A DNA stretch of 58,377 bases from IMG/VR virus record IMGVR_UViG_3300022723_000109, positions 1-58,377 of that record. One strand, 5' to 3'. Origin of the DNA: a virus. Lineage: Duplodnaviria; Caudoviricetes. Each line of letters begins with the position of its first letter. Position 1 is the first letter of the stretch. The notes under the pieces are model-generated. The model was not told the DNA's origin, made no database searches, and saw nothing but the letters and a program-made list of their open reading frames with translations. The position numbers and the translations under genes were made by a program. Below are positions 1 through 58,377 of this stretch, piece after piece.

Positions 1-147
1 GCGGGTGCTGGAGAGCCTGCGCCCAGCCCGGACGGGGCTCGGCGAGCCGGTTCGCTTCGAGGAACCGCTGCACGAGCTCGGCCGCGGGCGCGGAGTCGTG
101 GCCGGCCCCGAACGTCACCGACTCGGCGCGCGTCGTGAGCCAGGACA
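1..147. repeat. Terminal direct repeat / circular overlap, copy 1
   Basis: Identical to 58231-58377 except position 21 (G) versus 58251 (T). Confidence 0.97.
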
Positions 148-463
148 CGAAACCGAAGACGGCCTCGCTCGCGATGAACTCGGGCACGCTCTCGAACGTG
201 AACCCGCAGACCTCCAAGGCGCGGACGGTCGCGTCCTCTTCGTGCTCGACCGGCGCGTCGGGATTCGTCTGCTTCCCGCTGCGCGTGAGCTTCACCATCA
301 TCCGCGCGCCCGCTTCGAGCTTGTAGAACTCGACGCGGACGACGTCGGTGAGCAGGTCGTCGACGGTGAGCTCGCGCTCGCCGTCCCATGTCGTGATATC
401 GAAGATCTCGGTCGACGACCCGAGGCCGTTGCCCTTGATCATGACTCGGCGGATGTCGGTCAC
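1..463 (-). CDS. Hypothetical phage protein spanning the circular join (ends at TGA 58199-58201)
   Basis: GTG at 463 overlaps the upstream stop (GTGA); frame VTDIRRVMIKG...ASEAVFGFVSWLTTR...EPRPGW stays open through the repeat and ends in an ATGA overlap with the next gene; absent from the ORF track. Confidence 0.85.
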   Translation of the reverse strand, partial: MTDIRRVMIKGNGLGSSTEIFDITTWDGERELTVDDLLTDVVRVEFYKLEAGARMMVKLTRSGKQTNPDAPVEHEEDATVRALEVCGFTFESVPEFIASEAVFGFVSWLTTRAESVTFGAGHDSAPAAELVQRFLEANRLAEPRPGWAQALQHP

Positions 464-948
464 TTCTTCTTCTCCTTGCGCTTCTTCTTGGGGTTGGGTT
501 TCGCGGACGCCGCTTCACGGATGCGACGGCCGTGCTCGACGAGCTCCTTCGCGTTCATGCCGAGGCCGTGCTTCAGCATGTCGACGATGCCGCAAGCGGT
601 GCGCTCGCACCCGTGGCGCCACGCGACATCGAGCGCGTTGAAAGCCTGGTCGTGTACGAGCTCGCCGACCTGCTTGCGGTAGGTCTCGAAGCTCGCGTGC
701 TTGACGTGGCTGAGCTCGTGCAGGAGCGTCTCGCGCACGTCCTCGATCCCCTCGTGCATCTCGGGGTCGATCGTCATGTCGGCGCGACGGTAGGCCGGCT
801 CGGGAACGATCTCCGCCAGCCGCGAGGCGTCGCCGGCGACGTCGATGTGCCCGTACGAGACGTTCACCGTCCAATCCTGGACCTGGAAGAGCCAGAGCAG
901 CGGACGGATCGACTCCTCGACGACGCGCCTGCAGGCGGAGCGGTCCAT
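460..948 (-). CDS. Putative zinc metallopeptidase-like protein (HExxH)
   Basis: TLLHELSHVKH motif; TGATG coupling to upstream gene. Confidence 0.6.
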   Translation of the reverse strand: MDRSACRRVVEESIRPLLWLFQVQDWTVNVSYGHIDVAGDASRLAEIVPEPAYRRADMTIDPEMHEGIEDVRETLLHELSHVKHASFETYRKQVGELVHDQAFNALDVAWRHGCERTACGIVDMLKHGLGMNAKELVEHGRRIREAASAKPNPKKKRKEKKK

Positions 949-1541
949 CAACCGCGGCCGTGCGAGCCTTCGCCGATGGTGCGCTTGCCGGCGGGGCGCT
1001 CCTGCCCGGGCTTCGCCTGCAGGGCCGAGGCGACCGCGATCTCCAGCGCTTGCACCCGCGCCTCCATCTCGCGCCGCCAGTCGTCGGGGGCCTCGCCGGC
1101 GCGCTGCTTCGTGAGCAGGGGCTTCAGCACGAGGATCATCTCGTCGCAGAACGCCCGGACGACGACGTCGAAGGCGCCCCGGGGGTGCTGCTGCCCGACG
1201 ACGTTGCGCTCGTCGTCTGGCCTGGTCGTCGCGAGCACGCAGTCGGCCTCGCGTAGGCCGGTGCGCAGCGCGCGCTCGCAGCGCTCGCGGATCGTGAGCG
1301 CGCCCGTCTCGTCCTGCACCGCGATCTCGTCCGCGCCGACGTGCACGCCGGCCTCGGTCGCCGGCGGGTCGAGCGCGGCCGACTCCCGCCCGCTCTGGAA
1401 GCCGCGCGAGCTCGCCGCCTCGGCCGCCGAGGAGAGAGCGTCGCGGAGCAGCGCGAGGGCGCCGATCCGGTCGTGCTGCAAGAGGTTCTCCTCGATCGCT
1501 TCGAGGATGTCGTCTGCCGGGTCCGTCTTCTCTTCGGTCAT
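948..1541 (-). CDS. Hypothetical protein
   Basis: Coupled ORF with typical codon usage. Confidence 0.7.
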   Translation of the reverse strand: MTEEKTDPADDILEAIEENLLQHDRIGALALLRDALSSAAEAASSRGFQSGRESAALDPPATEAGVHVGADEIAVQDETGALTIRERCERALRTGLREADCVLATTRPDDERNVVGQQHPRGAFDVVVRAFCDEMILVLKPLLTKQRAGEAPDDWRREMEARVQALEIAVASALQAKPGQERPAGKRTIGEGSHGRG

Positions 1542-1963
1542 CGCAGCACCTTCGGGAGCTCCATCATGATCCGCATCGCCACGGCTTCACCGACGCCGGG
1601 GATCTTGCGGAGGATCTGCTTGTCGCCGGTCTCGCGCACCTTGCGGAGGCCGTCCGTTCCGAGCTGGCACGCGACCTTCAACGCGATCGCCGGTCCGACG
1701 CTCTTGATCGAGAGCAGCCGGCGGAAGAGGTCGCGCTCGCCAGGGTAGCGGAAGGCGTAGAGCTTGGCGCCGTCCTCGCGCTGCTCGTGGTGCACGTAGA
1801 CCGTGCGCCGCGGGAGCGATCCGGAGCCGAGCGCCTTGCGCTGCTCTTCCTCGGTCGTCAGATCGGAGCCGTGCAGCTCGTACGTGACGCCGCAGGAGAG
1901 CGTGCAGGTCCAGCGATACTCGTCGCCGGTGGGCTTGACGAGCCCGGTGAGCTCGACAATCAC
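1538..1963 (-). CDS. ruvA: RuvA-like Holliday junction binding protein, domains I-II only
   Basis: GVTYEL, REDGAKLYAF, ERDLFRRLLSIKSVGPAIAL, LRKIPGVGEAVAMRIMMEL match RuvA OB fold plus two HhH motifs; protein ends before domain III. Confidence 0.85.
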   Translation of the reverse strand: MIVELTGLVKPTGDEYRWTCTLSCGVTYELHGSDLTTEEEQRKALGSGSLPRRTVYVHHEQREDGAKLYAFRYPGERDLFRRLLSIKSVGPAIALKVACQLGTDGLRKVRETGDKQILRKIPGVGEAVAMRIMMELPKVLR

Positions 1964-2166
1964 GGCAGCTCCCCGCGGGCTCGAGCCTGCTTCACCTTGA
2001 GCGTCATGTAGTCCTTGAGACGCTTCTTGAACCACCGGCCCGCGCGACGCGGGTCGAAGCCCTGCAGCATCTTCAGCTCGTCCAGGCTGATCACCATGAC
2101 GAGAGAGCCGGGCTCCTCGCGGAAGCGCTGCTCGATGCGCCGCTCCTTGCTCTCGTCGTCGCTCAC
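1960..2166 (-). CDS. Hypothetical protein
   Basis: Coupled small ORF. Confidence 0.6.
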   Translation of the reverse strand: MSDDESKERRIEQRFREEPGSLVMVISLDELKMLQGFDPRRAGRWFKKRLKDYMTLKVKQARARGELP

Positions 2167-2405
2167 GTCTTCCCTCCGAAGTAGCTGCGGGCGACGCGGT
2201 CGAGAGCGGCGACGTCCCGCAGCTCTTCGAGGACGTCTGCCACCCGGCTGAAGTGGATCGTCTCGGCGCCGTCCGTGTAGAACGCGCTCGCGCCCGGCGT
2301 GACCTTCGAGTGCTCCCGATGCAGGAAGCGGATCTCGATCTGCGCGTCCGGGTCCTTGACGAGGACGTCTTCGACGTGACGCATGAGGGTCCGCAGGTCG
2401 TTCAC
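2163..2405 (-). CDS. Hypothetical protein
   Basis: GTG start with GTGA overlap. Confidence 0.6.
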   Translation of the reverse strand: MNDLRTLMRHVEDVLVKDPDAQIEIRFLHREHSKVTPGASAFYTDGAETIHFSRVADVLEELRDVAALDRVARSYFGGKT

Positions 2406-2764
2406 GATCGGTCCCTCCCGCGCTTCGCCTGCTTGCCCTTCACGCGCCGGAACTGCTCGGCCTTCGGGCAGTCGGAGAAGTGCGAGCTGAAGAACGAGAG
2501 CGTCCCGACGCCGGCGCACTCCGCGCAATGGCCCGGGTTGTCGCCGTGGCAGAGACCGCACGGGACCTTCTTCTCGGTCGCCTTCGAGAGCGGCATCTTG
2601 AACGGCTCGCCGTCGCTCTTGCGCTTGCCGGCGAAGAAGTAGATCTCGGCGTCGCACTTCCTGCAGCGGCAGACTCGCTCGATGCTCGGGTCGAGCTGGA
2701 ACATGCGATCCGGGTAGCCGCTGCGGTCGACCTTCGGCTTCGGGTGTCGTTGGGAGCTGCTCAT
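2402..2764 (-). CDS. Cys-rich zinc-binding phage protein
   Basis: CRKC, CGLC, CAEC and SHFSDCP motifs; ATGA overlap. Confidence 0.65.
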   Translation of the reverse strand: MSSSQRHPKPKVDRSGYPDRMFQLDPSIERVCRCRKCDAEIYFFAGKRKSDGEPFKMPLSKATEKKVPCGLCHGDNPGHCAECAGVGTLSFFSSHFSDCPKAEQFRRVKGKQAKRGRDRS

Positions 2765-3240
2765 GCTCGTCTCTCCTCTTGTGCGCGCGGGTCCTGGTCG
2801 GCGTGGCAGTTGCAAGGCTTGTTCGTCGACCCGCCGATCGCGGGGTCGATGTCGAAGACGTCGCACTCGGGATCGTGCCGGCGCGCCTCTTGCATGCCAG
2901 ACGAGTACGCGAGCTCGAAGAGTCGCCCGTGCCTGCAGTCGCTCGTCAGACCGTCGCCCGGGTCGATGCGATGGTGCCACCGCGCGCCGTCGCCGTGAAC
3001 GCAACGCCAGGCCGGCTCAACTTCGCTCGACTCGCAGAGGTCGCAGACGAGGGGCTCCCTCTCCTCTCGCTCTTCGAGTAGGCCGGCGCGATCGTCGCGC
3101 ACGAGCTCGAACATCGCCTTCGTCTCCTCGGGGTCCGTCGGCGTGTAGCACGACAAGCACCCGAAGCGGTTCGGGAGGAACTCCAACGTCGCTCCCCCGC
3201 AGGACCCGCACGGGCCCCCGAGTCGTCTATGACTCCCCAT
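2761..3240 (-). CDS. Cys-rich hypothetical protein
   Basis: Several CxxC motifs. Confidence 0.55.
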   Translation of the reverse strand: MGSHRRLGGPCGSCGGATLEFLPNRFGCLSCYTPTDPEETKAMFELVRDDRAGLLEEREEREPLVCDLCESSEVEPAWRCVHGDGARWHHRIDPGDGLTSDCRHGRLFELAYSSGMQEARRHDPECDVFDIDPAIGGSTNKPCNCHADQDPRAQEERRA

Positions 3241-3784
3241 CGCTTGCTTCTCCGGATTCTGGAGGGGCCGTCCCCTCGGTCTTCGTTACGCCTTCGGCGG
3301 CCTGCAGGAAGGCGCGGATCTCCGCGGCCTTCTCGGCGGCCGTCGCGTCGGCTTGCTGCTCCGACTCCTGGCCGTAGCGGTCCTTCATCCTGGTCTTCAG
3401 GAGGAAGATCGTCAACGTCTCCGGGAACGTGGTGAGGTACACCGTCCTCCCGCGCTCGTCCTTCACGATCTTCCCGTTGTGGACGAAGGGCCGCACGACC
3501 CCGTCGATGCAGCGGTTCACGGCCGAGGCTTCGAGCAGCTCGTCCGTCTGGAGCTCGATCTCGTCCCACTCCTCGGCGAAGGCCGGGTCGCTCTTCCGCC
3601 GGTCGTACACCGTGGTCCGCCCCTTGTGGACGACCTTGCAGGCCGTCGTGACGCACCGGTGCCGGCGGAACGCCGCGAGCCAGAGCGGAGCCCAATCGAC
3701 GCGCGGCTTGCGCGGGGGTCTCTTTTTGGCGCGTCCGGATTGTGCGCCGCCGCGCGCGCCCGCCTTGCTCGCCTTCTTCGCCAT
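3227..3784 (-). CDS. Terminase small subunit-like HTH protein
   Basis: CVTTACKVVHKGRTTVYDRRKSDPAFAEEWDE...NRCIDGV...LTIFLLKTR matches the pattern of a common TerS family. Confidence 0.7.
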   Translation of the reverse strand: MAKKASKAGARGGAQSGRAKKRPPRKPRVDWAPLWLAAFRRHRCVTTACKVVHKGRTTVYDRRKSDPAFAEEWDEIELQTDELLEASAVNRCIDGVVRPFVHNGKIVKDERGRTVYLTTFPETLTIFLLKTRMKDRYGQESEQQADATAAEKAAEIRAFLQAAEGVTKTEGTAPPESGEASDGES

Positions 3785-3801
3785 CGCGCCCGACACGGTA
3801 C

Positions 3802-4044
3802 CTAATCTGCATCGACATCGAAGAAGACGGTCTCGCCGCAATGCCCGCAGACGCGCGAGTCGCTGTAGAGCTCGGTCGGATCTGGCGGTACGCCGTACTC
3901 CAGAACGGTCCCGCAGGTCGCGCAGCTCTTCGTCGCCACGCCGTTGATCCTGCGCCAGTCGAAGAAGCGGATCGGCTTGCCGCAGTAGGGGCACGGTGCC
4001 GAGTTCCTCGGACGGAAGCTCTTCGAGGACCGGGCGCCACTCAC
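3802..4044 (-). CDS. Zinc-ribbon protein
   Basis: CPYC, CATC, CGHC. Confidence 0.55.
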   Translation of the reverse strand: MSGARSSKSFRPRNSAPCPYCGKPIRFFDWRRINGVATKSCATCGTVLEYGVPPDPTELYSDSRVCGHCGETVFFDVDAD

Positions 4045-4235
4045 GGAAGCGGAGGCGCGAGGTCTTCGTCTTCGAGGTGAGGGGGCGGCGCCTCTCGCTC
4101 CACCGGAGCCGGGCGCGGGGCGCTGCGCTCCCCGCGCCCTCGCAGCCTGCACTCGCACGTCGTCGGCTGCTCGTTCTCCAGGCGCGAGCACACGAGCCCG
4201 GTCCCTCGGCACTTCGGGCAGTCGGTCGAGGTCAA
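4041..4235 (-). CDS. Small Cys-rich protein
   Basis: CPKCRGTG...CEC; TTGA overlap. Confidence 0.5.
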   Translation of the reverse strand: MTSTDCPKCRGTGLVCSRLENEQPTTCECRLRGRGERSAPRPAPVEREAPPPHLEDEDLAPPLP

Positions 4236-4633
4236 GAGCTTGTCTCCGGCAAGAGCTTCGGGACGTCGCCCGGCGCGAGGGCTTCGAGCTGGGGACGGAC
4301 CTCTTCGTAGACGACGCGGCCCGTGGGCAGGAGCAGGTCCGCGAAGAACGTGCGGTCGAAGGACGCGAGCCCTTCCTCGACGGCCGTGAGCTTCGCCTTC
4401 GTGACGAGAACCAGGACGCGCCAGAGGCGACAGATCTCGCGCTCGTCGCCGTCGTCCGGGTAGGGGACGAAGACCCGGCACGCCCGGCCCTCGACGCGGA
4501 ACATGATCGCGGCGCGCGGGGGGCTGCTCTCCTCCGCCCAGCCGAACGCCTCAGCGCCGAAGCGGGTGACGAGCTTGCGGAGCTCGGCGACGCTCCGGTC
4601 GACGGGGACCTTCGTGTTCGCTGCGTACGGCAT
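4232..4633 (-). CDS. Conserved phage protein of unknown function
   Basis: YAANTKVPVDRS...WRVLVLVTKAKLTAVEEG pattern recalled from many phages. Confidence 0.7.
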   Translation of the reverse strand: MPYAANTKVPVDRSVAELRKLVTRFGAEAFGWAEESSPPRAAIMFRVEGRACRVFVPYPDDGDEREICRLWRVLVLVTKAKLTAVEEGLASFDRTFFADLLLPTGRVVYEEVRPQLEALAPGDVPKLLPETSS

Positions 4634-4917
4634 CAGCACTCTCCCTCGACGGTGCCGAGCCACTCGATGAGTTCGTCGGCGGACGGCGGCCCCTCGATCG
4701 GCTGCTTCTGATTCCGGCGGTAGGCCGAGTACGCGGCCGAGGCGATGCCGTGCGCGCGCATCTCGTCGTCGGCCGGCGGCCGGTTGATCGCCTTGACGAT
4801 GGCTCGGGCCGTGCGCTCCTCGCTGCTATCGAACTCGATCACGGTGTCGCCGGCTGCGTCGACGACGGCGACCTCGAACGAGCTCACGACCTTCCACGGG
4901 AGCGGGTGCACGCTCAC
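4633..4917 (-). CDS. Hypothetical protein
   Basis: HPLPWKV N-terminus; coupled ORF. Confidence 0.6.
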   Translation of the reverse strand: MSVHPLPWKVVSSFEVAVVDAAGDTVIEFDSSEERTARAIVKAINRPPADDEMRAHGIASAAYSAYRRNQKQPIEGPPSADELIEWLGTVEGEC

Positions 4918-5135
4918 GGGAGAGCCTCGCCCGCCGCCTGGAGCGGAGCCTTCAAGCGCTGGAGCGTCATGATCCGCTCGGCGAGCGCGCGCATCTTCCC
5001 GTCGAGCTCGCCGCGCCGCTCGCGGAGCTCCTCGTGCTCGGCGTTGAGCATCTCGATCGCCGCGTCGAGCCGTTGATGCAGCTCGGGCAGCGCGTCGACG
5101 TCGGTCCATCCGATCGGCTTCTTCTCTGCGTTCAT
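4914..5135 (-). CDS. Coiled-coil hypothetical protein
   Basis: Heptad pattern; ATGA overlap. Confidence 0.6.
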   Translation of the reverse strand: MNAEKKPIGWTDVDALPELHQRLDAAIEMLNAEHEELRERRGELDGKMRALAERIMTLQRLKAPLQAAGEALP

Positions 5136-5329
5136 GCGTCCTCCGACATCATCTCGGCACCGCACTCGCGGTTCGGGCAAAAGAGCTTCGAGACCCAGGT
5201 CGTGAGCTTGACCTCGGTGCCGCAGGCCAGGCACGACCAGTTCGTTTCGACCTCGGGCGGATCATGGTCGGCTTGAGGGTCGTGTCGCGGCGTGCCGCCG
5301 CGCGTGTCGTACGAGCCGCCGCCGCTCAC
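5132..5329 (-). CDS. Small zinc-ribbon protein
   Basis: CLAC...CPNREC; GTGA overlap. Confidence 0.55.
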   Translation of the reverse strand: MSGGGSYDTRGGTPRHDPQADHDPPEVETNWSCLACGTEVKLTTWVSKLFCPNRECGAEMMSEDA

Positions 5330-5781
5330 TCGTGGATCTCCGGGCGGTCGGGCATGTCCTCTTCGGTCGGCTCGTACTGGCGATCGCCGGGCGAGCTGCG
5401 CTCGACCTGGTCGTCGTCGGCGTACCCGTCGTCCGTGTCGTTCTCGGCGAGCTTCACGTAGAGCGCGCGCGTCTCGACGAAGTCCTCGCCCACGTGGAGC
5501 AGGGCGAGCTCGTCGGGCAGCATCTCGTCGGCGCCGCGCTTCGCGGTCTCGACCACGGTGCAGCCGAGCTCGTCGACGTCGATGCAGAGGCAGCGCTTCG
5601 CCACGACGGCGGGCTTGTCCTGCACGACGGCCGTGAGATGGCGCTCCTCTCCGCCGATGCGCGAGACGAGCTTGAAGTGCATCTCGGCGACGTGGCCTTC
5701 GTGCCCCTTCGCCTGGACGAGCCAGAGCTCGTCGCCATAGAAGAGGCCGCAGAAGTGCCCCTCGATCGGTCGTCCGGTCAT
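5326..5781 (-). CDS. Hypothetical acidic protein
   Basis: AGGAG ribosome binding site, typical codon usage. Confidence 0.65.
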   Translation of the reverse strand: MTGRPIEGHFCGLFYGDELWLVQAKGHEGHVAEMHFKLVSRIGGEERHLTAVVQDKPAVVAKRCLCIDVDELGCTVVETAKRGADEMLPDELALLHVGEDFVETRALYVKLAENDTDDGYADDDQVERSSPGDRQYEPTEEDMPDRPEIHE

Positions 5782-5851
5782 CGTCGCTTCTCCTTGCGCG
5801 AGAGAGTGCCGGAGGCCGCCGCGTGACCGACGACCTCCGGCGGCTTCCCAT

Positions 5852-6457
5852 CTACTCCCCGTCCTCCGGCGAGCTCTGCTCACCGTCGGCGGTCCATTGC
5901 GGGTTGCTCTTCCAGAAGCGGAAGAGCGCGTCCTCGATCTCCTCGGCCTTCTTGGGCCCGATCTTCGGGATGTCGGTGAGCTGCATCTTCGAGAGGTACT
6001 CCTGCAGCGCGCCGACCGTCTGCGTCGGGAAGATGCCGCGCGTGTTCTCCTCGATGAGGCCGGCGAGCGACTTGGAGCCGAGCGCTTCCTCGATCGAGAT
6101 GCCGCGCCAGCCCTCGGGGTCCATGCGCGCGGTGAGCGGGCCGTCCTCGCTGCAGCCGCGGAAGATCGCTTCGAGCCGCTCCTGCGCCTCTTCGAGCTCC
6201 TTCTTCTTCTCGTTCATCTTCGTCCGCGCGGCCTCGAAGGCGTTGCGCTTGTCGCGGACGTCCTGGTACACGTGCAGCGCGCGGTCGAAGGTGTCGACCT
6301 TCCACTTCGGCAGCTCGGCGGGGCTCGAGCCCGCGTCGTCCTGCTTCGTCGTCGCGGCCGCGCCGCCCTTCCCCTCGCCGCCGCCGCTCGCCTTCGTGCG
6401 CTTGCGAGTGGTGCGCTTCGTCGTCTTCTTGCCAGTCGTCTTCGTGGCCTTCGCCAT
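5852..6457 (-). CDS. Putative DNA-binding protein with basic N-terminal tail and HhH motif
   Basis: K/T/R-rich N-terminus, coiled coil, LTDIPKIGPKKAEEI; GGAGGAG ribosome binding site. Confidence 0.6.
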   Translation of the reverse strand: MAKATKTTGKKTTKRTTRKRTKASGGGEGKGGAAATTKQDDAGSSPAELPKWKVDTFDRALHVYQDVRDKRNAFEAARTKMNEKKKELEEAQERLEAIFRGCSEDGPLTARMDPEGWRGISIEEALGSKSLAGLIEENTRGIFPTQTVGALQEYLSKMQLTDIPKIGPKKAEEIEDALFRFWKSNPQWTADGEQSSPEDGE

Positions 6458-7047
6458 CGGGTGATCTCCTCCCGGGGTTCGAGGTCGGAGCGAGCTCCCC
6501 ACCCGCGACGCGAGTCGATCGAGCTTCTCCGGTCGCAGAGTCTCGCCGCTGTAGGGTAGATCCGCAAGGTGGGCGACCAGGTCCCGAGCTCGCCGAGATC
6601 TCGTCCACCGGCGGGACCCGCTGCTCGGACCTGCAGGCGGGCAAGCTCGACGGACCGGGCGAGGGCCCATCCCTCCCCCCTCGAAGACGCCCGCCGCAGG
6701 CGGGCCTCTCTGGAGAGCCCCTCAGAGCCTCAGCACGGGGAGCCAGCGACCGAGGGCCCGGAGCGTCGCGCTCCCGGCCCTGCGCGCTCAGCGGGGAGGA
6801 GCGGCCCCCCCTCGCAGGCCGTGCCAGGGGGAGCCGCCGGGGCCGAGCGTCGGGCGGTTGATGTCGTGGCGCACGCCAGCTCGGGGGCTCCCCTCGGGAG
6901 CCAGGGGGCGGGGCCCGGCGGCGCGTTGTCCACACGGCCCCCCTCCCCCTACAACTGCCAGAGTACGTACAGTCTTTCTCTCTTCTACCTCTTCCCGACC
7001 ATCGCCGCCGTAAGTCCTTTGCCAGCGCCGATCGGCCGCAGCGAATC

Positions 7048-7091
7048 GGCACCGATTTGGCACGGATTCGGCACGGATTCGGCACGGATTC
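7048..7091. repeat. Four tandem 11-bp repeats GGCACGGATTC (first copy degenerate)
   Basis: Units start at 7048, 7059, 7070, 7081 in the divergent non-coding region. Confidence 0.9.
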
Positions 7092-7207
7092 GCGCGGGCC
7101 TGCCGACCTGGCAGGTTCGCGGCCCGAGCTCTCCACACGCGGCGCGCGGCCGTGGAGAACGTGGGGATCGAGGGAACCTCCAGACGGGGCCGACCGAGGG
7201 CCGACGT

Positions 7208-7226
7208 GTAGGGTAGACTCCGGGAC
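7208..7226 (+). promoter_or_regulatory. Putative -10 box TAGACT for a leaderless transcript
   Basis: GTAGGGTAGACT then 7 nt to ATG 7227; a second TAGACT at 8833 lies 6 nt before ATG 8845. Confidence 0.5.
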
Positions 7227-7421
7227 ATGGACGCCAGGAACAAGGGCCGGAAGCGGCCCCCGAAGCACGGCTCGCAGGCCGAATACAAGCGCGGCTGCCG
7301 CTGCGCCGACTGCCGTGCCTGGAAGGCGGAGGACGTGGCCCGATACCGGGCGCGCTGCGCCGAGCGCGAGGGCAAGGAGCCCCGCGACGTCCAGGGGTCG
7401 AAGCACGCGATGGCCGGTTGA
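7227..7421 (+). CDS. Small zinc-binding, probably DNA-binding protein
   Basis: HGSQAEYKRGCRCADCR matches the HGxxxxYxxGCRCxxC phage motif. Confidence 0.7.
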   Translation: MDARNKGRKRPPKHGSQAEYKRGCRCADCRAWKAEDVARYRARCAEREGKEPRDVQGSKHAMAG

Positions 7422-7438
7422 CGGCGGAGGGTTTCGGG

Positions 7439-7661
7439 ATGACGAAGATGCGCGAGCTCCAGGAGCGCGCGCGCCGGCGAGCGGAGAAGCTCTGGCCACG
7501 AGTTCCACGAGTGGCACGAGCACAAGCTCCGGCGCCAGCCGCGGCGACTAGCGGAGACGGCGTGCGTGCGCTGCCGCGCCGACCTCTTCGTCGACACGCG
7601 CCCCGGGCCCGGCTCTCTTCCGATGGCCGGCTCCGCTCTCCGACAACGCTGCGAACGCTAG
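7439..7661 (+). pseudogene. Small Cys/His protein interrupted by a +1 frameshift near 7493
   Basis: MTKMRELQERARRRAEKL continues in another frame as GHEFHEW...ACVRC...AGSALRQRCER, ending at TAG overlapping the next AGGAGG. Confidence 0.55.
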
Positions 7662-7671
7662 GAGGTACCTC

Positions 7672-7929
7672 GTGCAGCTCGCACTCGACACTCTCATCCT
7701 CGTCGCCCTGATCTTCATCTCCTCGGTCGGGCTCGCGATCTTCGGAACGCTCCGCCTGCTCAAGCAGAAGCTCGACCAGGTCATCGACCCGCTCATCGAA
7801 GCGCGCAAGGCTCGAGCCTCCGAGCTCGCGGCCGCGCTGAAGAAGACCGGCGCTCAGCTTCACGATCTCGCGCGACGTGCACGAGAGGAGCAGGAGCGCA
7901 AGAACCGCGAAGACGCTCGGAGGAACTGA
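7672..7929 (+). CDS. Membrane-anchored coiled-coil protein
   Basis: AGGAGGT ribosome binding site; N-terminal hydrophobic helix. Confidence 0.7.
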   Translation: MQLALDTLILVALIFISSVGLAIFGTLRLLKQKLDQVIDPLIEARKARASELAAALKKTGAQLHDLARRAREEQERKNREDARRN

Positions 7930-8249
7930 TGCGCTCGCTCGCCACACTCTGCACCCTCGCCCTTCTCACCTTCGTCGCGTGGATCGTCGGCGTCTCGCTC
8001 GGGGTGCTCCACGACGACACGGCGTCGCGCATCGCGCGAGCGCTACTCTTCCCGCTCGACGATCCGATCAACGACTCGCCGCAGAACCGCGACGCGATCC
8101 TTGCCACGGCCGGCGCGTGCTGGGGGATCCTCGTCGTCGCGACCCTGGTCGGCGCGGTCGGCTGCGCGAAGCTCTGGCTCGCCGCACGCGACCGCCAGGT
8201 CAACGACGGGAGCGAGACGATCCCCGGCCTGCACGGGTGGAAGCGGTGA
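7929..8249 (+). CDS. Membrane protein with two TM helices
   Basis: Two hydrophobic segments; TGATG overlap. Confidence 0.65.
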   Translation: MRSLATLCTLALLTFVAWIVGVSLGVLHDDTASRIARALLFPLDDPINDSPQNRDAILATAGACWGILVVATLVGAVGCAKLWLAARDRQVNDGSETIPGLHGWKR

Positions 8250-8581
8250 AGACCACGCGCCAGAAGATCGCCGAGGCGTCCGCCATCGGGCAGCGGATTC
8301 AAGATCGGCTGCAGGCCGTCGTCGACCCCGTCATCGACGCGATGGACGAGAACGCGCCCGACGACGAGAACGAGCCCCGCATGCTCGGCTTCCTGATCGG
8401 CGTGCGGTCCTGGATCGCGCACTTCGAGGCGATCGAGGACAGGGTTCTCACGATGGTCGGGAAGTCGATCCCGTCGCTCGACCGAGATCGGTACGAGCGC
8501 ATGCGGACCTTCATGGACGCAGCCGGCATCATGGTCCTCGAACACGTCGAGCGGCTCTACAACGACGCGGAGGGAACGTGA
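8246..8581 (+). CDS. Hypothetical protein
   Basis: GTGA overlaps at both ends. Confidence 0.65.
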   Translation: MKTTRQKIAEASAIGQRIQDRLQAVVDPVIDAMDENAPDDENEPRMLGFLIGVRSWIAHFEAIEDRVLTMVGKSIPSLDRDRYERMRTFMDAAGIMVLEHVERLYNDAEGT

Positions 8582-8835
8582 AGCTCAACGACGGCCTCTT
8601 CAGGAAGCAGGTCGGCGAGCGCCAGGTCGACGCGCGCGCCGAGCACCGGATCGCGAGCGGCTTCGACAAGATCTTCGGCTCTCGGCGCAACGGCGATGGG
8701 TGCTACGCCTGGCACGTCGCGCTCTGGCTCTGCGGGTACCGGCAGTCGCGACCGTCCCGGACGATTCACAGCGGGGTCCGGGACCGGGCTCGAGCCGAGG
8801 CTATCGAGCGCCAGGTGCGCGAGCTCGCAGGATAG
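8578..8835 (+). CDS. Hypothetical protein
   Basis: GTGA overlap. Confidence 0.55.
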   Translation: MKLNDGLFRKQVGERQVDARAEHRIASGFDKIFGSRRNGDGCYAWHVALWLCGYRQSRPSRTIHSGVRDRARAEAIERQVRELAG

Positions 8836-8844
8836 ACTCGCCGG

Positions 8845-9039
8845 ATGACGAGCAACGACGAAACCCCCGACGTCGCGGAGATGCGGACGAAGGTGAACCT
8901 CTGGCTCACGACGCTCGACGGCAAGCCGATGTTCGAGGACGACCCGCAGCTTCGGGAGAAGATCCTCGACGCGCTCTTCCGATGCTCCGACGACAAGATC
9001 AGACGGATCTATCTGAAGATCCCGGAGGGCGAACGGTGA
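8845..9039 (+). CDS. Hypothetical protein
   Basis: Coupled to the next gene; -10 box upstream. Confidence 0.6.
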   Translation: MTSNDETPDVAEMRTKVNLWLTTLDGKPMFEDDPQLREKILDALFRCSDDKIRRIYLKIPEGER

Positions 9040-9836
9040 CGCTGGAGATCCATCAATCGACGATGTCCCTGATGTCGAAGTGCCCGCAGGCCGTCGAGCA
9101 CTACCTCAACGGGCTCAAGCGTCCGCCGCTCGTGGTGCTGCTCATGGGAACCGTCACGCACCGCGTCGGCGAAGCGAACCTCGGGCACAAGATGGAGCAC
9201 GGCGAGCTCCTCGGCGACGCGGACGTCATGGACCTCGCGGCGTCGATCTTCCGCGACGAGTGGGACGGCGGCGAGCCGCTGCTCACGGAAGAGGAGCGCC
9301 AGCTCGGGAAGTCGCGCGTCAAGGGCGCGACGAAGGACGCATGCGTCAACCTCGGGCTCATGCACTCGAAGCGCATCGCCCCGTCGATCGAGCCCGTCGC
9401 TCTTGAGCGCGCGATGACGCTCCTCGTCGACGGTGAACGATACCGCCTGGTCGGGACGCTCGACGTCGAAGAGGAAGACCGGATCCGCGACCTGAAGACC
9501 TCCGTCTCGCGCATGACGATCGACGACGCACGCGACTCGGTGCAGCTCGATATGTACGCCTTCATGCTGGAGCGGCTCACCGGCAAGCGCGTCTCGCGGG
9601 TCTGCCTCGACGTCCTGCAGAAGGCCGTCATCCCCAAGCCGTACACCCTGGACGTCGCCGCGCCGTCCGACTTCGAGCCGCTGCTCATGCGGATCGAGCG
9701 GACCGCAAAGGTGATCGAGTCCGGGGCCTTCATGCCCGTCGACCCGAGCGGCCCCTCCGGGTGGATCTGCTCGGAGCGGTTCTGCGGGTACTTCGACGAC
9801 TGCGTCTTCGGCCGGCGACGGCGGAAGGCGCTATGA
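9036..9836 (+). CDS. PD-(D/E)XK exonuclease, RecB/Cas4-like
   Basis: N-terminal CP, GTLD...DLKT, QLDMY, C-terminal CxxxxCxYxxxC. Confidence 0.85.
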   Translation: MTLEIHQSTMSLMSKCPQAVEHYLNGLKRPPLVVLLMGTVTHRVGEANLGHKMEHGELLGDADVMDLAASIFRDEWDGGEPLLTEEERQLGKSRVKGATKDACVNLGLMHSKRIAPSIEPVALERAMTLLVDGERYRLVGTLDVEEEDRIRDLKTSVSRMTIDDARDSVQLDMYAFMLERLTGKRVSRVCLDVLQKAVIPKPYTLDVAAPSDFEPLLMRIERTAKVIESGAFMPVDPSGPSGWICSERFCGYFDDCVFGRRRRKAL

Positions 9837-9875
9837 TCGTCGGCTCGTTTTCACCACTCCCAGGAGAAGCACGAC

Positions 9876-11363
9876 ATGGAAGTCCTTCCGAAAGAGGGCG
9901 GAGCCCTCGCAGAGACCGGTCGCAACGTGACCGGAGACGCCGGCGCGATCGCCGAGCAAGGCGCGCAGCACACGTCGGCCCTCGCGGCTGAGCGCTACCG
10001 AATCGAGGGCATGATCATCGCGGCCGAGCGGAGGCCGCGTGACGAAGAGCGCGCGCGCGACCGCGTGCTCAAGAGCTGCAAGCGCCCGAGGTTCGCCGAG
10101 GGCGCGACGTACGAGTTCCCGCGCGGCGGCTCCGTCGTGACCGGGCCTTCGGTGAACCTCGCCCGCGAGATGGCGCGCGCGTGGGGAAACATCATGACCG
10201 GGTACCGGATCGTCGACATGGACGACGTCTGGATCACGATCGAGGGGTTCGCGTACGACGTCGAGACGAACACCGTGCTCGCCGAGCAATCCCGCTTCAA
10301 GCGCATGGTGCAGCGGAAGCCGAAGGACGCGCGCGGCCGCACGATCAAGGGCGCGCCGGCGACGTGGGTCCGCATCGACGACGAGCGCGACCTCATGGAG
10401 CTCGTCGGCCGCAACGCGGCGAAGCGGCAACGGAACTGCATCTTGAACCTCATGCCCTTCGACATCCGCGAAGAGGCGTTGGAGATCTGCTACAACACCG
10501 CGCTCCAGCTCGCCGACCGCGAGCTCAAGGGCAAGAAGATCGAGGAAGTGATCGAGGATCTCCTCGAAGCGTTCGAGCACTACGGCGTCGAGCGCGACGC
10601 GATCGAGGCGTTCCTGAAGCGCCCGATGGAGGAGATGACCGACGGCGACCTCGTGAAGCTGCGCGGCGTCTACCGCTCGATCAAGGCGGGCGAGGGGAAG
10701 GTCGACGAGTTCTTCGACGTGAAGCCCGCCGAGCCGGCGAAGGCGGGAGTCCGGCCGGAGCAGGTCCATCCCGAAGGCGGCTCGAGCCCGGCCGACGCGA
10801 AGAAGGAAGACGCCGCCGGCGCCCCCGAGGCGGACGGCAAGGACGACGCGCGCAGGATGCCGACGTCGCGCCAGCTCACGAAGCTCCGGAAGGTCGTGCG
10901 CGAGCACGGCACGAAGGAGGCGTTCATCGACTGGCTCGCGGCCGAGTTCGAGATCGAGGTCGACGACGGCACGCTCAACTCCGCATGCGAGGCGATCAAG
11001 GGCAAGCTCGGCGAGGACGACGTCGAGGTCATGATCGCCCGGATCGAGCAGGGCGGCGAGCTGAAGCAGGAAGAGGACGCCGGCGGCGAGGACGAGGTCC
11101 CTACGAGTGGGGGCTCTGCCGAGGAGTCCCCTGCCTCGTCGACGCCCGAACGCACGAGATCCTCCAGCTCTGACGGACCGACCGACGAGCAGATCCGGCG
11201 CATCGTGCAGATGCTCGACGCGCACGAGGTCAAGCGGAAGGATCTCGACGAGCTGCTCGCGAAGCTCTTCCAGGTCGAGAACGAGCGCGAGCTCACCGTC
11301 GAACGGGCGGCCGAGCTGATCACCGGCATCGAGTCCGGCGATATCTGGAGCGCCCTCGACTGA
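9876..11363 (+). CDS. Putative single-strand annealing/recombination protein with long acidic C-terminus
   Basis: YEFPRGG...GPSVNLAREMARAWGNI family motif; adjacent to exonuclease; AGGAG ribosome binding site. Confidence 0.65.
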   Translation: MEVLPKEGGALAETGRNVTGDAGAIAEQGAQHTSALAAERYRIEGMIIAAERRPRDEERARDRVLKSCKRPRFAEGATYEFPRGGSVVTGPSVNLAREMARAWGNIMTGYRIVDMDDVWITIEGFAYDVETNTVLAEQSRFKRMVQRKPKDARGRTIKGAPATWVRIDDERDLMELVGRNAAKRQRNCILNLMPFDIREEALEICYNTALQLADRELKGKKIEEVIEDLLEAFEHYGVERDAIEAFLKRPMEEMTDGDLVKLRGVYRSIKAGEGKVDEFFDVKPAEPAKAGVRPEQVHPEGGSSPADAKKEDAAGAPEADGKDDARRMPTSRQLTKLRKVVREHGTKEAFIDWLAAEFEIEVDDGTLNSACEAIKGKLGEDDVEVMIARIEQGGELKQEEDAGGEDEVPTSGGSAEESPASSTPERTRSSSSDGPTDEQIRRIVQMLDAHEVKRKDLDELLAKLFQVENERELTVERAAELITGIESGDIWSALD

Positions 11364-11695
11364 TGCCGGGCGGCAAGCCCCCGCGCCGCGGCGACTCGCT
11401 CGGGCTCGATGCCTGGCAGGTCGCCGCGGCCTCCACTTCCGGCCAACCCGACGAGCTCGACGAAGTGCACTTCAAGCTCCGGCTCCCGGGTCTGGCGGAG
11501 CCGTTGATCATGCGCTTCCGGAGCGCGTCGGCAGTCGATCGCCTCGTCCTTGCTCTGGACAATCACCGGCGCATCGTGTTCCCCGACGACGACATCATGC
11601 TCCTCACGCGCTGCAGTAGATGCGGAGCGCTGGAGGACGTTCGCGGCGACGAGCCGTGCAAGGTCTGCCAGCACCGCGCGACGAGGCACACGTGA
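11363..11695 (+). CDS. Hypothetical protein with C-terminal zinc finger
   Basis: CSRC...CKVC; coupled. Confidence 0.6.
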   Translation: MPGGKPPRRGDSLGLDAWQVAAASTSGQPDELDEVHFKLRLPGLAEPLIMRFRSASAVDRLVLALDNHRRIVFPDDDIMLLTRCSRCGALEDVRGDEPCKVCQHRATRHT

Positions 11696-11895
11696 CGATC
11701 TACGGCGTGAAGCTCTACGCCTGCGAGGTCGACGGCTGCGAGTGGGTCGGCCCCGAGTCGGAGATGCTCAGCGACTACGTCCCGGGCGGAGAGCACGGGG
11801 ACGAGTCCTGGTCGAGCCATATCTGCCCCGCGTGCGGGGCGTGGCAGATCGACCTCGACGAGTACGAGCTCGTCGACAACGGGGCGGACGGTTGA
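11692..11895 (+). CDS. Small zinc-ribbon protein
   Basis: CEVDGC...CPACG. Confidence 0.6.
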   Translation: MTIYGVKLYACEVDGCEWVGPESEMLSDYVPGGEHGDESWSSHICPACGAWQIDLDEYELVDNGADG

Positions 11896-12221
11896 AGAGC
11901 CGGCACGCCGCGAAGGTCGACGCGAATCAGCCCGCGCTCATCCGCGCCGCCGAGCGGTACGCGCGCGAGCTCGGGGCGGAGATCTCGATCGAGAGCCTCG
12001 CGTCATGCGGCGATGACGTGCCCGATCTCCTCATCGGGTACCGCGGCCGGAACCTGCTCGTCGAGGTCAAGAACCCCGCCGCCGGCGCCTCGCGGCGCGC
12101 CCTCCGCCCCGGGCAACGGCGCTGGCATCGAGCGTGGAAGGGGCAGGTCGCCAAGGTGGAAACCGATTCCGAGCTGCTCGCCCTGCTTCGGGAGGTAGAC
12201 CGATCCGAGCTCGGCGGGTAG
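11892..12221 (+). CDS. VRR-NUC-like nuclease / putative Holliday junction resolvase
   Basis: KVDANQ, VPDLLIGYRG, VEVK, LRPGQ motifs. Confidence 0.8.
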   Translation: MKSRHAAKVDANQPALIRAAERYARELGAEISIESLASCGDDVPDLLIGYRGRNLLVEVKNPAAGASRRALRPGQRRWHRAWKGQVAKVETDSELLALLREVDRSELGG

Positions 12222-12270
12222 CCTGGTCGGTCCCCTACTCCCCGAAGGCCCTCACGTCCAGGAGAAGCAC

Positions 12271-12513
12271 GTGCAGGACGAGAACACGATCGCGCTCGAC
12301 AAGCGCGGAGGTCGGCTCACGATCGCCGGCCAGCTCACGCAGGTCCAGGTCGGGCAAGAGGCCCGGCAGATCCAGACGGCGGCGTTGTACGACCTGCTCT
12401 GCCGCTCGGGCTTCGAGCCCGACTCGAACGGCGGCGTCGTGCTGATCGGCTACTGCGTCGTCATGCTCATCGGCGTCGCGTGCGGCCTCGGCCTCGGCGC
12501 GTGGCTCTTCTGA
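12271..12513 (+). CDS. Small membrane protein
   Basis: AGGAG ribosome binding site; C-terminal TM helix. Confidence 0.6.
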   Translation: MQDENTIALDKRGGRLTIAGQLTQVQVGQEARQIQTAALYDLLCRSGFEPDSNGGVVLIGYCVVMLIGVACGLGLGAWLF

Positions 12514-12806
12514 TGCCGGAGAAGCTCACCCCCTGCGGCGGCTGCCAGTTCGGCGCGTCGCCCGACTACTGCATCGACTCGCCCGAGCTCTCGCCGTACC
12601 GTCGCGAGGGCATGCGCAACGGCGACGAGCTCCGCTGCCACCGCGACCCGACGCAGCTCTGCAAGGGCTTCGCGCGAGAGCGCCGGAATCACCCGGGCCT
12701 CAAGAGCTACTTCTACCGCCAGAGCGAGGCCCTCGTTCGCCACGGCTGGACGCCCGAAGAGGTCGCACGTGACCGCGCCGGCGAGTCGGAAGAGGCTGCG
12801 TCGTGA
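12513..12806 (+). CDS. Cys-rich hypothetical protein
   Basis: PCGGC...CH...CKGF; TGATG overlap. Confidence 0.6.
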   Translation: MPEKLTPCGGCQFGASPDYCIDSPELSPYRREGMRNGDELRCHRDPTQLCKGFARERRNHPGLKSYFYRQSEALVRHGWTPEEVARDRAGESEEAAS

Positions 12807-13056
12807 CCTGGTCGCGGACGGCCCTCTCCGGATGGAGATCATGCCGCTCCTCTTCGGCCGTGCGCGGATCATCTACACCGACGGCCTCTCGGTCTTCGAC
12901 GGATGGTGATACGACACGCCCGAGCTCGCCGTGCGCGCGCTTGTCGAGTGGCTCGCGACCGACCGCGAGCACGAGCCCGAAGGTTGGATGCGCTGCGTCA
13001 ACGACGGCCGCCGCCGGCCAGGCGGTGACGCGAGCAAGGAGTACGTGAACCCGTGA
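12769..13056 (+). CDS. Phage protein with in-frame UGA at 12907-12909 (candidate selenoprotein or pseudogene); start 12769 or 12832
   Basis: MEIMPLLFGRARIIYTDGLSVFDGW*YDTPELAVRALVEW...EPEGWMR...GRRRPGGDASKEYVNP; coding-like codons on both sides of the stop; final stop overlaps the next GTG. Confidence 0.7.
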
Positions 13057-13457
13057 TCTTCTTCCGGAAGCAACCCGAGCCCGAGGAGATGCGCACCGCT
13101 GAGGAGTTCCTCGCGGAGCAGGCCAAGCTCGCCGGCGTCGATTGGAGCGTCGAGCAATGCCGCGCCCTGATCGAGTCCTGCCGTCGCATGGCGGCGCTCG
13201 TGCAGGGTTCGGCGATGGCCTTCGCCGAGGCGGCCCTGCAGATCTCGCGAGCGATGCCCTCGTTCGAGGAGCTTGCCGAGACGCTCGACGAGCTCCGGCG
13301 CATCGGCGTCGACCTGCGGGACGACGACCAGGTCGTCCGGAGAAAGCGCCAGCGCGTCGCCGCGCTCGTGTCGCACGCGAAGATCAAGCAGTACGACGGC
13401 CGGCAGATCCACCGGCCCCGGGCTCGAGCCCGCTATACCCGCGCGAGGAAGCGATGA
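13053..13457 (+). CDS. Hypothetical protein
   Basis: Coupled ORF. Confidence 0.6.
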   Translation: MIFFRKQPEPEEMRTAEEFLAEQAKLAGVDWSVEQCRALIESCRRMAALVQGSAMAFAEAALQISRAMPSFEELAETLDELRRIGVDLRDDDQVVRRKRQRVAALVSHAKIKQYDGRQIHRPRARARYTRARKR

Positions 13458-13777
13458 AGATCAAGATCACCTTCGACCCGTCCCACACGACCGGCCATCT
13501 CCGCAACGTCTTCGACGACGACGTCGCGCGTACGCTCTGGCTCCTCTGGAAGCGAGGCCATCTCACGAACGACGACTTCTCGGAGGAGTGCGTCGTCGTG
13601 GCGGACCGGATCCGGGAGTCCAAGCCGGAGACCGCGGAGGAGCTCGCTCGGTGCTTCCCCACGCTGGACCCGCGCGGCAGCAACTTCACCGCCGGCGACG
13701 TCGAGAGGTTCACGGCGAAGTACCTCGGCTTCTTCACCGGGGACGACTCGGTCGAGTACGAGGTCGTCAGCTCGTGA
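13454..13777 (+). CDS. Hypothetical protein
   Basis: ATGA overlap. Confidence 0.65.
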   Translation: MKIKITFDPSHTTGHLRNVFDDDVARTLWLLWKRGHLTNDDFSEECVVVADRIRESKPETAEELARCFPTLDPRGSNFTAGDVERFTAKYLGFFTGDDSVEYEVVSS

Positions 13778-14007
13778 GCCCCGGGATCGAGGTCCCCAAA
13801 CTCGCCAGCGCGGCCGAGCTCGTGCTGATCAAGTGGCGCTGCTACGCGATCCTCGGCGCCCTCGGCCAGGGCCCGCGGGTCGATCAGCTCGTCGGCGAGA
13901 TCATGCTCGACTCGCAGCCGCCGAATCGGGAGAGTGTGCTCCGTCTCGCCGAGCGAACGGCTCGCGCGATGGGCAACGATCCACGAACGAAGAGACTCAG
14001 ACGATGA
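13774..14007 (+). CDS. Hypothetical protein
   Basis: GTGA overlap. Confidence 0.55.
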   Translation: MSPGIEVPKLASAAELVLIKWRCYAILGALGQGPRVDQLVGEIMLDSQPPNRESVLRLAERTARAMGNDPRTKRLRR

Positions 14008-14660
14008 ACGCTCAGATCAGCCGACTCAAGGCGCTCGACCCCCCGACCGACGAAGCCGTCGCCGCCAAGGTGACGGAAGTGCTCGCGGGGAGCGCGGCGC
14101 AGTACCGCCCGTTCCTTCAGACCCTCTCCGGGATGCTCCCGTTCGCGCACGCGAAGGAGTTCATGGGAAGCCTCGTCCCCGAGGGTACCGACTTCCGGAC
14201 CTGGACCCCGCCGCAGCGGACGTACGACTACCTGCTCCGCAAGATGCAGCGGTACCTCAAGAAGAAGCTCGTCCGCGCTGCGAACACGCGCAAGCCGCTC
14301 AGCGTGTCCGCGTGCGTCCAGCACTTCGCCGCCTGGTCGTGGCTCATCGGAGACGTCGACACGTCCTCGAAGCTGCTCGCCTGGCACGACGCCGCGCTCG
14401 ACTACTGCGGCAAGCCGATCGCGTACATGGTCGGCGACTTCCTCAACGAACTCGTCGAGGGCATGAAGCAGGAAGCGCTCGCGACGGTCAACCCCGAGGA
14501 CGAGGTCGCGCGCGCCAGGGTGAACGCCGACTTCGAGGCGCAGAAGATCGACGTCGCGTCGCTCGACGACGGCGAGTGGTACGAGACCTTCGAGAGCGAG
14601 TCCCCCGTCGACGCTCGCGAAGCCTTCGCCGCCTGGAAGCAGAAGGTTGGCATCGAGTGA
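14004..14660 (+). CDS. Hypothetical protein
   Basis: ATGA overlap, typical codon usage. Confidence 0.7.
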   Translation: MNAQISRLKALDPPTDEAVAAKVTEVLAGSAAQYRPFLQTLSGMLPFAHAKEFMGSLVPEGTDFRTWTPPQRTYDYLLRKMQRYLKKKLVRAANTRKPLSVSACVQHFAAWSWLIGDVDTSSKLLAWHDAALDYCGKPIAYMVGDFLNELVEGMKQEALATVNPEDEVARARVNADFEAQKIDVASLDDGEWYETFESESPVDAREAFAAWKQKVGIE

Positions 14661-15163
14661 TCGCGATCTCGCTCTGGCAGCCTTAGGCGACCCTGATCGT
14701 CATCGGCCGGAAGCGCGTCGAGACTCGATCATGGTCGCCCGGGCAGCCGGGCAAGCGGATCGCGATCCATGCGGCGAAGCGATGGGGGCACGACCAGGTC
14801 GCCGCGTGCTGCACGAACAAGGGGATCCGCCGGGCGCTGCTAGACCACTTCGGCGGATCCTTCTCCCCCGAGGACGACCTGCCGCGGGGAGTCCTGCTCG
14901 GGACGGCCGAGCTCGCCGGCGCCGCGACGATGCGGGCGCCAGACCTCTTCCCTTCGGGGAAGATCGCGGGGACGGACGTCGCGCTACCCGACTGGCCGGC
15001 CGGATGGCGCCCGGACCGCGACGAAGCGCACTTCGGGCACTTCGAGGCCGGCCGTTGGGGATGGTACCTCAGCGACGCGAGGCCGCTCGACGAGCCTATC
15101 GAAGCCCGAGGTCGGCAAGGTCTCTGGACGCTTCCGTCTGACCTTGCCGCGCTCCTTCGGTGA
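14657..15163 (+). pseudogene. ASCH domain protein with in-frame TAG at codon 10 (14684-14686)
   Basis: AISLWQP*ATLIVIGRKRVETRSW...IAIHAAK...LPRG...ARGRQGLW is a canonical ASCH pattern with the stop at the W/Y of QPWA. Confidence 0.85.
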
Positions 15164-15257
15164 TCTCCTTGCGGAGGTCGGCGACGCACTTCCCGGCGAA
15201 GGCCATCCCGCCGAGCAGGCCGAGAGCGATGACGGTGAGCGAGAGCGTGCGCTTCAT
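15096..15257 (-). CDS. Small membrane or secreted peptide
   Basis: MKRTLSLTVIALGLLGGMAFAGKC; ATGA overlap; below the ORF-track cutoff. Confidence 0.5.
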   Translation of the reverse strand: MKRTLSLTVIALGLLGGMAFAGKCVADLRKEITEGARQGQTEASRDLADLGLR

Positions 15258-15466
15258 GACTTCTCCGGGAGCATGCCGAGCTTCCGCGCCGCGCGGCTGA
15301 GCGCACGGTTGACGACGTCGAGGTCGCGGATCACGAAGGCTCGGTCGTTGCCGAGCTGCTCGTGCTGCTCGGCGATGATGGTGAGGCCGTCGGAGATGCG
15401 GCGGATGAGCAGGCGGGCCTCGCGTTCGCGGGCTTCGTGCTCGGGCTTGCGGTCGCGTCTCTTCAT
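15254..15466 (-). CDS. Hypothetical protein
   Basis: GGAGAG upstream of ATG 15466. Confidence 0.55.
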   Translation of the reverse strand: MKRRDRKPEHEAREREARLLIRRISDGLTIIAEQHEQLGNDRAFVIRDLDVVNRALSRAARKLGMLPEKS

Positions 15467-15503
15467 GGCACTCTCTCCATCGTCACGGCGACGCTCGCGA
15501 CTG

Positions 15504-15549
15504 AAGAAAAACGGCCCGCACCCCTGAGAGCTTCGAGGGCGCGGGCCGT
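15504..15549 (-). terminator. Intrinsic terminator-like hairpin
   Basis: ACGGCCCGC...GCGGGCCGT stem followed by TTTTCTT on the minus strand. Confidence 0.55.
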
Positions 15550-15962
15550 CGGCGCGAGATGCTCCCGAGGGTGGCAAGCCCTCGCACCTTCAGGAGGAAC
15601 ATGATGGCTTCGGGGGTCCCTAGTCCCCTCAGCCGGTCCCCTCCAGCCTACCCGAGAGATCGAGATCCGGGGGGAGAAGCTCAAGGTCGCCGGGGAGCTT
15701 GGCCGAAGGGGGAGGCTTCAACCCGAGTCGGCCCCCCCGCCCTCGGCCCTCGTCGGGGCCCTTCATGGCGGAAGCTCGGCAGGGGAGGCACGGCTCCGGA
15801 CATCGGGGTCGGCGGCGAAGGCTGCCGGCCCCTCGCCCTGCAGGCGGGGCGCGGCTCGAGCCCGGAAGATCCTTCCCGATCTGACCGAGCCCTAACGAAG
15901 TCGGTGCAGAAACCGAAACGAGCTTCAGGGCGATCCCCCTTCAGGTCGACGAAGGGAGTGCC

Positions 15963-16190
15963 ATGAAGATCACCGACGCACACGACCTCAAGAAAGCCGC
16001 GATCGTTTGGGAGACCGGAGACCTGCAGAGCATCGAGCAGCTCCGACGTGACGAGCAGGTGCGCGCGAAGTTCAAGCGCACCTTCACGCACGCTTACGCC
16101 GAGACGCCGCGTCGCGAGAAGCCCGTGAGCGAGATGACCTTCGAGGAGTTCGCCGCAAGCCGTCGACGTCAGAAAGGAGTCACGCTCTGA
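15963..16190 (+). CDS. Hypothetical protein
   Basis: GGGAG ribosome binding site; coupled to the next gene. Confidence 0.6.
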   Translation: MKITDAHDLKKAAIVWETGDLQSIEQLRRDEQVRAKFKRTFTHAYAETPRREKPVSEMTFEEFAASRRRQKGVTL

Positions 16191-16477
16191 TGCTCACCTT
16201 CCTCCAGTTCGGGCCGCCGGGGGTCCTCTTCCGTTCCCGGAACGTGTTCGCCGTACTCTCAGCGGTCGTCGCCTTCACGGTGGCGGCCGTTTTTCTTTCG
16301 CCGATCCTCGCGATCGCCATTCCCGACGAGCCGTCGATCGGGATCGACGCCGCCCTCGTCCGCGACCTGATCTTCTGGATCTCGATCGCGATGACGTGGG
16401 CCGCGCTGATCTCGGCGCGCGACCTCTTCATGCCCGCCTCGACTGCGGACGTGAGGGGGTGCGCCGATGTCCGCTGA
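16190..16477 (+). CDS. Membrane protein with two TM helices
   Basis: Hydrophobic segments; TGATG overlap. Confidence 0.6.
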   Translation: MLTFLQFGPPGVLFRSRNVFAVLSAVVAFTVAAVFLSPILAIAIPDEPSIGIDAALVRDLIFWISIAMTWAALISARDLFMPASTADVRGCADVR

Positions 16478-16925
16478 TTCCCTGCGCTACTCCGAGCTCG
16501 CGATCCGGCAATGCCTGGAGCTCTGCGAGCCCGGCGCCCGCCGAGACCTTGAAGCCCTGCTGCGCTCGCATCAGCGCTCCGAAGCCGAGGCCGTGATCAG
16601 ACGGGCCGCCGAGCTCCGCGCGCTCGACGCGATCGACCGCTTCCTCACCGCGTACGATCCGCCGATGGCGGAGTTCCGTCGCGAGGGACCCGACGGGCGG
16701 GTCCAGACCTGGAAGCCGAAGACCCCGCGCCAGCGGGCGATCTGCGCTTCGGCCGCGGCGCGGGGGGAGAGCTTCGTCGATCTGCCCTCCCTCCGCCGGC
16801 CCGACCCCGCCCCTGCGCTCCCTCAGCGGCGCCAGGAGCGGGGCAGGGCCCGGACCGGGCACACGGTCGCCATCGGGGCCGCGGCGCTTCTGGCGCTCGC
16901 CTGCGCTGCCTTCGTGGCCGGCTGA
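16467..16925 (+). CDS. Hypothetical protein with C-terminal TM helix
   Basis: C-terminal hydrophobic helix. Confidence 0.6.
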   Translation: MSADSLRYSELAIRQCLELCEPGARRDLEALLRSHQRSEAEAVIRRAAELRALDAIDRFLTAYDPPMAEFRREGPDGRVQTWKPKTPRQRAICASAAARGESFVDLPSLRRPDPAPALPQRRQERGRARTGHTVAIGAAALLALACAAFVAG

Positions 16926-17011
16926 TCGCCAGCCGCCCGCCCGCTCTCCTGGCTCGCCCTGGAGCGCGCTGACGGGGGGCCGGGTCGACACCCTGGACCC
17001 CCGAGCCGGAA

Positions 17012-17048
17012 GTCCCCGGAGAGGAGCTCTCAGAGCCTCTCCGGGGAC
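17012..17048. repeat. 13-bp inverted repeat (hairpin)
   Basis: GTCCCCGGAGAGG / CCTCTCCGGGGAC, intergenic. Confidence 0.8.
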
Positions 17049-17241
17049 GACCTCCTTCTACCCTACCGGGGGCCTCCCCTGGACCGCTTGTAGGGTAGAC
17101 TCGCGCAGCGGTCGAAGAAGAGAGGCGGGAGCCGGCGCGATGGGATGCCGACCCCCGCCCGGCGGCCGCCCCACTCCCGAGGCGACCGAGCCGAGCCTAC
17201 CGGATCGGCCGGTCCGCCTCCATCCCTCCCGCCGCCACTCG

Positions 17242-17634
17242 ATGCAGCCCCTCGACGTCAACGCCTGCGAGCGCGTCTTCCTGCTCTGGAGATGCTCCGA
17301 GCTCGTCTTCGCCGACCACGTCTTCGAGCTGCTCGTCGAGGCGGGCATCGCCGACGGGGAGCTCGTCCACGTGGCGCCCTCGATCGAGAGCTGCCGGGTC
17401 CAGCACAACGGCGAAAGGGTGCCGCTCGATCGAGCGCGCCGAGTCGTCGCGTCGGACCCGGACGGATTCCAGAAGGCCGCCGAGCTCGCCTTCGAGAAGC
17501 TCGGACCGTTCGCCAGGAGAAGCGACCATGACCGAAGTGAGAAGCGTACCGGTGCCCGCAGAGCTGCGCGAGGCGACCGAACTCGTCGCGATCAGCGAGG
17601 AGCACGCCGCCAAGATCCGGCAGCTCGTACGTAA
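17242..17634 (+). CDS. Hypothetical protein (3' end uncertain)
   Basis: Coding-like codons; 107-bp overlap with the next gene. Confidence 0.5.
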   Translation: MQPLDVNACERVFLLWRCSELVFADHVFELLVEAGIADGELVHVAPSIESCRVQHNGERVPLDRARRVVASDPDGFQKAAELAFEKLGPFARRSDHDRSEKRTGARRAARGDRTRRDQRGARRQDPAART

Positions 17635-18217
17635 GGGGAGCGCGATGCAGGTCCGCGACGCCGAGAGCTTCGCGGCCGCCGACGCGCTCAACGGGGAGAT
17701 CCGAGAGCTCTCCCGCGCGATCGAGGATCAGCGCAAGGAGCTCTCACGTCCTGCTCTCGACCTGCAGCGCACGCTCAAGGCCGTCGCCGACGAGGCGCGC
17801 GCCGAGCTGCAGCGCGCGACGCAGCTCCTCTCGAAGCGCCTGCACAACTACACCGCCGAGCAGGAGAGGAAGCAGCGCGAGGCGGCAGCCGAAGCGGAGC
17901 GGGCTCGAGCCCGGCGTGAGGCCGAGGAGATGCGGAAGCCAGGCGCGAGCGTCGAGCTCCTGCCTCCCGAGGGATCCGTGCCCGCGACCGTCGAGGTCGA
18001 TCCAGTTCCGAAGGCGAAGAGCGTCCGCACCCGACGCAAGAAGACCCTCGTCATTCACGACGTCTCGAAGATCCCCGCGACCTTCGGAACCGTCCGGCTC
18101 ATGGTGCCCGACGAGCAGGCGATCAAGAAGCTCCTCGAAGCCGGCGTCGACGTGCCAGGCTGCAGCCTGGTCGAAGAGCGAGCCGTGACGAACCCGGGCG
18201 GCAAGGTGGGGGGTTGA
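17528..18217 (+). CDS. Coiled-coil protein with Siphovirus Gp157-like C-terminus
   Basis: IHDVSKIP...PDEQAIKKLLEAGVDVPG; AGGAG ribosome binding site. Confidence 0.6.
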   Translation: MTEVRSVPVPAELREATELVAISEEHAAKIRQLVRKGSAMQVRDAESFAAADALNGEIRELSRAIEDQRKELSRPALDLQRTLKAVADEARAELQRATQLLSKRLHNYTAEQERKQREAAAEAERARARREAEEMRKPGASVELLPPEGSVPATVEVDPVPKAKSVRTRRKKTLVIHDVSKIPATFGTVRLMVPDEQAIKKLLEAGVDVPGCSLVEERAVTNPGGKVGG

Positions 18218-18372
18218 TCCCACGGCCAGGGGTGCCAGGATGGGGAAGGCGATCGACTTCGTCGGTCAGCTTCTCCACGGGCCGGCCTCGCTCTTCGGAG
18301 CGGGTCGGCCCTTTCTCTCGGTTGAAGCGGCGCGCGCGCGGGCGCTAGAGTCTCGGGCATGGAGGAGCAGGC

Positions 18373-18765
18373 TTGCCGAAGCCGTGGCGGAAGTTGTGGG
18401 TCGAGAAGATGCTCGGCTCGCCCCGGATACGCGCGCTGAAGCCGTACGACCGGGGGATCTACTTCACGATGCTCTGCATGGCGAACGATGAGGGCGCCCT
18501 GCGGAGCGCGCAGCACGTCTACACGATCAAGGACATCGCGAACGAGTCCAACGCGAACCGCGCCCTCAAGCGCGTCACGAAGGCGGTCGAGCACTTCGTC
18601 GAGGTCGGGATCGTCGCGAAGGGCCCGGACGGCGAGCTCGTCGTCTCGAACCTGGCCGAGCTCCAGAAGCACGACGCCGTGCGGCGAGCTCGGCGACGCC
18701 CGGGCGGGGGACGCCGACCCCGCGGGGGTGGACCGCAGTCGATCGGCGACATACTCGGGCAATGA
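18373..18765 (+). CDS. Replication initiator / replisome organizer N-terminal-like protein
   Basis: PWRKLWVEKMLGSPRIRAL...RGIYFTMLCMANDEG; GGAGGAG ribosome binding site. Confidence 0.6.
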   Translation: MPKPWRKLWVEKMLGSPRIRALKPYDRGIYFTMLCMANDEGALRSAQHVYTIKDIANESNANRALKRVTKAVEHFVEVGIVAKGPDGELVVSNLAELQKHDAVRRARRRPGGGRRPRGGGPQSIGDILGQ

Positions 18766-19223
18766 AGGAAGAAGAGAAGCGGCACACGCCGGCCGGCAAG
18801 AAGTGGCTCGCGATGGAGGAGTCGGAGCGATGGGGCCGGATCACCGGCGTCATGGACAAGATCTGCGCGGCCGCGTACGGCGTCGTCCGAAGGCCCGCCT
18901 TCCTCGTGAACTCGACCGACTTCGAGCTCCTGCGCAAACGGATCCCGAGCCAGTTCGGAGACGAGGCCGGGAAGTACCAGGACGTCCCGGTCTTCCCCCA
19001 CTCAAAGGCCCCGCTCGCGAACGCGGTCCTCGACGAGTTCCGCGTGATCAGCGTGCTCCGGCGGATGCTCGATGCGTGGGACGAAGAGGGGGAGTTTCAG
19101 AGCGTCCTCGCGGTCGCGAAGGAGATCGCCGAGAAGGGGCAGATCCAGAGCTTCACGACCGACGACATGCGGGCGCGCGGCCTCGGCGTCGGCAGAGTGA
19201 ACGGGAAGCGCCTGGAGCTCTGA
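18762..19223 (+). CDS. Hypothetical protein
   Basis: ATGA overlap; last gene of the plus arm. Confidence 0.7.
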   Translation: MKEEEKRHTPAGKKWLAMEESERWGRITGVMDKICAAAYGVVRRPAFLVNSTDFELLRKRIPSQFGDEAGKYQDVPVFPHSKAPLANAVLDEFRVISVLRRMLDAWDEEGEFQSVLAVAKEIAEKGQIQSFTTDDMRARGLGVGRVNGKRLEL

Positions 19224-19233
19224 GGCTCGAGCC

Positions 19234-19752
19234 CTACGTCGCGAGCAGGTCGGCGGTCCGCATGCTGGAGAGGAGCGCGTTGACCTTCGCGGCGAGGGTC
19301 GCGATCGCGTCGGCCGCGGTGCTCACGTCGCTCACGGCCGCGATCGTGTCGCCGCCGCTGGAGCCGCCCGAGTTGTCGGTGAGGCTGGCGACGGCCGCGG
19401 CTTGCGTGCCGAAGACGACGTGCGCGCTCGGGCTCGTGAAGACGATGAAGAGGTTCTCGTCCGTGACCCATGCGTGCCAGCCCTCTTCCGGAGTGAAGAA
19501 GATCCACGCGCCGTTCAGATAGACGGCGATGTCGCCCGAGTTGCTCGACCACGCGCCGGACGGCGAGCTCCCGACGTGGTAGGCGTCGCCCTCGCCCGGG
19601 GACCCCGGGGGAGCGTTGCGGTTACGGTCGAGCAAGGTGAGCTGCGCGAAGGCGTCGAGCGTCAAGAGGAACTCGTTCGCGCGCGTCTCGGCTCCTGCCT
19701 GGCCTTGGACGAGCAGGGTACGGCCGAAGTGGGGAGAGACGGGATCGGGCAT
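19234..19752 (-). CDS. DUF2793-like tail-associated protein
   Basis: QAGAETRANEFL...PPGSPGEGDAYHV...GAW...W.F.TP.EGW pattern. Confidence 0.8.
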   Translation of the reverse strand: MPDPVSPHFGRTLLVQGQAGAETRANEFLLTLDAFAQLTLLDRNRNAPPGSPGEGDAYHVGSSPSGAWSSNSGDIAVYLNGAWIFFTPEEGWHAWVTDENLFIVFTSPSAHVVFGTQAAAVASLTDNSGGSSGGDTIAAVSDVSTAADAIATLAAKVNALLSSMRTADLLAT

Positions 19753-19754
19753 CG

Positions 19755-22373
19755 CTAGACCTCTTCGGCTTGACCGGTTCCCCGGCCGACCTGCTCGCTG
19801 AGCTGATAGACGACGACGTCGACGGGGTCGCCGGGAGTGAGGCCGTCGGTCGTCTGCTCCGCGGCCGTGTAGCTCGCGGTCGGCGACGTGAGGCCGGTGA
19901 TCGTGCGGAGGACGTTGCCGCCCGGAGCGTCGAGGATGTCGACCTCGTACTCCTCGGAGTCCTCCGCGAGGGGGATAGGGGGTCCCGTGAGCAGCTTGAC
20001 GATCGCACGAGTGCGTCGCGTCCAGGTGACGGTCAGGTTGTCCGAGCCGTCACGGGAACCTTGAACGTCCACGACCGAGAAGGGCTTCAGGTTCGCGCCG
20101 TCGACGGCCAGGTCGACGACCTGCTCCTCGAAGTCCGCGACGACGCCGGCGCGCGGGACCGCCTTGTACGACCTGGTCGAGTTGAGCGCGGTGAGCGGGC
20201 GCGTCTGGAACGTGACGCCGGAGGAGTTGAGCAGCACGACACGATCGAACTCCGTGTGCTGATCGACCTGCGCCTCCGTTCCTCGCTGGCCTCGGAGGAG
20301 CGTGTCGATCGTCCAGGTGCCGTCGGTCTCCTGCGTCGCGTTGGCGAAGCCGATGATCTCGCCGCCGACGACCATGCGGTTGAGCCCGTTCTTCAGCACG
20401 TCCTCTTCCGATCGGGAGAAGAGCGCGCCCTCGATGAGCCGGATGTTGAGCGTGTTCGCTCGGTCCCACACGTTCGGATAGACCGGCGCGCCGAGCTCCT
20501 CCGTCACCCGTCCGAGCGTCGCCTCGCTGATCGGGTTGCCGAGCGCGTTGAAGGTGGCGCCGGCGTCGGTCGACTCGTATAGCGTCGCTCCGCCGTACAG
20601 GGCGGTCGAGTCCTCCGCAGCGAGCGCGTAGTAGAAGCCGTACGTCGAGAGCTGGTCGTCCTGCAGCGGGGGAAGCAGGAGCACGAAGAGCTCCAGCTCG
20701 GGCGGGATGTAGATGACCTGGTCGGGCAGGTCCGCCTCGTCGGCGACGCAGTCGAGGTCGGGGTCGAAGTCGAGCGCCTCCGACTCCTCGATCACGCCTT
20801 CGAGCTTGATCAAGCCGTAGTCGGCTCCGCGGTCGACCTGGTCGACGATCATCGTGTAGGTCTCGCCGTCGACCTCGAACTCGACGAGGTCGCTCTCCTG
20901 GACGCGGATGTACGAGATCGGGAGCTGGATCTGCACCCGAGTCCGGTTCGCCCATGCGGTCCAAAGGAGCTTCTTCGCGATGCACCGACCGTCGCGAGCT
21001 CGCATCGCGAACGGCAGTTGTACGGTCGTGTAGCGGTCAGTCGGCGCGTCGATGCGGACCTCGACCTGCGAGCCGGTCTGATACTCGGCGTCCTTGTCGA
21101 CGTAGTTGACCGCGAGCCGCTTCGGAAGCTCGGTCGATGGCCGGTCGGTGAAGCGCGCGTTCCGCGGCGCGTCACCCCCCGAGGGGTGCGCCGCCAGGTC
21201 GTCAGCGTCGACGACGATCGTCTCCAGGTTCGTCCGGGAGAGGAACTTGATCTTCGAGTCGGTCTCCTGCGGCCGGATGTCGAAGGCCAGCATGAACGGG
21301 TTGAGCACGGCCGAGCTCGAACGACGCCCGACGAACCCGACGCCGTCGAGCGCGCCCGAGATGGCCGACGTATCGAACTCGGAAGAAGGCCGGCCCGTGC
21401 GCTCGGTGAGAATGTCGATCGCCTGCGCGATGGTCCGCGTGGCGTCCTCTTCGACGAGAAAGCTGAGCTGACGGGGCCGGCCCCCTGATCCCGTGACGTT
21501 CATGCTCTGGATCACGCAGTACGCGCGGCCGAAGTAGGCCGGCACGTTGCCCGCTCCGAGGTCCGCCTCCATCGTCGGGTCCGGGAGCTGCGTCTGCGAG
21601 CCAGGGTAGAAGGTGATCCCGTCGGCGAAGCTCGGGGAGAGCTCGGGGTTGTCCTGGACGACGGTGATCGAGTTCCCCGCGCTCTCGTCGGCGGCCGTGC
21701 TAGTGCGCGAGAGCTTGAAGCGTGCGGTACTCGTGCCGGTGAGGGAGTCGAAGGACGACGAGACGCACTTGAAGGTCCCGTTGAGGGCGCCGTCGCTCCA
21801 TCCGCTGAGGGTCGCGACGTTGCCCGACTTCAGGACCGACAGGTCGGGCCCTCCGTTCGGCGAGTTGATGTCGACGTACTTCTTCGTGACCTGCGCGGGG
21901 AAGGTCGGATTCTCGAACTCCTCGGTCACGTCGGCCGAGAGCTGCGTGCTCGTGAGGTTGACGTCGACGTCGGCGTTGTAGACCTCCTCGCCCTCGGCCC
22001 ATATCTTCACGACGCGCGACGTCTCGCGACGGTTGTAGACGTACGCGATGTCGAGGAAGTACGTGTACGTCGTGACCTCTTGTCCGCCGCCTCCCTTTCC
22101 GACCTCTTCCTCTTCGGCGACCTCCCGGAGATCGCTGATGTAGATGATCCGGCCGGGCGCCTTGCCGATGCCGATGATCAGCGGCACGCCCGAACCTTCC
22201 GCCGACGAGTTGAGCTGCAAGTCGTCGACCTTCGGGCCTTCCTGCGGGTCCTGCGGGAAGAGCGCCGGGAAGATGATGTTCTGGTCGATGAAGTTGCCGA
22301 TGAAGGCGCCGACGATGCCCCCGACTCCGGGGACGATCGCGTTGCCGACGGCCTGGAGGGCGATCGTTGCCAC
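19755..22373 (-). CDS. GTA-type tail tip / host-specificity (baseplate hub) protein
   Basis: GPKVDDL, SAEG..VP, VPAY.G.AY, LLRGQRGTE, WTRRTR, YEVDI, YQLS..VGRG motifs. Confidence 0.85.
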   Translation of the reverse strand: MATIALQAVGNAIVPGVGGIVGAFIGNFIDQNIIFPALFPQDPQEGPKVDDLQLNSSAEGSGVPLIIGIGKAPGRIIYISDLREVAEEEEVGKGGGGQEVTTYTYFLDIAYVYNRRETSRVVKIWAEGEEVYNADVDVNLTSTQLSADVTEEFENPTFPAQVTKKYVDINSPNGGPDLSVLKSGNVATLSGWSDGALNGTFKCVSSSFDSLTGTSTARFKLSRTSTAADESAGNSITVVQDNPELSPSFADGITFYPGSQTQLPDPTMEADLGAGNVPAYFGRAYCVIQSMNVTGSGGRPRQLSFLVEEDATRTIAQAIDILTERTGRPSSEFDTSAISGALDGVGFVGRRSSSAVLNPFMLAFDIRPQETDSKIKFLSRTNLETIVVDADDLAAHPSGGDAPRNARFTDRPSTELPKRLAVNYVDKDAEYQTGSQVEVRIDAPTDRYTTVQLPFAMRARDGRCIAKKLLWTAWANRTRVQIQLPISYIRVQESDLVEFEVDGETYTMIVDQVDRGADYGLIKLEGVIEESEALDFDPDLDCVADEADLPDQVIYIPPELELFVLLLPPLQDDQLSTYGFYYALAAEDSTALYGGATLYESTDAGATFNALGNPISEATLGRVTEELGAPVYPNVWDRANTLNIRLIEGALFSRSEEDVLKNGLNRMVVGGEIIGFANATQETDGTWTIDTLLRGQRGTEAQVDQHTEFDRVVLLNSSGVTFQTRPLTALNSTRSYKAVPRAGVVADFEEQVVDLAVDGANLKPFSVVDVQGSRDGSDNLTVTWTRRTRAIVKLLTGPPIPLAEDSEEYEVDILDAPGGNVLRTITGLTSPTASYTAAEQTTDGLTPGDPVDVVVYQLSEQVGRGTGQAEEV

Positions 22374-22843
22374 TACGCGACGAGCTCCTCGAAGCGGTAC
22401 CGGTAGAACGAGTGCGTCCGCTCGACCCATTGGCCGGCGTAGCCGACGTGCGTGCACCGCTGCTTCTGGAGGTCGGCGTGCACGATGCGCCGGTCGGGCA
22501 CGAGGAGCGCGAGATGCTGCGGCCCGATGCTCCAGCGCCAGACCATGCACACGACGTCGCCCGGCCTCGCTTCTTCGGCCGAGATCTCCGTGAGGTTGTC
22601 GCGCACGAGCTCCATGAAGGTCCGGGGGTGAGGCTGGCGAGAGTAGTTCGGCGGGACGGTGAACTCCAGGCCGCGTCGCATCGCTGGCACGACGATCACT
22701 CCGACGCAGTCGATGCCGTAGGGTGGGGTCCGCCCCTGATGCCTCCAGGGAGTGCGCGCGCGCGCGAACGCGATCGCGTCGTCGCAGATCTCCGCGCGCA
22801 GCCGGTCCTCGACCGCGGGCTCGAGCCCGGTCGCGGAGCTCAC
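22373..22843 (-). CDS. NlpC/P60 tail-associated peptidase
   Basis: TPWRHQGR...GIDCVG...PGD...HLA...HA. Confidence 0.9.
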   Translation of the reverse strand: MSSATGLEPAVEDRLRAEICDDAIAFARARTPWRHQGRTPPYGIDCVGVIVVPAMRRGLEFTVPPNYSRQPHPRTFMELVRDNLTEISAEEARPGDVVCMVWRWSIGPQHLALLVPDRRIVHADLQKQRCTHVGYAGQWVERTHSFYRYRFEELVA

Positions 22844-23724
22844 CCCTTGTTCCTCGCGACCTGGAGCGTGCGGTTCGTCGTCGGCACGTGCGGGTACCCT
22901 CCGAAGGCGTCGCCGCGCGCGTAGCGGCTCACGCAGGTCCCGAAGGTCTTGTCGCATCCGGGCTCGATGTCGCACGTGTCGCCGATCTCGATGTCGAACG
23001 GCGTCGGGAGCTGCAGGTAGAACTCGCGGAGAGACTCGTCGTATCGCTTGATCTCCGACACGATCCCCGCGTTCGCTCCCGAGATCCACCGGATCTTGCC
23101 GCCCCGGAAGTGCTCGTCGCCGTCGGGGAACGTGGTGATGATCCCCGAGACCCCGAAGTGCGAACGCACGTTGCCGGGCGAGCTCGGCAGGTCGTTCACG
23201 GCCTTCCCGAATTGCGTCGTCGCGTTGATGTTCGCGCCGCAGTTTCCGTCGCCCACGTCGTACGGGCAGTTCCGCGTGAGCTGGTCCCCGACCTCCGGCC
23301 GGAGCCATCGGGCGATCCCCTCGACCTGGAGCGTGTAGAGCTCGCCGTCGAACTCCTGCGAGTGGACCCACAAGCGCCGCGTCTCGAAGACGCCCGCCCA
23401 CGGATAGAGCCAGTCGACGAGCTCTAGGTCGAGCTGCGCGTCGATCCAGCGCTTCGCGCGGAGGTCGGCGACGGTGATCGCGTCGGACGCGATCGCGCCG
23501 GTGAACTCGGCGTTCTGAGGGCGGAGCCCCGTCGCCTTCCTCGTGGCCGTCAGATCCCACGCGCCCGCCGGCGTGTACGTGAAGAGCCCTCTCGTGAGCG
23601 GCGCGTCGTGGTCGGTGAACGTGAAGACCTGGCCGTCGACGCGCGTCGCCCGGATGAGGGATGCCATCCGGTGCGTCTGATTCTCCAGGAAGGAGAGCAT
23701 CGGCGCTTCGAGCGTGCTCGTCAT
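22840..23724 (-). CDS. DUF2163 / BR0599-type (TIGR02218) baseplate protein
   Basis: FTDHD, CPYDVGDGNCG, PGCDK...C, FGGYPHVP. Confidence 0.88.
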   Translation of the reverse strand: MTSTLEAPMLSFLENQTHRMASLIRATRVDGQVFTFTDHDAPLTRGLFTYTPAGAWDLTATRKATGLRPQNAEFTGAIASDAITVADLRAKRWIDAQLDLELVDWLYPWAGVFETRRLWVHSQEFDGELYTLQVEGIARWLRPEVGDQLTRNCPYDVGDGNCGANINATTQFGKAVNDLPSSPGNVRSHFGVSGIITTFPDGDEHFRGGKIRWISGANAGIVSEIKRYDESLREFYLQLPTPFDIEIGDTCDIEPGCDKTFGTCVSRYARGDAFGGYPHVPTTNRTLQVARNKG

Positions 23725-24446
23725 CGCGCTTGCCTGCGCTCCTCGCTCAAGAGCTCGACCAGGTTGCCGGCGCCCGGCACCACCTTCCCACCGTCGCAGA
23801 TCGAGCGGATCTCCTCCATCGTCGGAACCTTGAAGGTCGGCTCGGAGGGCAGCTCGGGCATCTCACGCGAGACGATGTAGTTCCGGAGCTGCGCGGTGTT
23901 CTGGAGCTCGGCGAGCAGCGGAAGACGCTCGCGCTTCGGGAGCGTGGAAACGAGCGCCCAGCACTTGCGGCTCACGGCCCCCGACTGCACGACGTCGAGC
24001 CCCGCCATGTTGCGGAACGTCTCCCTCCAGAACTCGTCGTCAAGGACGCGGCGGCGCTCGTCGGTGAGCTCGCCGACCTGCTCCTTCCAGGCGCGCGCGT
24101 GGGCGAGGAAGCGAGCAAACTCCCGCGAGATCTCTCGAACGGCGAAGACCTTCGAGTCCTTGCGGACGCGGAGATCTTGGACCTTCAGAACATGACGCCG
24201 GCGGTCGAAGTCGCTCTCGAACTCCGCGCGCGCCTCAGCTTCTTCGAGGTCGATCTGCAGCTCTTGCAGCTCGCGCCACGCACTCCAGAGCGACGAGTAC
24301 CTCGACCACAACTCCCGGAGCGACTGCCGGTAGCGGCCGTACGGCGTGAGGCCCGAGCGCGCGACGATGAACGAGTCGATCTGCCGCTCGGAGTGGTACT
24401 TGCGATGGTCTCCGAAGAGGGAGCCGAGTTCCTCGCGGGTGATCAT
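23721..24446 (-). CDS. Coiled-coil protein downstream of the kelch protein, possible assembly chaperone
   Basis: Coupled within the tail operon; TPYGRYRQSLREL. Confidence 0.6.
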   Translation of the reverse strand: MITREELGSLFGDHRKYHSERQIDSFIVARSGLTPYGRYRQSLRELWSRYSSLWSAWRELQELQIDLEEAEARAEFESDFDRRRHVLKVQDLRVRKDSKVFAVREISREFARFLAHARAWKEQVGELTDERRRVLDDEFWRETFRNMAGLDVVQSGAVSRKCWALVSTLPKRERLPLLAELQNTAQLRNYIVSREMPELPSEPTFKVPTMEEIRSICDGGKVVPGAGNLVELLSEERRQAR

Positions 24447-25702
24447 GGGGCGATGCTCGTGACGGATTGGTAGACGTCGCGCCGACGCTCGGGAGCGTCC
24501 TGCTTGCTAACGAAGGTGTCGATCGAAGGCAGGTACTCCTCGACGTCGTCCTTGGACGACGAGCTCACCCCGTCATCCCGGAAGCCGCAGAAGGTGAAGA
24601 GCTCGTCGCCTTCACGATCGTCGAGTCGGTGTGCGCCCATGCCGAAGACGTTCGAGTCCGGGAAAGCGTTCTTCGTCGTCCACGAATCGCCGGCGACGTC
24701 GTACTCGACGACCTGGTCGACGTCGGCGCTTCCGCTGACCTCGCCGCCGATCTTGTAGAGCTCACCCGACGAGGTTCCCATGAAGGAGAACTCCGAAACT
24801 TCCGGCCCTGGAGCGTCGGTCTTCTCGACCCACGTGTACGACGGGCTTCCGTCGAGCTCGACGAGGCCCGAGTCGTCCTGCCCGATCGGAAGGTCGAGGC
24901 GGTTTCCGCTGGCAGCATAGCCGCGCTCATCGGACCCGTTGACGCTCGCCGCCCCTGAGCCCTCCGCGAAGGCTATCGGGCAATCGGTGCGCCCGGTCCA
25001 TGCGTCGCCGACGTCGTCGTACTCCTCAAGGACGTCGTCGTAGAAGGTGCCGGTCGTGTAGTAGGCGATATCGTCGACCTTGAACGTGCAGCCGTTGGAA
25101 CGGTCGCCGTTGAGATCGTTCTTCTGCGTCCAGGTGTCGGGGTCGTACTGCCAGCACTCATCGCGCGACCCGATCGTATTCAGGGCGCCGACGCGGTAGC
25201 CCGCGGTTCCCATCGCGACGAAGTTCGTCCGTCGCGAATCCATCCCTCCATCGGTTTTCGCGGTCCAGGCGTCGAGCGGGTGATTGTATTCGCGGACGTC
25301 GTCGAAGTCGTTGTCGGGCGGTCGCCCGCCGTGCATGTAGAAGAGTTCGTTCGGAGTCGGGTTCGCGACGACCCCCATCGCGTTTGCCTCGATGTACCAC
25401 TCGCCCGCGGCCGTGCTGCGGTCCCCGAGCGAGATGAGTCCGCCTTCCCCTGCGGCGAGCACGACGATCGTCGTCCCGTCGGCATCCTTGACCGTCAGCG
25501 ACTCGGTCGTCGAGTTGTTCCCGAGATAGCCGACGTCGGGACCCGACTGAGGCATCGTGCGCGCGTCTGGAAGGTTGAGGTCCAGCCCTCCGGTCGTCGT
25601 GTCGAAGAGCTGGAGCGCACCCTCGCGGAAGTTGATGTCGTGGTCCGCGCTGATCGAGTGTTCGATCGCCCCCCCGTACTGATTCTCCTGCGAGATCGAC
25701 AT
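24443..25702 (-). CDS. Kelch-repeat beta-propeller tail protein
   Basis: Repeated Y..GG...V.EYD...D.WT.K units. Confidence 0.8.
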   Translation of the reverse strand: MSISQENQYGGAIEHSISADHDINFREGALQLFDTTTGGLDLNLPDARTMPQSGPDVGYLGNNSTTESLTVKDADGTTIVVLAAGEGGLISLGDRSTAAGEWYIEANAMGVVANPTPNELFYMHGGRPPDNDFDDVREYNHPLDAWTAKTDGGMDSRRTNFVAMGTAGYRVGALNTIGSRDECWQYDPDTWTQKNDLNGDRSNGCTFKVDDIAYYTTGTFYDDVLEEYDDVGDAWTGRTDCPIAFAEGSGAASVNGSDERGYAASGNRLDLPIGQDDSGLVELDGSPSYTWVEKTDAPGPEVSEFSFMGTSSGELYKIGGEVSGSADVDQVVEYDVAGDSWTTKNAFPDSNVFGMGAHRLDDREGDELFTFCGFRDDGVSSSSKDDVEEYLPSIDTFVSKQDAPERRRDVYQSVTSIAP

Positions 25703-25706
25703 CGCG

Positions 25707-26672
25707 TCACGCAGCGAGCGCGATCCAGGTCTTCGCGTTCGAGGAGTTGATCGAGAGATGGAAGTGCGCAACGGACCCGGTCGTCAGAGCGAGGACGAGC
25801 GTGTCGTCCTGCGTCCGGATGTCGATGTCGTTGCTGCCGTCGTTCGTGAGGACGAGGATGTTGATCCCGGGGGGGATGTCGTCCGCGATCGGCAGGTACG
25901 CCGTGAGGCTGCCGACGGTCGGCTTGAGGATCTGAAGGGCGCCCTTCCCGAGGGCGAGCATGATGTCGGCCGAGAGGTCCCCGAAGTCGACGTGCCCTCC
26001 GAGGTACCGCTCGTCGTCGATCGGGAGCTCGTCCCGAACCTCGACGATGGGGATGTCCTGGATCGAGTGCGCCTCGAAGCCGTCGATCGAGATCGGGAGC
26101 TGCTTGTCGAGCTCGATGCCGAACCGAGCCGGCACGTGGAACTCGCATCCGGCGGTGACGCTGACTCCGACGCCCGGGGCCGTGGTGAAGGTCACGATGC
26201 CGGTCGTGTCGTCTACGGTGAAGTCTACGCCCTCCGTCTGCGCGACACCGTCGAGAGCGACGACGACCGTGCCGGCGACGGGCTTCGTGATGTTGCGGAT
26301 CCGCGTGTACGTCCCGTCCTCGTACTTCTTGCGGAGCTGGAAGAAGACGTTCGAGCCGTCCCCGACGCCGATCTCGTGGTCCTCGTCGTCCGGCGCGGAG
26401 TAGTGATCGCTCGCGGTCGTGTAGTCGCTGAAGTCCTTGTACCGGAAGGAGAGCTCGGGGCCGCGGACGATGATGTAGAACGTGAGCAGCGCGGAGAGGT
26501 CGCTCGGAGACTTCAGACCATAGACCGCGTTGTACCTGCGGCGCGCGCCGTTCCATCGGCCGGTACGCTCCTCTTGCCCGGCCGCGTTCTCGATCACGGC
26601 GGTCGAGAATCCAGGGCCCCCGCGCGAGCCGTACGAGATGTTCGTCGGGAAGAGCTTCTCGGTTGATCCCAT
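25707..26672 (-). CDS. DUF2460 (TIGR02217) distal tail protein with C-terminal extension
   Basis: FP.NISYGSRGGPGFST, SFRYKD.SD, FQL.K.Y, ITKPVAGTV, F.VPARF. Confidence 0.9.
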   Translation of the reverse strand: MGSTEKLFPTNISYGSRGGPGFSTAVIENAAGQEERTGRWNGARRRYNAVYGLKSPSDLSALLTFYIIVRGPELSFRYKDFSDYTTASDHYSAPDDEDHEIGVGDGSNVFFQLRKKYEDGTYTRIRNITKPVAGTVVVALDGVAQTEGVDFTVDDTTGIVTFTTAPGVGVSVTAGCEFHVPARFGIELDKQLPISIDGFEAHSIQDIPIVEVRDELPIDDERYLGGHVDFGDLSADIMLALGKGALQILKPTVGSLTAYLPIADDIPPGINILVLTNDGSNDIDIRTQDDTLVLALTTGSVAHFHLSINSSNAKTWIALAA

Positions 26673-26681
26673 GCGGTGCCC

Positions 26682-29645
26682 CTAGAGCTGATCGAGCCCC
26701 TTCTTAGCGTCCTGCTTGACCTGCTCCATCGACTGACGGAAGCCGTCGGGGTTCGGCGTGCTGATGTTGAAGTTCTGGATCACGGTGCGCCCCGCGGCTC
26801 CGTCGTTGATCTCGACGCCGAGCCGACCGTTCTTCCTGGAGAGCGGAGCGATCGCCGCTTCGGGGCCGGCCTCGCCTGCGATGCCGACGTTGCCGCCGGC
26901 GAGCGGGAAGGCGGTCGGGCCGCTGAAGAGCCCGCCGTTCTGGAAGGGTACGACCTGCCCGCCGCGGAAGACGTTGCCCTTCGCGCTGAAGAAGGCTCCG
27001 AGCCCGCCGGTCCCGGGCCCGTTCGTCGGGCCGAGGAAGCTGGAGATCCCCTGGATCAGCGGTTGGATCGCAAGCACTTCGAGGAGCCCGTCGATGACGC
27101 GCTTGAAGGCTTGCTCGGCAGCCTCGCCGAGGTTTTCGTAGTCGGTGATCGCCGAGCGCGCGACGTCGCCGAGCCCCTGCGCAATGAGGTCGGCGCTCGC
27201 TTGCTGCTTCTCCGCCTGCTCGACCTGGCGCTCAAGCTCCTCCGCGCTCTTGCGGTACGCCTCGGTGAGCGTGTCGACGTCGACGACCTGGCCGAGGATC
27301 GCCTGCCGTTCGAGCTCGCGAAGCTCGATGGCAAGCTGCCGCTCGTCGTTCGTGAGCCCGACGAGCTCCTTCTCGAACTCCAGAGCGGCGAACATATCGG
27401 AGATCGTATTGAGCGCGTCGGTGCGCGCCTGGTCGAGCTGCGCGATGCCTCCCGCTGCTTGCTCGAACCCGGCTCGAGCCCCGGCTCCGTCGCCCGGTCC
27501 GCCGTCGTCACCTTCGCCGCGCGGCTGGAATCCGAGCGCGCTGAGCACTTGCTTCCCCTTCGTCTGCAACTGCTCGATCAGACCACGCGCGAAGCGCTCG
27601 GCCGCGATGCGACCCTGCTCCTCGTCGATCTCGCGGAAGATGCCGCCGAAGAACTCGTCGAAGGCCGCCTCCCCCTCCAGCCCTCGGAAGCCGCCGACGA
27701 GCGCCGTGAGGGAGTCCTTGCCGATCTGCGTGAACTCGGCGACGAAGTCGGTCGAGAAGTTCTCCGCCGCGCTGCCGCCAATGTCCTTCAGCGCGTCGAT
27801 CGAGCGCTCCAGGTTCGCGAGGCTCACGTCCTTCAGCGATCCCACGAAGGCGATCGGGTTGCTGAAGTCGAGGTTCCGCAGCTCGCGGAAGTTGTCGACG
27901 ATCGTCTCGACGACGGTGAGGATCGCGTCGCCGACCGTTTTGAAGGACGCGATGGCGAGGTTCGCGAAGCCCTTCACGAGGTCGCCGATGAAGCCGAGCG
28001 CGGAGTCCCAATCCGTTCCGATCAGTTCGAGCGCGTCCTGCACGAGGTCGACGATGAAGTCGAAGGCTTGGGAGAAGAGACGGGAGAGCGTCTCGATCAC
28101 GCCCCGCGCGACCTCGACCAGGCGGGGGAAGATGAACTCCCAACGCTCGCGGAGGACGTTGATCGTGGCGGTGAGCACGTCGCCGAGGCGCCGCCCCCCG
28201 ATCGTGAGGTCGGCGATCTCCTCGCGGAAGGTGATCACGGCCCCGATCGCCGCGCCGATGGCGATGGGGATGAGCCCGATCCCCGAGGTCGCGAGCGCGA
28301 CCTTGAGCGCGCGGATCGCTCCGATCGTGCCCTGCACGGCCTTCGTGAGCGCGATGAAGCCGCCGGCGCCAGCGAGTCCCCGGAGCACCTTCGCGAAGAG
28401 CTCGGCGCGCTCGCGGTTCCCGTCGAACTCGTCGCCGAGCCCGGAGAGGATCAGGACCGCTCCGCGGACGCCCTCGACGAAGTCCTTGATCGGACCGGTC
28501 GAGTCGCGGAACTGCAGCACGGCCGCGCCGAGCGCGTTGCCGAGCAGCGTGAGCTCGCTGCCGAGCGTGTCGAAGGCGCGCGACGACTCCTCTTCGAGCG
28601 CGTTCGTGTTCGCGAGCTCGTCGGAGACGAGGGCGAGCGTCTTCGCGAGTTGTTCGTTGTTCTTGGCAAGCGGGACGAGTACCTGCAGGTTGCGCACTCC
28701 GGAGAGACCGAGCTGATCGAGCACCGCGGCCGCGCTGCCCCCCTGCTCGATCGTGCGCCCGAGGCCCTCGATGAAGGCTTGGAAGCCGGCGAGCTGATCG
28801 CCCTGGAAGAGCTGCGCGAACTCCTCATTCGTGGTCCCCGCGATCTGCGCGAGGAGCTCCAGGTCGTCGCCCGCCTCACGCACGGCCGCGTCGATCGCGG
28901 TGAAGGCGCGCCCGACCGACGATCCGCCGAGCTCGGCCTCGACGCCGAGCGACTTGAGCGCAGCTCCGAGCGCGGCCGTCTCGCCGGCGCTGAGGTCGAA
29001 GGCGGCCGTCGCCTGCGCGATCCGGGTCGTGATCGTGGCGATCTCGCTCTCCGTCGCCTCGATGTTGTTCCCGAGGCGCACGAAGACTGAGGCGATCTCG
29101 TCGACCTGGTCGATCCCTTCGCCGGTCACGTTGAGGAGCCGCGCGAGCGTGGTCGCGGCTTCGTCGCCCGCGAGGTCGGAGGCGCTTCCCAGCTTCGCGA
29201 TCGTGTCGGTGAAGTTGAGGATGTTGTCGGCGCCGGTGACGCCGAGCTGCCCCGCAGCCTGGCCGATCGAGAGGAGCTCGTCGCGCGTGACGGGGATGCG
29301 GTTCCCGAGTGCGATGAAGTCGTCGCCGAGAGCCTGCAGAGCCTCGCCGGCGATGTCGGTCGTCTTCCCGACGCCGACGAGACCCTGCTCGAAGTCGACG
29401 AGCTGGCGGAAGGCGGCGCGAGTGATCAGACCCGCGGAGAGCCCGGCGGTCAGTCGGCCGAGGATCCTCCCGAAGCCTTGCGCCGTGCGCCCGGTGCGAT
29501 CGAGGCTCGCGTCGGTGCGGTTGACGTCCGCCACGAAGCGCCCGAGCTCGTCCCGGGTCTGCCGCGATCCACGGCGGACGACGCGGAAGCCCCCTTCAGC
29601 GCGAGCGGCCTCGATGCGGACGGCGAGCGTTGCTACCTCGACCAA
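26682..29645 (-). CDS. Tail tape measure protein, TP901-like
   Basis: 987 aa helical; VGKTTD, AGQLG, LGNNIEATESEI; C-terminal GEAGPEA..PL. Confidence 0.92.
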   Translation of the reverse strand: MVEVATLAVRIEAARAEGGFRVVRRGSRQTRDELGRFVADVNRTDASLDRTGRTAQGFGRILGRLTAGLSAGLITRAAFRQLVDFEQGLVGVGKTTDIAGEALQALGDDFIALGNRIPVTRDELLSIGQAAGQLGVTGADNILNFTDTIAKLGSASDLAGDEAATTLARLLNVTGEGIDQVDEIASVFVRLGNNIEATESEIATITTRIAQATAAFDLSAGETAALGAALKSLGVEAELGGSSVGRAFTAIDAAVREAGDDLELLAQIAGTTNEEFAQLFQGDQLAGFQAFIEGLGRTIEQGGSAAAVLDQLGLSGVRNLQVLVPLAKNNEQLAKTLALVSDELANTNALEEESSRAFDTLGSELTLLGNALGAAVLQFRDSTGPIKDFVEGVRGAVLILSGLGDEFDGNRERAELFAKVLRGLAGAGGFIALTKAVQGTIGAIRALKVALATSGIGLIPIAIGAAIGAVITFREEIADLTIGGRRLGDVLTATINVLRERWEFIFPRLVEVARGVIETLSRLFSQAFDFIVDLVQDALELIGTDWDSALGFIGDLVKGFANLAIASFKTVGDAILTVVETIVDNFRELRNLDFSNPIAFVGSLKDVSLANLERSIDALKDIGGSAAENFSTDFVAEFTQIGKDSLTALVGGFRGLEGEAAFDEFFGGIFREIDEEQGRIAAERFARGLIEQLQTKGKQVLSALGFQPRGEGDDGGPGDGAGARAGFEQAAGGIAQLDQARTDALNTISDMFAALEFEKELVGLTNDERQLAIELRELERQAILGQVVDVDTLTEAYRKSAEELERQVEQAEKQQASADLIAQGLGDVARSAITDYENLGEAAEQAFKRVIDGLLEVLAIQPLIQGISSFLGPTNGPGTGGLGAFFSAKGNVFRGGQVVPFQNGGLFSGPTAFPLAGGNVGIAGEAGPEAAIAPLSRKNGRLGVEINDGAAGRTVIQNFNISTPNPDGFRQSMEQVKQDAKKGLDQL

Positions 29646-30009
29646 GAGTCCGCCTCCCCTTGCCTCCGCCGCCCTTGCTCTGCTTCGCCTTCTTGCGCGC
29701 CCATTCGAGCCACGAGTCTTCGAGACGACGGAAGAGGTACCACCACTCTTCGCGGGTCTCCCATTCCGTGATCCGGTGCTCGTCCAGAACGCATCGCAGC
29801 TCCGCCGGGGTCCAGGCCCGAGGGCCTTCGGTCATGTCCCGCATCCGGTGCGTGTCCTCCCAAAGGGTCCAGACCGGAACGAGATCGTCGTGCAGTCGAG
29901 GTCGCTTGTCCCAGCTCTCGGACCGCTCCCCGCGGGCGGCGCGCTTCTTGAAGGTCTCGATCATGTGCCCCCAAGAGAGCATCCAGAGCTGGAACTCGAT
30001 CAGTTTTTT
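29596..30009 (-). CDS. Tail assembly chaperone, -1 frameshift extension
   Basis: Frame KKLIEFQLW... entered at slippery A AAA AAC (30003-30009) just before the upstream stop. Confidence 0.8.
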   Translation of the reverse strand, partial: KKLIEFQLWMLSWGHMIETFKKRAARGERSESWDKRPRLHDDLVPVWTLWEDTHRMRDMTEGPRAWTPAELRCVLDEHRITEWETREEWWYLFRRLEDSWLEWARKKAKQSKGGGGKGRRTLGRGSNARRPHRGRSR

Positions 30010-30404
30010 GCGTCGTCCTCCAGTCCTTGCCGCAGGTAGGCCGTGTGCTCGCGGGCGACGTGAAGGACCCACTTCCAGAGGTCGCGCAGCGGCTCGCGGT
30101 CGACGAGCTCGCGGCACTTCTCCGTCGAGAACGGGATCGGCGCGCCCGCCTCGTCGAGTCCTCTCCAGCCCTTGACGATGTAGTCCGTGAGCATGCGCTT
30201 GCCCTGCTCCTGGATCGCTTCGTCGTCGAAGTTGTCGTCGCGCACGGCCTGCTTGACCTGCGAGCGCTGCTTCTGCAGGAAGGCCCGGAGGTCCGGGTTG
30301 TCGGCGCGTGCGATGCAGATCTCGACCTCGGGCGCGACGGGGTACTTGAACCACTTGCCTTCGCGCTCGGCGGCCGGATCGGTTTCGAGAAGTCGGATGT
30401 CCAT
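30000..30404 (-). CDS. Tail assembly chaperone
   Basis: EG.WF, ARADNP, VKGWRG; lies between tail tube and tape measure. Confidence 0.85.
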   Translation of the reverse strand: MDIRLLETDPAAEREGKWFKYPVAPEVEICIARADNPDLRAFLQKQRSQVKQAVRDDNFDDEAIQEQGKRMLTDYIVKGWRGLDEAGAPIPFSTEKCRELVDREPLRDLWKWVLHVAREHTAYLRQGLEDDAKN

Positions 30405-30486
30405 CGCTTGATTCCTTGAGGGTGGGCTCGAGCCAGGTTCCCCGGGACGCTACCGAACGCGCCCCGGGGTTCCAAGCTCGCAGGGA

Positions 30487-31734
30487 TCAGAACGGGCCGG
30501 CGAAGCGCGAGATGATCATCGTGCGATCGTCGGTCGTGTCCTTGGACGCCTCGTAGGTCATCCGGGCCTCGATGTCGTTGTTCTGGCCCGGGTTCGAGTC
30601 GTCCCCGTCGGTGTAGTTGATGTGCGGCAGCTCCCACACGTACCCGTTGCCGACGTTGTCGACGAAGACCACGGCGACCGCGGAGTCGTCGAAGTCGAGG
30701 TACTTGTCCATGAGGTCGCGGTTCACGAGGTACACGTTGAGGGTGCCGTTGATGTCGATCGTGCCGGAGCGGATCGACGTGGGGCCGAGGTTCCCGATCG
30801 CGTCGCGACCCGCGAGGTTGTTCGCGTACGTGATCGTGAACTCCGTGGCGTCCGTCACGGTGTCGAGACCCGTGCCCTCCATGATGGCGGAGACGTCGTC
30901 CACGGCGTTCATGATCCGGTTCCCCGGAGCGGCCGCGTTCGAGCCGTCGCCGATCGTGGCGGTGCCCGTGGTCTGGCTCTTGCCGAGGAACGTGAAGGCG
31001 CCCTCGATCAGCGAGCCCGGCGTGATCGTGAAGTTGAAGCCGTCGAGCACCATCCCGTTGAAGACCGCGAATTTCGACGCGGCGACGAGGTCGGTGTTCT
31101 CCCGCTCGATGACGATCGACTGGCAGAGCACGCCGTTCTCGACGTGCCCGCCCATCTGGACCTTCGCGTTCGAGGTCGCCGCGCTGGCCGCGACGGTCTC
31201 GGCCACGAGGCCACGACCGCGGATCGTGATCTCGTTGTTCGAGCCCTTCGCGATCACCTTGACGATCTGATTGTTCACGCCCGAGGACGTGACGAAGTTG
31301 CCGAGGCGGATCCACCGCCCGACGACGATGTTCGTCCACGAGTTGTTCGTGTCGTCGTCGGTGAGGGTCGCGTCGTTCCCCGAAGTGAGGGCGATCGTGA
31401 CCGCGGTGTTCGAGTCCTGCTCCAGCGCGTCGACGACGCTCGACCAGGTCGCGTCGCTCTGGAGCGCGTACTCCAGCCACGAGTCATGCGACCCGTACGA
31501 GAGGATGACGTTGACGTCGCCGCCGGCGTCGGCACGCACGCGCGCGACGCCGGTCTTCTGCCGGGACGACTCGATCTCCGGAGAGGAGACGGTGTCCGTG
31601 TTCTGCTTGAGGGTTTCGCTCACGTACCGGACGCGCTGGAGGGTCGGGTTCCCCGCCGGCGTTTCGCCGTACGTGGATTCGAGGACCCAAGCGAGATCTT
31701 GACGTGAGGCATCAGCGCCAGCGGTACCGGCCAT
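30487..31734 (-). CDS. Major tail tube protein
   Basis: ESTYGETP, S.EI...RQ, AGGDVN, NNL, G...I.GTL..Y motifs; gene position. Confidence 0.85.
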   Translation of the reverse strand: MAGTAGADASRQDLAWVLESTYGETPAGNPTLQRVRYVSETLKQNTDTVSSPEIESSRQKTGVARVRADAGGDVNVILSYGSHDSWLEYALQSDATWSSVVDALEQDSNTAVTIALTSGNDATLTDDDTNNSWTNIVVGRWIRLGNFVTSSGVNNQIVKVIAKGSNNEITIRGRGLVAETVAASAATSNAKVQMGGHVENGVLCQSIVIERENTDLVAASKFAVFNGMVLDGFNFTITPGSLIEGAFTFLGKSQTTGTATIGDGSNAAAPGNRIMNAVDDVSAIMEGTGLDTVTDATEFTITYANNLAGRDAIGNLGPTSIRSGTIDINGTLNVYLVNRDLMDKYLDFDDSAVAVVFVDNVGNGYVWELPHINYTDGDDSNPGQNNDIEARMTYEASKDTTDDRTMIISRFAGPF

Positions 31735-31749
31735 GAGGTCACTCCTGCC

Positions 31750-32190
31750 TTAGACGATGGTGTCGGTGAGTTGGAACGGGATCGAGACGTCGACGCGCCA
31801 CTTCGCCTCCGTGTCCGGGTCCCGGCCGATCGTGATCGGGAACGGGACGAGGTACGTGACGAGCGTGCCGGTCGTCTTCCTGAAGTTCGTGACGATGAGG
31901 TCGACGAGCGTCCAGAAGGCGTCGTCTCCCCCGAGAATGTCCGACCGGATCTGCACCGTGACGGTGCCCGGCTGGAGGAAGGTCCCTTGCCCATCCGCGG
32001 GACCGGTGATCTCGACCTGCGAGCTCGCGCCGAAGCTGAGCCGCATGTCGCACCACAAGCCGGAGTCCGGCTGCGAGAACGGAAGATTCGGGTACTTCAC
32101 CCGGCCCGAGAGGCCGGGGTGCACGAGCTCGATGTCGGCCTCGAACTTGGCGACGATCTCGTCGCGCGCGTCTCCGTAGAGCGTCGTCAT
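31750..32190 (-). CDS. Tail terminator-like protein
   Basis: YPN.PF, G.V.VQI, W.V.VSIPF; gene position. Confidence 0.7.
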   Translation of the reverse strand: MTTLYGDARDEIVAKFEADIELVHPGLSGRVKYPNLPFSQPDSGLWCDMRLSFGASSQVEITGPADGQGTFLQPGTVTVQIRSDILGGDDAFWTLVDLIVTNFRKTTGTLVTYLVPFPITIGRDPDTEAKWRVDVSIPFQLTDTIV

Positions 32191-32579
32191 GAGAAGATCG
32201 CCGCCAGTTCTTCGACCGTCCGCTCGAACATGAAGTCACCCTCGAAGTGCTCGGTCCCGTTGTTCACGTAGATCGTGTACGAGACCGGATTCGAGATAAC
32301 TACGTCCTGGAAGGGGCGAAGTCCAGAGAGCGCCGCGAGCCCTGCGGAGATGGTCGAGCTCCCGCTCGGGTCCACGCGCCCCGGATCCTCGGTCGTAGGG
32401 TTGTCGAGCGACACCGTGTACCCGCCTCGGAGGCGCCCCGTGCGCACTCGCGTCCGCAGCACGAGCCGCGAGAGCCCCTCGAACGCGATCTTCGCGACGA
32501 AGTCGCGGGCCTGCTCGGGGAGCAGGGTATCCGTGAAGCGCGAGAGCTGCGCGTTGAAGGTTGCGAGGTCGGCGGGCAT
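32187..32579 (-). CDS. HK97 gp10-like tail completion protein
   Basis: T.V.TGRLRG, ISNPVSY..Y.N.GT. Confidence 0.75.
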   Translation of the reverse strand: MPADLATFNAQLSRFTDTLLPEQARDFVAKIAFEGLSRLVLRTRVRTGRLRGGYTVSLDNPTTEDPGRVDPSGSSTISAGLAALSGLRPFQDVVISNPVSYTIYVNNGTEHFEGDFMFERTVEELAAIFS

Positions 32580-32908
32580 CAGGTCTGCGAGGGCGGAGTT
32601 GTCGATCGCAGCGTCGAGAGGTTCGAGTTGAGCAGCGCCAGGGCCGCGATCGCGCCGGCGTGCGGGGGATCGTCGATCTCTGGGTAGTGGAGCCAGTCGT
32701 CGAGCCAGACGATCTCCCACCCGAGGGGGAAGTGCGCCGTATAGACGACGTGATTCTCCGTCCCGGTGACGCCCATGTAGTGCAGCGCCCACGACTTGTT
32801 TACGCAAAGGCGCTGCGCGAGCAGGACGCCGTCCTCTCCGAGCGCGACCGCGACGTGCTCGGCGAATCCGAAGATGCCGATCATCGTGCAGTAGATCTTG
32901 CTCGTCAT
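32579..32908 (-). CDS. Hypothetical protein within the neck operon
   Basis: Coupled at both ends. Confidence 0.6.
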   Translation of the reverse strand: MTSKIYCTMIGIFGFAEHVAVALGEDGVLLAQRLCVNKSWALHYMGVTGTENHVVYTAHFPLGWEIVWLDDWLHYPEIDDPPHAGAIAALALLNSNLSTLRSTTPPSQT

Positions 32909-35900
32909 CTTCGAGAGACCTCCACTTCCCAAAGGACCACCTTCCCGCCGGCGTAGAGTGGACCGACGAACGTCGTCCTCCACTTCGACCCCTCCGTCCC
33001 GAGGCGCACTTCCTGCCCCTCGTACGGGTTCGGGAAGGGAAGCTCCTTGCTCGGGACGTAGAAGATCTGCCGACCGGTCTTCACGAGTTCCCCATCGCTC
33101 AATCGACGGACGAACTCCTGCGGAGGAGTTCCCTTGATGCAATGCTCGCACCTTCCTTTGCGGGAGACGGTTCCCGCTCCTGCGTTGACGATCTCGAACT
33201 CGTACGTCACGAAGACGTACGCCTTGCCGAGCTCGTCGATCAGCTCCTTCGAGTCGTTGAAGAAGTCCGCGTCGAGCTCGGTGACGATCGCGGACGACGT
33301 CGGGAGGCCGCCGCCGCGAAGGTGCAGGACGTAGAGCGCGATCGCCCCGCCCGCATAGAGCGCCTCGATCCTCACGACCGACCAGGTCGTGCCGTCGTAC
33401 TCGACGACGTCGGCCTTGCTCGGCACGAAGCCGAGCTCGAGCCCGGGGACGAAGAGCTGCACGTCGCCACGCTTGACGAGTTCTCCGTCGACGAGGCTCC
33501 TCTTGAAAGCAAGAGGCGGCGACGTCTGCACGGCCGGGTAGAGCGTGGCGTTGTTCGTGATCGCGACCGTGCGCCCGAGCTCGTCGATGATCTCCTTCGC
33601 CGCCGTGAGCAGCTCGGAGTCGAGCGTCGTGACGATCGCCGTAGCCGAAGGAACCCCCCCGCCCCGAAGGTGGATCGCGTAGAGGGCGACCAGGTCGCCC
33701 GAGTAGATCTCATCGAACCGAACGACCCGCCAGGTCGTGCCGTCGAAGGAGACCGTCTCGGCGAGCTCGGGGGTGAGGGGAGCGTCCTGCGCCGCGAGGA
33801 AGACGACGACGTCGCCGCGCTGGACGAGCTCGCCGTCGACGTAGCGGTCGGAGAAGTTGAACGCGGGGGAGATCTGCACGTCGGAGAACGGGGTCCCCCC
33901 GACGTCGAAGTCGGCCGTCCTGCCGAACTCCTGGATCAGGTCGAGCGCCGCCTGCCGCAGGTCGACATCGAGCTCGGTCGGGATGCCGATGCAGTCGGTG
34001 AGCTTGGAGGCGATGACCTGGCCGGTCGCCTGGCCGAAGGCGGCCGCCTGGACGTCCTGCATCCCCGCGATCACCATCGCGACCGCGGTCGAAGTGGCCG
34101 AGCCGGCGGCCGCTCCGTCGACGCAGCGCTCCCGACACGGGTCGCCGCCGCTCGACGTCGCCACCCCGGACGCGATGGCGGGCCCCGTCGGGATGTCCCC
34201 GGAGACGACCACCGACCCGACCGAGTCCCCTGCCGCGGAGCCCTGGACGGCTCGCAGGCGGCACGGCTGAGCCACCGTCCCGACGGCCAGGCCGGCGGCC
34301 GAGCCGTCCACTCCGCGCAGCCTGGCGGCGCTGGCGGCTGCCGTCGCGGCTCCGGCGTCGCTCGCCGCGGCCGAGACCGCGAGGGCCCCGATCGCCGCAG
34401 CGGTCGCGAGGCCGTTCGAGAGGGCCGCCACGGGCCGCAGGCGGCACGCCGCCGGCACCGTGCCCGTCGATGCCCCCGCGGCTGAGGCCGCCGCAGAGCG
34501 GCGCCTGCACGGCGTCACGGCCTCGAACGAGGAGCCGGCCGCCGAGCCGTCGACCGCGCGGGCGCGCTGAGCCGTCGCCGCCGAGCTCGCGGAGCCGGCG
34601 TCGGTCGCGCTCACCGACCGGAGGACGGTGCCCGAGGCGGTCGCCGTCGAGCTCCCCGAGGCAGACGCGGAGACGGCCCGGATCCTGGTCGGCGTGACCG
34701 GGGGGAGTGAGGTCGCCCCGGCGGCTGAGCCGTCGACGGGGCGGAGCCTGGTCGGCGCGGCCGAGCTCGTCGCCGCCCCCTCGGCCAGCGTGGGGCCGCT
34801 CGGCCGACGCCTCGTCGGCGTGACCGGGATGAAGGGACCGCCCGGAGTGCCCGAGACGCTCGCGGAGCGGAGGCGGTTCGGCGGCACGTCGATCGCGCTG
34901 CCCGCCCCGGCGTCGCTGGCCTGCGCTCGCTGGAAGACGCCGAGCGAGACGGCGAAGGTGAGGATCCGCGCGGCGACCGCGGTGTCGAGCCAGTCGAGCG
35001 AGAGGCCGGCCTGCAGCGCGGCGTCGACCTCCGCGTTCATGTCGTCGGTCGTGTCGCCTTGGCTCCGAGCGATGTTGACGAGCTGGTCCCCCTCGAAGCG
35101 GTTGTGCGTGTTCGTCGGGTTCGCCGCGTCCTCGCCGCCGTGATAGATGCTCGCCTCGACGCCCGACTCCGAGACCCACACTCCATGCCCGAGGACGCCG
35201 ACCTGCGCGCCGCTCGTGACGCCGAAGTCCCACGAGCCCGTCACGATCCGTTCGAGGAGCATGAAGACGAAGCGGGGGTTGAAGCCGATGTCCTCGTGAT
35301 CCTCGACGCCGTCGCTCGTGGGCGCGGTGATCTCTCCGAGGAAGACGTCCTCGGAGTCGAAGTCCATCGCGCAGTAGGCGACCGGCCAGCCGGCGAACCC
35401 TCCGCGGTTGATCGTGAAGGTGCCTTCGCCAACGCTCCCGATCGTCTGCAGCCCGCCGATCAGATCAGCGCCGAAGGAGTCGACGCCGAGGCGCGCCGAA
35501 TCCATGCGCGTAATCGCCCGCGAGTTGACCGACGCCCCGAGATCGTCGTACTCGTAGTTCCGCGACCGGTGCCTCGCGCCGGCGGCGTGATCGTTCGCCC
35601 AAAAGCCGAAGCGAGAGATGACGCTGAGGTTGAGCCCTCCGGTGACGTTCGATCGACCGTGGGCTCGAGCGAGGATTGCCTTCGGCGTACGGTCCGCCAT
35701 CGTGCCCGCGAGCGAGATCGTGTCGCTCGCCGACGTCGTGTCGCCGAAGCCGCACTCCATCGCGACATCCTCGCCACCGAAGAGCACGAGGACCCACTTG
35801 ATCGCGAGCGTCGGTGCGACGAGCCACTCGATGACGATGCCGTCGTCCGTCCAGGAGTCGAAGCGGAAGGCTTGCTCGACCGCCCCGCTGACCGGGTTGT

Positions 35901-36192
35901 AGATGACGCCGAGGCGATCGTTCCATCCGACCGACGCCGCGCTTGGCGACGAGTCGGCGTCGGTCATGACGTCCTGAAAGCACCACTCGTTCCCGTCGGC
36001 GTCGACGGCCCCGAACGAGTCCGACCCGCTCGAAATGATCGTGCCGTCGAAGATCGTCCGGACGCCGAAGATCCACGCGCCGGCGATGTCCGCCTCGTCG
36101 ACCGCGCCGGCGACGGTGATCGTCTGCGTCTCGCCGACGCCCTTCGCGGTATCGGAGGTCCAGACGACGGCGTCGATGAAGGTGTCGCCCAC
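32905..36192 (-). CDS. Large virion protein: globular N-terminus, Ala/Ser/Gly repeat stalk, three tandem head-closure-like domains
   Basis: Three copies of A..LI.E.GR...VDGELV.RGD...W.VV....Y.G....LY...LR at the C-terminus. Confidence 0.7.
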   Translation of the reverse strand: MGDTFIDAVVWTSDTAKGVGETQTITVAGAVDEADIAGAWIFGVRTIFDGTIISSGSDSFGAVDADGNEWCFQDVMTDADSSPSAASVGWNDRLGVIYNPVSGAVEQAFRFDSWTDDGIVIEWLVAPTLAIKWVLVLFGGEDVAMECGFGDTTSASDTISLAGTMADRTPKAILARAHGRSNVTGGLNLSVISRFGFWANDHAAGARHRSRNYEYDDLGASVNSRAITRMDSARLGVDSFGADLIGGLQTIGSVGEGTFTINRGGFAGWPVAYCAMDFDSEDVFLGEITAPTSDGVEDHEDIGFNPRFVFMLLERIVTGSWDFGVTSGAQVGVLGHGVWVSESGVEASIYHGGEDAANPTNTHNRFEGDQLVNIARSQGDTTDDMNAEVDAALQAGLSLDWLDTAVAARILTFAVSLGVFQRAQASDAGAGSAIDVPPNRLRSASVSGTPGGPFIPVTPTRRRPSGPTLAEGAATSSAAPTRLRPVDGSAAGATSLPPVTPTRIRAVSASASGSSTATASGTVLRSVSATDAGSASSAATAQRARAVDGSAAGSSFEAVTPCRRRSAAASAAGASTGTVPAACRLRPVAALSNGLATAAAIGALAVSAAASDAGAATAAASAARLRGVDGSAAGLAVGTVAQPCRLRAVQGSAAGDSVGSVVVSGDIPTGPAIASGVATSSGGDPCRERCVDGAAAGSATSTAVAMVIAGMQDVQAAAFGQATGQVIASKLTDCIGIPTELDVDLRQAALDLIQEFGRTADFDVGGTPFSDVQISPAFNFSDRYVDGELVQRGDVVVFLAAQDAPLTPELAETVSFDGTTWRVVRFDEIYSGDLVALYAIHLRGGGVPSATAIVTTLDSELLTAAKEIIDELGRTVAITNNATLYPAVQTSPPLAFKRSLVDGELVKRGDVQLFVPGLELGFVPSKADVVEYDGTTWSVVRIEALYAGGAIALYVLHLRGGGLPTSSAIVTELDADFFNDSKELIDELGKAYVFVTYEFEIVNAGAGTVSRKGRCEHCIKGTPPQEFVRRLSDGELVKTGRQIFYVPSKELPFPNPYEGQEVRLGTEGSKWRTTFVGPLYAGGKVVLWEVEVSRR

Positions 36193-36229
36193 GCCTGGAC
36201 CTCCTTACGGGACCGCGAGCGGACCCGCG

Positions 36230-36673
36230 CTAGTCCTCGGAGATATCGAGGTCGCCGGCCTCGACGACGAGCGTGTCGTTGGGCTCGATGGTCTTCGAGC
36301 TCGTGAGGGCCGGGTAGTAGAGCAGGAGACCGGCGCCCGACACCGACGTCCCGACGCCGAGGTGCGTGACGGTGAAGTTGCCGCCGCCCGTGCTCTTCGG
36401 GAAGTTGATGTTGTTGTCGTTGTCGACGGTGTCGCCGGTGACGGTCCAGTTCGAGCCGTTGCGAGGAACCGCGACGCGCGCGTAACTCGTCCAGCCGGCT
36501 TCGCTCGTCGTCTGATCACCGGCCTCGCCGGGCGACGCCGTGTGCGCGGAGACGTAGAAGTTCCCCGCGGCGGACGAGCCCTGGAGACCGGTCGCGTCGC
36601 CGATGTTGGCGATGTTCGTGTTGAGGAAGAGGAGTTCGAGAAGGTCGGTCTCGAAGGCGTTGCTCTTGGACAT
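36230..36673 (-). CDS. Conserved phage structural (fibre/collar) protein
   Basis: SNAFE...HTA.PGEAG.QTTSEA..TSYARVAV.R family pattern. Confidence 0.75.
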   Translation of the reverse strand: MSKSNAFETDLLELLFLNTNIANIGDATGLQGSSAAGNFYVSAHTASPGEAGDQTTSEAGWTSYARVAVPRNGSNWTVTGDTVDNDNNINFPKSTGGGNFTVTHLGVGTSVSGAGLLLYYPALTSSKTIEPNDTLVVEAGDLDISED

Positions 36674-36676
36674 GAT

Positions 36677-37195
36677 CTAGGCCCGCTCGGCGACGATCCC
36701 GCCGCTTTCCAGGAAGTCGGCGACCATCGCGTCGATCTCGCTGTAGCGCTTGACCTGCGAGGCGCCGAAATACTCGGTCTCGGTTTCCAGGGGACCGACC
36801 TTCTTCTTGACGCGACGGATCGCCCCGACGGGCGCCGCGATGTCGGGAAGGAGCTCGGCGGACAATGCCTTCGACGAGAGGAGAGCGTGCGCGTCGCGCC
36901 ACTTCTGCGGGACCTCCGACGAGGAGAGGCAGAAGCGGTCGCGTCGCACGCCGATCCTCGGCCATTCGAGGGCTTGATCGACGATTCGAATCTCGCCCTG
37001 CAGGCGCGGGCCGTACACGGCATCCATGTACCGCGCCGCGACCCGGCACGCGATCTCCGCATCCGAGAGCGCGGCTCCGGTCCATGCGGTCGCGGCCGTC
37101 GCATCGTGCTCGTCGAGGTACGCCTGCACGTCCGCGACTTCGTTGTACGTGTCGGCCGTTGAGAGGCCGGACCCGTCTTCGATCGTGAGCGTCAT
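36677..37195 (-). CDS. Head-tail adaptor (annotated DnaT-like family)
   Basis: LTIEDGSGL..AD.Y, QALEWPR, KKVGPLE.EY. Confidence 0.8.
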   Translation of the reverse strand: MTLTIEDGSGLSTADTYNEVADVQAYLDEHDATAATAWTGAALSDAEIACRVAARYMDAVYGPRLQGEIRIVDQALEWPRIGVRRDRFCLSSSEVPQKWRDAHALLSSKALSAELLPDIAAPVGAIRRVKKKVGPLETETEYFGASQVKRYSEIDAMVADFLESGGIVAERA

Positions 37196-37359
37196 GACGT
37201 CGCGTAGTCCCGGAGAGCGATCCAGCCGGTGCCCGAGATTAAGATCTCGTACTGCCCGGCGGTGACGTTGAAGATGATGCGCCGGTCGACCGTGGTCGGC
37301 AGCGCGTCACGCTGCGCCTCGGTGATCCGAGGCTCGTGCACCCAATCCTCGACCGACAT
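37192..37359 (-). CDS. Small structural protein with fibre-like motif
   Basis: TEAQRDAL...IIFN.T; ATGA overlap. Confidence 0.5.
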   Translation of the reverse strand: MSVEDWVHEPRITEAQRDALPTTVDRRIIFNVTAGQYEILISGTGWIALRDYATS

Positions 37360-37408
37360 CCGGGTCGCCAGCGTTTGACGACCCGGACGCCGGACAGGAC
37401 GAGCGGCG

Positions 37409-37816
37409 CTAGGACGAAGGCGAAGCGCCACCGGCAGCGGCCCTTGCGTTGGCGAGGATGACGTTCGCTTCCTCGTTCGCCTTGGCGACGATGCGCGCGG
37501 CCTCGGCCTTCGCCTCTTCGAGGACCACCTTCGCGCCACCGTCTCCGGAGCCGGCGAGGAACTTCTCGCGCTCGGCCTTCGCGTGAGCCGCGGAGCGCTT
37601 CGACTGCGCGATGCAGTCGGCGAGCGACGCCTGCGCGATGCCGGTGTCGTTGAGCGGCTTGCCCGCCGCTCCGCTCTCGCCGGCCTTGGGCGCGACGCCC
37701 GGCTCGGTGGGGTCCTTCGGCTTGTCGGCCGGAGGCTGAGCGGTCGATCCGCCCGCCGCCGGCGCGCCGTCCGTCTTCTCGGGCGGCTTCGCGCCCGGCT
37801 TCGTCTGCTCGGTCAT
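37409..37816 (-). CDS. Hypothetical low-complexity protein after the capsid gene
   Basis: Typical codon usage. Confidence 0.6.
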   Translation of the reverse strand: MTEQTKPGAKPPEKTDGAPAAGGSTAQPPADKPKDPTEPGVAPKAGESGAAGKPLNDTGIAQASLADCIAQSKRSAAHAKAEREKFLAGSGDGGAKVVLEEAKAEAARIVAKANEEANVILANARAAAGGASPSS

Positions 37817-37853
37817 GATCGGAGTCTCGTCGTGGAAGGGTCTCGGGGAAGGT

Positions 37854-37885
37854 GCCCCCTCCCGAGCTCGCGCGCGGGAGGGGGC
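37854..37885 (-). terminator. Stem-loop downstream of the major capsid gene
   Basis: GCCCCCTCCCG / CGGGAGGGGGC 11-bp stem, weak U tract. Confidence 0.5.
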
Positions 37886-37909
37886 CGGAGTTCCGGGGGC
37901 TTGCAGGCC

Positions 37910-38917
37910 CTAGCCGTTCGTCCGGAGCTCGGCGATGCGCACGAGCTTCCGGTCGTACACGCGGTTCCAGTTCGCGGCCGCTTCGAGCTCGGTGTTCGTC
38001 GGCGAGTTGCCGGCGACCGAAGCGTTCGTGAACGTGATCCCGCGCGGGTGCAGGATGAACTCGCGCCGCGAGTGGAGGGTCTCCACGCCGGCGCCGCCGC
38101 CCTGCAGGGCCTCGCGCTCGACCTCGACCGGGACCTTCGCGCGCCCCTCGGCGAAGCCGACGGCTCCCGCCCCGAAGAGGTAGGTCGAGTACCGGATCCG
38201 GTTCGTCAGAGCGACGGCCGGGCAGAGGTCGTCCTCGATCACCGCGAGACCCATGAACGTCGGGAAGTTCACGACGCCCTGCGAGTTCGGGATGAACGTG
38301 ATGAGGTTCTGCTTCTTCAGCTCCGTCAGCACGACCGAGTGCATCGCGATCGCGACGAGGTTCTGCCCCATGTCGCCCATCGTCTGCTTCGTGTCGAGGA
38401 TGGCCTCCGCGGAGACCTTCTCGGCAGCGAGGACGGCGGTCGCGTTGTCGTTGCTGATGTCGTTGATCATGTCCCCCGAGTCGTTCGCCAGGTTGTCGGC
38501 GAAGACCCCGGTAAGGGAGCTGATCAGCGCGCGCTCGTCCTGCCGGACCCAGTAGTCGACGACGCGGTTCGCGATCGCCATCATCGGATCGTTGCCGATC
38601 ACCGACGCGAGCAGGTCCGCGGAGCCCCATGCCTGGTTGCGCATGTGCTTGATCGCGTTGTCCTGCCCCGTTCCGATGTTCTGCGGGGTCGCGACGCTCG
38701 CGGGGTTGTCGTTGCTGATGTTCGGCAGCGTGTCCGCGAGGTCGTTGAAGAACGGCATCTGGAAGAGGGTGCCGGCGCCCATGACGAGCGTCTGCAGCCT
38801 CGCGTCCGGTTGGACGATGCCGCTCCGGATGAGCGTAGAGACCTCCGTGCTCCGGAGCTGGAAGTAGTCTTGCCAGACGTCGGGCTCGATGACGTCGGAC
38901 AGTTGGGTTACGGCCAT
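37910..38917 (-). CDS. Major capsid protein
   Basis: T.LSDVI.P, SGIV, MPFFNDL, MHS.V, GAGA, R.EFILHP.G motifs; follows the scaffold. Confidence 0.92.
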   Translation of the reverse strand: MAVTQLSDVIEPDVWQDYFQLRSTEVSTLIRSGIVQPDARLQTLVMGAGTLFQMPFFNDLADTLPNISNDNPASVATPQNIGTGQDNAIKHMRNQAWGSADLLASVIGNDPMMAIANRVVDYWVRQDERALISSLTGVFADNLANDSGDMINDISNDNATAVLAAEKVSAEAILDTKQTMGDMGQNLVAIAMHSVVLTELKKQNLITFIPNSQGVVNFPTFMGLAVIEDDLCPAVALTNRIRYSTYLFGAGAVGFAEGRAKVPVEVEREALQGGGAGVETLHSRREFILHPRGITFTNASVAGNSPTNTELEAAANWNRVYDRKLVRIAELRTNG

Positions 38918-38971
38918 CGGTCAATCCTTGGGTTGTGACCGAGTGCCTTCGTCGGGCTCGAGCCTCAGCCG

Positions 38972-39856
38972 CTAGACGGGAGCGGCTCCGGCCTGCTCGC
39001 CTTGCAGCGGAGGAAGACCGGCTTCGGCGCGGAGACGGCGGTACTCGGCGGGGTTCTCTTTGCGGAGACGGCTCTGCTCGCTGAGGTTGACCGTCTCCTT
39101 CTTGAACGGGTTCTTTCCACCTTGAGGACCCCCGCGCCGCGGGCTTCCCGGCGTACCGCTCCCGGCGATACCTTCGCCGTCGAAGGCGCGACCCATGATC
39201 GGATCGTCCCGCAACGACGCGAGGAGGTCTTTGAGTTGCATGTCGCCGACCTTCCCGTCCTTCGTGTGCTGCCGGACGACCTCCGTGCCCGGACGCACAA
39301 CCTGGACGGCATGCTTGCCGTCGTCACCCTTGACGACTCGCGTCTCACGCCGCACCCGGTCGATGACGAGATCGGCTTCACCCTGGAGACCGTAGGCTTC
39401 GGTCGACATGAGCCGACGCACTTCCGCGTCGACGAGGAGCTCGCCGACTTCACCGCTGAGCCCGCCGTTCTGCTTCTTCAGCTCGTCGATCTGCGTGAGC
39501 AGCGGAGCCGTGGCTTCCTCGACGCTGGCCTTGATCTTGGCCTGCGTCTTCTCGTCGTCCTTGCCGTGCTTGTCGAGCACGTCCTTCAGACGATCGGAGT
39601 CCGCCTTCAGCTTGCGGAAGGTCTCGCCGTTGAAGTCGTCCGGGAGACCCTCGACCCGCGAGGTGGCCTTCCGGCGCTTGTCCTTCTCGTCCTCCAGAGC
39701 GTTCCGGAGGCTCGACACGTTCTCCAGGGCCCACCCCGAATCCTCCTTGACCTTCAGACGGTACGACCCGTCTTCGAGCTTGCGGTACCACTTCTGCACG
39801 GCTTCGTCGGCCGCGCTGTAGGCTTCTGCGGAGAGGTTCGGGAGCAGTTCGTCCAT
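38972..39856 (-). CDS. Capsid scaffolding protein
   Basis: LRNALE.EK coiled coil; GSG...KNPFKKETVNLSEQ C-terminus. Confidence 0.8.
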   Translation of the reverse strand: MDELLPNLSAEAYSAADEAVQKWYRKLEDGSYRLKVKEDSGWALENVSSLRNALEDEKDKRRKATSRVEGLPDDFNGETFRKLKADSDRLKDVLDKHGKDDEKTQAKIKASVEEATAPLLTQIDELKKQNGGLSGEVGELLVDAEVRRLMSTEAYGLQGEADLVIDRVRRETRVVKGDDGKHAVQVVRPGTEVVRQHTKDGKVGDMQLKDLLASLRDDPIMGRAFDGEGIAGSGTPGSPRRGGPQGGKNPFKKETVNLSEQSRLRKENPAEYRRLRAEAGLPPLQGEQAGAAPV

Positions 39857-39968
39857 CGCTTGATTCCTTCGGCTTCCTGCGGCACCCGGCCGCGCGAGGG
39901 GCGCCCGGCCCCTCTCGGATGACGTGAGTGCAGACCGGTCTACGGACCCGCCAGGGACGAGTCAAGCC

Positions 39969-41078
39969 TCAATCGAGCCCCTCCAGCCGACGAACCTGCT
40001 CCAGAGTGAGCGGCGCGTTCGTTCGATCGACCAGGCGAGAGAGCGGCAGACCGCCCGCGATGAGGTCGGCACGGCCGGCGCCGACGGCCGCGACCTGCAC
40101 GCTGCGCGGCTGCGAGAGGAGCCAGTCGCGGTACGTGAACGTGCCCGGAACCTCGCCGGCGATCTGCGCTTCGCCGATCCTCGCGAACCGAGAGCCGGGC
40201 GGCGCGAGCTCCTTGAGGCCGGGGATCCCGAGCTCGGCGAAGCTCTTCACGACGGGCGCGGTGTCGGACCTGCATCCGACGTGCTGCGGGGGACGCGGCC
40301 CCTCGCCGACCGCGTAGACGTTCCCGTCGAGGCTCGCGCAAATGATCGTCGTGTTCGCGTCGAGAGTCGCGACGTAGCGGACGCCGCTGATGATGTTCCC
40401 GTTCTCGCGGTAGCTCTCCTCGCGCGCGTGCGTGGTCGTGTGATTGACCGCGGTGCGCACGATCGCCGCGACTCCCCGGCGCGAGCTGCCGACCATCGTC
40501 TGCCGGACACGCTGCACGATCGTCGGGATCCCTTCACCTTGCGAGAGTCCGAGGTTGACGGCCCGCGTGACCGCGACCTGGTCGGCGCGCGCCTGGCGCT
40601 GAAACCAATCCCGCAAGAGCGCGCCCTGCATCGGGCGAGCTCGAACGATCGAGCGGAGCGTCTGCACGCTCGGCAGCTCCAGGTCGAAGGCGATCGGGAT
40701 CCTGCGCGTGATCGCCTGCTTGACGGCCGCGGCTTGAAACTCGGCTTCGCTGAGAGCGATGTCGTCGAGCGAGGACCGGAGCCGCGAGCTCGCCTCACGC
40801 ATGCCGACGCGGATGAGTTCGTTGTACGCCTGCTCCATCCGGCGCAAGCGCTGCGTCGTGTGCACGCCTCGGCCGAGCGCCCGGGTCGGGCTCGCTTCGA
40901 GCCGGCGCTGCAGCGTCGAGAGGATGTCGGGATAGACCTCGCCGTCGAGGAACGAGATGATCCGCGAAGCCTCGCCGGTGCTGAGCCGACGCAGGTAGAT
41001 CAGGTGCCGGATCGCGCGGTCGAGGAGCTCGCCGTTGACCGTCCTCCGGAGCTCAGCCCGTAGACGCCGGTCGGCCAT
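39969..41078 (-). CDS. Head morphogenesis protein (SPP1 gp7 / Mu F family)
   Basis: VRTAVNH, ATLD..TT.IC.SLDG, PP.H.GCRS. Confidence 0.9.
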   Translation of the reverse strand: MADRRLRAELRRTVNGELLDRAIRHLIYLRRLSTGEASRIISFLDGEVYPDILSTLQRRLEASPTRALGRGVHTTQRLRRMEQAYNELIRVGMREASSRLRSSLDDIALSEAEFQAAAVKQAITRRIPIAFDLELPSVQTLRSIVRARPMQGALLRDWFQRQARADQVAVTRAVNLGLSQGEGIPTIVQRVRQTMVGSSRRGVAAIVRTAVNHTTTHAREESYRENGNIISGVRYVATLDANTTIICASLDGNVYAVGEGPRPPQHVGCRSDTAPVVKSFAELGIPGLKELAPPGSRFARIGEAQIAGEVPGTFTYRDWLLSQPRSVQVAAVGAGRADLIAGGLPLSRLVDRTNAPLTLEQVRRLEGLD

Positions 41079-41081
41079 CGC

Positions 41082-42680
41082 CTACGCCGCTTCGGTGCCG
41101 CCGTCCTGCGGGTTCTGATCTCCGGGGAGCTCGGTGTCCGGCTCGCCCGGCCGCTCGGGATCGTCCTCGGGATCGTCCTCGTCCGTCTCGACCTCGACCC
41201 GCGGCGGCAGGATGTCGCGCTCCTGCATCGCCTGCTCGATGACCTCTTCGATGTCGACGTCCTCGCTGAAGAGGCCGCGCCGCTTGAGTTCGTTGAGGAG
41301 CAGCACCTTCGGGATCTCCGGCGCGCCGGTCGCGTCCGGCTCGCGCAGCTTGAGCAGGATCTCAGCGTCGTCCTTGGCGCGGCTGCCAAGCGGGAAGTCC
41401 TTGAAGACGACGACCTTGAAGGCTTCTTCGAGCTCGGTCCGGACCCACTTCGCGGCGAGCTCGAAGCACTTGCGGAGGCCGGTCTCGAAGTTCTCGACCC
41501 ACGAGATGATCGTCGCCTGCGTCTTCGCTTCGTTGATCCCCTTGCCGGTCGCGGTCTCGCTTCCGGTCCGACGGACGAGGGGCTCGAGCCCGAGTCGCTC
41601 CATGCGCTCTTCGAGCGCCTTGAGGTCTTCGGCGCCGGCGCCGATCGCCTGCCCCGTGTGCTCGACGACCGAGAGCTTCGCGTCCGGGTTCTTGGCAGCG
41701 AAGAGCCGGTTGCCGCCGACGGTGAAGCCCTGCTTCAGGTCTTCCTCGGTGAGACCCGCGCCGAAGTAGACGCCTACGCGCGCGAACCGGAGAAGGTTGC
41801 GTTGATCGGAGTCGCTCTGCCAATGCGTGAGGTTGAGCCAGGCGAGATCCATGAACGGCGGGCGGCCCGTCATGAAGCCGGTGCGGTCCGCGTACCACGT
41901 GCAGAGCGGGATCTCGCCGAAGGGGTGCGTCTGCGTGTCGAAGAGCTCCCACTTCCCGCGGCCGATCGTGCCTCGCGGCGAGTCGGTGCGCTGCCAGAGC
42001 TCCCACCGATCGGGGAGCCAGCGCTTCACGACCGGCTCGTTCCGCTGGCCGAACTGCCCGCGCTTGACGAGGCGGTGATCCATGATGCGCACTTCGAGGA
42101 GCTTCTCGCTTCCGTCGACCTCCTGCTCCGACTCCCAAAAGAAGAGCTGCGGCGCGCGGATCTCGGCGAAGTACGGGTGAGCTCGCGCGGCAGCTACGGG
42201 GTCGCGCGTCGGGCCCTGCGTGACGCGGGGGAAGTCGACGATCGTGTGCGCGAGGCCGTGCGTGACTCCGTTGCGGAACCAGTCGCGCGCGTACTGCGTG
42301 AGGTTCCTGCCGGCCATGTCGGCGTTGACCATGATGCCGGCGAGCCGGTCGATGAGGGTCCCCTCGGTCTTCACCATCTTCGCGAACGGCTTCGCGACGA
42401 CGTCGTCGATGGCCTTCTCCAGAGCGCCGAAGAGGACCGACCGAGCGACGCGCACGCTGTACGCCTTGTCGCTCTCCTTCTCTTCCTGCGGGAGCCAGCG
42501 GTGTGCCTTGCGCCGCATCCTGCGGGTGCCGCCGAGGAGATCCTCGATCAGCTCCCAATCGAGACGCATCTCGTCGTAGTCCGGCGAGGTCGTCGCGATG
42601 TCGTCCTCTTCCTGGACGTGCAGGCTCAGCTCTTGGGGGAGGAAGTGGAACTTGCCATTGACGGACGCGAATGAGGACAT
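41082..42680 (-). CDS. Portal protein (DUF4055-like)
   Basis: DLLGGT..MR...LP...E....Y..R, VDFP, PPF.DLA.LN..HWQS.SD, ETAT. Confidence 0.9.
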   Translation of the reverse strand: MSSFASVNGKFHFLPQELSLHVQEEDDIATTSPDYDEMRLDWELIEDLLGGTRRMRRKAHRWLPQEEKESDKAYSVRVARSVLFGALEKAIDDVVAKPFAKMVKTEGTLIDRLAGIMVNADMAGRNLTQYARDWFRNGVTHGLAHTIVDFPRVTQGPTRDPVAAARAHPYFAEIRAPQLFFWESEQEVDGSEKLLEVRIMDHRLVKRGQFGQRNEPVVKRWLPDRWELWQRTDSPRGTIGRGKWELFDTQTHPFGEIPLCTWYADRTGFMTGRPPFMDLAWLNLTHWQSDSDQRNLLRFARVGVYFGAGLTEEDLKQGFTVGGNRLFAAKNPDAKLSVVEHTGQAIGAGAEDLKALEERMERLGLEPLVRRTGSETATGKGINEAKTQATIISWVENFETGLRKCFELAAKWVRTELEEAFKVVVFKDFPLGSRAKDDAEILLKLREPDATGAPEIPKVLLLNELKRRGLFSEDVDIEEVIEQAMQERDILPPRVEVETDEDDPEDDPERPGEPDTELPGDQNPQDGGTEAA

Positions 42681-42689
42681 CGGGCCCCC

Positions 42690-42911
42690 CTACTTGTTCT
42701 GCGACGACTGAATGGCCGCGTGCACGTTGCGGAAGAGCTCGGCGTTCTCACGTGCGAGCGCGCGGTACTGCTCGACCAGGTCGGCCATCCGATCGTTGTG
42801 CGCCGTGGAGACTCGTTCGAGGTACTTGAGGAAGTAGTGCACGAGCCACACGAGCACGATGAGCGCGGGCGCCTGCTTGGCGATCTCGATCCAGACGTTC
42901 ACGTCGGTCAT
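42690..42911 (-). CDS. Holin-like protein (single TM plus coiled coil)
   Basis: QAPALIVLVWLVHYFLKY then amphipathic tail, BhlA-like architecture. Confidence 0.6.
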   Translation of the reverse strand: MTDVNVWIEIAKQAPALIVLVWLVHYFLKYLERVSTAHNDRMADLVEQYRALARENAELFRNVHAAIQSSQNK

Positions 42912-42921
42912 GCCGTACCTC

Positions 42922-43329
42922 TCAGATCCCGACGATGATCTTCGCGCGGAAGCGCACCGTCACGAGTACGGCGTACCAGGAGACGACGGCGGTGAGTGCG
43001 TGCCACCACGCGAAGACCGGGTACGCCGGCCAGACGAAGGAGACCACGCCTTCGAGATGCCCGATCCCGCAGACGGCGATGAAGAAGGCGTACGCGGTCC
43101 GGACCGTTGCCTTCTCGTCGCTGGAGAGCTGATCCTGCTTCGGTCGGGTCCGCTCTGCAAGGACCGCGCCGAGCAGGATGACAGGAATCGCAACGTACGC
43201 CGCGGAGATCGCGAGGTGCGACCAGAGATAGAGCTGCTCCAGGAGAAGCGTCCAGGGCCCACACTCTCCACGAGTGAGCCACTCCCCGGCGTGGTCGCAC
43301 GACCCTACATGATGCGCGTCCTGCAGCAT
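42922..43329 (-). CDS. Stand-alone ethylene-receptor-type (ETR1-like) transmembrane domain
   Basis: SHLAISAAYVAIP, FIAVCGIGH, LTAVVS match ETR1 SD..IA.AYFSIP, FIVLCGATH, LTAVVS. Confidence 0.8.
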   Translation of the reverse strand: MLQDAHHVGSCDHAGEWLTRGECGPWTLLLEQLYLWSHLAISAAYVAIPVILLGAVLAERTRPKQDQLSSDEKATVRTAYAFFIAVCGIGHLEGVVSFVWPAYPVFAWWHALTAVVSWYAVLVTVRFRAKIIVGI

Positions 43330-43417
43330 GGTCCCGCCGGAACCTCGCCGCCAACGAAGAGGCCCCCGCGCACGAGAGGTATCGAAGCGCGGGGGCCGAT
43401 GCAAGCGCCGGCCGAGC

Positions 43418-43891
43418 TCAGCCCACCGGCGCGGTGACGGGTGGGACCGGCGACCCCCTGGCTGCGGCGACCGCCCTCGGGTCGGTCGTCACGAGCTCCC
43501 CGCGCGCCTGCCGCTGCTTGTTCCTCACGTGCTGCGTGAGTCCGAAGCCGCCGATCACGCTGCCGAGGGCCGTGAGTCCGAGGTCGATCATGGGATTCCC
43601 GGTGATCGGTGAGCCCGCCGCGCCCGCGACGATCTGCTGCACCCTGCCGGAGATCTCGTCGACCTTCCCGTTGATCGAGTCGTAGACCTGCCCGTTCGCG
43701 GCCGTGATCCGGTCGCGCAGCTCGGTCTCCGAGATGACGCCGGCTTCCAGGTCGTCGAGGGCCTCGTCGATCTTCGCGTCCCTGGCCTCGAAGGAGGCCC
43801 GCATGTCGAGAAGGTCGCCCTTCGTCGCGACGCATGAGGAGAAGCCCCCCATCGCCGCCACGAGCACGACCCATCCGAGGATCTGCTTCAT
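43418..43891 (-). CDS. Lipoprotein with C-terminal TM helix, unimolecular-spanin-like topology
   Basis: Signal peptide with lipobox FSSC, coiled coil, MIDLGLTALGSVIGGFGL. Confidence 0.55.
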   Translation of the reverse strand: MKQILGWVVLVAAMGGFSSCVATKGDLLDMRASFEARDAKIDEALDDLEAGVISETELRDRITAANGQVYDSINGKVDEISGRVQQIVAGAAGSPITGNPMIDLGLTALGSVIGGFGLTQHVRNKQRQARGELVTTDPRAVAAARGSPVPPVTAPVG

Positions 43892-45036
43892 GAGCTGAGC
43901 TCCAGGTTGTCGGTGATCGCACCGACGTCGTTGCGGTTGAGATGCACGCGCACGTTGCCCGTGCAGTTCCGGATCGAGACCTTCGTCGGTCCCGTGATCG
44001 AGATCCACGGCTGCCCGCCGGTCGCCTCGAAGTGGCAGCCGTCGAGGACGAGCTCGGCGACGCGCTTGAAGTTCGCGATCGGGCGCGTCGTCTTCTGGAA
44101 GAGCGCCCGGACGTTGCGGCACACGGCCTTCGTGCGATCCTCGATCAAGAGCGCGCCGTGGTCGGTGTCGGGGCTGATCGCAAGCGCGCTGAGGTTCTGC
44201 TCGGAGTTGTCGACCTCGACGTTCTCCAGGTAGAGCGCGTGCGGGGTCGGGAAGAAGCTCAGCGCGTACGAGGCTCGAGCCGAGCCGCCGTGATTCCAGC
44301 CGATATCGCGGGCGGTGACGTCGCGCACGACGACCACGCCTCCGGCAGCGCCGTCGAGCTCGGGCTCCGGCGTCTCCGCTTCGCGTCCGGGCACGCCGAC
44401 GAACTGGATCGCCTGCGATCCGATGTGCTCGAAGTGCGTTAGCTCGATGAGGATCGCGATCATGTCGAGCGTCGGAGCGTCGTCGCCCAGCCACGCCGGC
44501 CACGGTCCCCCGCCGCCGGCGAGGTTCCAGTAGAAGCCGTGCTCGGTCCTGCAGTTCGAGAGCGTGCATCCGCTCACGACGATCGGCTTGCCCGGGAGGC
44601 CGCGCATGCGGTACGCCCTGGAGAGCCACTTGTCGCCGTCGTCGAGGATGCAGTTGCGGATCTCGAAGTCGTCGAGCGGGCCGGCCCCCTTGCCGTGGTG
44701 CATGCCCGTCCATCCGAAGTTGTGGAAGCGCGTGTCCTTCAGCCGGTCGCCCGACGAGATCTCGAAGGGGTCCCACAAGCGGAAGTCCCGTTGCGCGAGG
44801 ACACCCTGCGCGCCGATCACCTTCGGGGGATCGACGACGGGGTCGTCGGGCGGATCGACCGGAGGATCGACCACGTCGGGGAGGAGAGGCTCTAGCTCCG
44901 CCGCGAAGCGGGCCTCGGCCGCGACGAGATCTCGGTGCGCCGTGAGGAGCGCGACATTCGACTCGTCGATCGTCTTTCGGAGCGCCTGCGTTCTCCGCCA
45001 CACGTCGAGCAGGCTTTCGGGGATCTGCTTCGCCAC
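43888..45036 (-). CDS. Coiled coil plus Pro/Asp linker plus beta-helix-like domain
   Basis: DPPVDPPDDPVVDPP linker; repeated beta-strand units (IRNC, SGCT, ENVE, DGCH); AAGGAG ribosome binding site. Confidence 0.55.
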   Translation of the reverse strand: MAKQIPESLLDVWRRTQALRKTIDESNVALLTAHRDLVAAEARFAAELEPLLPDVVDPPVDPPDDPVVDPPKVIGAQGVLAQRDFRLWDPFEISSGDRLKDTRFHNFGWTGMHHGKGAGPLDDFEIRNCILDDGDKWLSRAYRMRGLPGKPIVVSGCTLSNCRTEHGFYWNLAGGGGPWPAWLGDDAPTLDMIAILIELTHFEHIGSQAIQFVGVPGREAETPEPELDGAAGGVVVVRDVTARDIGWNHGGSARASYALSFFPTPHALYLENVEVDNSEQNLSALAISPDTDHGALLIEDRTKAVCRNVRALFQKTTRPIANFKRVAELVLDGCHFEATGGQPWISITGPTKVSIRNCTGNVRVHLNRNDVGAITDNLELSS

Positions 45037-45064
45037 GTCATTCCCTCCTTGGGGAGTTCGTCGG

Positions 45065-46417
45065 TTAGACCTCTTGCACCACGACGCGCGGATCGCCGTC
45101 GACCGGGTGCGCGAGGTAGACGTAGTACCCTAGACCATCGGTAAGGTGGGTCCAGAGCTTGTCGCGCTTGTCGAGCTCGCCGCCGGTGCCCTCCAGGACG
45201 ATCACGCTCTCCAGGTCGTCGCAGAGGTTCGGGCACGCCTCCGGGCAGACGAGCAGGCGGATCGTCCCGTCGGCGGAGAGGAGCCGCGAGTTCACGGCGT
45301 TCACGCGGGTCCGCTCCGCGGGGTTCGAGCGCTCGTAGTCGAAGAAGACGCGGCCGCCGAACTTCGCGCGGAGGATCTTCTTGATCAGGTCCCAATCGGA
45401 CCCCTCGGTCTGAGCCGTGCCGCGCGCGCCGCCCGTCGCGTCGCCGTAGCACCGGACCTCGCCGGCGTGGTGGCCCCACAACTGCACGAGCCGCTCGGTC
45501 ACGCGCGGGGTCGTCGAGTCGTGCGGGATGTAGACCTCGCCGATGCAGGCGGTGATCCGTGCGGCGACGCGCGGGTCGACACCCTGGTAGAGCTGCTCCT
45601 GGCACACGACGGCGACGCCAGGGTCGACGTTGAAGTCGAAGCAGAAGATGAGCGGCTTCTGCGGGTCGTACCGGAGGATCTCGCGGGCCTGCGTCTCGCG
45701 GTCGAAGCCGTAGTACGCCTGGCCCTTGATGTTCTTGAAGCTCGCCTCCCATTCGATCGCCCACGTCAGCGGGTCGGTCGTCGCCTTCGCGCTCTCGATC
45801 TCGTCGGCGGGGAGGACGCTCGCGCTCGTCCAATGGAAGTAGGCGTGATCCGCGACCTTCGGGTTCTTCGCGTGATTGACGAGATCCTTGTAGTGCTTGC
45901 CTCCGCGCGGCACGCCGTAGACCCACGCACGACCAGGTCGCCCCATCGTTCCGAGCGCGGGGCGCACGTGCTTCGGCCAGACGTGCGGCTTCATGTCGCC
46001 GAACTCGTCGACGAAGGCCCAATCGAGAGGACGACCCTCGGCTCGAGCCGGCTTGTCCATCCCGAGCACTTCCCAGGTCGTCCCGTTGACGCCGAGGATC
46101 TGCAGCTTCGACTCGCGGATCTTGCGGATGAAGCGCTCGGGGATCAGCGCCTTCAGGTCGTCCCAATAGATGTCGTGGGCCTGGTCGCGCGTCGGCGCCA
46201 TGAACGAGACGCGGTAGTCCGGCCATCGGTCGTTCGAGAGACCGACGACGACGCCCTTGCGCTTCGCGAGCATCGTCTTCCCGGAGCGGCGTCCGCACGG
46301 CGCGACGTTGATCCGGATCTCCGAGCTCCAGAGACGTTGCTGCTCGTCGTGGTGATCGACCGGCGTCCACGCCGGAGTCAGCGCACCGGGCTCGGCTGGA
46401 GCTGCCGCCGGCGTCAT
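45065..46417 (-). CDS. terL: Terminase large subunit
   Basis: Walker A CGRRSGKT, APT..QA, Walker B VDE, nuclease DFNVDP, GDATG, H.TDG.GY. Confidence 0.95.
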   Translation of the reverse strand: MTPAAAPAEPGALTPAWTPVDHHDEQQRLWSSEIRINVAPCGRRSGKTMLAKRKGVVVGLSNDRWPDYRVSFMAPTRDQAHDIYWDDLKALIPERFIRKIRESKLQILGVNGTTWEVLGMDKPARAEGRPLDWAFVDEFGDMKPHVWPKHVRPALGTMGRPGRAWVYGVPRGGKHYKDLVNHAKNPKVADHAYFHWTSASVLPADEIESAKATTDPLTWAIEWEASFKNIKGQAYYGFDRETQAREILRYDPQKPLIFCFDFNVDPGVAVVCQEQLYQGVDPRVAARITACIGEVYIPHDSTTPRVTERLVQLWGHHAGEVRCYGDATGGARGTAQTEGSDWDLIKKILRAKFGGRVFFDYERSNPAERTRVNAVNSRLLSADGTIRLLVCPEACPNLCDDLESVIVLEGTGGELDKRDKLWTHLTDGLGYYVYLAHPVDGDPRVVVQEV

Positions 46418-46590
46418 CGTTCGAGGCCCCGGTCGTCGACCTCGGCCTCGACGTCCGCGAGCAGCTCGTCGAAGCGCTCGCCTCCAAGCTGGACCCGCAG
46501 GTCGTCCCGGAACCGTAGCAGGCGGAGGAGCTCCTGCAGGAGCTCGACGTCGTCCAGCTCGAAGCCGTGACGGTCTTCGCGGGGCTTCAT
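46414..46590 (-). CDS. Small hypothetical protein upstream of terL
   Basis: MKPREDRHGFELDDVELLQELLRLL; ATGA overlap; below the ORF-track cutoff. Confidence 0.55.
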   Translation of the reverse strand: MKPREDRHGFELDDVELLQELLRLLRFRDDLRVQLGGERFDELLADVEAEVDDRGLER

Positions 46591-46621
46591 GGAAGAGCCG
46601 TACCGAAAACCGACGAGCGGC

Positions 46622-46650
46622 TCAAGGTGCGAGCATCGCCTTCCCGATAG
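46622..46650 (+). promoter_or_regulatory. TCAAG-N17-CCGATAG promoter-like motif
   Basis: One of six copies with the same spacing; 8 nt to ATG. Confidence 0.75.
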
Positions 46651-46658
46651 GTGGGGAC

Positions 46659-46928
46659 ATGAAGCTCACCCTCACCATCGAGAACGACCGCCCCCGGGTG
46701 CACGTCGTCGGCGAGTTCTTCGGCGACCGCGTCATCCTCACCACCTACCCGCGCACGTCGACGACGTCGCTCGGCCGCGACCCCGACCTCACGGTCGGCG
46801 AGAAGCGCGTCGCCCTCGGCGACAACCTGCCGGCCTCCGCGCTCAACCTGCTCCCGCACCGCTTCGAGGGAGACCTCAAGGCGTGGGCGCCCCTGCTCCG
46901 CGAGCTCGTGCGGCTGGGGGCGATCTGA
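46659..46928 (+). CDS. Hypothetical protein
   Basis: Follows the promoter motif. Confidence 0.7.
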   Translation: MKLTLTIENDRPRVHVVGEFFGDRVILTTYPRTSTTSLGRDPDLTVGEKRVALGDNLPASALNLLPHRFEGDLKAWAPLLRELVRLGAI

Positions 46929-47110
46929 TGCTCGCCGACTGCCCGAAGTGCGCCGCCGAGATGGCGGTCGAGTACGAGGACGAGCAGACGATGCAGACGT
47001 GCCGGTGCGCCGAGTGCGGCGCGCGCTTCGAGGTCGAGGCCGACGCCGACTTCAACGGCGACCACTTCGTCGACTGCTCCACGCCCGGGAAAGAACTTCC
47101 TCCCGCGTAA
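46928..47110 (+). CDS. Small acidic zinc-ribbon protein
   Basis: CPKC...CAEC. Confidence 0.6.
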   Translation: MLADCPKCAAEMAVEYEDEQTMQTCRCAECGARFEVEADADFNGDHFVDCSTPGKELPPA

Positions 47111-47123
47111 AACCGCGAACGGC

Positions 47124-47152
47124 TCCAGCCGCGAACGTCGCCACGCCGATAG
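47124..47152 (+). promoter_or_regulatory. TCCAG-N17-CCGATAG promoter-like motif
   Basis: Same spacing; leader carries AGGAG. Confidence 0.7.
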
Positions 47153-47175
47153 GGTTCGGTACAGGAGAAGCAATC

Positions 47176-47673
47176 ATGACCACGACCACCGAAAAGACCG
47201 CCGCCATCCGCACGCAACTCAAGGCCCACGGCTGGAGCTCCCGCAAGGTGAGCGTCCGCGCCGAGCGCTGCACCTACTCGTCCTCGATCGAGGTCCGCAT
47301 CAAGGACCCCGAGGTCAACATCGACATCGTCCGCGACGTCGTCGATCAGTACGAGTCGGTCCGCCGCTGCGAAGTGACGCACGAGATCCTCAGCGGCGGG
47401 AACACCTTCACGCACGTCAGCTACACCCGGGAGGCCCGCGAGGCTCTCGCGGGCCCGCACGTCGAGGCGCTGCGCGCCGCGATGGCGAAGGTCGACGAGC
47501 TCTCCGACTCGACGCTCGTCGAAGTCGACGGGACCGAGGGCAAGGTCTCCGTCGGCAAGGACGGCGTCGGCGGATACCGGCTCTGGACCGATCGCGCCGG
47601 CATGCACGTCAATACGCCCGAGTGCGGCGCCTTCTTCGTCGCCGGCTACGTCCGCGGCTGGAAGGTCCAATGA
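47176..47673 (+). CDS. LPD29-like (polyvalent-protein-associated) domain protein
   Basis: IR..LK...KVSVR....SSI.V.IKD...RCEVT.EILSGGN.F. Confidence 0.6.
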   Translation: MTTTTEKTAAIRTQLKAHGWSSRKVSVRAERCTYSSSIEVRIKDPEVNIDIVRDVVDQYESVRRCEVTHEILSGGNTFTHVSYTREAREALAGPHVEALRAAMAKVDELSDSTLVEVDGTEGKVSVGKDGVGGYRLWTDRAGMHVNTPECGAFFVAGYVRGWKVQ

Positions 47674-47978
47674 GCGCCCGCAAGCGCCAGAAGGCGAAGC
47701 CGCCCGGCCTGGACCGCAAGGCCCTCGTCGGGCGGGTCGTCCGCTTCACCGACGCGAACCGAGGCGGCACGCGCTGCGGCGTCGTTCGCCAGGTCGCACG
47801 CAACTCGAAGACGATCGTCGTGCAGCTCCCGGGAGGTCCGAAGCAGCTCGACGGCTCCACGTTCTCCGCCCGCTGCCGCGGGCAGCGCTGGCGCGTCGAC
47901 GTCGACCAGGTCGCCGGCATCGTGGACAAGCGCGCGACGGGCGGCCTCCGCTCCCTGCCCTGGACGCTTGACTCGTGA
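47670..47978 (+). CDS. Basic hypothetical protein
   Basis: ATGA overlap. Confidence 0.55.
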   Translation: MSARKRQKAKPPGLDRKALVGRVVRFTDANRGGTRCGVVRQVARNSKTIVVQLPGGPKQLDGSTFSARCRGQRWRVDVDQVAGIVDKRATGGLRSLPWTLDS

Positions 47979-48916
47979 GGGTCTTCGCCTCCGGCCTCTC
48001 TCGCCCCGGGAACGCTCGCCCCTTCTTGTGGGCCGGCGCGCCCGTGGGCGCCGTCGCGGGTGAGCTCTCGCCGCGGATGATCGCCGAGCTCGCGCAGTAC
48101 GCCGAAGCGGGCGGCCGCGTCTTCGTCGACTCGGGCGCCTTCTCGACCTGCTCGCGCGGCCTGGCCGTCGACTCCCCCGCGATCCTCGCGACGTACCGCG
48201 AGCTCGGCCGAGCGTGCTCGTGCGCTGAGCGGATCGAGGTCGTCGCGCCGGACGTGGTCGGCGACCAGGCGGCGACCCTGGAGCTCCTGCGGATGCACGC
48301 CGACGACCTGGCGGAGCTCGTCGACGTCGGCCTCACCCTGCTCGTGCCGCTGCAGAAGGGCTCCCTCTCCGGCGCTGATCTCCTGCAGGCGACGCGCGAC
48401 GCGGTCGTCGACCTGCCCTTCGTGCCGGCGGTGCCATTCAACCTACACGCCTGGAGCGACCTCGATGTCGCGGAGTTCGCGAACGCGACCCGCATCGAGC
48501 GCGTGCACCTACTCGGCGCGAGCGGCAAGAAGCTCGCGCGCGTGGCCGAGCTCATCGACGTCGAGGTCGAGCTGCAGGGCGACGCGAACCGGGCTCGAGC
48601 CTGGCTCGGAACGTACCCGACCGCGAAGCTCGGCCGCGTCGGTCGCAAGGTGCGCCGCGTCATGGCCGAGACGCTCGACCTCGCGATCGACGAGTACGGG
48701 CGCGACGTCGACGGCGGAGCGTGGACCGAGGACGGCGCCGAGTGGGATGCGCTCGTGCAGGACGTGAAGGACGAAGCGCTCTGGCTCCTGGCGCTGCAGG
48801 AGCTCGGGGACCTGGCGCTGGCCCGGAGGCTGGCTCCGACCCCCTACCTCGCCCGTGCGGGGATCCTGGAATCTCCTCAAGGGCCGAACGTCGCCAGGCC
48901 GATAGGTGCGGCATGA
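47975..48916 (+). CDS. TGT/DpdA-like guanine transglycosylase-fold protein
   Basis: VFVDSGAFS, APDVVGD, VPLQ, VHLLG motifs. Confidence 0.65.
   Translation: MRVFASGLSRPGNARPFLWAGAPVGAVAGELSPRMIAELAQYAEAGGRVFVDSGAFSTCSRGLAVDSPAILATYRELGRACSCAERIEVVAPDVVGDQAATLELLRMHADDLAELVDVGLTLLVPLQKGSLSGADLLQATRDAVVDLPFVPAVPFNLHAWSDLDVAEFANATRIERVHLLGASGKKLARVAELIDVEVELQGDANRARAWLGTYPTAKLGRVGRKVRRVMAETLDLAIDEYGRDVDGGAWTEDGAEWDALVQDVKDEALWLLALQELGDLALARRLAPTPYLARAGILESPQGPNVARPIGAA
48877..48905 (+). promoter_or_regulatory. TCAAG-N17-CCGATAG promoter-like motif
   Basis: 7 nt to ATG 48913. Confidence 0.75.
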
Positions 48917-49251
48917 AGCAATCGACCACCACGACCGAGATCCTCGAAGCCCTGGAGATCCTGAAGCGCCAAGCGCAGCGCACCGTCTGCGCGGGCGGAG
49001 TCATCGAGCGCCCGGAGGCGGAGCGGATGGCCGAGTTCGAGGCGGAGGTCGTCCGCAGGGGCGACGAGCGCCGCCTGCTCGGCCTGCGCGACGAGTACGG
49101 CGTCCCGATCTACGACGCCGCCGACGTCGACGAGATCGTGCGGATCCAGCCGCGCCCGGGCCTCTCCTCGCGCGACTGCGATCTCTGCCGGTCGCCGCTG
49201 AGCCACGAAGAGGCAGACCGCGGGTCGCTCTGCGATTCCTGCGAAGACTAG
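48913..49251 (+). CDS. Hypothetical protein with C-terminal zinc finger
   Basis: CDLC...CDSC. Confidence 0.65.
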   Translation: MKQSTTTTEILEALEILKRQAQRTVCAGGVIERPEAERMAEFEAEVVRRGDERRLLGLRDEYGVPIYDAADVDEIVRIQPRPGLSSRDCDLCRSPLSHEEADRGSLCDSCED

Positions 49252-49252
49252 C

Positions 49253-49281
49253 TCAAGGTCGGAGCATCGCCACGCCGATAG
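49253..49281 (+). promoter_or_regulatory. TCAAG-N17-CCGATAG promoter-like motif
   Basis: 8 nt to ATG 49290. Confidence 0.75.
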
Positions 49282-49289
49282 GGACCACC

Positions 49290-49592
49290 ATGAAGCAAGA
49301 GCAAGCACTCGCGCTCGCGCGCGACCTCAAGGCCCGCACCACCGTCCAGCGCCGGCGCGTCGAAGACGCTGAGCGCGAGCGTCTCGCCGCGCGGCCGGAC
49401 GCCTCGAAGCTCCGCCAGGTCGACGAGCGTCTCGTGACGCTGCGCTTCGAGCTCGCCGAGACCCTTCTCTCTCTGAGCATGGCGCGCCGCGACGCCGGCG
49501 ACCACGAGGGCGCGCTCGACGCGGCTCGTCTCTTCTCCGAGCAGGAGCATCTCGCGCGCACCACGCGCGACAACCTGGCGAGGGTCGTCTGA
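49290..49592 (+). CDS. Helical hypothetical protein
   Basis: Follows the promoter motif; coupled to the methyltransferase. Confidence 0.65.
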   Translation: MKQEQALALARDLKARTTVQRRRVEDAERERLAARPDASKLRQVDERLVTLRFELAETLLSLSMARRDAGDHEGALDAARLFSEQEHLARTTRDNLARVV

Positions 49593-50536
49593 TGCTGCGC
49601 GTCGTCGACTACTTCGCCGGCTTGGGAGGATCCTCTCTCGGAGCCGAGCGCGCCGGCATGAAGGTCGTGCTCTGCGCGAATCACTACGGGCCCGCGGTCG
49701 ACACGCTGCGCCACCACCACCCGAGCGCGCAGTTCGTGACGCAGGATCTCCGGCAGTACGATCACGCGCTCGCCCCCGAGCACGACGTCTTCATCGCCTC
49801 GCCCGAGTGCAAGGGGCACGCGGACGCCGGCAACGGCGCGCGCGGTCGGTGGGGCCTGGACTACTCGTACCACGACGCGAGCCGCGCGACGGCTTGGGCC
49901 GTGGTCGACGCGATCGAGGCGAACCGCCCGCGCTACGCGGTCATCGAGAACGTCGTGCGCTTCCGCGAGTGGTCGAAGTTCGATCTCTGGACCGAGTCCA
50001 TCCGCCGCGACGGGTACGACCTCAAGGTCGAGGACATCAACGCGGCCGACCTCGGCGTCCCGCAGGACCGGCTCCGCATGTTCGTCGTCGCCTGGCGCCA
50101 CGGCGAGCAGGAGCCCGACATCAGCGTCGCCGCTCGACCTGAAGCCGAGTGGACGCCGGCGAGCTCGATCGTCGACGTCGAGGGCGGCGACCGGTGGGCG
50201 CCCGTGAGCTCGAAGAGCGCGGCCGTGCAGTCGCGCGTCGCGAACGGTCGGCGCAACGTCGGCGAGGTCTTCATCTCGCAGCACGTCACGAATCACCCGG
50301 GACGCTCGATCGACCGGCCGCTGCCGACGATCACGACCCGGGATCAGCTCTGCATCGTGAACGGGGACCTCATGCGGCCGCTCTCCTGGCAGGAGTACCT
50401 CGCGGCGATGGGCCTTCCGTCCGACTACCACGTCGCCACGAAGAGCAAGAAGAAGCTCGTCCTCATGGCCGGGAACGCCGTGTGCCCGCCCGTGTCCGAG
50501 CACGTTCTCACCCGAGTCGCGGAGGCCGCAGCATGA
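49592..50536 (+). CDS. C5 cytosine DNA methyltransferase
   Basis: Motif I FAGLGG, IV SPEC, VI ENV, VIII Q.R.R, X GNAV. Confidence 0.93.
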   Translation: MLRVVDYFAGLGGSSLGAERAGMKVVLCANHYGPAVDTLRHHHPSAQFVTQDLRQYDHALAPEHDVFIASPECKGHADAGNGARGRWGLDYSYHDASRATAWAVVDAIEANRPRYAVIENVVRFREWSKFDLWTESIRRDGYDLKVEDINAADLGVPQDRLRMFVVAWRHGEQEPDISVAARPEAEWTPASSIVDVEGGDRWAPVSSKSAAVQSRVANGRRNVGEVFISQHVTNHPGRSIDRPLPTITTRDQLCIVNGDLMRPLSWQEYLAAMGLPSDYHVATKSKKKLVLMAGNAVCPPVSEHVLTRVAEAAA

Positions 50537-51090
50537 GCGCCAAGAAGAAGACCGAACCGAAGGAGATCAAGCCGTTCGTCGCGCTGCTCGTGTACGCCGG
50601 CGTCGGCATCGGGGCCCGCGGAACGCAGCTCCACGTCTACCACGAGCTCGCCGTGCGTCGGAACCTCAAGAAGGGCATCGACGTCGACGAGTGGCTCGCT
50701 GACGGCCACGTGCGCCAGCTAATCCAAGAGGTCGAGGGGCACGAGCGCCTCAACGAAGGCGTCGGCTGGAAGAAGGTGATCGGCCACACGCGCCAGGTCG
50801 GCGCGATCCTGACCGTCGAGTGCGAGGACAAGAGCGCGAGCACGATCTACGCGGGCACCGGCACGAGAGTCGGCGAGGTCGACGACCAGGTCGCCGCCGA
50901 GTGGCAGGCAGCGAGCTCCGGCTGCGAGGTTGAGCTCCAGGTCGAGCGCGATCGCCGCAAGGAGAAGAGCGTCGACCACCTAGCGGAGCAGCTCGCGCCC
51001 GTGCGCGAAGCGTACAAGCGACTCCGCACGAAGGCCCAACGCGCCGCCATGCTGGCGGCCGTCATCGAAACCGTTACCCGAGGAAGCTGA
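50533..51090 (+). CDS. Hypothetical protein
   Basis: GGAGG ribosome binding site, ATGA overlap. Confidence 0.7.
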   Translation: MSAKKKTEPKEIKPFVALLVYAGVGIGARGTQLHVYHELAVRRNLKKGIDVDEWLADGHVRQLIQEVEGHERLNEGVGWKKVIGHTRQVGAILTVECEDKSASTIYAGTGTRVGEVDDQVAAEWQAASSGCEVELQVERDRRKEKSVDHLAEQLAPVREAYKRLRTKAQRAAMLAAVIETVTRGS

Positions 51091-51767
51091 TGTCGAAGAC
51101 GATGAAGATCACGACGCCGGTCGACGTGCCGGCAGAGCTGCTAGCGACGATGACGGTCGCGTGCTTGGCGGGGAGCCCCGTCTACCACGTGACCGATCGA
51201 GACGCGAAGCACGGCGGGGGCACGTGGCGCCCGCTCTGCACCCCCGACCACTCGGGAGGCGACGGTGCGCGCCACGCTGCGCGCGAGCTCGCCAGCTTCC
51301 ACACGTACCGGCTCTGCCGCGCGTGCGTCGAGGCGATCGTCCCCGAGGAGCTCTACAACCTGGAGGACGTCGAGGAAGGGGACACCCTGGTCCGCGAGTT
51401 CTGGCGGGGAGGGAAGGAGCTCGTCTCGTGCTCCAAGAAGACGGCGAAGACCGTGTTCGTCAAGAGCTACCGCTACCAGGCGAAGGACGGCCGTCCGGCT
51501 CGGGTCGAGGGCGGCCGCGGCCGGGTGCGCAGGCCGAAGCCCGGCGAGGCGACGGCGATGATCGACGAGGGCATCGCGCGGCAGACGAAGCGCGACCGCG
51601 AGGAGCGCAGCCGCAAGAAGCAGCACGCGGCCGATCTGCGCTGGCTCCGGATGGCGGTGCGTGCCGCCGGCGACGAGCTGCTCGACGAGATGCTGCGCAA
51701 GATGACGAGCGGGTACGAGCCGTCCGAGATGCGCGAACTCTTCGAGGACCGCGTCCCGACCGAGTGA
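51090..51767 (+). CDS. Hypothetical protein
   Basis: TGATG overlap; H...LC...CRAC. Confidence 0.7.
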   Translation: MSKTMKITTPVDVPAELLATMTVACLAGSPVYHVTDRDAKHGGGTWRPLCTPDHSGGDGARHAARELASFHTYRLCRACVEAIVPEELYNLEDVEEGDTLVREFWRGGKELVSCSKKTAKTVFVKSYRYQAKDGRPARVEGGRGRVRRPKPGEATAMIDEGIARQTKRDREERSRKKQHAADLRWLRMAVRAAGDELLDEMLRKMTSGYEPSEMRELFEDRVPTE

Positions 51768-51798
51768 GGCCGGGCTCGAGCCCGCGCCCGAGATTCTC

Positions 51799-51826
51799 TC
51801 AAGCACCGAACGCCCCGGAGCCGATG
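51799..51826 (+). promoter_or_regulatory. TCAAG-N17-CCGATG promoter-like motif
   Basis: Same spacing; leader carries AAGGAGG. Confidence 0.6.
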
Positions 51827-51865
51827 CCCGGGGACCACTCTTCACCCTGGCCCAAGGAGGGCACC

Positions 51866-52441
51866 ATGCAACGCACCATCATCTCGCTCGTCACGGCCGC
51901 GCTCGTCGCGCTGATCGGCACGAGCTGCATCGCAGGCAAGGACGGCTCGGCCAAGATCGCCCCGTTCGCCATGATCCAGGATCGGTCCGGTCTCGGCGAC
52001 GCAGGCGACATGACCGGCGGAGGCGTGTACGCGACCTGGCGCGAGAAGGACGCGAAGATCGCGAGCGAGGTCTCGATCGCCTACACGGGCGGCAGCGAGG
52101 ACGACTTCGACGCCGGGCCGCTCGGCACCTTCGACATCGACACGCAGTCGCAGGAGATCGCGCTCGGCGCGAGGTACGACTTCGGGACCGCCGCCGGCGT
52201 GACGCCGTTCTTCGGAGCGGGCGCGCTGATCCAACGCGCGGAGGCCGACGGCGGGGGTGACGACGACGAGGACGTCAGCTTCGGCGGGTACGCTCAGCTC
52301 GGGATCGACTGGCAGGTCACGCAGCGGATCGGGATCATGATCGCCGGGCGCTACGGGAACGGAACCGACTTCGAGCTCGGGGACGAGGACGTCAGCGCCG
52401 AGCACGTCGCCGGCATCTTGGGGATCACCTTCAGCCCGTGA
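51866..52441 (+). CDS. Outer-membrane beta-barrel protein with lipoprotein-like signal
   Basis: Signal ending GTSC; LGARYDF, PFFGAG, GGYAQLGIDW, terminal GITF. Confidence 0.8.
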   Translation: MQRTIISLVTAALVALIGTSCIAGKDGSAKIAPFAMIQDRSGLGDAGDMTGGGVYATWREKDAKIASEVSIAYTGGSEDDFDAGPLGTFDIDTQSQEIALGARYDFGTAAGVTPFFGAGALIQRAEADGGGDDDEDVSFGGYAQLGIDWQVTQRIGIMIAGRYGNGTDFELGDEDVSAEHVAGILGITFSP

Positions 52442-52463
52442 GGCTCGGAGGGTGAGGGGAGCG

Positions 52464-52501
52464 GGCCCCGGCCGGTGGAAGAGATCCGCCGGACGGGGCC
52501 C
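52464..52501. terminator. Hairpin between convergent genes
   Basis: GGGCCCCG...CGGGGCCC outer stem with inner CCGGTGGA/TCCGCCGG. Confidence 0.55.
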
Positions 52502-52515
52502 ATCTCTTCCACGCG

Positions 52516-52908
52516 CTACGCGCTCGGGTTGAGCTTCCGGAAGAGCTGGCCGAGCACGGGGATCCGGATGAGGCCCGAGTAGAGCCGGACCGCGGCGTAC
52601 ATGGGGACGCGCTTCCATGCGGGCACGCCCTGCTCCCGCATGACGCGCAGGAAGACGCCGTCGGCATCCGAGCGCGAGATCCCTCCCCCCCCGCTCGTGT
52701 GCCAGTCGTGAAGGACCGCCGCCTCGGTGTAGGCGCCGCCCATCTTCGGCACGAGCCACGTGAGGAGCCGCGGGGCGCTCGCTCCGTCCGTCTCGAAGCC
52801 CTCCGGGACCGCCCAGCTCTCCCGGCTCCCGCGGTACTGCAGGGGCGCCAGGAGCCGCCAGCGCTCCAGGCCGACGCGCCGGACGTCGAGAGGGGTCTCG
52901 AAGGGCAT
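52516..52908 (-). CDS. DUF1353 domain protein
   Basis: VPEGFETDGASAPR...AAVLHDW...ADGVF...MYAAVR. Confidence 0.9.
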   Translation of the reverse strand: MPFETPLDVRRVGLERWRLLAPLQYRGSRESWAVPEGFETDGASAPRLLTWLVPKMGGAYTEAAVLHDWHTSGGGGISRSDADGVFLRVMREQGVPAWKRVPMYAAVRLYSGLIRIPVLGQLFRKLNPSA

Positions 52909-52940
52909 GCCGGCCAGGCTGGCGGATTCCGGGGAAGGGT

Positions 52941-52969
52941 TCAAGGCCCGACCGTCGCCGACCCGATAG
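52941..52969 (+). promoter_or_regulatory. TCAAG-N17-CCGATAG promoter-like motif
   Basis: 8 nt to ATG 52978. Confidence 0.75.
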
Positions 52970-52977
52970 GTTTCAGC

Positions 52978-53298
52978 ATGAGCGAGCAAGAGAAGCCCAA
53001 GCGCGAGCCCGTCGGGTTCGTGATTCCCTGGACCGACCACAAGGGCCGCGAGTGCGCCGACTGCGTCTGCGTCGAGTGCCTCAAGGACCCCGAGACCGCA
53101 GCCGTGTACGGCACGGGGACGGGCAAGTTCGAGCCGGTCTACTACGTCGAGCTCGAACACGACGACCCCGAAGATCCCGAGGCGTGCTCTCTCTGCGGCG
53201 CGGAGCTGCAGGAGCGAGAAGAGCCGCCCATGACCCGCGAGGACTACCTCGCTGAAGAAGCGGACCGGCTCTGCAGCGAGCCCCGCGAGGAGTGGTAA
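52978..53298 (+). CDS. Acidic zinc-binding hypothetical protein
   Basis: CVEC...CSLCG. Confidence 0.65.
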   Translation: MSEQEKPKREPVGFVIPWTDHKGRECADCVCVECLKDPETAAVYGTGTGKFEPVYYVELEHDDPEDPEACSLCGAELQEREEPPMTREDYLAEEADRLCSEPREEW

Positions 53299-53300
53299 CG

Positions 53301-53540
53301 ATGGAGATCCGACCCGACCAGGCCCGAGCGATCAACGACCTCCGGACCGCGTCGCGCAAGCTCGCCGAGCTCTTCCGCGAAGCTGGCAAGAAGGGCATCG
53401 CGACGCAGATCGAAGCGACGGCGCGCGAGGCGCGCGAGGAGTTCGATGCGCTGAAGGAGGAGCTCTACAACGCGCCGCCGTGCGCGCTCTGCCAGAGCAA
53501 GGACCACGGCGCCGACGAGTGCCCGCACGAGGGGAGCTGA
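53301..53540 (+). CDS. Hypothetical protein with CCHC zinc knuckle
   Basis: CALCQSKDHGADEC. Confidence 0.65.
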   Translation: MEIRPDQARAINDLRTASRKLAELFREAGKKGIATQIEATAREAREEFDALKEELYNAPPCALCQSKDHGADECPHEGS

Positions 53541-53785
53541 TGCAGCGACGACTCAAGAAGAAGCCGGTCCGGTACTTCAACCTGCAGCTCACGAGCGGAT
53601 CGCTCTGGCGGTACCGGGGCGCGTGGCTCCACGAGACGCCGGAGATCACGCTCGTCCCGCTGCAGTACGCCGGCCGCGTGAAGCCGGGGACCGAGCTCTT
53701 CCCGGTCCGCCGCTTCCCGAACGTGATCGAGGCGTGCGCGTGGCTCGACACGTACTTCGAGCAGAACCCGGAGCTCGCGCGGTGA
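53540..53785 (+). CDS. Hypothetical protein
   Basis: TGATG overlap. Confidence 0.6.
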   Translation: MQRRLKKKPVRYFNLQLTSGSLWRYRGAWLHETPEITLVPLQYAGRVKPGTELFPVRRFPNVIEACAWLDTYFEQNPELAR

Positions 53786-54204
53786 AGGGTCTGCAGCGCA
53801 TCGAGCGCCCCGGCTGGCGCTCCTACTTCTGCCGCGTGTACCACGCCGGCGACGTGCTGACGAAGAGCTTCGCCGATCGCGAGCATGGCGGCAGGGCTCA
53901 AGCCCGGGCCGCGGCGGTCGCGTGGCTTCGAGAGACTCGCTCCGAGCTCGGCCAGGTCGAGCGGCGCGGCCGCGTGGTCGCATCGAAGGCCGACGGGACC
54001 GACGAGCTCGTCGGGGTCCACGTGCACGAGCGCACCACGCGCGCCGGCAGTCTCTCGCGCGCTTGGGTCGCCACGTGGGGGGAGACGCGGGGCGGCAAGC
54101 GCCGGCAGAAACGGAAGAGCTTCTCCGTCCGAGTGCACGGCGAAGACGGGGCGCGCGAGCTCGCGCGAGCTCAGCGCCGCGAGTGGGAGCGCGGGGCCGC
54201 TTGA
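53782..54204 (+). CDS. Tandem AP2-domain DNA-binding protein
   Basis: KSFADREHGG..QA..AA and GV...WVATW...KSFSVRVHGE.GA.ELA...R. Confidence 0.75.
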   Translation: MKGLQRIERPGWRSYFCRVYHAGDVLTKSFADREHGGRAQARAAAVAWLRETRSELGQVERRGRVVASKADGTDELVGVHVHERTTRAGSLSRAWVATWGETRGGKRRQKRKSFSVRVHGEDGARELARAQRREWERGAA

Positions 54205-54413
54205 GCCCCGAGTTCCCCTTTTACGTCCTCATCGGTGCTCGTAAAAGCGGAACCGCACGTGCACGGGTCGCACTTCGGGCAGACGTCGCGGCCGTGCTCG
54301 CACTCGATCGCGACGGTCCCGAGCGCCGCGCCCATCGGGCAGCCCTTCGCGTGCCCGTCCTGGCGCAGAAAGTGGCCGGGCGGAAGGCCGACCTCGTGAA
54401 GTCGTTCGCTCAT
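54171..54413 (-). CDS. Small Cys-rich protein
   Basis: CEHGRDVCPKCDPCTC. Confidence 0.6.
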   Translation of the reverse strand: MSERLHEVGLPPGHFLRQDGHAKGCPMGAALGTVAIECEHGRDVCPKCDPCTCGSAFTSTDEDVKGELGAQAAPRSHSRR

Positions 54414-54520
54414 CCCTCGAAGCGCAACGCGCCGGGGCCTCGAACCCGGAGCAGCGGCCCCCCGCGTGGTCGATGGACGGATCGGCCGCCCTTCCAAGCA
54501 GGTCCCGACGTCGTCACGTT

Positions 54521-54835
54521 CTAGCGGCCCTGATGCCGGCGGACGTTCTGGCGGCCCTTCGGCACGTGGCCGACGCCGCGCGGGGCGACATCCGGACGAC
54601 CGATGCCCCTCGGGAACGTCGCGCGGCTCTCCTCCGGAGGCTGCCCCTGCGTGAGGGCCTCGCGGAACTCCTCCTTCCCGTCCCTGCGGCCGTGCTCCTT
54701 GAGCCACTCGGCGCGCTCGTCCGGCGTCATCTTGTCGAGCTCGGCGAACTCCTGCGGCGTGAGCGGGAGGTACCCGTCGGGCACCGGCTCACCGTCCGCG
54801 AAGCGTCGGATCTCGTGGGGATACGACTCCTGCAT
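54521..54835 (-). CDS. Hypothetical protein
   Basis: AGGAG ribosome binding site. Confidence 0.6.
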   Translation of the reverse strand: MQESYPHEIRRFADGEPVPDGYLPLTPQEFAELDKMTPDERAEWLKEHGRRDGKEEFREALTQGQPPEESRATFPRGIGRPDVAPRGVGHVPKGRQNVRRHQGR

Positions 54836-54847
54836 CGTCTGCTTCTC

Positions 54848-55264
54848 CTACTCTCCGGGACCTGCGGAGTGCATGTCCCACGACTTCGGCCGCTTGCACC
54901 ATCGGCACACGGGCTTCCCGCCAACGTCGCGCTCGAACTCGTGAGGCAGCGCCCCGCGCGCGTGACGCGGGTGCTCGTGCGCGCCGTGCTTGATCGAGAT
55001 CGCGCGCACGTCCTGCGTGCTCCAGTCGGGCTCCGCCTTCAGCGACGTCCGGATCTGATGCGCGACGAGCTCCTTGCCCTTCTCGGTGAGCCAGGGAGCC
55101 GAGGGGTCCTTCGCGTGCTCGACGCACAACGGCAGCGCGGCGCACGCCTTCGCGGGAGGGTGGGAGCCGCGCTTGTGCCCGACCGCCCACACGTTGACCT
55201 CCGGGTAGTGCGTGGCCCTGGCCTCGCAGTCGCCGAAGCTGCAGAGCACCGGCGACGAGCTCAT
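54848..55264 (-). CDS. Cys/His-rich hypothetical protein
   Basis: C....C, LCVEHA, CRWC; ATGA overlap. Confidence 0.6.
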   Translation of the reverse strand: MSSSPVLCSFGDCEARATHYPEVNVWAVGHKRGSHPPAKACAALPLCVEHAKDPSAPWLTEKGKELVAHQIRTSLKAEPDWSTQDVRAISIKHGAHEHPRHARGALPHEFERDVGGKPVCRWCKRPKSWDMHSAGPGE

Positions 55265-55749
55265 CCGCGCCACTTCCCGCGGTACCGACCGTCGATGAAG
55301 CGGCGCGCATGGTCGAGCGCGTCGAGCTCGTGTCGGTCGACGTCTCGGCCGAGGATCGCGCGGCGCACGTGATCCGGCTGCACCTTGAGCCAGGCCGTGT
55401 ACGTGGAGTCGCTCGCGACGCGCTTCGCCTCGTGGCGAGGCAGCACCGGCGGGAGCTCGAACTTCGTGCGGCACGTCTCGATCGTCTTCACGTCTTCCGG
55501 GTACACGATCGGCACCCCGCAGCACGTGGGCTCGCGGAACTCCGCGCGACACGGGTACGGGTACAGGAACTCGCCGCGCGTCTCGCCTGCAGGCCAGCAA
55601 GGACCCTTCACGATTCCGCCGCGCATGTAGCGGTCCGCCTCGTCGACGGTCACGTACGGTTCGGTGCTCGGGCTCGAGCCCGCCTTGCGTCCGATGCCGA
55701 CGGCCGCGGCCGCGCTGGCGAGGAGCTTGAAGAAGCTGCGTCGGTTCAA
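55261..55749 (-). CDS. Twin-arginine (Tat) signal protein
   Basis: NRRSFFKLLASAAAAVGIG; TTGA overlap. Confidence 0.65.
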   Translation of the reverse strand: MNRRSFFKLLASAAAAVGIGRKAGSSPSTEPYVTVDEADRYMRGGIVKGPCWPAGETRGEFLYPYPCRAEFREPTCCGVPIVYPEDVKTIETCRTKFELPPVLPRHEAKRVASDSTYTAWLKVQPDHVRRAILGRDVDRHELDALDHARRFIDGRYRGKWRG

Positions 55750-55910
55750 TCCTGGTCCTCGTCTTCGTTCGCCTTGCACTTCAAGCAGAGTCGTCCGACG
55801 CCGTCGTCGACGTGGCACTCCGGGCAGACGACCTCGTCGCAGTTGTCGCACCGGATCCCCGCCTCGGTCTCCTCTTGGCAGAGCGTGCACGTGATCGCGA
55901 GCTCGTCCAT
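55746..55910 (-). CDS. Small zinc-finger protein
   Basis: Four CxxC motifs. Confidence 0.6.
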   Translation of the reverse strand: MDELAITCTLCQEETEAGIRCDNCDEVVCPECHVDDGVGRLCLKCKANEDEDQD

Positions 55911-55961
55911 CGCGGCTCCAGGGTCCACCGTCTCCGAGATCTCGTCAACCCCCGCAGGCCG

Positions 55962-55999
55962 AAGAAACGGGCCCCCGACCTGGCAAGGGTCGAGGGCCC
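55962..55999 (-). terminator. Intrinsic terminator-like hairpin
   Basis: GGGCCC.CGACC / GGTCG.GGGCCC stem then GTTTCTT on the minus strand. Confidence 0.5.
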
Positions 56000-56025
56000 A
56001 CCCCGGGGGACCGGGGATGACGGCG

Positions 56026-56631
56026 CTACTGCGGCTGCGGCTGCGGGGGGAAGACCTCTTGCAGCTCTTCGAGCCGCTTCTTGTGCTTCCGCGCGATCGC
56101 ACCGGATCCGCTTCCGGATCCCCAAGGCGTGCAGACGCATTGCCAGTTGCCCCACACGTCGCACCATCCGGTGCACACGGCGTTCTCCTCCGAACACGCC
56201 GACGACTGGCAGGAGTAGAGCGGCGGGGGTGCGTTCGGGTCGAGGTCGAAGCGCGGCGAGTTCCCGAACACGGTGCCGGCCGTGACGTTGTCCGCGAAGG
56301 ACCAGGTCGACGCGACCGACGGGTTCGTGCTGACGGGTCCGACCGGCTGCATCAGGTTCGTCAGCCCGACGAACTCGTACACGTACTGCGCGCGTCCGCC
56401 GGCGAGCTCGTGCACCACGCGCGAGCCGTGGAGCTCCGCTTGCGGTCCGGTGACGACGAGGTAGTGCGTGAACTCGATCGGCTGCAGCGAGAGGTACGGG
56501 ACGGTCTCGCCGCCCTCGCCCCCCCACAAGGGCAGCGTGCCGGAGTCGTCGTCCTGCGGCGAGGCGATCGCCACGGTCGAGCAGAGCATCAGAGCGAGCA
56601 GAGACGAGAGTGTGCGAAGTAGGGTCTTCAT
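56026..56631 (-). CDS. Secreted protein with C-terminal six-Cys domain
   Basis: Signal peptide ending AIA; CQSSAC...CTGWC...CVC. Confidence 0.65.
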   Translation of the reverse strand: MKTLLRTLSSLLALMLCSTVAIASPQDDDSGTLPLWGGEGGETVPYLSLQPIEFTHYLVVTGPQAELHGSRVVHELAGGRAQYVYEFVGLTNLMQPVGPVSTNPSVASTWSFADNVTAGTVFGNSPRFDLDPNAPPPLYSCQSSACSEENAVCTGWCDVWGNWQCVCTPWGSGSGSGAIARKHKKRLEELQEVFPPQPQPQ

Positions 56632-56666
56632 GAATCTCTAGTGGCTTGGCGAGCGGTTCGCTCGCG

Positions 56667-56903
56667 TCAGCGGCGCCGAGGATCTTCCGGATCGGCGTCG
56701 CGATGCAAAGGGTCCGGAACCCGTTCTTCTATCCCCTGCGGTGCTGGCGCGTGCAGGGGTTGCTCGACGGGGTGCGTGAGGAAGCGCTCGTGCGCGTCGG
56801 CCGTGACGATCAGCACGACGATCAGACCGACGAGCGTCGCGTAGGCGAGCAGGATCACGACCACGAGGGCCGGGCTCCATCGGCTGCAGTTGCGCTCCGG
56901 CAT
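56667..56903 (-). CDS. Small membrane protein
   Basis: Long hydrophobic helix; coupled. Confidence 0.55.
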   Translation of the reverse strand: MPERNCSRWSPALVVVILLAYATLVGLIVVLIVTADAHERFLTHPVEQPLHAPAPQGIEERVPDPLHRDADPEDPRRR

Positions 56904-57079
56904 CAGCTCCCCCCCTCGACGTCCTGGATCGTCGGCAAGATCTCCAGGAGACGCGAGGCGATGAGCCTCTCGGCGACGTCCTGGAGCGAGTGTCCGTAGA
57001 GCCCGGTTTCGAGCAAGCGCTGCAGGGCGCGCTCTTCCTGCGGGCTCAGCTCGATCGTCAGCCGCTCACGCTCGGGCAT
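56903..57079 (-). CDS. Ribbon-helix-helix regulator-like protein
   Basis: RLTIELSPQEERALQRLLETGLYGHSLQDVAERLI; below the ORF-track cutoff. Confidence 0.6.
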   Translation of the reverse strand: MPERERLTIELSPQEERALQRLLETGLYGHSLQDVAERLIASRLLEILPTIQDVEGGS

Positions 57080-57788
57080 CGCCCTCGCCCTTCGTCGGCG
57101 TCACGACGAACGAGAAGCTCGCGTCGCATCGCGGGTTGTCGCACGTGACGCCGAGCAGCCGGAGCTCGGCCGCATCGGCGGGCATGGTCTCCTCGATCAG
57201 CACGGTCCCGGCCTTGCACGCCTCGCAGTCTCCGCGCAGGAAGAACCGGTGCAGCGGGCGCACCGACGTCCGCACCGTCACCGGGCTCGAGCCCGGAGTC
57301 AGCGGAACGCCGCCGCGCGCCTGGACGTGCTCCGCGACGTAGCGCATGCGCGAGATCTCGCCCGGCCTTCTGTCGCTCGGCTTGCCGAGCCGCAGCTCGC
57401 AGAGCTTCATGACGAGCCAGGTGCACTCCTCACCCTTGTCCTCGTCGCGCCAGCTCGCACGCGCGTATCGCTCGGTGAGCTCGCCGGCGAGATCCCATTC
57501 CGGATCCGTCGCCTCGGCCGCGGTGACGATGTCGGGCAGCGTCTCGTCGATCGCGACGAGCGCGAGGGAGAGCATGCGATCGAGCTTCGCCGCCTCGACG
57601 GTCCCGAAGCGCTTCGCCCACAAGCGCCCGACGTCGGCGATCTGCGCCTCACACTCCTTGCGCACGACCTCGACGCAGGGACGGACGAGCGGGTCGCCGC
57701 CTTCCCGTGCGATGAGCTGGAGGTACTCCAGCACCTTCCGGAACGCAGCGACCCGCCGATCGTGGGTCCACTCGTCAGAGCCGCTCAT
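57066..57788 (-). CDS. Hypothetical protein with C-terminal zinc ribbon
   Basis: CEAC...CDNPRC; ATGA overlap. Confidence 0.65.
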   Translation of the reverse strand: MSGSDEWTHDRRVAAFRKVLEYLQLIAREGGDPLVRPCVEVVRKECEAQIADVGRLWAKRFGTVEAAKLDRMLSLALVAIDETLPDIVTAAEATDPEWDLAGELTERYARASWRDEDKGEECTWLVMKLCELRLGKPSDRRPGEISRMRYVAEHVQARGGVPLTPGSSPVTVRTSVRPLHRFFLRGDCEACKAGTVLIEETMPADAAELRLLGVTCDNPRCDASFSFVVTPTKGEGDARA

Positions 57789-58021
57789 GTCGTCGGCTCC
57801 GAAGCACTCCGCGCGTGCTCGGCGATGCAGCGCTCGAACAAGCGCGGAGCGACCTCTTCGAGATCAGGAAGATCCGCCTCGCTTCCGACCGCGAGGCTGA
57901 CGCTTCGACTGACCGGACCCGCCCTCAGCGTCACCGTTACCCGGATCTCCAGGGGCTTGTCCGTCTCCACTTCCTCCCGGTGCACCTTCACCGGGATCTC
58001 GATCGTCGGCTTCTCCGGCAT
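57785..58021 (-). CDS. Hypothetical protein
   Basis: GGAGG ribosome binding site before MPEKP. Confidence 0.55.
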   Translation of the reverse strand: MPEKPTIEIPVKVHREEVETDKPLEIRVTVTLRAGPVSRSVSLAVGSEADLPDLEEVAPRLFERCIAEHARSASEPTT

Positions 58022-58202
58022 CGACTCCCTCCGCGACGTCACGTCGCCAGACCACGAGGACCGACCCCGGCTGCCCGGGGTTCGGCGACACGGCCACAAC
58101 GTACCATGTAGGGTCGGAATCGGGCGGAGAAAGCGGCTCGCCCCCCATCCTGGAGGCCGCGAAGGCGCTCATGACGACGATCCGGTGCTCGAAGGCCCTC
58201 AT
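57864..58202 (-). CDS. Hypothetical protein (3' end uncertain)
   Basis: ATGA overlap with the join-spanning gene; long overlap with the downstream gene. Confidence 0.45.
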   Translation of the reverse strand: MRAFEHRIVVMSAFAASRMGGEPLSPPDSDPTWYVVAVSPNPGQPGSVLVVWRRDVAEGVDAGEADDRDPGEGAPGGSGDGQAPGDPGNGDAEGGSGQSKRQPRGRKRGGSS

Positions 58203-58230
58203 CCGGGCAGGCCCTCCGAGGCGGTCTCCT

Positions 58231-58377
58231 GCGGGTGCTGGAGAGCCTGCTCCCAGCCCGGACGGGGCTCGGCGAGCCGGTTCGCTTCGAGGAACCGCTG
58301 CACGAGCTCGGCCGCGGGCGCGGAGTCGTGGCCGGCCCCGAACGTCACCGACTCGGCGCGCGTCGTGAGCCAGGACA
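58231..58377. repeat. Terminal direct repeat / circular overlap, copy 2
   Basis: Matches 1-147 with one mismatch. Confidence 0.97.

What the first reader, a model, noticed from the sequence alone, without database searches (positions are those of the whole stretch)
1978..57293. Genome-wide, evenly spaced palindrome (CG)GGCTCGAGCC(CG), while CTCGAG is otherwise absent
Seen: a manual scan found 22 CTCGAG sites. All are GCTCGAGC, 20 are GGCTCGAGCC and 6 are the full 14-mer CGGGCTCGAGCCCG. CTCGAA, CTCGAC and CTCGAT are very common, and Leu-Glu is elsewhere written CTC GAA or CTG GAG. Gaps around the circle run 978-4653 bp (mean 2647, hand-calculated CV about 0.35 versus about 1 for random placement). 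Copies occur in all three frames (GLEP, GSSP, and ARA using otherwise uncommon GCT CGA codons), inside terL, portal and tape measure, and between genes, so selection acts on the DNA. A one-mismatch copy (GGGCTCAAGCCCG, 53894) bisects one of the largest gaps. Inference: a lattice of protein-binding or modification sites, for example a self-mark that licenses the DNA against a scanning host defence, a HIP1/matS-like organiser, or packaging/ejection sites, combined with counter-selection of bare CTCGAG. I know of no described phage system combining these properties.
Basis: partly seen in the sequence, partly recalled or inferred. Interest (0 to 1): 0.92.

Follow-up and report, generated by a model that had tools for sequence, protein, structure and literature searches.

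The report
Evenly spaced XhoI-site palindromes in phages
A metagenomic phage has removed every CTCGAG from its genome except 22 copies embedded in one longer palindrome and spaced about every 2.6 kb, and the same regular CTCGAG spacing recurs in three otherwise unrelated phages that share a two-gene DNA-methyltransferase module, which points to an undescribed DNA-marking system.

Summary
The window is a whole 58.2-kb phage genome. It has 22 CTCGAG sites against 62-96 expected. All 22 are GCTCGAGC, 20 are GGCTCGAGCC (0.9 expected) and 6 are the full 14-mer. Circular gap CV is 0.35, and 0 of 200,000 random placements were as regular. Selection acts on the DNA. Of 92 Leu-Glu pairs only 3 are written CTCGAG. 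Ten sites use the rare codons GCT CGA. The portal and terL sites rest on amino-acid changes at conserved positions.

I surveyed 44 phage genomes or large fragments. CTCGAG is regularly spaced (P 1e-5 to 6e-4) in exactly the four that carry a C5 DNA methyltransferase within 1.5 kb of an uncharacterised TIM-barrel protein (TGT/aldolase-like fold), and in none of the other 40. One of them, G404, shares only three detectable proteins with the window yet uses the same GGCTCGAGCC motif.

Best reading (about 0.3): these are cognate sites of this modification module, kept as short-range cis-acting marks, while unprotected CTCGAG is purged by XhoI-type restriction. Main rival: survivors of a purge by a two-site-dependent restriction enzyme. 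A closest-pair thinning simulation reproduces the spacing but not the motif enrichment. Function, host and the chemistry of any modification are unknown. No modification was observed.

The parts
1978..1987 (.). motif copy GGCTCGAGCC (14-mer context CGGGCTCGAGCCTG), inside a 68-aa ORF 1960-2166(-), read GCT CGA GCC
6322..6331 (.). motif copy (GGGGCTCGAGCCCG), in ORF 5852-6457(-), read GGC TCG AGC
7809..7818 (.). motif copy (AAGGCTCGAGCCTC), in ORF 7672-7929(+), read GCT CGA GCC
8787..8796 (.). motif copy (CGGGCTCGAGCCGA), in ORF 8578-8835(+)
10779..10788 (.). motif copy (GCGGCTCGAGCCCG), in the phrog_3657 gene 9876-11363(+)
13421..13430 (.). motif copy, full 14-mer CGGGCTCGAGCCCG, in ORF 13053-13457(+)
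15853..15862 (.). motif copy (GCGGCTCGAGCCCG), between divergent genes 15254-15466(-) and 15963-16190(+)
17902..17911 (.). motif copy, full 14-mer, in Sipho_Gp157-like gene 17528-18217(+)
19224..19233 (.). motif copy (GAGGCTCGAGCCCT), exactly between convergent genes 18762-19223(+) and 19234-19752(-)
22818..22827 (.). motif copy, full 14-mer, near the start of NlpC/P60 gene 22373-22843(-), read CTC GAG
27471..27480 (.). motif copy (CCGGCTCGAGCCCC), in tape measure gene 26682-29645(-)
30425..30434 (.). motif copy (TGGGCTCGAGCCAG), intergenic between 30000-30404(-) and tail tube gene 30487-31734(-)
33434..33443 (.). variant copy AGCTCGAGCC (one flank mismatch), in long ORF 32905-36192(-)
35662..35671 (.). 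variant copy GGCTCGAGCG (one flank mismatch), in long ORF 32905-36192(-)
38955..38964 (.). motif copy (CGGGCTCGAGCCTC), intergenic between major head gene 37910-38917(-) and scaffold gene 38972-39856(-)
41581..41590 (.). motif copy (GGGGCTCGAGCCCG), in portal gene 41082-42680(-). It encodes LGLEPL where 14 homologues have LGL[Q/R/K/A]P, with no indel
44272..44281 (.). motif copy (GAGGCTCGAGCCGA), in unknown 382-aa gene 43888-45036(-)
46040..46049 (.). motif copy (TCGGCTCGAGCCGG), in terL 45065-46417(-). It encodes PARAEG where the 45%-identical terL of MW202657 has PERAEG
48592..48601 (.). motif copy (CGGGCTCGAGCCTG), inside the TIM-barrel gene itself
51773..51782 (.). motif copy, full 14-mer, intergenic 8 nt after gene 51090-51767(+)
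55671..55680 (.). motif copy, full 14-mer, in ORF 55261-55749(-)
57284..57293 (.). motif copy, full 14-mer, in ORF 57066-57788(-)
47975..48916 (+).
   Evidence: AF2 model pLDDT 81, eight beta/alpha units. Foldseek top hits are class II aldolases and tRNA-guanine transglycosylase, E about 4e-6, TM 0.42-0.50. Atlas leads: 'T4 beta protein family' 0.96, and a cluster where 17% of members carry DpdA. No Pfam, NCBIfam or PADLOC family. No tblastn hit in 50,697 GenBank phage records. 87 relatives in IMG/VR stretches
48913..49592 (+). two small ORFs (112 aa and 100 aa) between the TIM-barrel gene and the methyltransferase; no family found
49592..50536 (+). C5 cytosine DNA methyltransferase, 314 aa; candidate writer at the motif
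   Evidence: PF00145 2e-33. TIGR00675 above cut-off. Best PADLOC hit DrmMII 8.5e-36. PC and ENV motifs invariant in 8 relatives
53895..53904 (.). one-mismatch copy GGCTCAAGCC inside the 3898-bp gap; not more than chance would give
58231..58377 (+). terminal direct repeat of bases 1-147 (one mismatch): circular or terminally redundant genome, unit 58,230 bp

Best explanation
The 22 palindromes are the cognate target sites of a phage-borne two-gene DNA-modification module: the C5 cytosine methyltransferase (49592-50536) working with the neighbouring TIM-barrel protein (47975-48916).

The phage keeps, and has created by point substitution, one (C)GGGCTCGAGCCC(G) site roughly every 2.6 kb. Each site acts in cis over a limited distance, about 2 kb to either side. 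Extra sites are costly, and that cost plus the coverage need produces even spacing. The most likely use of such short-range marks is to stop or disarm a DNA-translocating host nuclease or defence complex, so they would be a sequence-encoded self-licence. CTCGAG in any other context is not protected and has been purged by XhoI-type restriction.

Shown: the pattern, its significance, DNA-level selection for the motif and against bare CTCGAG, and the co-occurrence with the gene pair in four phages.

Inferred: that the module acts on these sites, that the sites are modified, what the modification is, and what reads it.
For: 1. Positive selection on the DNA word.
- GGCTCGAGCC occurs 20 times against 0.9 expected. 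CTCGAG-rich phages of similar GC hold only 0-3 copies per 45-56 kb.
- Ten copies are written GCT CGA GCC, although GCT is 7% of Ala codons and CGA 9% of Arg codons. By hand from those tables, about 0.04 such triplets are expected.
- The portal copy needs E where 14 of 14 homologues have Q, R, K or A, in a conserved block with no indel. The terL copy has A where the relative has E.

2. Purge of other CTCGAG. Of 92 Leu-Glu pairs, 3 are CTCGAG, 41 CTCGAA and 36 CTGGAG. About 53 CTCGAG are expected by hand from CTC 69% and GAG 84%.

3. Regularity goes beyond a minimum-distance rule.

4. Recurrence.
- G404 is a complete 52.6-kb phage sharing only 3 detectable proteins with the window: methyltransferase 42%, TIM-barrel 31.5%, phrog_3657 27%.
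- It has 9 CTCGAG sites. Six are GGCTCGAGCC (0.05 expected) and all 9 carry at least one GGCTC half. Circular CV 0.24, P 7.7e-5.
- G405 has 14 sites with CV 0.34, P 2e-5 to 3e-5.

5. Association (linear test). CTCGAG is regular in all 4 genomes with the methyltransferase and TIM-barrel genes within 1.5 kb: P 1e-5, 1.9e-4, 1.4e-4 and 6e-4. It is regular in 0 of 40 others. Hand-computed Fisher P is about 7e-6, but the grouping was defined post hoc.

6. In G404 the two genes overlap by 4 bases.

7. Background.
- 1910 hexamer-by-locus tests gave 0 with P<1e-3.
- Depleted hexamers in general are not regular; median P 0.52-0.55.
- No other of 210 sources shows one-context exclusivity.

8. The pattern is not tied to virion genes.
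Against: - No modification, binding or cleavage was observed. The only public run holding the phage is kept as contigs.
- The methyltransferase's specificity is unknown.
- Homologues of equal identity (38-44%) sit in phages with many ordinary CTCGAG sites or none. TIM-barrel homologues of equal or higher identity sit in phages with 0, 2, 108, 120 or 132 CTCGAG. Only the combination tracks the pattern, on n = 4, with the grouping defined after seeing the data.
- The extended motif is not universal. G405 uses mostly CCTCGAGG (10 of 14), the ordinary coding context, and G406 shows no consensus.
- GAGCTC is also regular in G405 and G406, and in G415, where neither gene was found in a 50%-complete fragment.
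- Deterministic closest-pair thinning reproduces the CVs without any positive function.
- Shared host rather than shared module could explain the recurrence. The window and G404 lack the same hexamers: ACGCGT, AGGCCT, CAGCTG, TTCGAA, AAGCTT.
- The host is unknown.
Confidence: 0.3

Rival explanations
1. The sites are survivors of a distance-dependent purge, with no positive function for the spacing. A CTCGAG-specific restriction activity that needs two sites in cis (by looping or translocation) removes closely spaced sites first. The activity could be the host's, or the TIM-barrel/methyltransferase pair acting as a phage-borne restriction-modification module. What is left is a regular, hard-core-like pattern. 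The phage methyltransferase gives partial protection, so selection stalls before all sites are gone.
For: - Closest-pair thinning from the expected to the observed number of sites gives CV 0.25-0.47, bracketing the observed 0.24-0.35 in all five cases simulated.
- In G405 and G406 the surviving sites have ordinary or mixed contexts.
- A second hexamer, GAGCTC, behaves the same way in G405, G406 and G415.
- The window is heavily shaped by restriction avoidance. ACGCGT, ATCGAT, AGGCCT, AAGCTT, CAGCTG and CCATGG are absent and TTCGAA occurs once, against 3-35 expected each.
- Recalled from memory, not read here: EcoRII sites in T3 and T7 DNA are refractory because they lie far apart.
Against: - It cannot produce 20 GGCTCGAGCC where 0.9-4 are expected, nor the rare-codon GCT CGA GCC copies, nor the same decamer in G404.
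- A single synonymous change removes a site, so survivors should not acquire four-base symmetric flanks.
- Thinning with a realistic looping law (rate proportional to d^-1.5) gives CV 0.51-0.62; the observed values are lower, P 0.005-0.03.
- Depleted hexamers in general show no regularity.
Confidence: 0.25
2. The palindromes are binding sites of a dimeric DNA-binding protein, of phage or host, unrelated to the methyltransferase module. Candidates are a genome-wide roadblock or silencer of the stoperator kind, a ParB/Noc/MatP-like organiser, or a loading site for a sliding or spreading protein. CTCGAG avoidance would then be a separate, ordinary restriction effect.
For: - A 14-bp perfect palindrome with 7-bp half-sites, with conservation decaying outward (G 44/44, G 42/44, G 28/44, C 28/44, C 24/44 of half-sites), is the typical footprint of a dimeric regulator.
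- Five of 22 copies are intergenic against 8% non-coding DNA.
- Even spacing fits any short-range cis-acting function.
Against: - No candidate reader is shared by the window and G404 apart from the three proteins named.
- No ParB, integrase or repressor was found among the 60 window proteins scanned with Pfam. Roughly 39 small ORFs were not scanned.
- It does not explain why the core of the site is exactly the purged hexamer in several phages.
- 17 of 22 copies are inside genes.
Confidence: 0.15
3. The sites are Chi-like or recombination or replication hot-spots. They would be recognised by a host helicase-nuclease, or cut or nicked to feed the phage's own exonuclease/annealase pair. A palindrome works in both orientations.
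For: - Both the window and G404 encode an exonuclease next to the phrog_3657 protein: PD-(D/E)XK at 8700-9836, and YqaJ in G404 directly upstream of the module.
- In G415 the asymmetric AGAGCTCG copies largely alternate in orientation, +-+-+-+++?+-.
- Spacing of a few kb resembles that of Chi (recalled).
Against: - Known Chi sites are 5-8 nt, asymmetric and co-oriented (recalled). None is a 10-14-bp palindrome.
- Half-words such as GGGCTCGA are not enriched outside the palindromes.
- It gives no reason for the purge of bare CTCGAG.
- G405 and G406 lack detectable phrog_3657.
Confidence: 0.08
4. The pattern is an artefact or designed DNA: assembly or base-calling error at modified sites, linker insertion, or a synthetic genome with engineered restriction sites.
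For: Removal of an enzyme's sites combined with regular spacing is what a designer would do. A search listing turned up a designed yeast region with regularly spaced restriction sites (PMC6047084, listing only).
Against: - Copies replace native sequence without indels inside conserved protein blocks.
- The identical TIM-barrel protein is on record on a second contig of 58,260 bp.
- The pattern recurs in independent IMG/VR contigs.
- Many common cloning sites are abundant: GAGCTC 170, GTCGAC 108, CTGCAG 50, GGATCC 25.
- Base-calling errors could remove sites but not create 20 decamers.
Confidence: 0.02

Closest known systems
Restriction-site (palindrome) avoidance in phage genomes
   Same: CTCGAG is 3-4 fold under-represented and seven other 6-bp palindromes are absent or nearly so. 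Pseudomonas phage SS2019XI shows the ordinary form: 0 CTCGAG against 29 expected.
   Different: Ordinary avoidance removes sites regardless of context and says nothing about spacing. Here 22 sites are kept, all in one symmetric context, 20-fold over-represented and regularly spaced.
Highly iterated or evenly spaced genomic words in bacteria: HIP1 of cyanobacteria, uptake sequences (USS/DUS) of Haemophilus and Neisseria (recalled, not read here)
   Same: A short over-represented word, inside genes in several frames, more evenly spaced than chance. HIP1 is a palindrome that contains methyltransferase target sites.
   Different: Those are host-genome features at about 1 per kb. The core is not otherwise purged. 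No such density of GGGCTCGAGCCC was seen in 401 sampled Alphaproteobacteria; the maximum was 23 per 5.1 Mb. Here it is a phage property that travels with a phage gene pair.
Phage 7-deazaguanine DNA modification by DpdA (CAjan, iggy)
   Same: A TGT-fold enzyme encoded by siphophages whose head genes resemble this phage's (iggy major head protein 41% identical). The modification is site-specific: GA and GGC in CAjan (PMC7544227, abstract and passages of two sections read). The window motif contains GGC and GA on each strand.
   Different: Known DpdA enzymes modify a large share of G at 2-3-nt motifs, not 22 sites. The window protein matches no DpdA or TGT model (0 of 30 family members; profile against PDB). 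It has no tblastn hit in GenBank phages. No preQ0 synthesis gene was seen among 60 proteins scanned.
Stoperators of Cluster A mycobacteriophages and dispersed operators of P1 (recalled)
   Same: Dozens of copies of one 13-17-bp site spread over a whole phage genome and read by one protein.
   Different: Those sites are asymmetric, intergenic and oriented with transcription, and they serve lysogeny. Here they are palindromic, 17 of 22 lie in genes, and no integrase or repressor was found.
Refractory, widely spaced sites of two-site restriction enzymes (EcoRII in T3/T7; type IIE/IIF enzymes) (recalled)
   Same: Sites that survive because they are far from each other. The minimum gap here is 978 bp, and the thinning simulation fits the CV.
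   Different: That effect predicts ordinary flanks and no over-representation of a longer word.
Self-marks that halt scanning nucleases: Chi with RecBCD/AddAB, phosphorothioate with DndFGH (recalled)
   Same: Cis-acting marks with a limited range along the DNA, which is what even spacing suggests.
   Different: Chi is asymmetric and is a host word. Phosphorothioate marks are not encoded by a longer exclusive motif. Neither has been reported as a regular lattice in a phage, as far as my searches went.

Membership tests
Restriction-site avoidance | Hexamer palindrome under-represented against Markov and codon-aware expectation | tested here: met
   22 observed against 82-96 (orders 1-4) and 62.5 +/- 5.3 (codon shuffle). 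Only 3 of 92 Leu-Glu pairs are written CTCGAG.
Restriction-site avoidance | Remaining sites are a random residue in ordinary contexts and positions | tested here: not met
   22 of 22 are GCTCGAGC and 20 of 22 are GGCTCGAGCC. CV 0.35 with 0 of 200,000 random placements as low. No other of 210 sources shows such exclusivity.
Host-type iterated word (HIP1/USS-like) | The same word at high density in the host chromosome | tested here: inconclusive
   Not found in 401 sampled Alphaproteobacteria; maximum 23 copies per 5.1 Mb. The host is unknown and only one class was sampled.
Host-type iterated word (HIP1/USS-like) | Over-represented and more evenly spaced than chance | tested here: met
C5 cytosine DNA methyltransferase (49592-50536) | Match to PF00145 / TIGR00675 above the curated cut-off | tested here: met
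   PF00145 116.6 bits against cut-off 22. TIGR00675 104.3 against 100.65.
C5 cytosine DNA methyltransferase (49592-50536) | Catalytic Pro-Cys and Glu-Asn-Val motifs present | tested here: met
   P71, C73, E119, N120 and V121 are invariant in 8 aligned relatives. Assigning these as the catalytic motifs is recalled knowledge.
C5 cytosine DNA methyltransferase (49592-50536) | Target sequence is CTCGAG or the longer palindrome | not testable with these tools
   Only indirect evidence: co-occurrence in 4 genomes. Homologues of similar identity occur in phages without the pattern.
DpdA / tRNA-guanine transglycosylase (47975-48916) | Match to the DpdA (PF23859) or TGT Pfam model | tested here: not met
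   0 of 30 family members match at E<=1. A profile of the family against PDB sequences finds no TGT.
DpdA / tRNA-guanine transglycosylase (47975-48916) | TIM-barrel fold closest to TGT | tested here: inconclusive
   TGT chains are among the top Foldseek hits (E 4e-6, TM 0.42-0.50), but class II aldolases score equally. The Atlas lead is a cluster with DpdA on 17% of members.
DpdA / tRNA-guanine transglycosylase (47975-48916) | preQ0 synthesis genes (FolE, QueD, QueE, QueC) in the same genome, as in most DpdA phages | tested here: not met
   None among 60 window proteins scanned with Pfam. About 39 small ORFs were not scanned. The host could supply preQ0.
Stoperator-type dispersed operators | Asymmetric sites, intergenic, oriented with transcription; temperate phage with repressor | tested here: not met
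   The sites are perfect palindromes and 17 of 22 lie in coding sequence. No integrase or repressor family was found in the scanned proteins.
Chi sites | Short asymmetric word with orientation bias | tested here: not met
   The word is a palindrome. Half-words are not enriched outside it.
Intrinsic terminator hairpins | GC-rich stem followed by a T run, between genes | tested here: not met
   There is no conserved base beyond position -5 and no T run in the 22 contexts. 17 of 22 lie inside genes. By contrast, the GTGGCAACGTTGCCAC copies of G402/G403 do have A/T-run flanks.

The most novel reading that the evidence does not exclude
A new kind of phage DNA-marking system. A C5 methyltransferase and a TGT-fold TIM-barrel enzyme of an undescribed family together write a (hyper)modification at a rare palindrome. 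The phage genome has evolved to present that palindrome as a regular lattice, one per 2.6-5.8 kb. The lattice would be a sequence-encoded self-licence that halts a DNA-scanning host defence, in effect a phage-owned, modification-based equivalent of Chi. The bare core hexamer is purged because it is lethal when unmarked.
Probability: 0.2. Interest if true: 0.95.

Novelty: categorically new. Interest (0 to 1): 0.86.

Why it matters
If the sites are functional marks, this would be the first case where a virus arranges the positions of a modification or recognition site along its whole genome. The spacing itself would then report the working range of whatever reads the marks.

It would give a function to a phage TIM-barrel family that has no match in any curated library or in GenBank phages, and a partner role to a widespread methyltransferase family.

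If the thinning rival is right instead, the result is still useful. Regular spacing of residual sites would be a genomic signature of restriction enzymes that need two sites, readable from sequence alone.

Either way the gap-CV test is simple, was well calibrated here (0 of 1910 background tests below 1e-3) and can be run on every complete viral genome.

Tried and rejected
Relatives of the phage
- Megablast of 25 kb against GenBank phages found nothing.
- The best portal relatives are 42-44% identical, so positional conservation of sites could not be tested.
- The nearest structural relative, MW202657, has no such palindrome.

Motif scans
- The major head protein in genome contigs gave 4 distant loci and no host.
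- Run search: one metagenome holder, kept as contigs, and no RNA holder listed. Read laying was not used, because contigs cannot show modification.

Second motif
- CGACCWGGTCG looked like a parallel case. CCWGG has 213 sites in mixed contexts with CV 1.03, so I read it as a codon effect and used it as a control.

Tests of association that failed
- Phages with the nearest methyltransferases (Acica, SS2019XI, PseuP_224; four IMG/VR loci; 79 metagenome loci) show no pattern.
- The TIM-barrel gene alone shows no association: 0 of 18 further genomes.
- No conserved neighbour of the TIM-barrel gene was found in 80 loci. The apparent clusters were antisense shadow ORFs.
- L348 looked like a fifth case but is identical to G404.
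- The GTGGCAACGTTGCCAC copies in G402/G403 are probably terminators, a different thing.

Other analyses
- No lattice periodicity.
- Insertion of a 12-bp element is rejected, because there is no indel in portal or terL.

Literature
- 'GGCTCGAGCC' occurs only in cloning primers among the 20 listed of 144 papers.
- 'bacteriophage genome / palindrom / evenly' gave 13 listed papers and 'phage / restriction sites / regularly spaced / genome' gave 15 listed, none describing this.
- These three searches are the basis for saying I found nothing in print. Subscription journals and supplements were not searchable.

No earlier findings, no contig look-ups and no test of a TIM-barrel/methyltransferase complex were obtained.

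Full report
WHAT THE WINDOW IS

The window is the whole assembly. Its last 147 bases repeat its first 147 with one mismatch. It is therefore a circular or terminally redundant phage genome of 58,230 bp, with 68.5% G+C.

A self-trained codon model gives 99 genes covering 92% of the sequence. The minus-strand block from 19.2 to 46.6 kb holds these genes:
- terL (45065-46417)
- portal (41082-42680)
- head morphogenesis, scaffold and major head protein (37910-38917)
- tail tube
- tape measure (26682-29645)
- a GTA-like distal tail set: DUF2460, phiJL001 Gp84/BR0599, NlpC/P60, Phage-tail_3 plus Rcc01698_C, and DUF2793

The rest encodes small early genes. These include a PD-(D/E)XK exonuclease, a phrog_3657 protein, a C5 DNA methyltransferase (49592-50536) and an outer-membrane beta-barrel protein.

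Host and relatives:
- The tail protein's tblastn hits are mostly phages of Caulobacter, Rhodobacter and Brevundimonas. A Gram-negative, probably alphaproteobacterial host is likely but not shown.
- The DNA comes from a metagenome.
- There is no close relative. Megablast found nothing and the best portal relatives are 42-44% identical.
- No tRNA gene was found.

There are 22 CTCGAG sites. All are GCTCGAGC, 20 are GGCTCGAGCC and 6 are CGGGCTCGAGCCCG.

Pooling the 44 half-sites shows conservation that decays outward. It runs G 44/44, G 42/44, G 28/44, C 28/44, C 24/44, and nothing is conserved beyond that.

Expected counts:
- Base composition alone predicts 20 CTCGAG, which is why the raw count looks innocent.
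- Markov orders 1-4 predict 82-96. This is because CTC and GAG are the preferred Leu and Glu codons.
- Synonymous-codon shuffling predicts 62.5 +/- 5.3.
- The decamer is expected 0.9 times and the 12-mer 0.04 times, against 20 and 8 observed.

Spacing:
- The circular gap CV is 0.352. None of 200,000 random placements came below 0.399.
- Even a hard-core null using the observed minimum gap leaves P = 0.0025 for the CV and 0.011 for the largest gap. Short and long gaps are both missing. The fitted gamma shape is about 7.5.
- There is no fixed period.

SELECTION IS ON THE DNA, IN BOTH DIRECTIONS

Against the bare hexamer:
- Of 92 Leu-Glu pairs, 41 are written CTCGAA and 36 CTGGAG. Only 3 are CTCGAG, and those three are motif copies.
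- Yet CTC is 69% of Leu codons and GAG 84% of Glu codons. By hand, about 53 CTCGAG pairs would be expected.

For the long word:
- Ten copies are read GCT CGA GCC, using an Ala codon of 7% and an Arg codon of 9% usage. By hand, about 17 Ala-Arg-Ala triplets are expected in the proteome, and about 0.04 of them in this spelling.
- Four copies are read GGC TCG AGC, three are read CTC GAG, and five lie between genes.
- In the portal the copy sits in the conserved block LGLQPL. There is no indel, and Glu occurs there in none of 14 homologues.
- In terL it encodes PARAEG where the 45%-identical relative has PERAEG.

The copies were therefore made by point substitutions, some of them amino-acid changes. 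They were not inserted.

OTHER PALINDROMES

ACGCGT, ATCGAT, AGGCCT, AAGCTT, CAGCTG and CCATGG are absent and TTCGAA occurs once. Expectations are 3-35 depending on the word and the model. The genome is strongly shaped by restriction avoidance. CTCGAG is the only purged hexamer with a retained, structured residue.

A second over-represented word, CGACCWGGTCG, is not comparable. CCWGG has 213 sites in mixed contexts with CV 1.03.

THE LEAD THAT OPENED THE COMPARISON

The 313-aa protein at 47975-48916 lies two small ORFs upstream of the methyltransferase. What was found about it:
- It has no Pfam, PHROG, NCBIfam or PADLOC family.
- It has no tblastn match in 50,697 GenBank phage records.
- With 29 metagenomic homologues it folds as a confident eight-stranded TIM barrel.
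- Its best PDB matches are class II aldolases and tRNA-guanine transglycosylases, at equal scores.
- The protein atlas points to a 'T4 beta protein family' cluster and to a cluster in which 17% of members carry the DpdA domain.

Fold-level resemblance is all that can be claimed. Membership of DpdA/TGT was tested and not met.

Scanning IMG/VR with the family alignment returned 80 loci.

A SECOND AND THIRD CASE

Five of the 80 loci also had a homologue of the methyltransferase.

G404 (the contig of L171):
- It is a complete 52,628-bp genome with terminal repeats.
- It has 9 CTCGAG sites at 918, 5853, 14488, 20515, 26607, 32006, 37380, 41193 and 48695.
- Six are GGCTCGAGCC against 0.05 expected. 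All nine carry at least one GGCTC half.
- The circular CV is 0.24, P = 7.7e-5.
- By tblastn it shares only three proteins with the window: the methyltransferase (42%), the TIM-barrel protein (31.5%) and phrog_3657 (27%).
- In G404 the TIM-barrel ORF and the methyltransferase overlap by four bases.
- It lacks the same hexamers as the window (AAGCTT, ACGCGT, AGGCCT, CAGCTG, TTCGAA), and also GAGCTC, GCATGC and GGGCCC.

G405 (the contig of L205):
- It is complete, 46,321 bp, and the two genes lie about 350 bp apart.
- It has 14 CTCGAG with CV 0.34 (P 2e-5 to 3e-5) and 10 GAGCTC with CV 0.27 (P 6e-5 to 8e-5).
- The CTCGAG context there is mostly CCTCGAGG (10 of 14), which is the ordinary coding context.

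G406:
- It is a 75-kb fragment with the two genes divergent and 1.3 kb apart.
- It has 18 GAGCTC (P 5.6e-4) and 21 CTCGAG (P 6e-4) by the linear test, with no consensus flank.

CONTROLS AND ASSOCIATION

- On loci of at least 10 kb, 1910 hexamer-by-locus tests gave 0 with P<1e-3 and 13 with P<1e-2. So the test is calibrated. The 68 CTCGAG tests had a minimum P of 0.02.
- No other of 210 sources shows a hexamer confined to one symmetric context.
- I then restored 28 genomes or large fragments with the TIM-barrel gene and 16 without. I tested every hexamer palindrome with 7-45 sites.
- CTCGAG reached P<1e-3 in exactly four: the window (1e-5), G404 (1.9e-4), G405 (1.4e-4) and G406 (6e-4). These are the four in which the methyltransferase and TIM-barrel genes lie within 1.5 kb.
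- It did so in none of the other 40. By hand, Fisher's exact P is about 7e-6. The grouping was defined after the first cases were seen, several records are fragments, and phylogenetic independence was not assessed.

Neither gene alone predicts the pattern:
- TIM-barrel-only genomes have 0, 0, 2, 120 or 132 CTCGAG.
- G407 has both genes but 7 kb apart, and has 108 CTCGAG.
- Methyltransferase-only phages have 0-5 sites, or 16-40 per 14-21 kb, in ordinary contexts.
- Of 80 metagenome loci with this methyltransferase family, only one had the TIM-barrel gene beside it. That locus is identical to G404.

Depleted hexamers in general are not regular; median P is 0.52-0.55.

Three other signals remain unexplained:
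- GAGCTC in the control fragment G415. It has 12 sites against 53 expected, P 2.6e-4. Eleven of the 12 are AGAGCTCG, in largely alternating orientation.
- AGCGCT in G409, P 7e-4.
- GAGCTC in G420, P 4e-3.

WHAT THE PATTERN IS NOT

- Not tied to the virion. MW202657 shares terL, portal and the tail set with the window at 29-48% identity. It has 44 ordinary CTCGAG sites in the 50,000 of 56,278 bases examined and no such palindrome. G404 shares no detectable structural gene with the window.
- Not a host-genome word in the sample searched. Among 401 Alphaproteobacteria the 12-mer reaches at most 23 copies per 5.1 Mb, against 8 in this 58-kb phage. That is a sample of one class, and the host is unknown.
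- Not terminators. No T run is conserved and 17 of 22 copies lie in genes.
- Not an insertion element.

HOW IT MOST LIKELY WORKS

Two facts need explaining together: a word that is created and kept, and a core that is purged everywhere else.

The first needs a positive function for the long palindrome in the window and G404. The second fits XhoI-type restriction, the same force that removed seven other palindromes.

Even spacing is what is expected when each site serves only its neighbourhood and each site has a cost. The fewest sites that leave no stretch uncovered will be regularly spaced. Here no base is more than about 2.3 kb from a site.

The only phage-encoded candidates common to the four genomes are the methyltransferase and the TIM-barrel protein. 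I therefore commit to this reading: the palindromes are their cognate sites and carry a modification that acts in cis over about 2 kb, most plausibly to arrest a DNA-translocating host nuclease or defence. I put this at about 0.3.

Shown: the statistics, the DNA-level selection and the co-occurrence.
Inferred: THE MAIN RIVAL

Starting from the expected number of random sites and repeatedly deleting one member of the closest pair reproduces the observed CVs. The simulation gives 0.25-0.47 against 0.24-0.35 observed.

A restriction activity that needs two sites in cis could thus generate regular spacing with no positive function. The ordinary contexts in G405 and G406, and the parallel behaviour of GAGCTC, speak for it.

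It fails on three counts:
- the 20-fold excess of the decamer
- the rare-codon spellings
- the reappearance of the same decamer in G404

A softer, looping-like distance law gives CVs that are too high, 0.51-0.62.

The two readings are not exclusive. The module may itself be a restriction-modification-like pair, and both a purge and a retained function may act. I give the pure thinning reading 0.25.

Lesser rivals are a DNA-binding protein unrelated to the module (0.15), a Chi-like or recombination site (0.08), and an artefact or designed DNA (0.02).

COMPARISON WITH WHAT IS KNOWN

The nearest known things each share one property:
- Palindrome avoidance: depletion, but not retention or order.
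- HIP1 and uptake sequences: over-representation and even spacing, but in host genomes and without a purged core.
- DpdA-type deazaguanine modification: a TGT-fold phage enzyme with sequence specificity, GA and GGC in CAjan (PMC7544227; abstract and passages of two sections read). It acts at thousands of sites, and family membership is not met here.
- Stoperators: dispersed sites for one reader, but asymmetric and intergenic.
- EcoRII-refractory sites: distance effects, but ordinary contexts.
- Chi, or phosphorothioate with DndFGH: cis-acting self-marks.

Apart from the CAjan paper, and the iggy abstract seen in a listing (PMC10484667), these comparisons rest on recall.

Three literature searches found no description of a phage genome with these combined properties.

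VERDICT

It is linked to a specific, uncharacterised gene pair. The mechanism is open. I rate it as highly interesting, and as lying outside known kinds. The caveat is that a distance-dependent restriction purge, a variant of a known effect, explains part of it.

Noticed in passing
window 1-147 and 58231-58377: A 147-bp terminal direct repeat with one mismatch near base 21. The record is a circular or terminally redundant genome of 58,230 bp. G404 and G405 each have exact 144-bp repeats.
   Followed up: partly
whole window: Six 6-bp palindromes are wholly absent (ACGCGT, ATCGAT, AGGCCT, AAGCTT, CAGCTG, CCATGG) and TTCGAA occurs once, against 3-35 expected. G404 lacks five of the same words, which hints at a shared host or restriction repertoire.
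   Followed up: partly
whole window: CGACCAGGTC (19 copies) and CGACCTGGTC (16 copies) against 1.1 expected each. CCWGG itself is abundant (213 sites) and randomly spaced. Probably the codon run GAC-CWG-GTC.
   Followed up: partly
window 32905-36192 (-): One uninterrupted 1095-aa ORF in the head-tail connector region. Its only recognisable part is a head-closure (Hc1) domain at residues 778-844. It could be a fusion, a missed start or a large polyvalent protein. It holds the two variant motif copies.
   Followed up: no
window 51866-52441 (+): A phage-encoded outer-membrane beta-barrel protein (PF13505, 2.4e-8), which implies a Gram-negative host and possibly superinfection exclusion.
   Followed up: no
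window 49592-50536 (+): The methyltransferase's best defence-library match is DrmMII, the C5 methylase of class 2 DISARM (8.5e-36, full length). The family is widespread: at least 460 metagenome stretches.
   Followed up: partly
window 37910-38917 (-): The major head protein is 41% identical to that of Pseudomonas phage Iggy and relatives, phages known for DpdA-made dPreQ0 DNA. The window has no recognisable DpdA or preQ0 genes.
   Followed up: partly
G415 (contig of L018), whole 42,236-bp fragment: GAGCTC occurs 12 times against 53 expected, with gaps of 2.1-6.1 kb (P 2.6e-4). Eleven of 12 are the asymmetric AGAGCTCG, in largely alternating orientation (+-+-+-+++?+-). Neither the TIM-barrel nor the methyltransferase gene is in this 50%-complete fragment.
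   Followed up: partly
G405 (contig of L205) 2758-45658: A second regularly spaced hexamer, GAGCTC (10 sites, CV 0.27), interleaved with the 14 CTCGAG sites. Joint CV 0.45, P 4e-5.
   Followed up: partly
G409 (contig of L140): AGCGCT has 18 sites with CV 0.47 (P 7e-4) in a TIM-barrel-bearing genome without the methyltransferase. CTCGAG occurs only 2 times there against 25 expected.
   Followed up: no
G402 and G403 (contigs of L198, L199): Seven and four copies of the 12-16-bp palindrome (GT)GGCAACGTTGCC(AC), flanked by A and T runs. They are probably bidirectional terminators. The first four in G402 lie about 10 kb apart.
   Followed up: partly
G404 25686-31021: Gene order is YqaJ exonuclease, phrog_3657 protein, TIM-barrel protein (502-aa ORF with an extra C-terminal part), then methyltransferase. 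The recombination pair sits directly beside the module here but 37 kb away in the window.
   Followed up: partly
window 53782-54204 (+): Weak AP2-domain match (4.6e-4, below Pfam's cut-off). No link to the motif was found or tested.
   Followed up: no

Follow-up and report, generated by a model that had tools for sequence, protein, structure and literature searches.

A phage-encoded, stand-alone member of the ethylene-binding-domain family with a small coiled-coil partner and a possible role at lysis

The closest described relatives of the protein reported here are ethylene receptors of the ETR1 type, in which Cys65 and His69 of helix 2 are ligands of copper and two further residues are required. 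The aspartate at position 25 is needed for copper and ethylene binding and is conserved as Asp in 93.55% of 1,221 domains, with Asn in 3.67%; after its exchange for Ala, Asn or Gln, ethylene binding could no longer be detected in yeast, and Lys91, which is coupled to Asp25, is needed for normal binding and signaling, according to the portion of the study drawn on here (PMC10266040). Another report, likewise cited in part, gives a 100-fold lower affinity for an Asp25Asn receptor (PMC11971883). Bacterial members of the family were described in the original prediction for this locus, which was made from the DNA alone, as normally fused to output domains, and this holds in cyanobacteria: ETR1_N matches occur in 46 of 151 sampled genomes, and 114 of the 119 matches lie in open frames of at least 389 aa, where canonical domains score 101-157 bits. 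A profile search of GTDB genomes returned four cyanobacterial loci only, three coding for long proteins and one being a 207-aa frame.

The phage gene described below encodes the domain without such an output. It was found in a virus record of IMG/VR, 58,377 bases long and with a G+C content of 68%, the whole of which is referred to as the window. The record is classed as linear in IMG/VR, CheckV estimates its completeness at 95%, and bases 58231-58377 repeat its first 147 bases at 99% identity; because of this 147-nt terminal direct repeat, the genome is probably complete. The phage is of the siphovirus type. PHROGs place on the minus strand, in this order, a large terminase subunit (TerL), a portal, a head-morphogenesis protein, a scaffold and a major capsid protein, and the portal shares 33-35% identity with those of YuA-like Pseudomonas phages, Stenotrophomonas phage Sonora and the uncultured Manatee Spring phage. 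Four genes (42690-45036) are placed between TerL and portal (Table 1). In YuA and Sonora no gene lies at this junction; the Manatee Spring phage has unrelated genes there, one of them annotated as a sigma factor; by this comparison it appears to be a typical accessory slot.

Table 1. Features of the region between the large terminase and portal genes in the window
Feature	Position	Strand	Basis or remark
Portal protein	41082-42680	-	phrog_145, E 4.2e-93, and Pfam DUF4055; one flank of the four-gene insert
Partner gene, 73 aa, single-pass	42690-42911	-	Homologues directly downstream of the ETR1_N gene in five loci
Stand-alone ETR1_N protein, 135 aa	42922-43329	-	Pfam ETR1_N match, hydropathy
GC-rich hairpin, terminator-like	43361-43397	-	Consensus scan and fold
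Lipoprotein-like protein, 157 aa	43418-43891	-	u-spanin-like architecture
Conserved protein, 382 aa, no family assigned	43888-45036	-	No family match
Large terminase subunit	45065-46417	-	phrog_2, E 1.8e-25; other flank of the four-gene insert

Read from its ATG, the ETR1_N frame has the length given in Table 1, and a longer form starting from a TTG at 43404 is possible. The original prediction had described a protein with three transmembrane segments and three characteristic strings. All of these strings are present (SHLAISAAYVAIP at residues 37-49, FIAVCGIGH at 83-91 and HALTAVVS at 110-117), and hydropathy gives three hydrophobic segments, at residues 39-57, 81-99 and 105-123. The successive loops contain 1, 5, 0 and 3 Lys and Arg residues, a distribution that predicts an N-out, C-in topology. 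Homology to the ethylene-binding domain, which had been proposed as the test of the idea, was borne out by two approaches. Residues 32-130 matched positions 4-93 of the 97 in the Pfam profile ETR1_N (PF25487) with 48.5 bits, the cut-off being 27, and an E-value of 1.1e-12. In addition, hhalign aligned a profile of 60 short relatives to the N-termini of 10 long sensors with a probability of 99.84% (E 3.4e-30, 123 columns). A six-frame search of the record with ETR1_N returned the same single match (48.2 bits), and a search of PDB sequences with the 135-aa protein gave nothing meaningful. Judged by these scores, the ETR1_N match is real and far beyond chance, and the predicted product is thereby shown to be a divergent stand-alone member of the ethylene-binding-domain family.

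The alignment to long sensors also upheld what had been read from single residues. Cys87 and His91 in helix 2 are the equivalents of the copper ligands, whereas the positions of Asp25 and Lys91 are occupied by His38 and His110, and only 12 residues follow the third helix, the C-terminal tail reading RFRAKIIVGI; hence there is no output domain. An N-terminal motif, R20-x-x-C23-G-x-W26, is conserved, and Cys11 is also present. Compared with ETR1-type receptors, represented by Arabidopsis ETR1 and the kinases L014, L020, L022, L028, L030, L032, L037 and L040 from our searches, the phage protein has the same helix order, the helix-2 Cys-x-x-x-His, the Tyr and Ile-Pro of helix 1, the Pro-x-Tyr of the outer loop, the Thr-Ala-x-x-Ser of helix 3 and the N-terminal Cys-Gly-x-Trp. 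It differs from them in having no PAS, GAF, kinase or receiver output, a cytoplasmic loop longer by about 10 residues, His at the Lys91 equivalent and also at the Asp25 equivalent, where the family mostly has Asn, and a separate single-pass partner. Thus, as far as the alignment tells, the metal ligands of the phage protein are kept, and the two residues by which ethylene binding and signal relay are tuned are both missing. The protein is unlikely to sense ethylene with high affinity, as neither of the residues that ETR1 requires in addition to Cys and His is present.

A second group of relatives consists of cyanobacterial ETR1_N-GGDEF-EAL proteins (L002 and L003), together with L005, which resemble the phage protein in their low ETR1_N scores and in a Trp-His in helix 3. 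Their helix 1 carries Asn in L003 and L005 and Asp in L002. Since L003 and L005 have it, the non-Asp/Lys variant is not restricted to phages. Unlike the phage protein, these proteins are chromosomal, have 630-647 aa and no N-terminal R-x-x-C-G-x-W, and, in L002 and L003, end in c-di-GMP outputs.

The stand-alone form is common among the relatives of the query. An exhaustive phmmer search of 1.84 billion representatives gave 451 matches at E<=1e-3, and among the query and the best 150 of these 451 matches, 136 of 151 sequences have at most 200 aa. Ten of the closest relatives are unnamed and metagenomic and come from clusters of 1-3 members. All 10 long relatives scanned carry output domains. 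Eight of them have the architecture ETR1_N-(PAS/GAF)-HisKA-HATPase_c, seven with a receiver, and ETR1_N scores of 102-131 bits; the other two are cyanobacterial ETR1_N-GGDEF-EAL proteins with scores of 39-48 bits, which share the His of helix 3 and one of which has Asn in helix 1. We tallied the key residues in 199 sequences (the 151 proteins and 48 ORFs from fetched loci), all of which were retrieved by likeness to the query and form a biased sample in which the contrast between short forms (n=153) and long forms (>350 aa, n=27) is still sharp. The metal ligands are common to both, with Cys at the Cys65 equivalent in 147 short and 27 long forms and His at the His69 equivalent in 149 and 27, and Cys23 is near-invariant (140/153 and 24/27). 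The Asp25 equivalent is Asp in 25 long forms, whereas the short forms have Asn (78), His (24), Gln (17) or Asp (7). Similarly, the Lys91 equivalent is Lys in 17 and Arg in 5 of the long forms, as opposed to His in 97 and Lys in 8 of the short ones.

The original prediction had also named, as a finding that would speak against it, homologues that show the gene to be a decaying fragment of a host kinase with no link to lysis genes. In a quick maximum-likelihood tree of 185 rows, which was built on 107 columns and is weakly resolved, the query falls in a clade of 90 rows with 87 short, 3 mid-length and 0 long forms (SH-aLRT 84), while all 22 long rows lie in another clade. The label 'short' requires 14 changes on this tree compared with 35.7 in shuffles, and none of 500 shuffles was as low. 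A decayed kinase fragment is ruled out by this clade without long forms and by the residue signature of the short forms.

Every readable context of a short form is phage-like, the contexts being drawn from about ten independent contigs. In L007, a T7-type TerL gene lies 1.2 kb downstream of the ETR1_N gene (phrog_38, E 1.7e-94); L010 carries RusA and phrog_1084, in L008 a large polyvalent protein has its C-terminal part encoded just upstream, and L017 carries a dCMP-deaminase-like gene. The ETR1_N gene is found among other small membrane-protein genes in L007, L012/L013 and L017. Scans of IMG/VR with the query and two alignments returned no relative, and one further alignment found two. In one of these (L052), tail-fibre-like genes lie before the ETR1_N gene and a gene for a DNA polymerase exonuclease subunit comes after it. 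In the other (L053), the same strand carries upstream a GH46 enzyme, 3.2 kb from the module, a gene of no assigned function, a protein with a signal, a coiled coil and a C-terminal hydrophobic segment, and three small genes. The ETR1_N gene (43.4 bits) is followed there by a single-pass coiled-coil protein, a receiver-domain protein (Response_reg, 50.3 bits) and a phage metallopeptidase, past which three ORFs are taken, from their size and position, to be the terminase subunits and the portal. Among the 30 nearest clusters of the ESM Atlas, 18 contain ETR1_N, and Uroviricota is the commonest phylum in the top three (96, 113 and 62 members). Judged from these gene contexts, the short forms are shown to be a broad group in phage-like DNA.

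The family matches no PHROG at E<=0.01, and tblastn searches with three members of the family found no homologue in 50,697 phage records of GenBank. Because these records hold no homologue, no studied phage informs the function of the protein. Searches of the open-access literature turned up no description of ethylene-binding domains encoded by phages; one article mentions histidine kinases from viruses of brown algae, and its part cited here does not mention the ethylene-binding domain (PMC6324907). Some clusters already bear automatic ETR1_N labels in databases, so that the sequences are on record, though unstudied. New here is that the known domain occurs stand-alone, with its key pair altered, phage-borne and with a dedicated partner.

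This partner is the 73-aa gene that starts 10 nt past the ETR1_N stop, with GAGG ahead. Its product is predicted to cross the membrane with one helix, leaving a short external N-terminus and a charged, helical tail of 49 aa in the cytoplasm. Besides the ETR1_N protein, it alone among the window proteins matches the fetched loci: by tblastn and jackhmmer, a homologue immediately follows the ETR1_N gene in L006, L008, L009, L010 and L011, that is, in five of the eight closest metagenome loci, L009 and L010 being near-copies. Gene calls in the loci were made from ORFs and codon-position G+C, and start codons are uncertain; by these calls, the partner ATG overlaps the ETR1_N stop codon in L006, L008, L009 and L010 and lies 2 nt past the stop in L011. 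Conservation is best in the helix and the following YFL(R/K)YLE(R/H)V. A profile search collected 93 relatives of 63-129 aa, none of them named, and two of these come from contigs equal in length to contigs with close ETR1_N relatives, a hint of linkage rather than proof; DUF948 and phrog_2908 are the only family matches, both weak, and the 50,697 GenBank phage records gave nothing better than E 0.4. In loci without a partner homologue, an analogous single-pass or coiled-coil gene abuts the ETR1_N gene (L007, L013, L027, L052 and L053), and in L034 and L039 a coiled coil is fused to the C-terminus of the ETR1_N protein. Taken together, gene order and alignment show a conserved, mostly translationally coupled partner with a predicted single-pass coiled-coil architecture, and we infer that both proteins would form a two-protein membrane unit. 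The gene had been called holin-like in the original prediction; a small single-pass membrane protein it is indeed, and it is better described as the conserved partner of the ETR1_N protein.

The other two genes of the insert are less easily placed. The lipoprotein-like gene has a real ATG at 43891 and a stop at 43418, and its product starts with a signal-like N-terminus, MKQILGWVVLVAAMGGFSSC, which ends in FSSC, an atypical lipobox; unusual lipoboxes such as AWAC, LNGC and FVGC are on record, in the part of the survey consulted (PMC6139136). The middle of the protein is helical and charged, there is no Cys past Cys20, and the C-terminal segment MIDLGLTALGSVIGGFGLT, with a mean hydropathy of 1.43 by hand calculation and thus below the threshold of 1.5, is followed by RNKQRQAR. 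According to the same partly cited survey, all 58 known u-spanins lack periplasmic Cys (PMC6139136). The protein has a predicted unimolecular spanin-like (u-spanin-like) architecture, with a putative N-terminal lipoprotein-type signal with Cys and a possible C-terminal anchor with basic residues like those of the u-spanin T1 gp11, and, as in T1 gp11, no periplasmic Cys (PMC6139136, in part). Unlike T1 gp11, it has no similarity to a known family, an atypical FSSC, a middle that is helical rather than beta-rich and a weakly hydrophobic C-terminal segment. Pfam, PHROGs, NCBIfam and PADLOC assign it no family, NCBIfam matching none of the four products of the insert, and no relation to the spanin-like protein of L053 was detectable (E 0.014 over a coiled-coil stretch). 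The 382-aa protein consists of a helical N-terminus, a Pro/Asp-rich linker and a domain of ~300 aa with many invariant residues, and has neither a transmembrane segment nor a signal peptide. It has two homologues only, both unnamed; it gave no match in Pfam, PHROGs, NCBIfam or PADLOC, its profile found nothing among PDB sequences, and it is absent from the ESM Atlas. We consider it a candidate for the putative missing cell-wall enzyme.

Does this setting amount to a lysis cassette, as had been proposed? The lipoprotein-like and one-segment neighbors were found as described, and the label itself could not be upheld, as no endolysin was recognized among the four genes. For the proposed antiholin-like role the case is positional: a u-spanin-like gene directly upstream, no other lysis genes found, and a lysis-type location of the module in three further phage contigs. 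Lysis cassettes are commonly found at positions like those in L053, L052 and L007, as in T7 and lambda. Also counted for the link are the GH46 enzyme and the protein with signal, coiled coil and C-terminal hydrophobic segment upstream in L053, and the small membrane-protein genes around the module in L007, L012/L013 and L017. In the window, no lysis protein was recognized among the 29 proteins scanned with PHROGs, although the genome is apparently complete, and six-frame searches of the record with Phage_lysozyme, SLT, Amidase_2, GH19 and GH46 gave no match. The Sonora genes for spanins, holin and endolysin are flanked by the capsid gene and by a homologue of window gene 36770-37195 (tblastn E 1.3e-4); the equivalent slot in the window holds one gene only, of 135 aa, and none of the Sonora lysis proteins matches the window.

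Several observations argue against a link to lysis. No endolysin was identified next to the ETR1_N gene, the 382-aa neighbor belongs to no known family, and no lysis gene was recognized near the module in L008, L010 and L011. The slot between TerL and portal is of the accessory type, empty in YuA and Sonora, and the module in L053 has a receiver-domain gene as its neighbor, which points to signaling. Furthermore, the terminator-like hairpin, whose 11-bp stem precedes a tract containing U, stands between the pair and the spanin-like gene. It is no better than shuffles: the consensus scan gave this one site compared with a mean of 2.6 for shuffles of the region, and the fold of 43330-43420 has a z-score of -1.52, with 18 of 200 shuffles as stable, so that the hairpin is weak evidence. 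Other small membrane ORFs in the window (7672-7929, 7929-8249 and 16190-16477) are possible holins.

Class I holins have three helices and an N-out/C-in topology, and the ETR1_N protein is by prediction like them in both respects as well as in its basic C-terminal tail. Like holin/antiholin pairs, the ETR1_N protein and its partner are small, lie side by side as two small membrane proteins, adjoin a spanin-like gene and are encoded near packaging genes. They are unlike holins in having no sequence relation to a holin family of PHROGs or Pfam and no recognizable endolysin next to them. To our knowledge, strongly conserved Cys and His inside helices are unusual for holins, and conserved metal-ligand residues together with a sensor-domain ancestry are not features of any holin we know of.

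On balance, our preferred reading, to which we give a probability of roughly 0.4 from gene position, is that of a metal-binding inner-membrane pair that controls or executes membrane permeabilization at lysis. The ETR1_N protein and its partner would form a complex in the inner membrane, the ETR1_N part being probably a dimer linked by a disulfide through the near-invariant Cys23. A metal, most likely Cu(I), would probably be held at Cys87 and His91, with His38 and His110 in place of the Asp-Lys bridge of ethylene receptors. Because this bridge is replaced, the protein probably binds metal and would not bind ethylene with receptor-like affinity. Late in infection, the pair would act at lysis as a membrane module of the holin/antiholin type and, beside the u-spanin-like lipoprotein and the 382-aa protein, would set or gate inner-membrane permeabilization, with metal or redox state perhaps serving as the cue. 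The interpretation given in the original prediction is supported in part: the homology, the kept Cys and His, the His substitutions and the missing output domain are borne out, and high-affinity ethylene sensing is unlikely.

An accessory ('moron') membrane module apart from lysis, serving superinfection exclusion, envelope protection or the handling of copper or other cations, we regard as rather unlikely. Known exclusion systems consist of a lipoprotein and small membrane proteins, which would suit the insert, as would its place at a junction where YuA and Sonora have no genes and another relative has different ones. The positions of the family also vary, being after tail fibres, before the terminase or between genes of no assigned function, and the Cys/His site is kept. 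Cation currents that depend on dimerization, attributed to ETR1 and ERS1 in the part of a preprint drawn on here (10.1101/2025.10.20.683334), would fit cation handling as well. Under this explanation, however, an apparently complete genome would be left without any recognizable lysis genes, and the spanin-like architecture of the neighbor is specific. Searches of seven proteins with PADLOC gave no match, which leaves a host-defense system without support and also counts against an accessory module, though the library covers host defense and not phage exclusion genes.

Interference with host signaling seems unlikely. By forming mixed dimers with, or by mimicking, an ETR1_N hybrid kinase of the host, the protein, together with its partner, could redirect one of the host's pathways during infection as a dominant-negative factor or decoy; a dominant-negative decoy had been suggested in the original prediction. 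The nearest long relatives are hybrid kinases in eight of the 10 examined, kinases and short forms share the R-x-x-C-G-x-W motif and the whole helix pattern, and ETR1 works as a disulfide-linked dimer, according to the same partly cited preprint (10.1101/2025.10.20.683334). One hint in favor came from the stand-alone receiver gene after the module in L053, which is found in only one of the three viral records searched, and HATPase_c is absent from all three. The short forms, however, are systematically unlike the kinases in the Asp/Lys pair and group separately in the tree, which is unexpected for a mimic that tracks its host, and a simple decoy needs no dedicated conserved partner.

A sharper form of the preferred lysis reading, in which the ETR1_N dimer, controlled by its coiled-coil partner, would itself be the phage holin or pinholin and copper or redox at the Cys/His/His/His site would gate its opening, is quite improbable on present grounds. 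It draws on La3+-sensitive Ca2+ currents through ETR1 and ERS1 that were lost in a Cys4/Cys6 dimerization mutant, again from the portion of the preprint cited (10.1101/2025.10.20.683334). If these currents hold, a pore-like role of the stand-alone domain is conceivable, and we treat them as a lead, not as evidence. The least probable reading, and a very unlikely one, is a genuine ethylene (gas) receptor in the manner of plant ETR1, Synechocystis Etr1 or Azospirillum AzoEtr1, because the His residues at the Asp25 and Lys91 equivalents rule out a canonical high-affinity receptor, the score of 48.5 bits compares with 102-131 for kinases and 101-157 for canonical cyanobacterial domains, and no output domain is present, against which stand the profile membership, the retained Cys65/His69 equivalents and the binding of ethylene by bacterial proteins with the domain, as reported in the parts cited of two studies (PMC10266040; PMC11819568).

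Whichever role the pair has, it offers a handy minimal object for structure and copper chemistry, namely a natural stand-alone 135-aa version of the domain with its partner, as the ethylene-sensing domain has no solved structure among the PDB sequences related to the 135-aa protein. A sensor-type membrane domain in phages, in a seemingly widespread family, also opens a new question, namely whether phages detect chemical cues at the membrane, such as a metal, redox state or a small unsaturated molecule, or tamper with a host sensor of this kind. If the link to lysis is true, the family would be a new class of lysis proteins, in a phage whose enzyme, spanin and holin escape current family libraries. 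If the pore reading is true as well, conduction by ETR1/ERS1 dimers would be tied to the lysis clock of phages, and the 135-aa protein would be the minimal working unit of the domain.

In Stenotrophomonas phage Sonora, a relative, the lysis cassette is flanked by the capsid gene on one side and a connector-like gene on the other, whereas the window carries only one gene at this place, encoding an Ala/Pro-rich protein of 135 aa (window 36677-37816 compared with Sonora 7865-11789). The terminase-portal gap, which in the window holds the gene for the ethylene-binding-domain-like protein (ETR1_N), is occupied in another relative, the uncultured Manatee Spring phage MW202657 (3632-4972), by two different genes, one of which carries the annotation RNA polymerase sigma factor (cnrH). 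The terminase-portal junction seems to be an accessory-gene slot.

Two further small membrane-protein genes adjoin each other in the early region of the window. Neither protein gave a family match; either gene is a possible alternative candidate for a holin or an exclusion function.

Small membrane-protein genes in the early region of the window
Feature	Position	Strand	Product
Small membrane-protein gene	7672-7929	+	85 aa, one helix and a charged coiled coil
Small membrane-protein gene	7929-8249	+	106 aa, two helices

The record bears a direct repeat of 147 nt (99% identity) with one copy at each end, 1-147 and 58231-58377, and is probably a complete genome despite its classification as linear and 95% complete. 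Between the head and tail genes lies a 1,095-aa protein gene (32905-36192, minus strand) with a long Ala/Ser-rich middle part; the C-terminal part of the gene contains an internal 188-nt repeat, the copies of which (33227-33414 and 33575-33762) are 71% identical. An ORF matching phrog_1158 ('tail assembly chaperone', E 2.4e-26) at 52516-53160 (minus strand) is surrounded by early-type genes, distant from the tail module.

In the IMG/VR phage record L053, the gene order is ETR1_N, the coiled-coil partner and, immediately next, a stand-alone response-regulator receiver domain gene (10920-11360, plus strand; Response_reg, 50.3 bits); no histidine-kinase ATPase domain was found within that record. 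In the low-G+C relatives at two other loci (L034, 8013-8567; L039, 83-637), the ETR1_N domain is extended at its C-terminus by a fused coiled coil of some 70 aa, in place of a separate partner gene.

Chromosomal proteins at three cyanobacterial loci (L002, L003 and L005) have a low profile score, like the phage family, and share its helix-3 His; those of L003 and L005 additionally have Asn in helix 1. The L002 and L003 proteins show an ETR1_N-GGDEF-EAL architecture. These three chromosomal proteins may represent cellular relatives of the ETR1_N forms encoded by phages.
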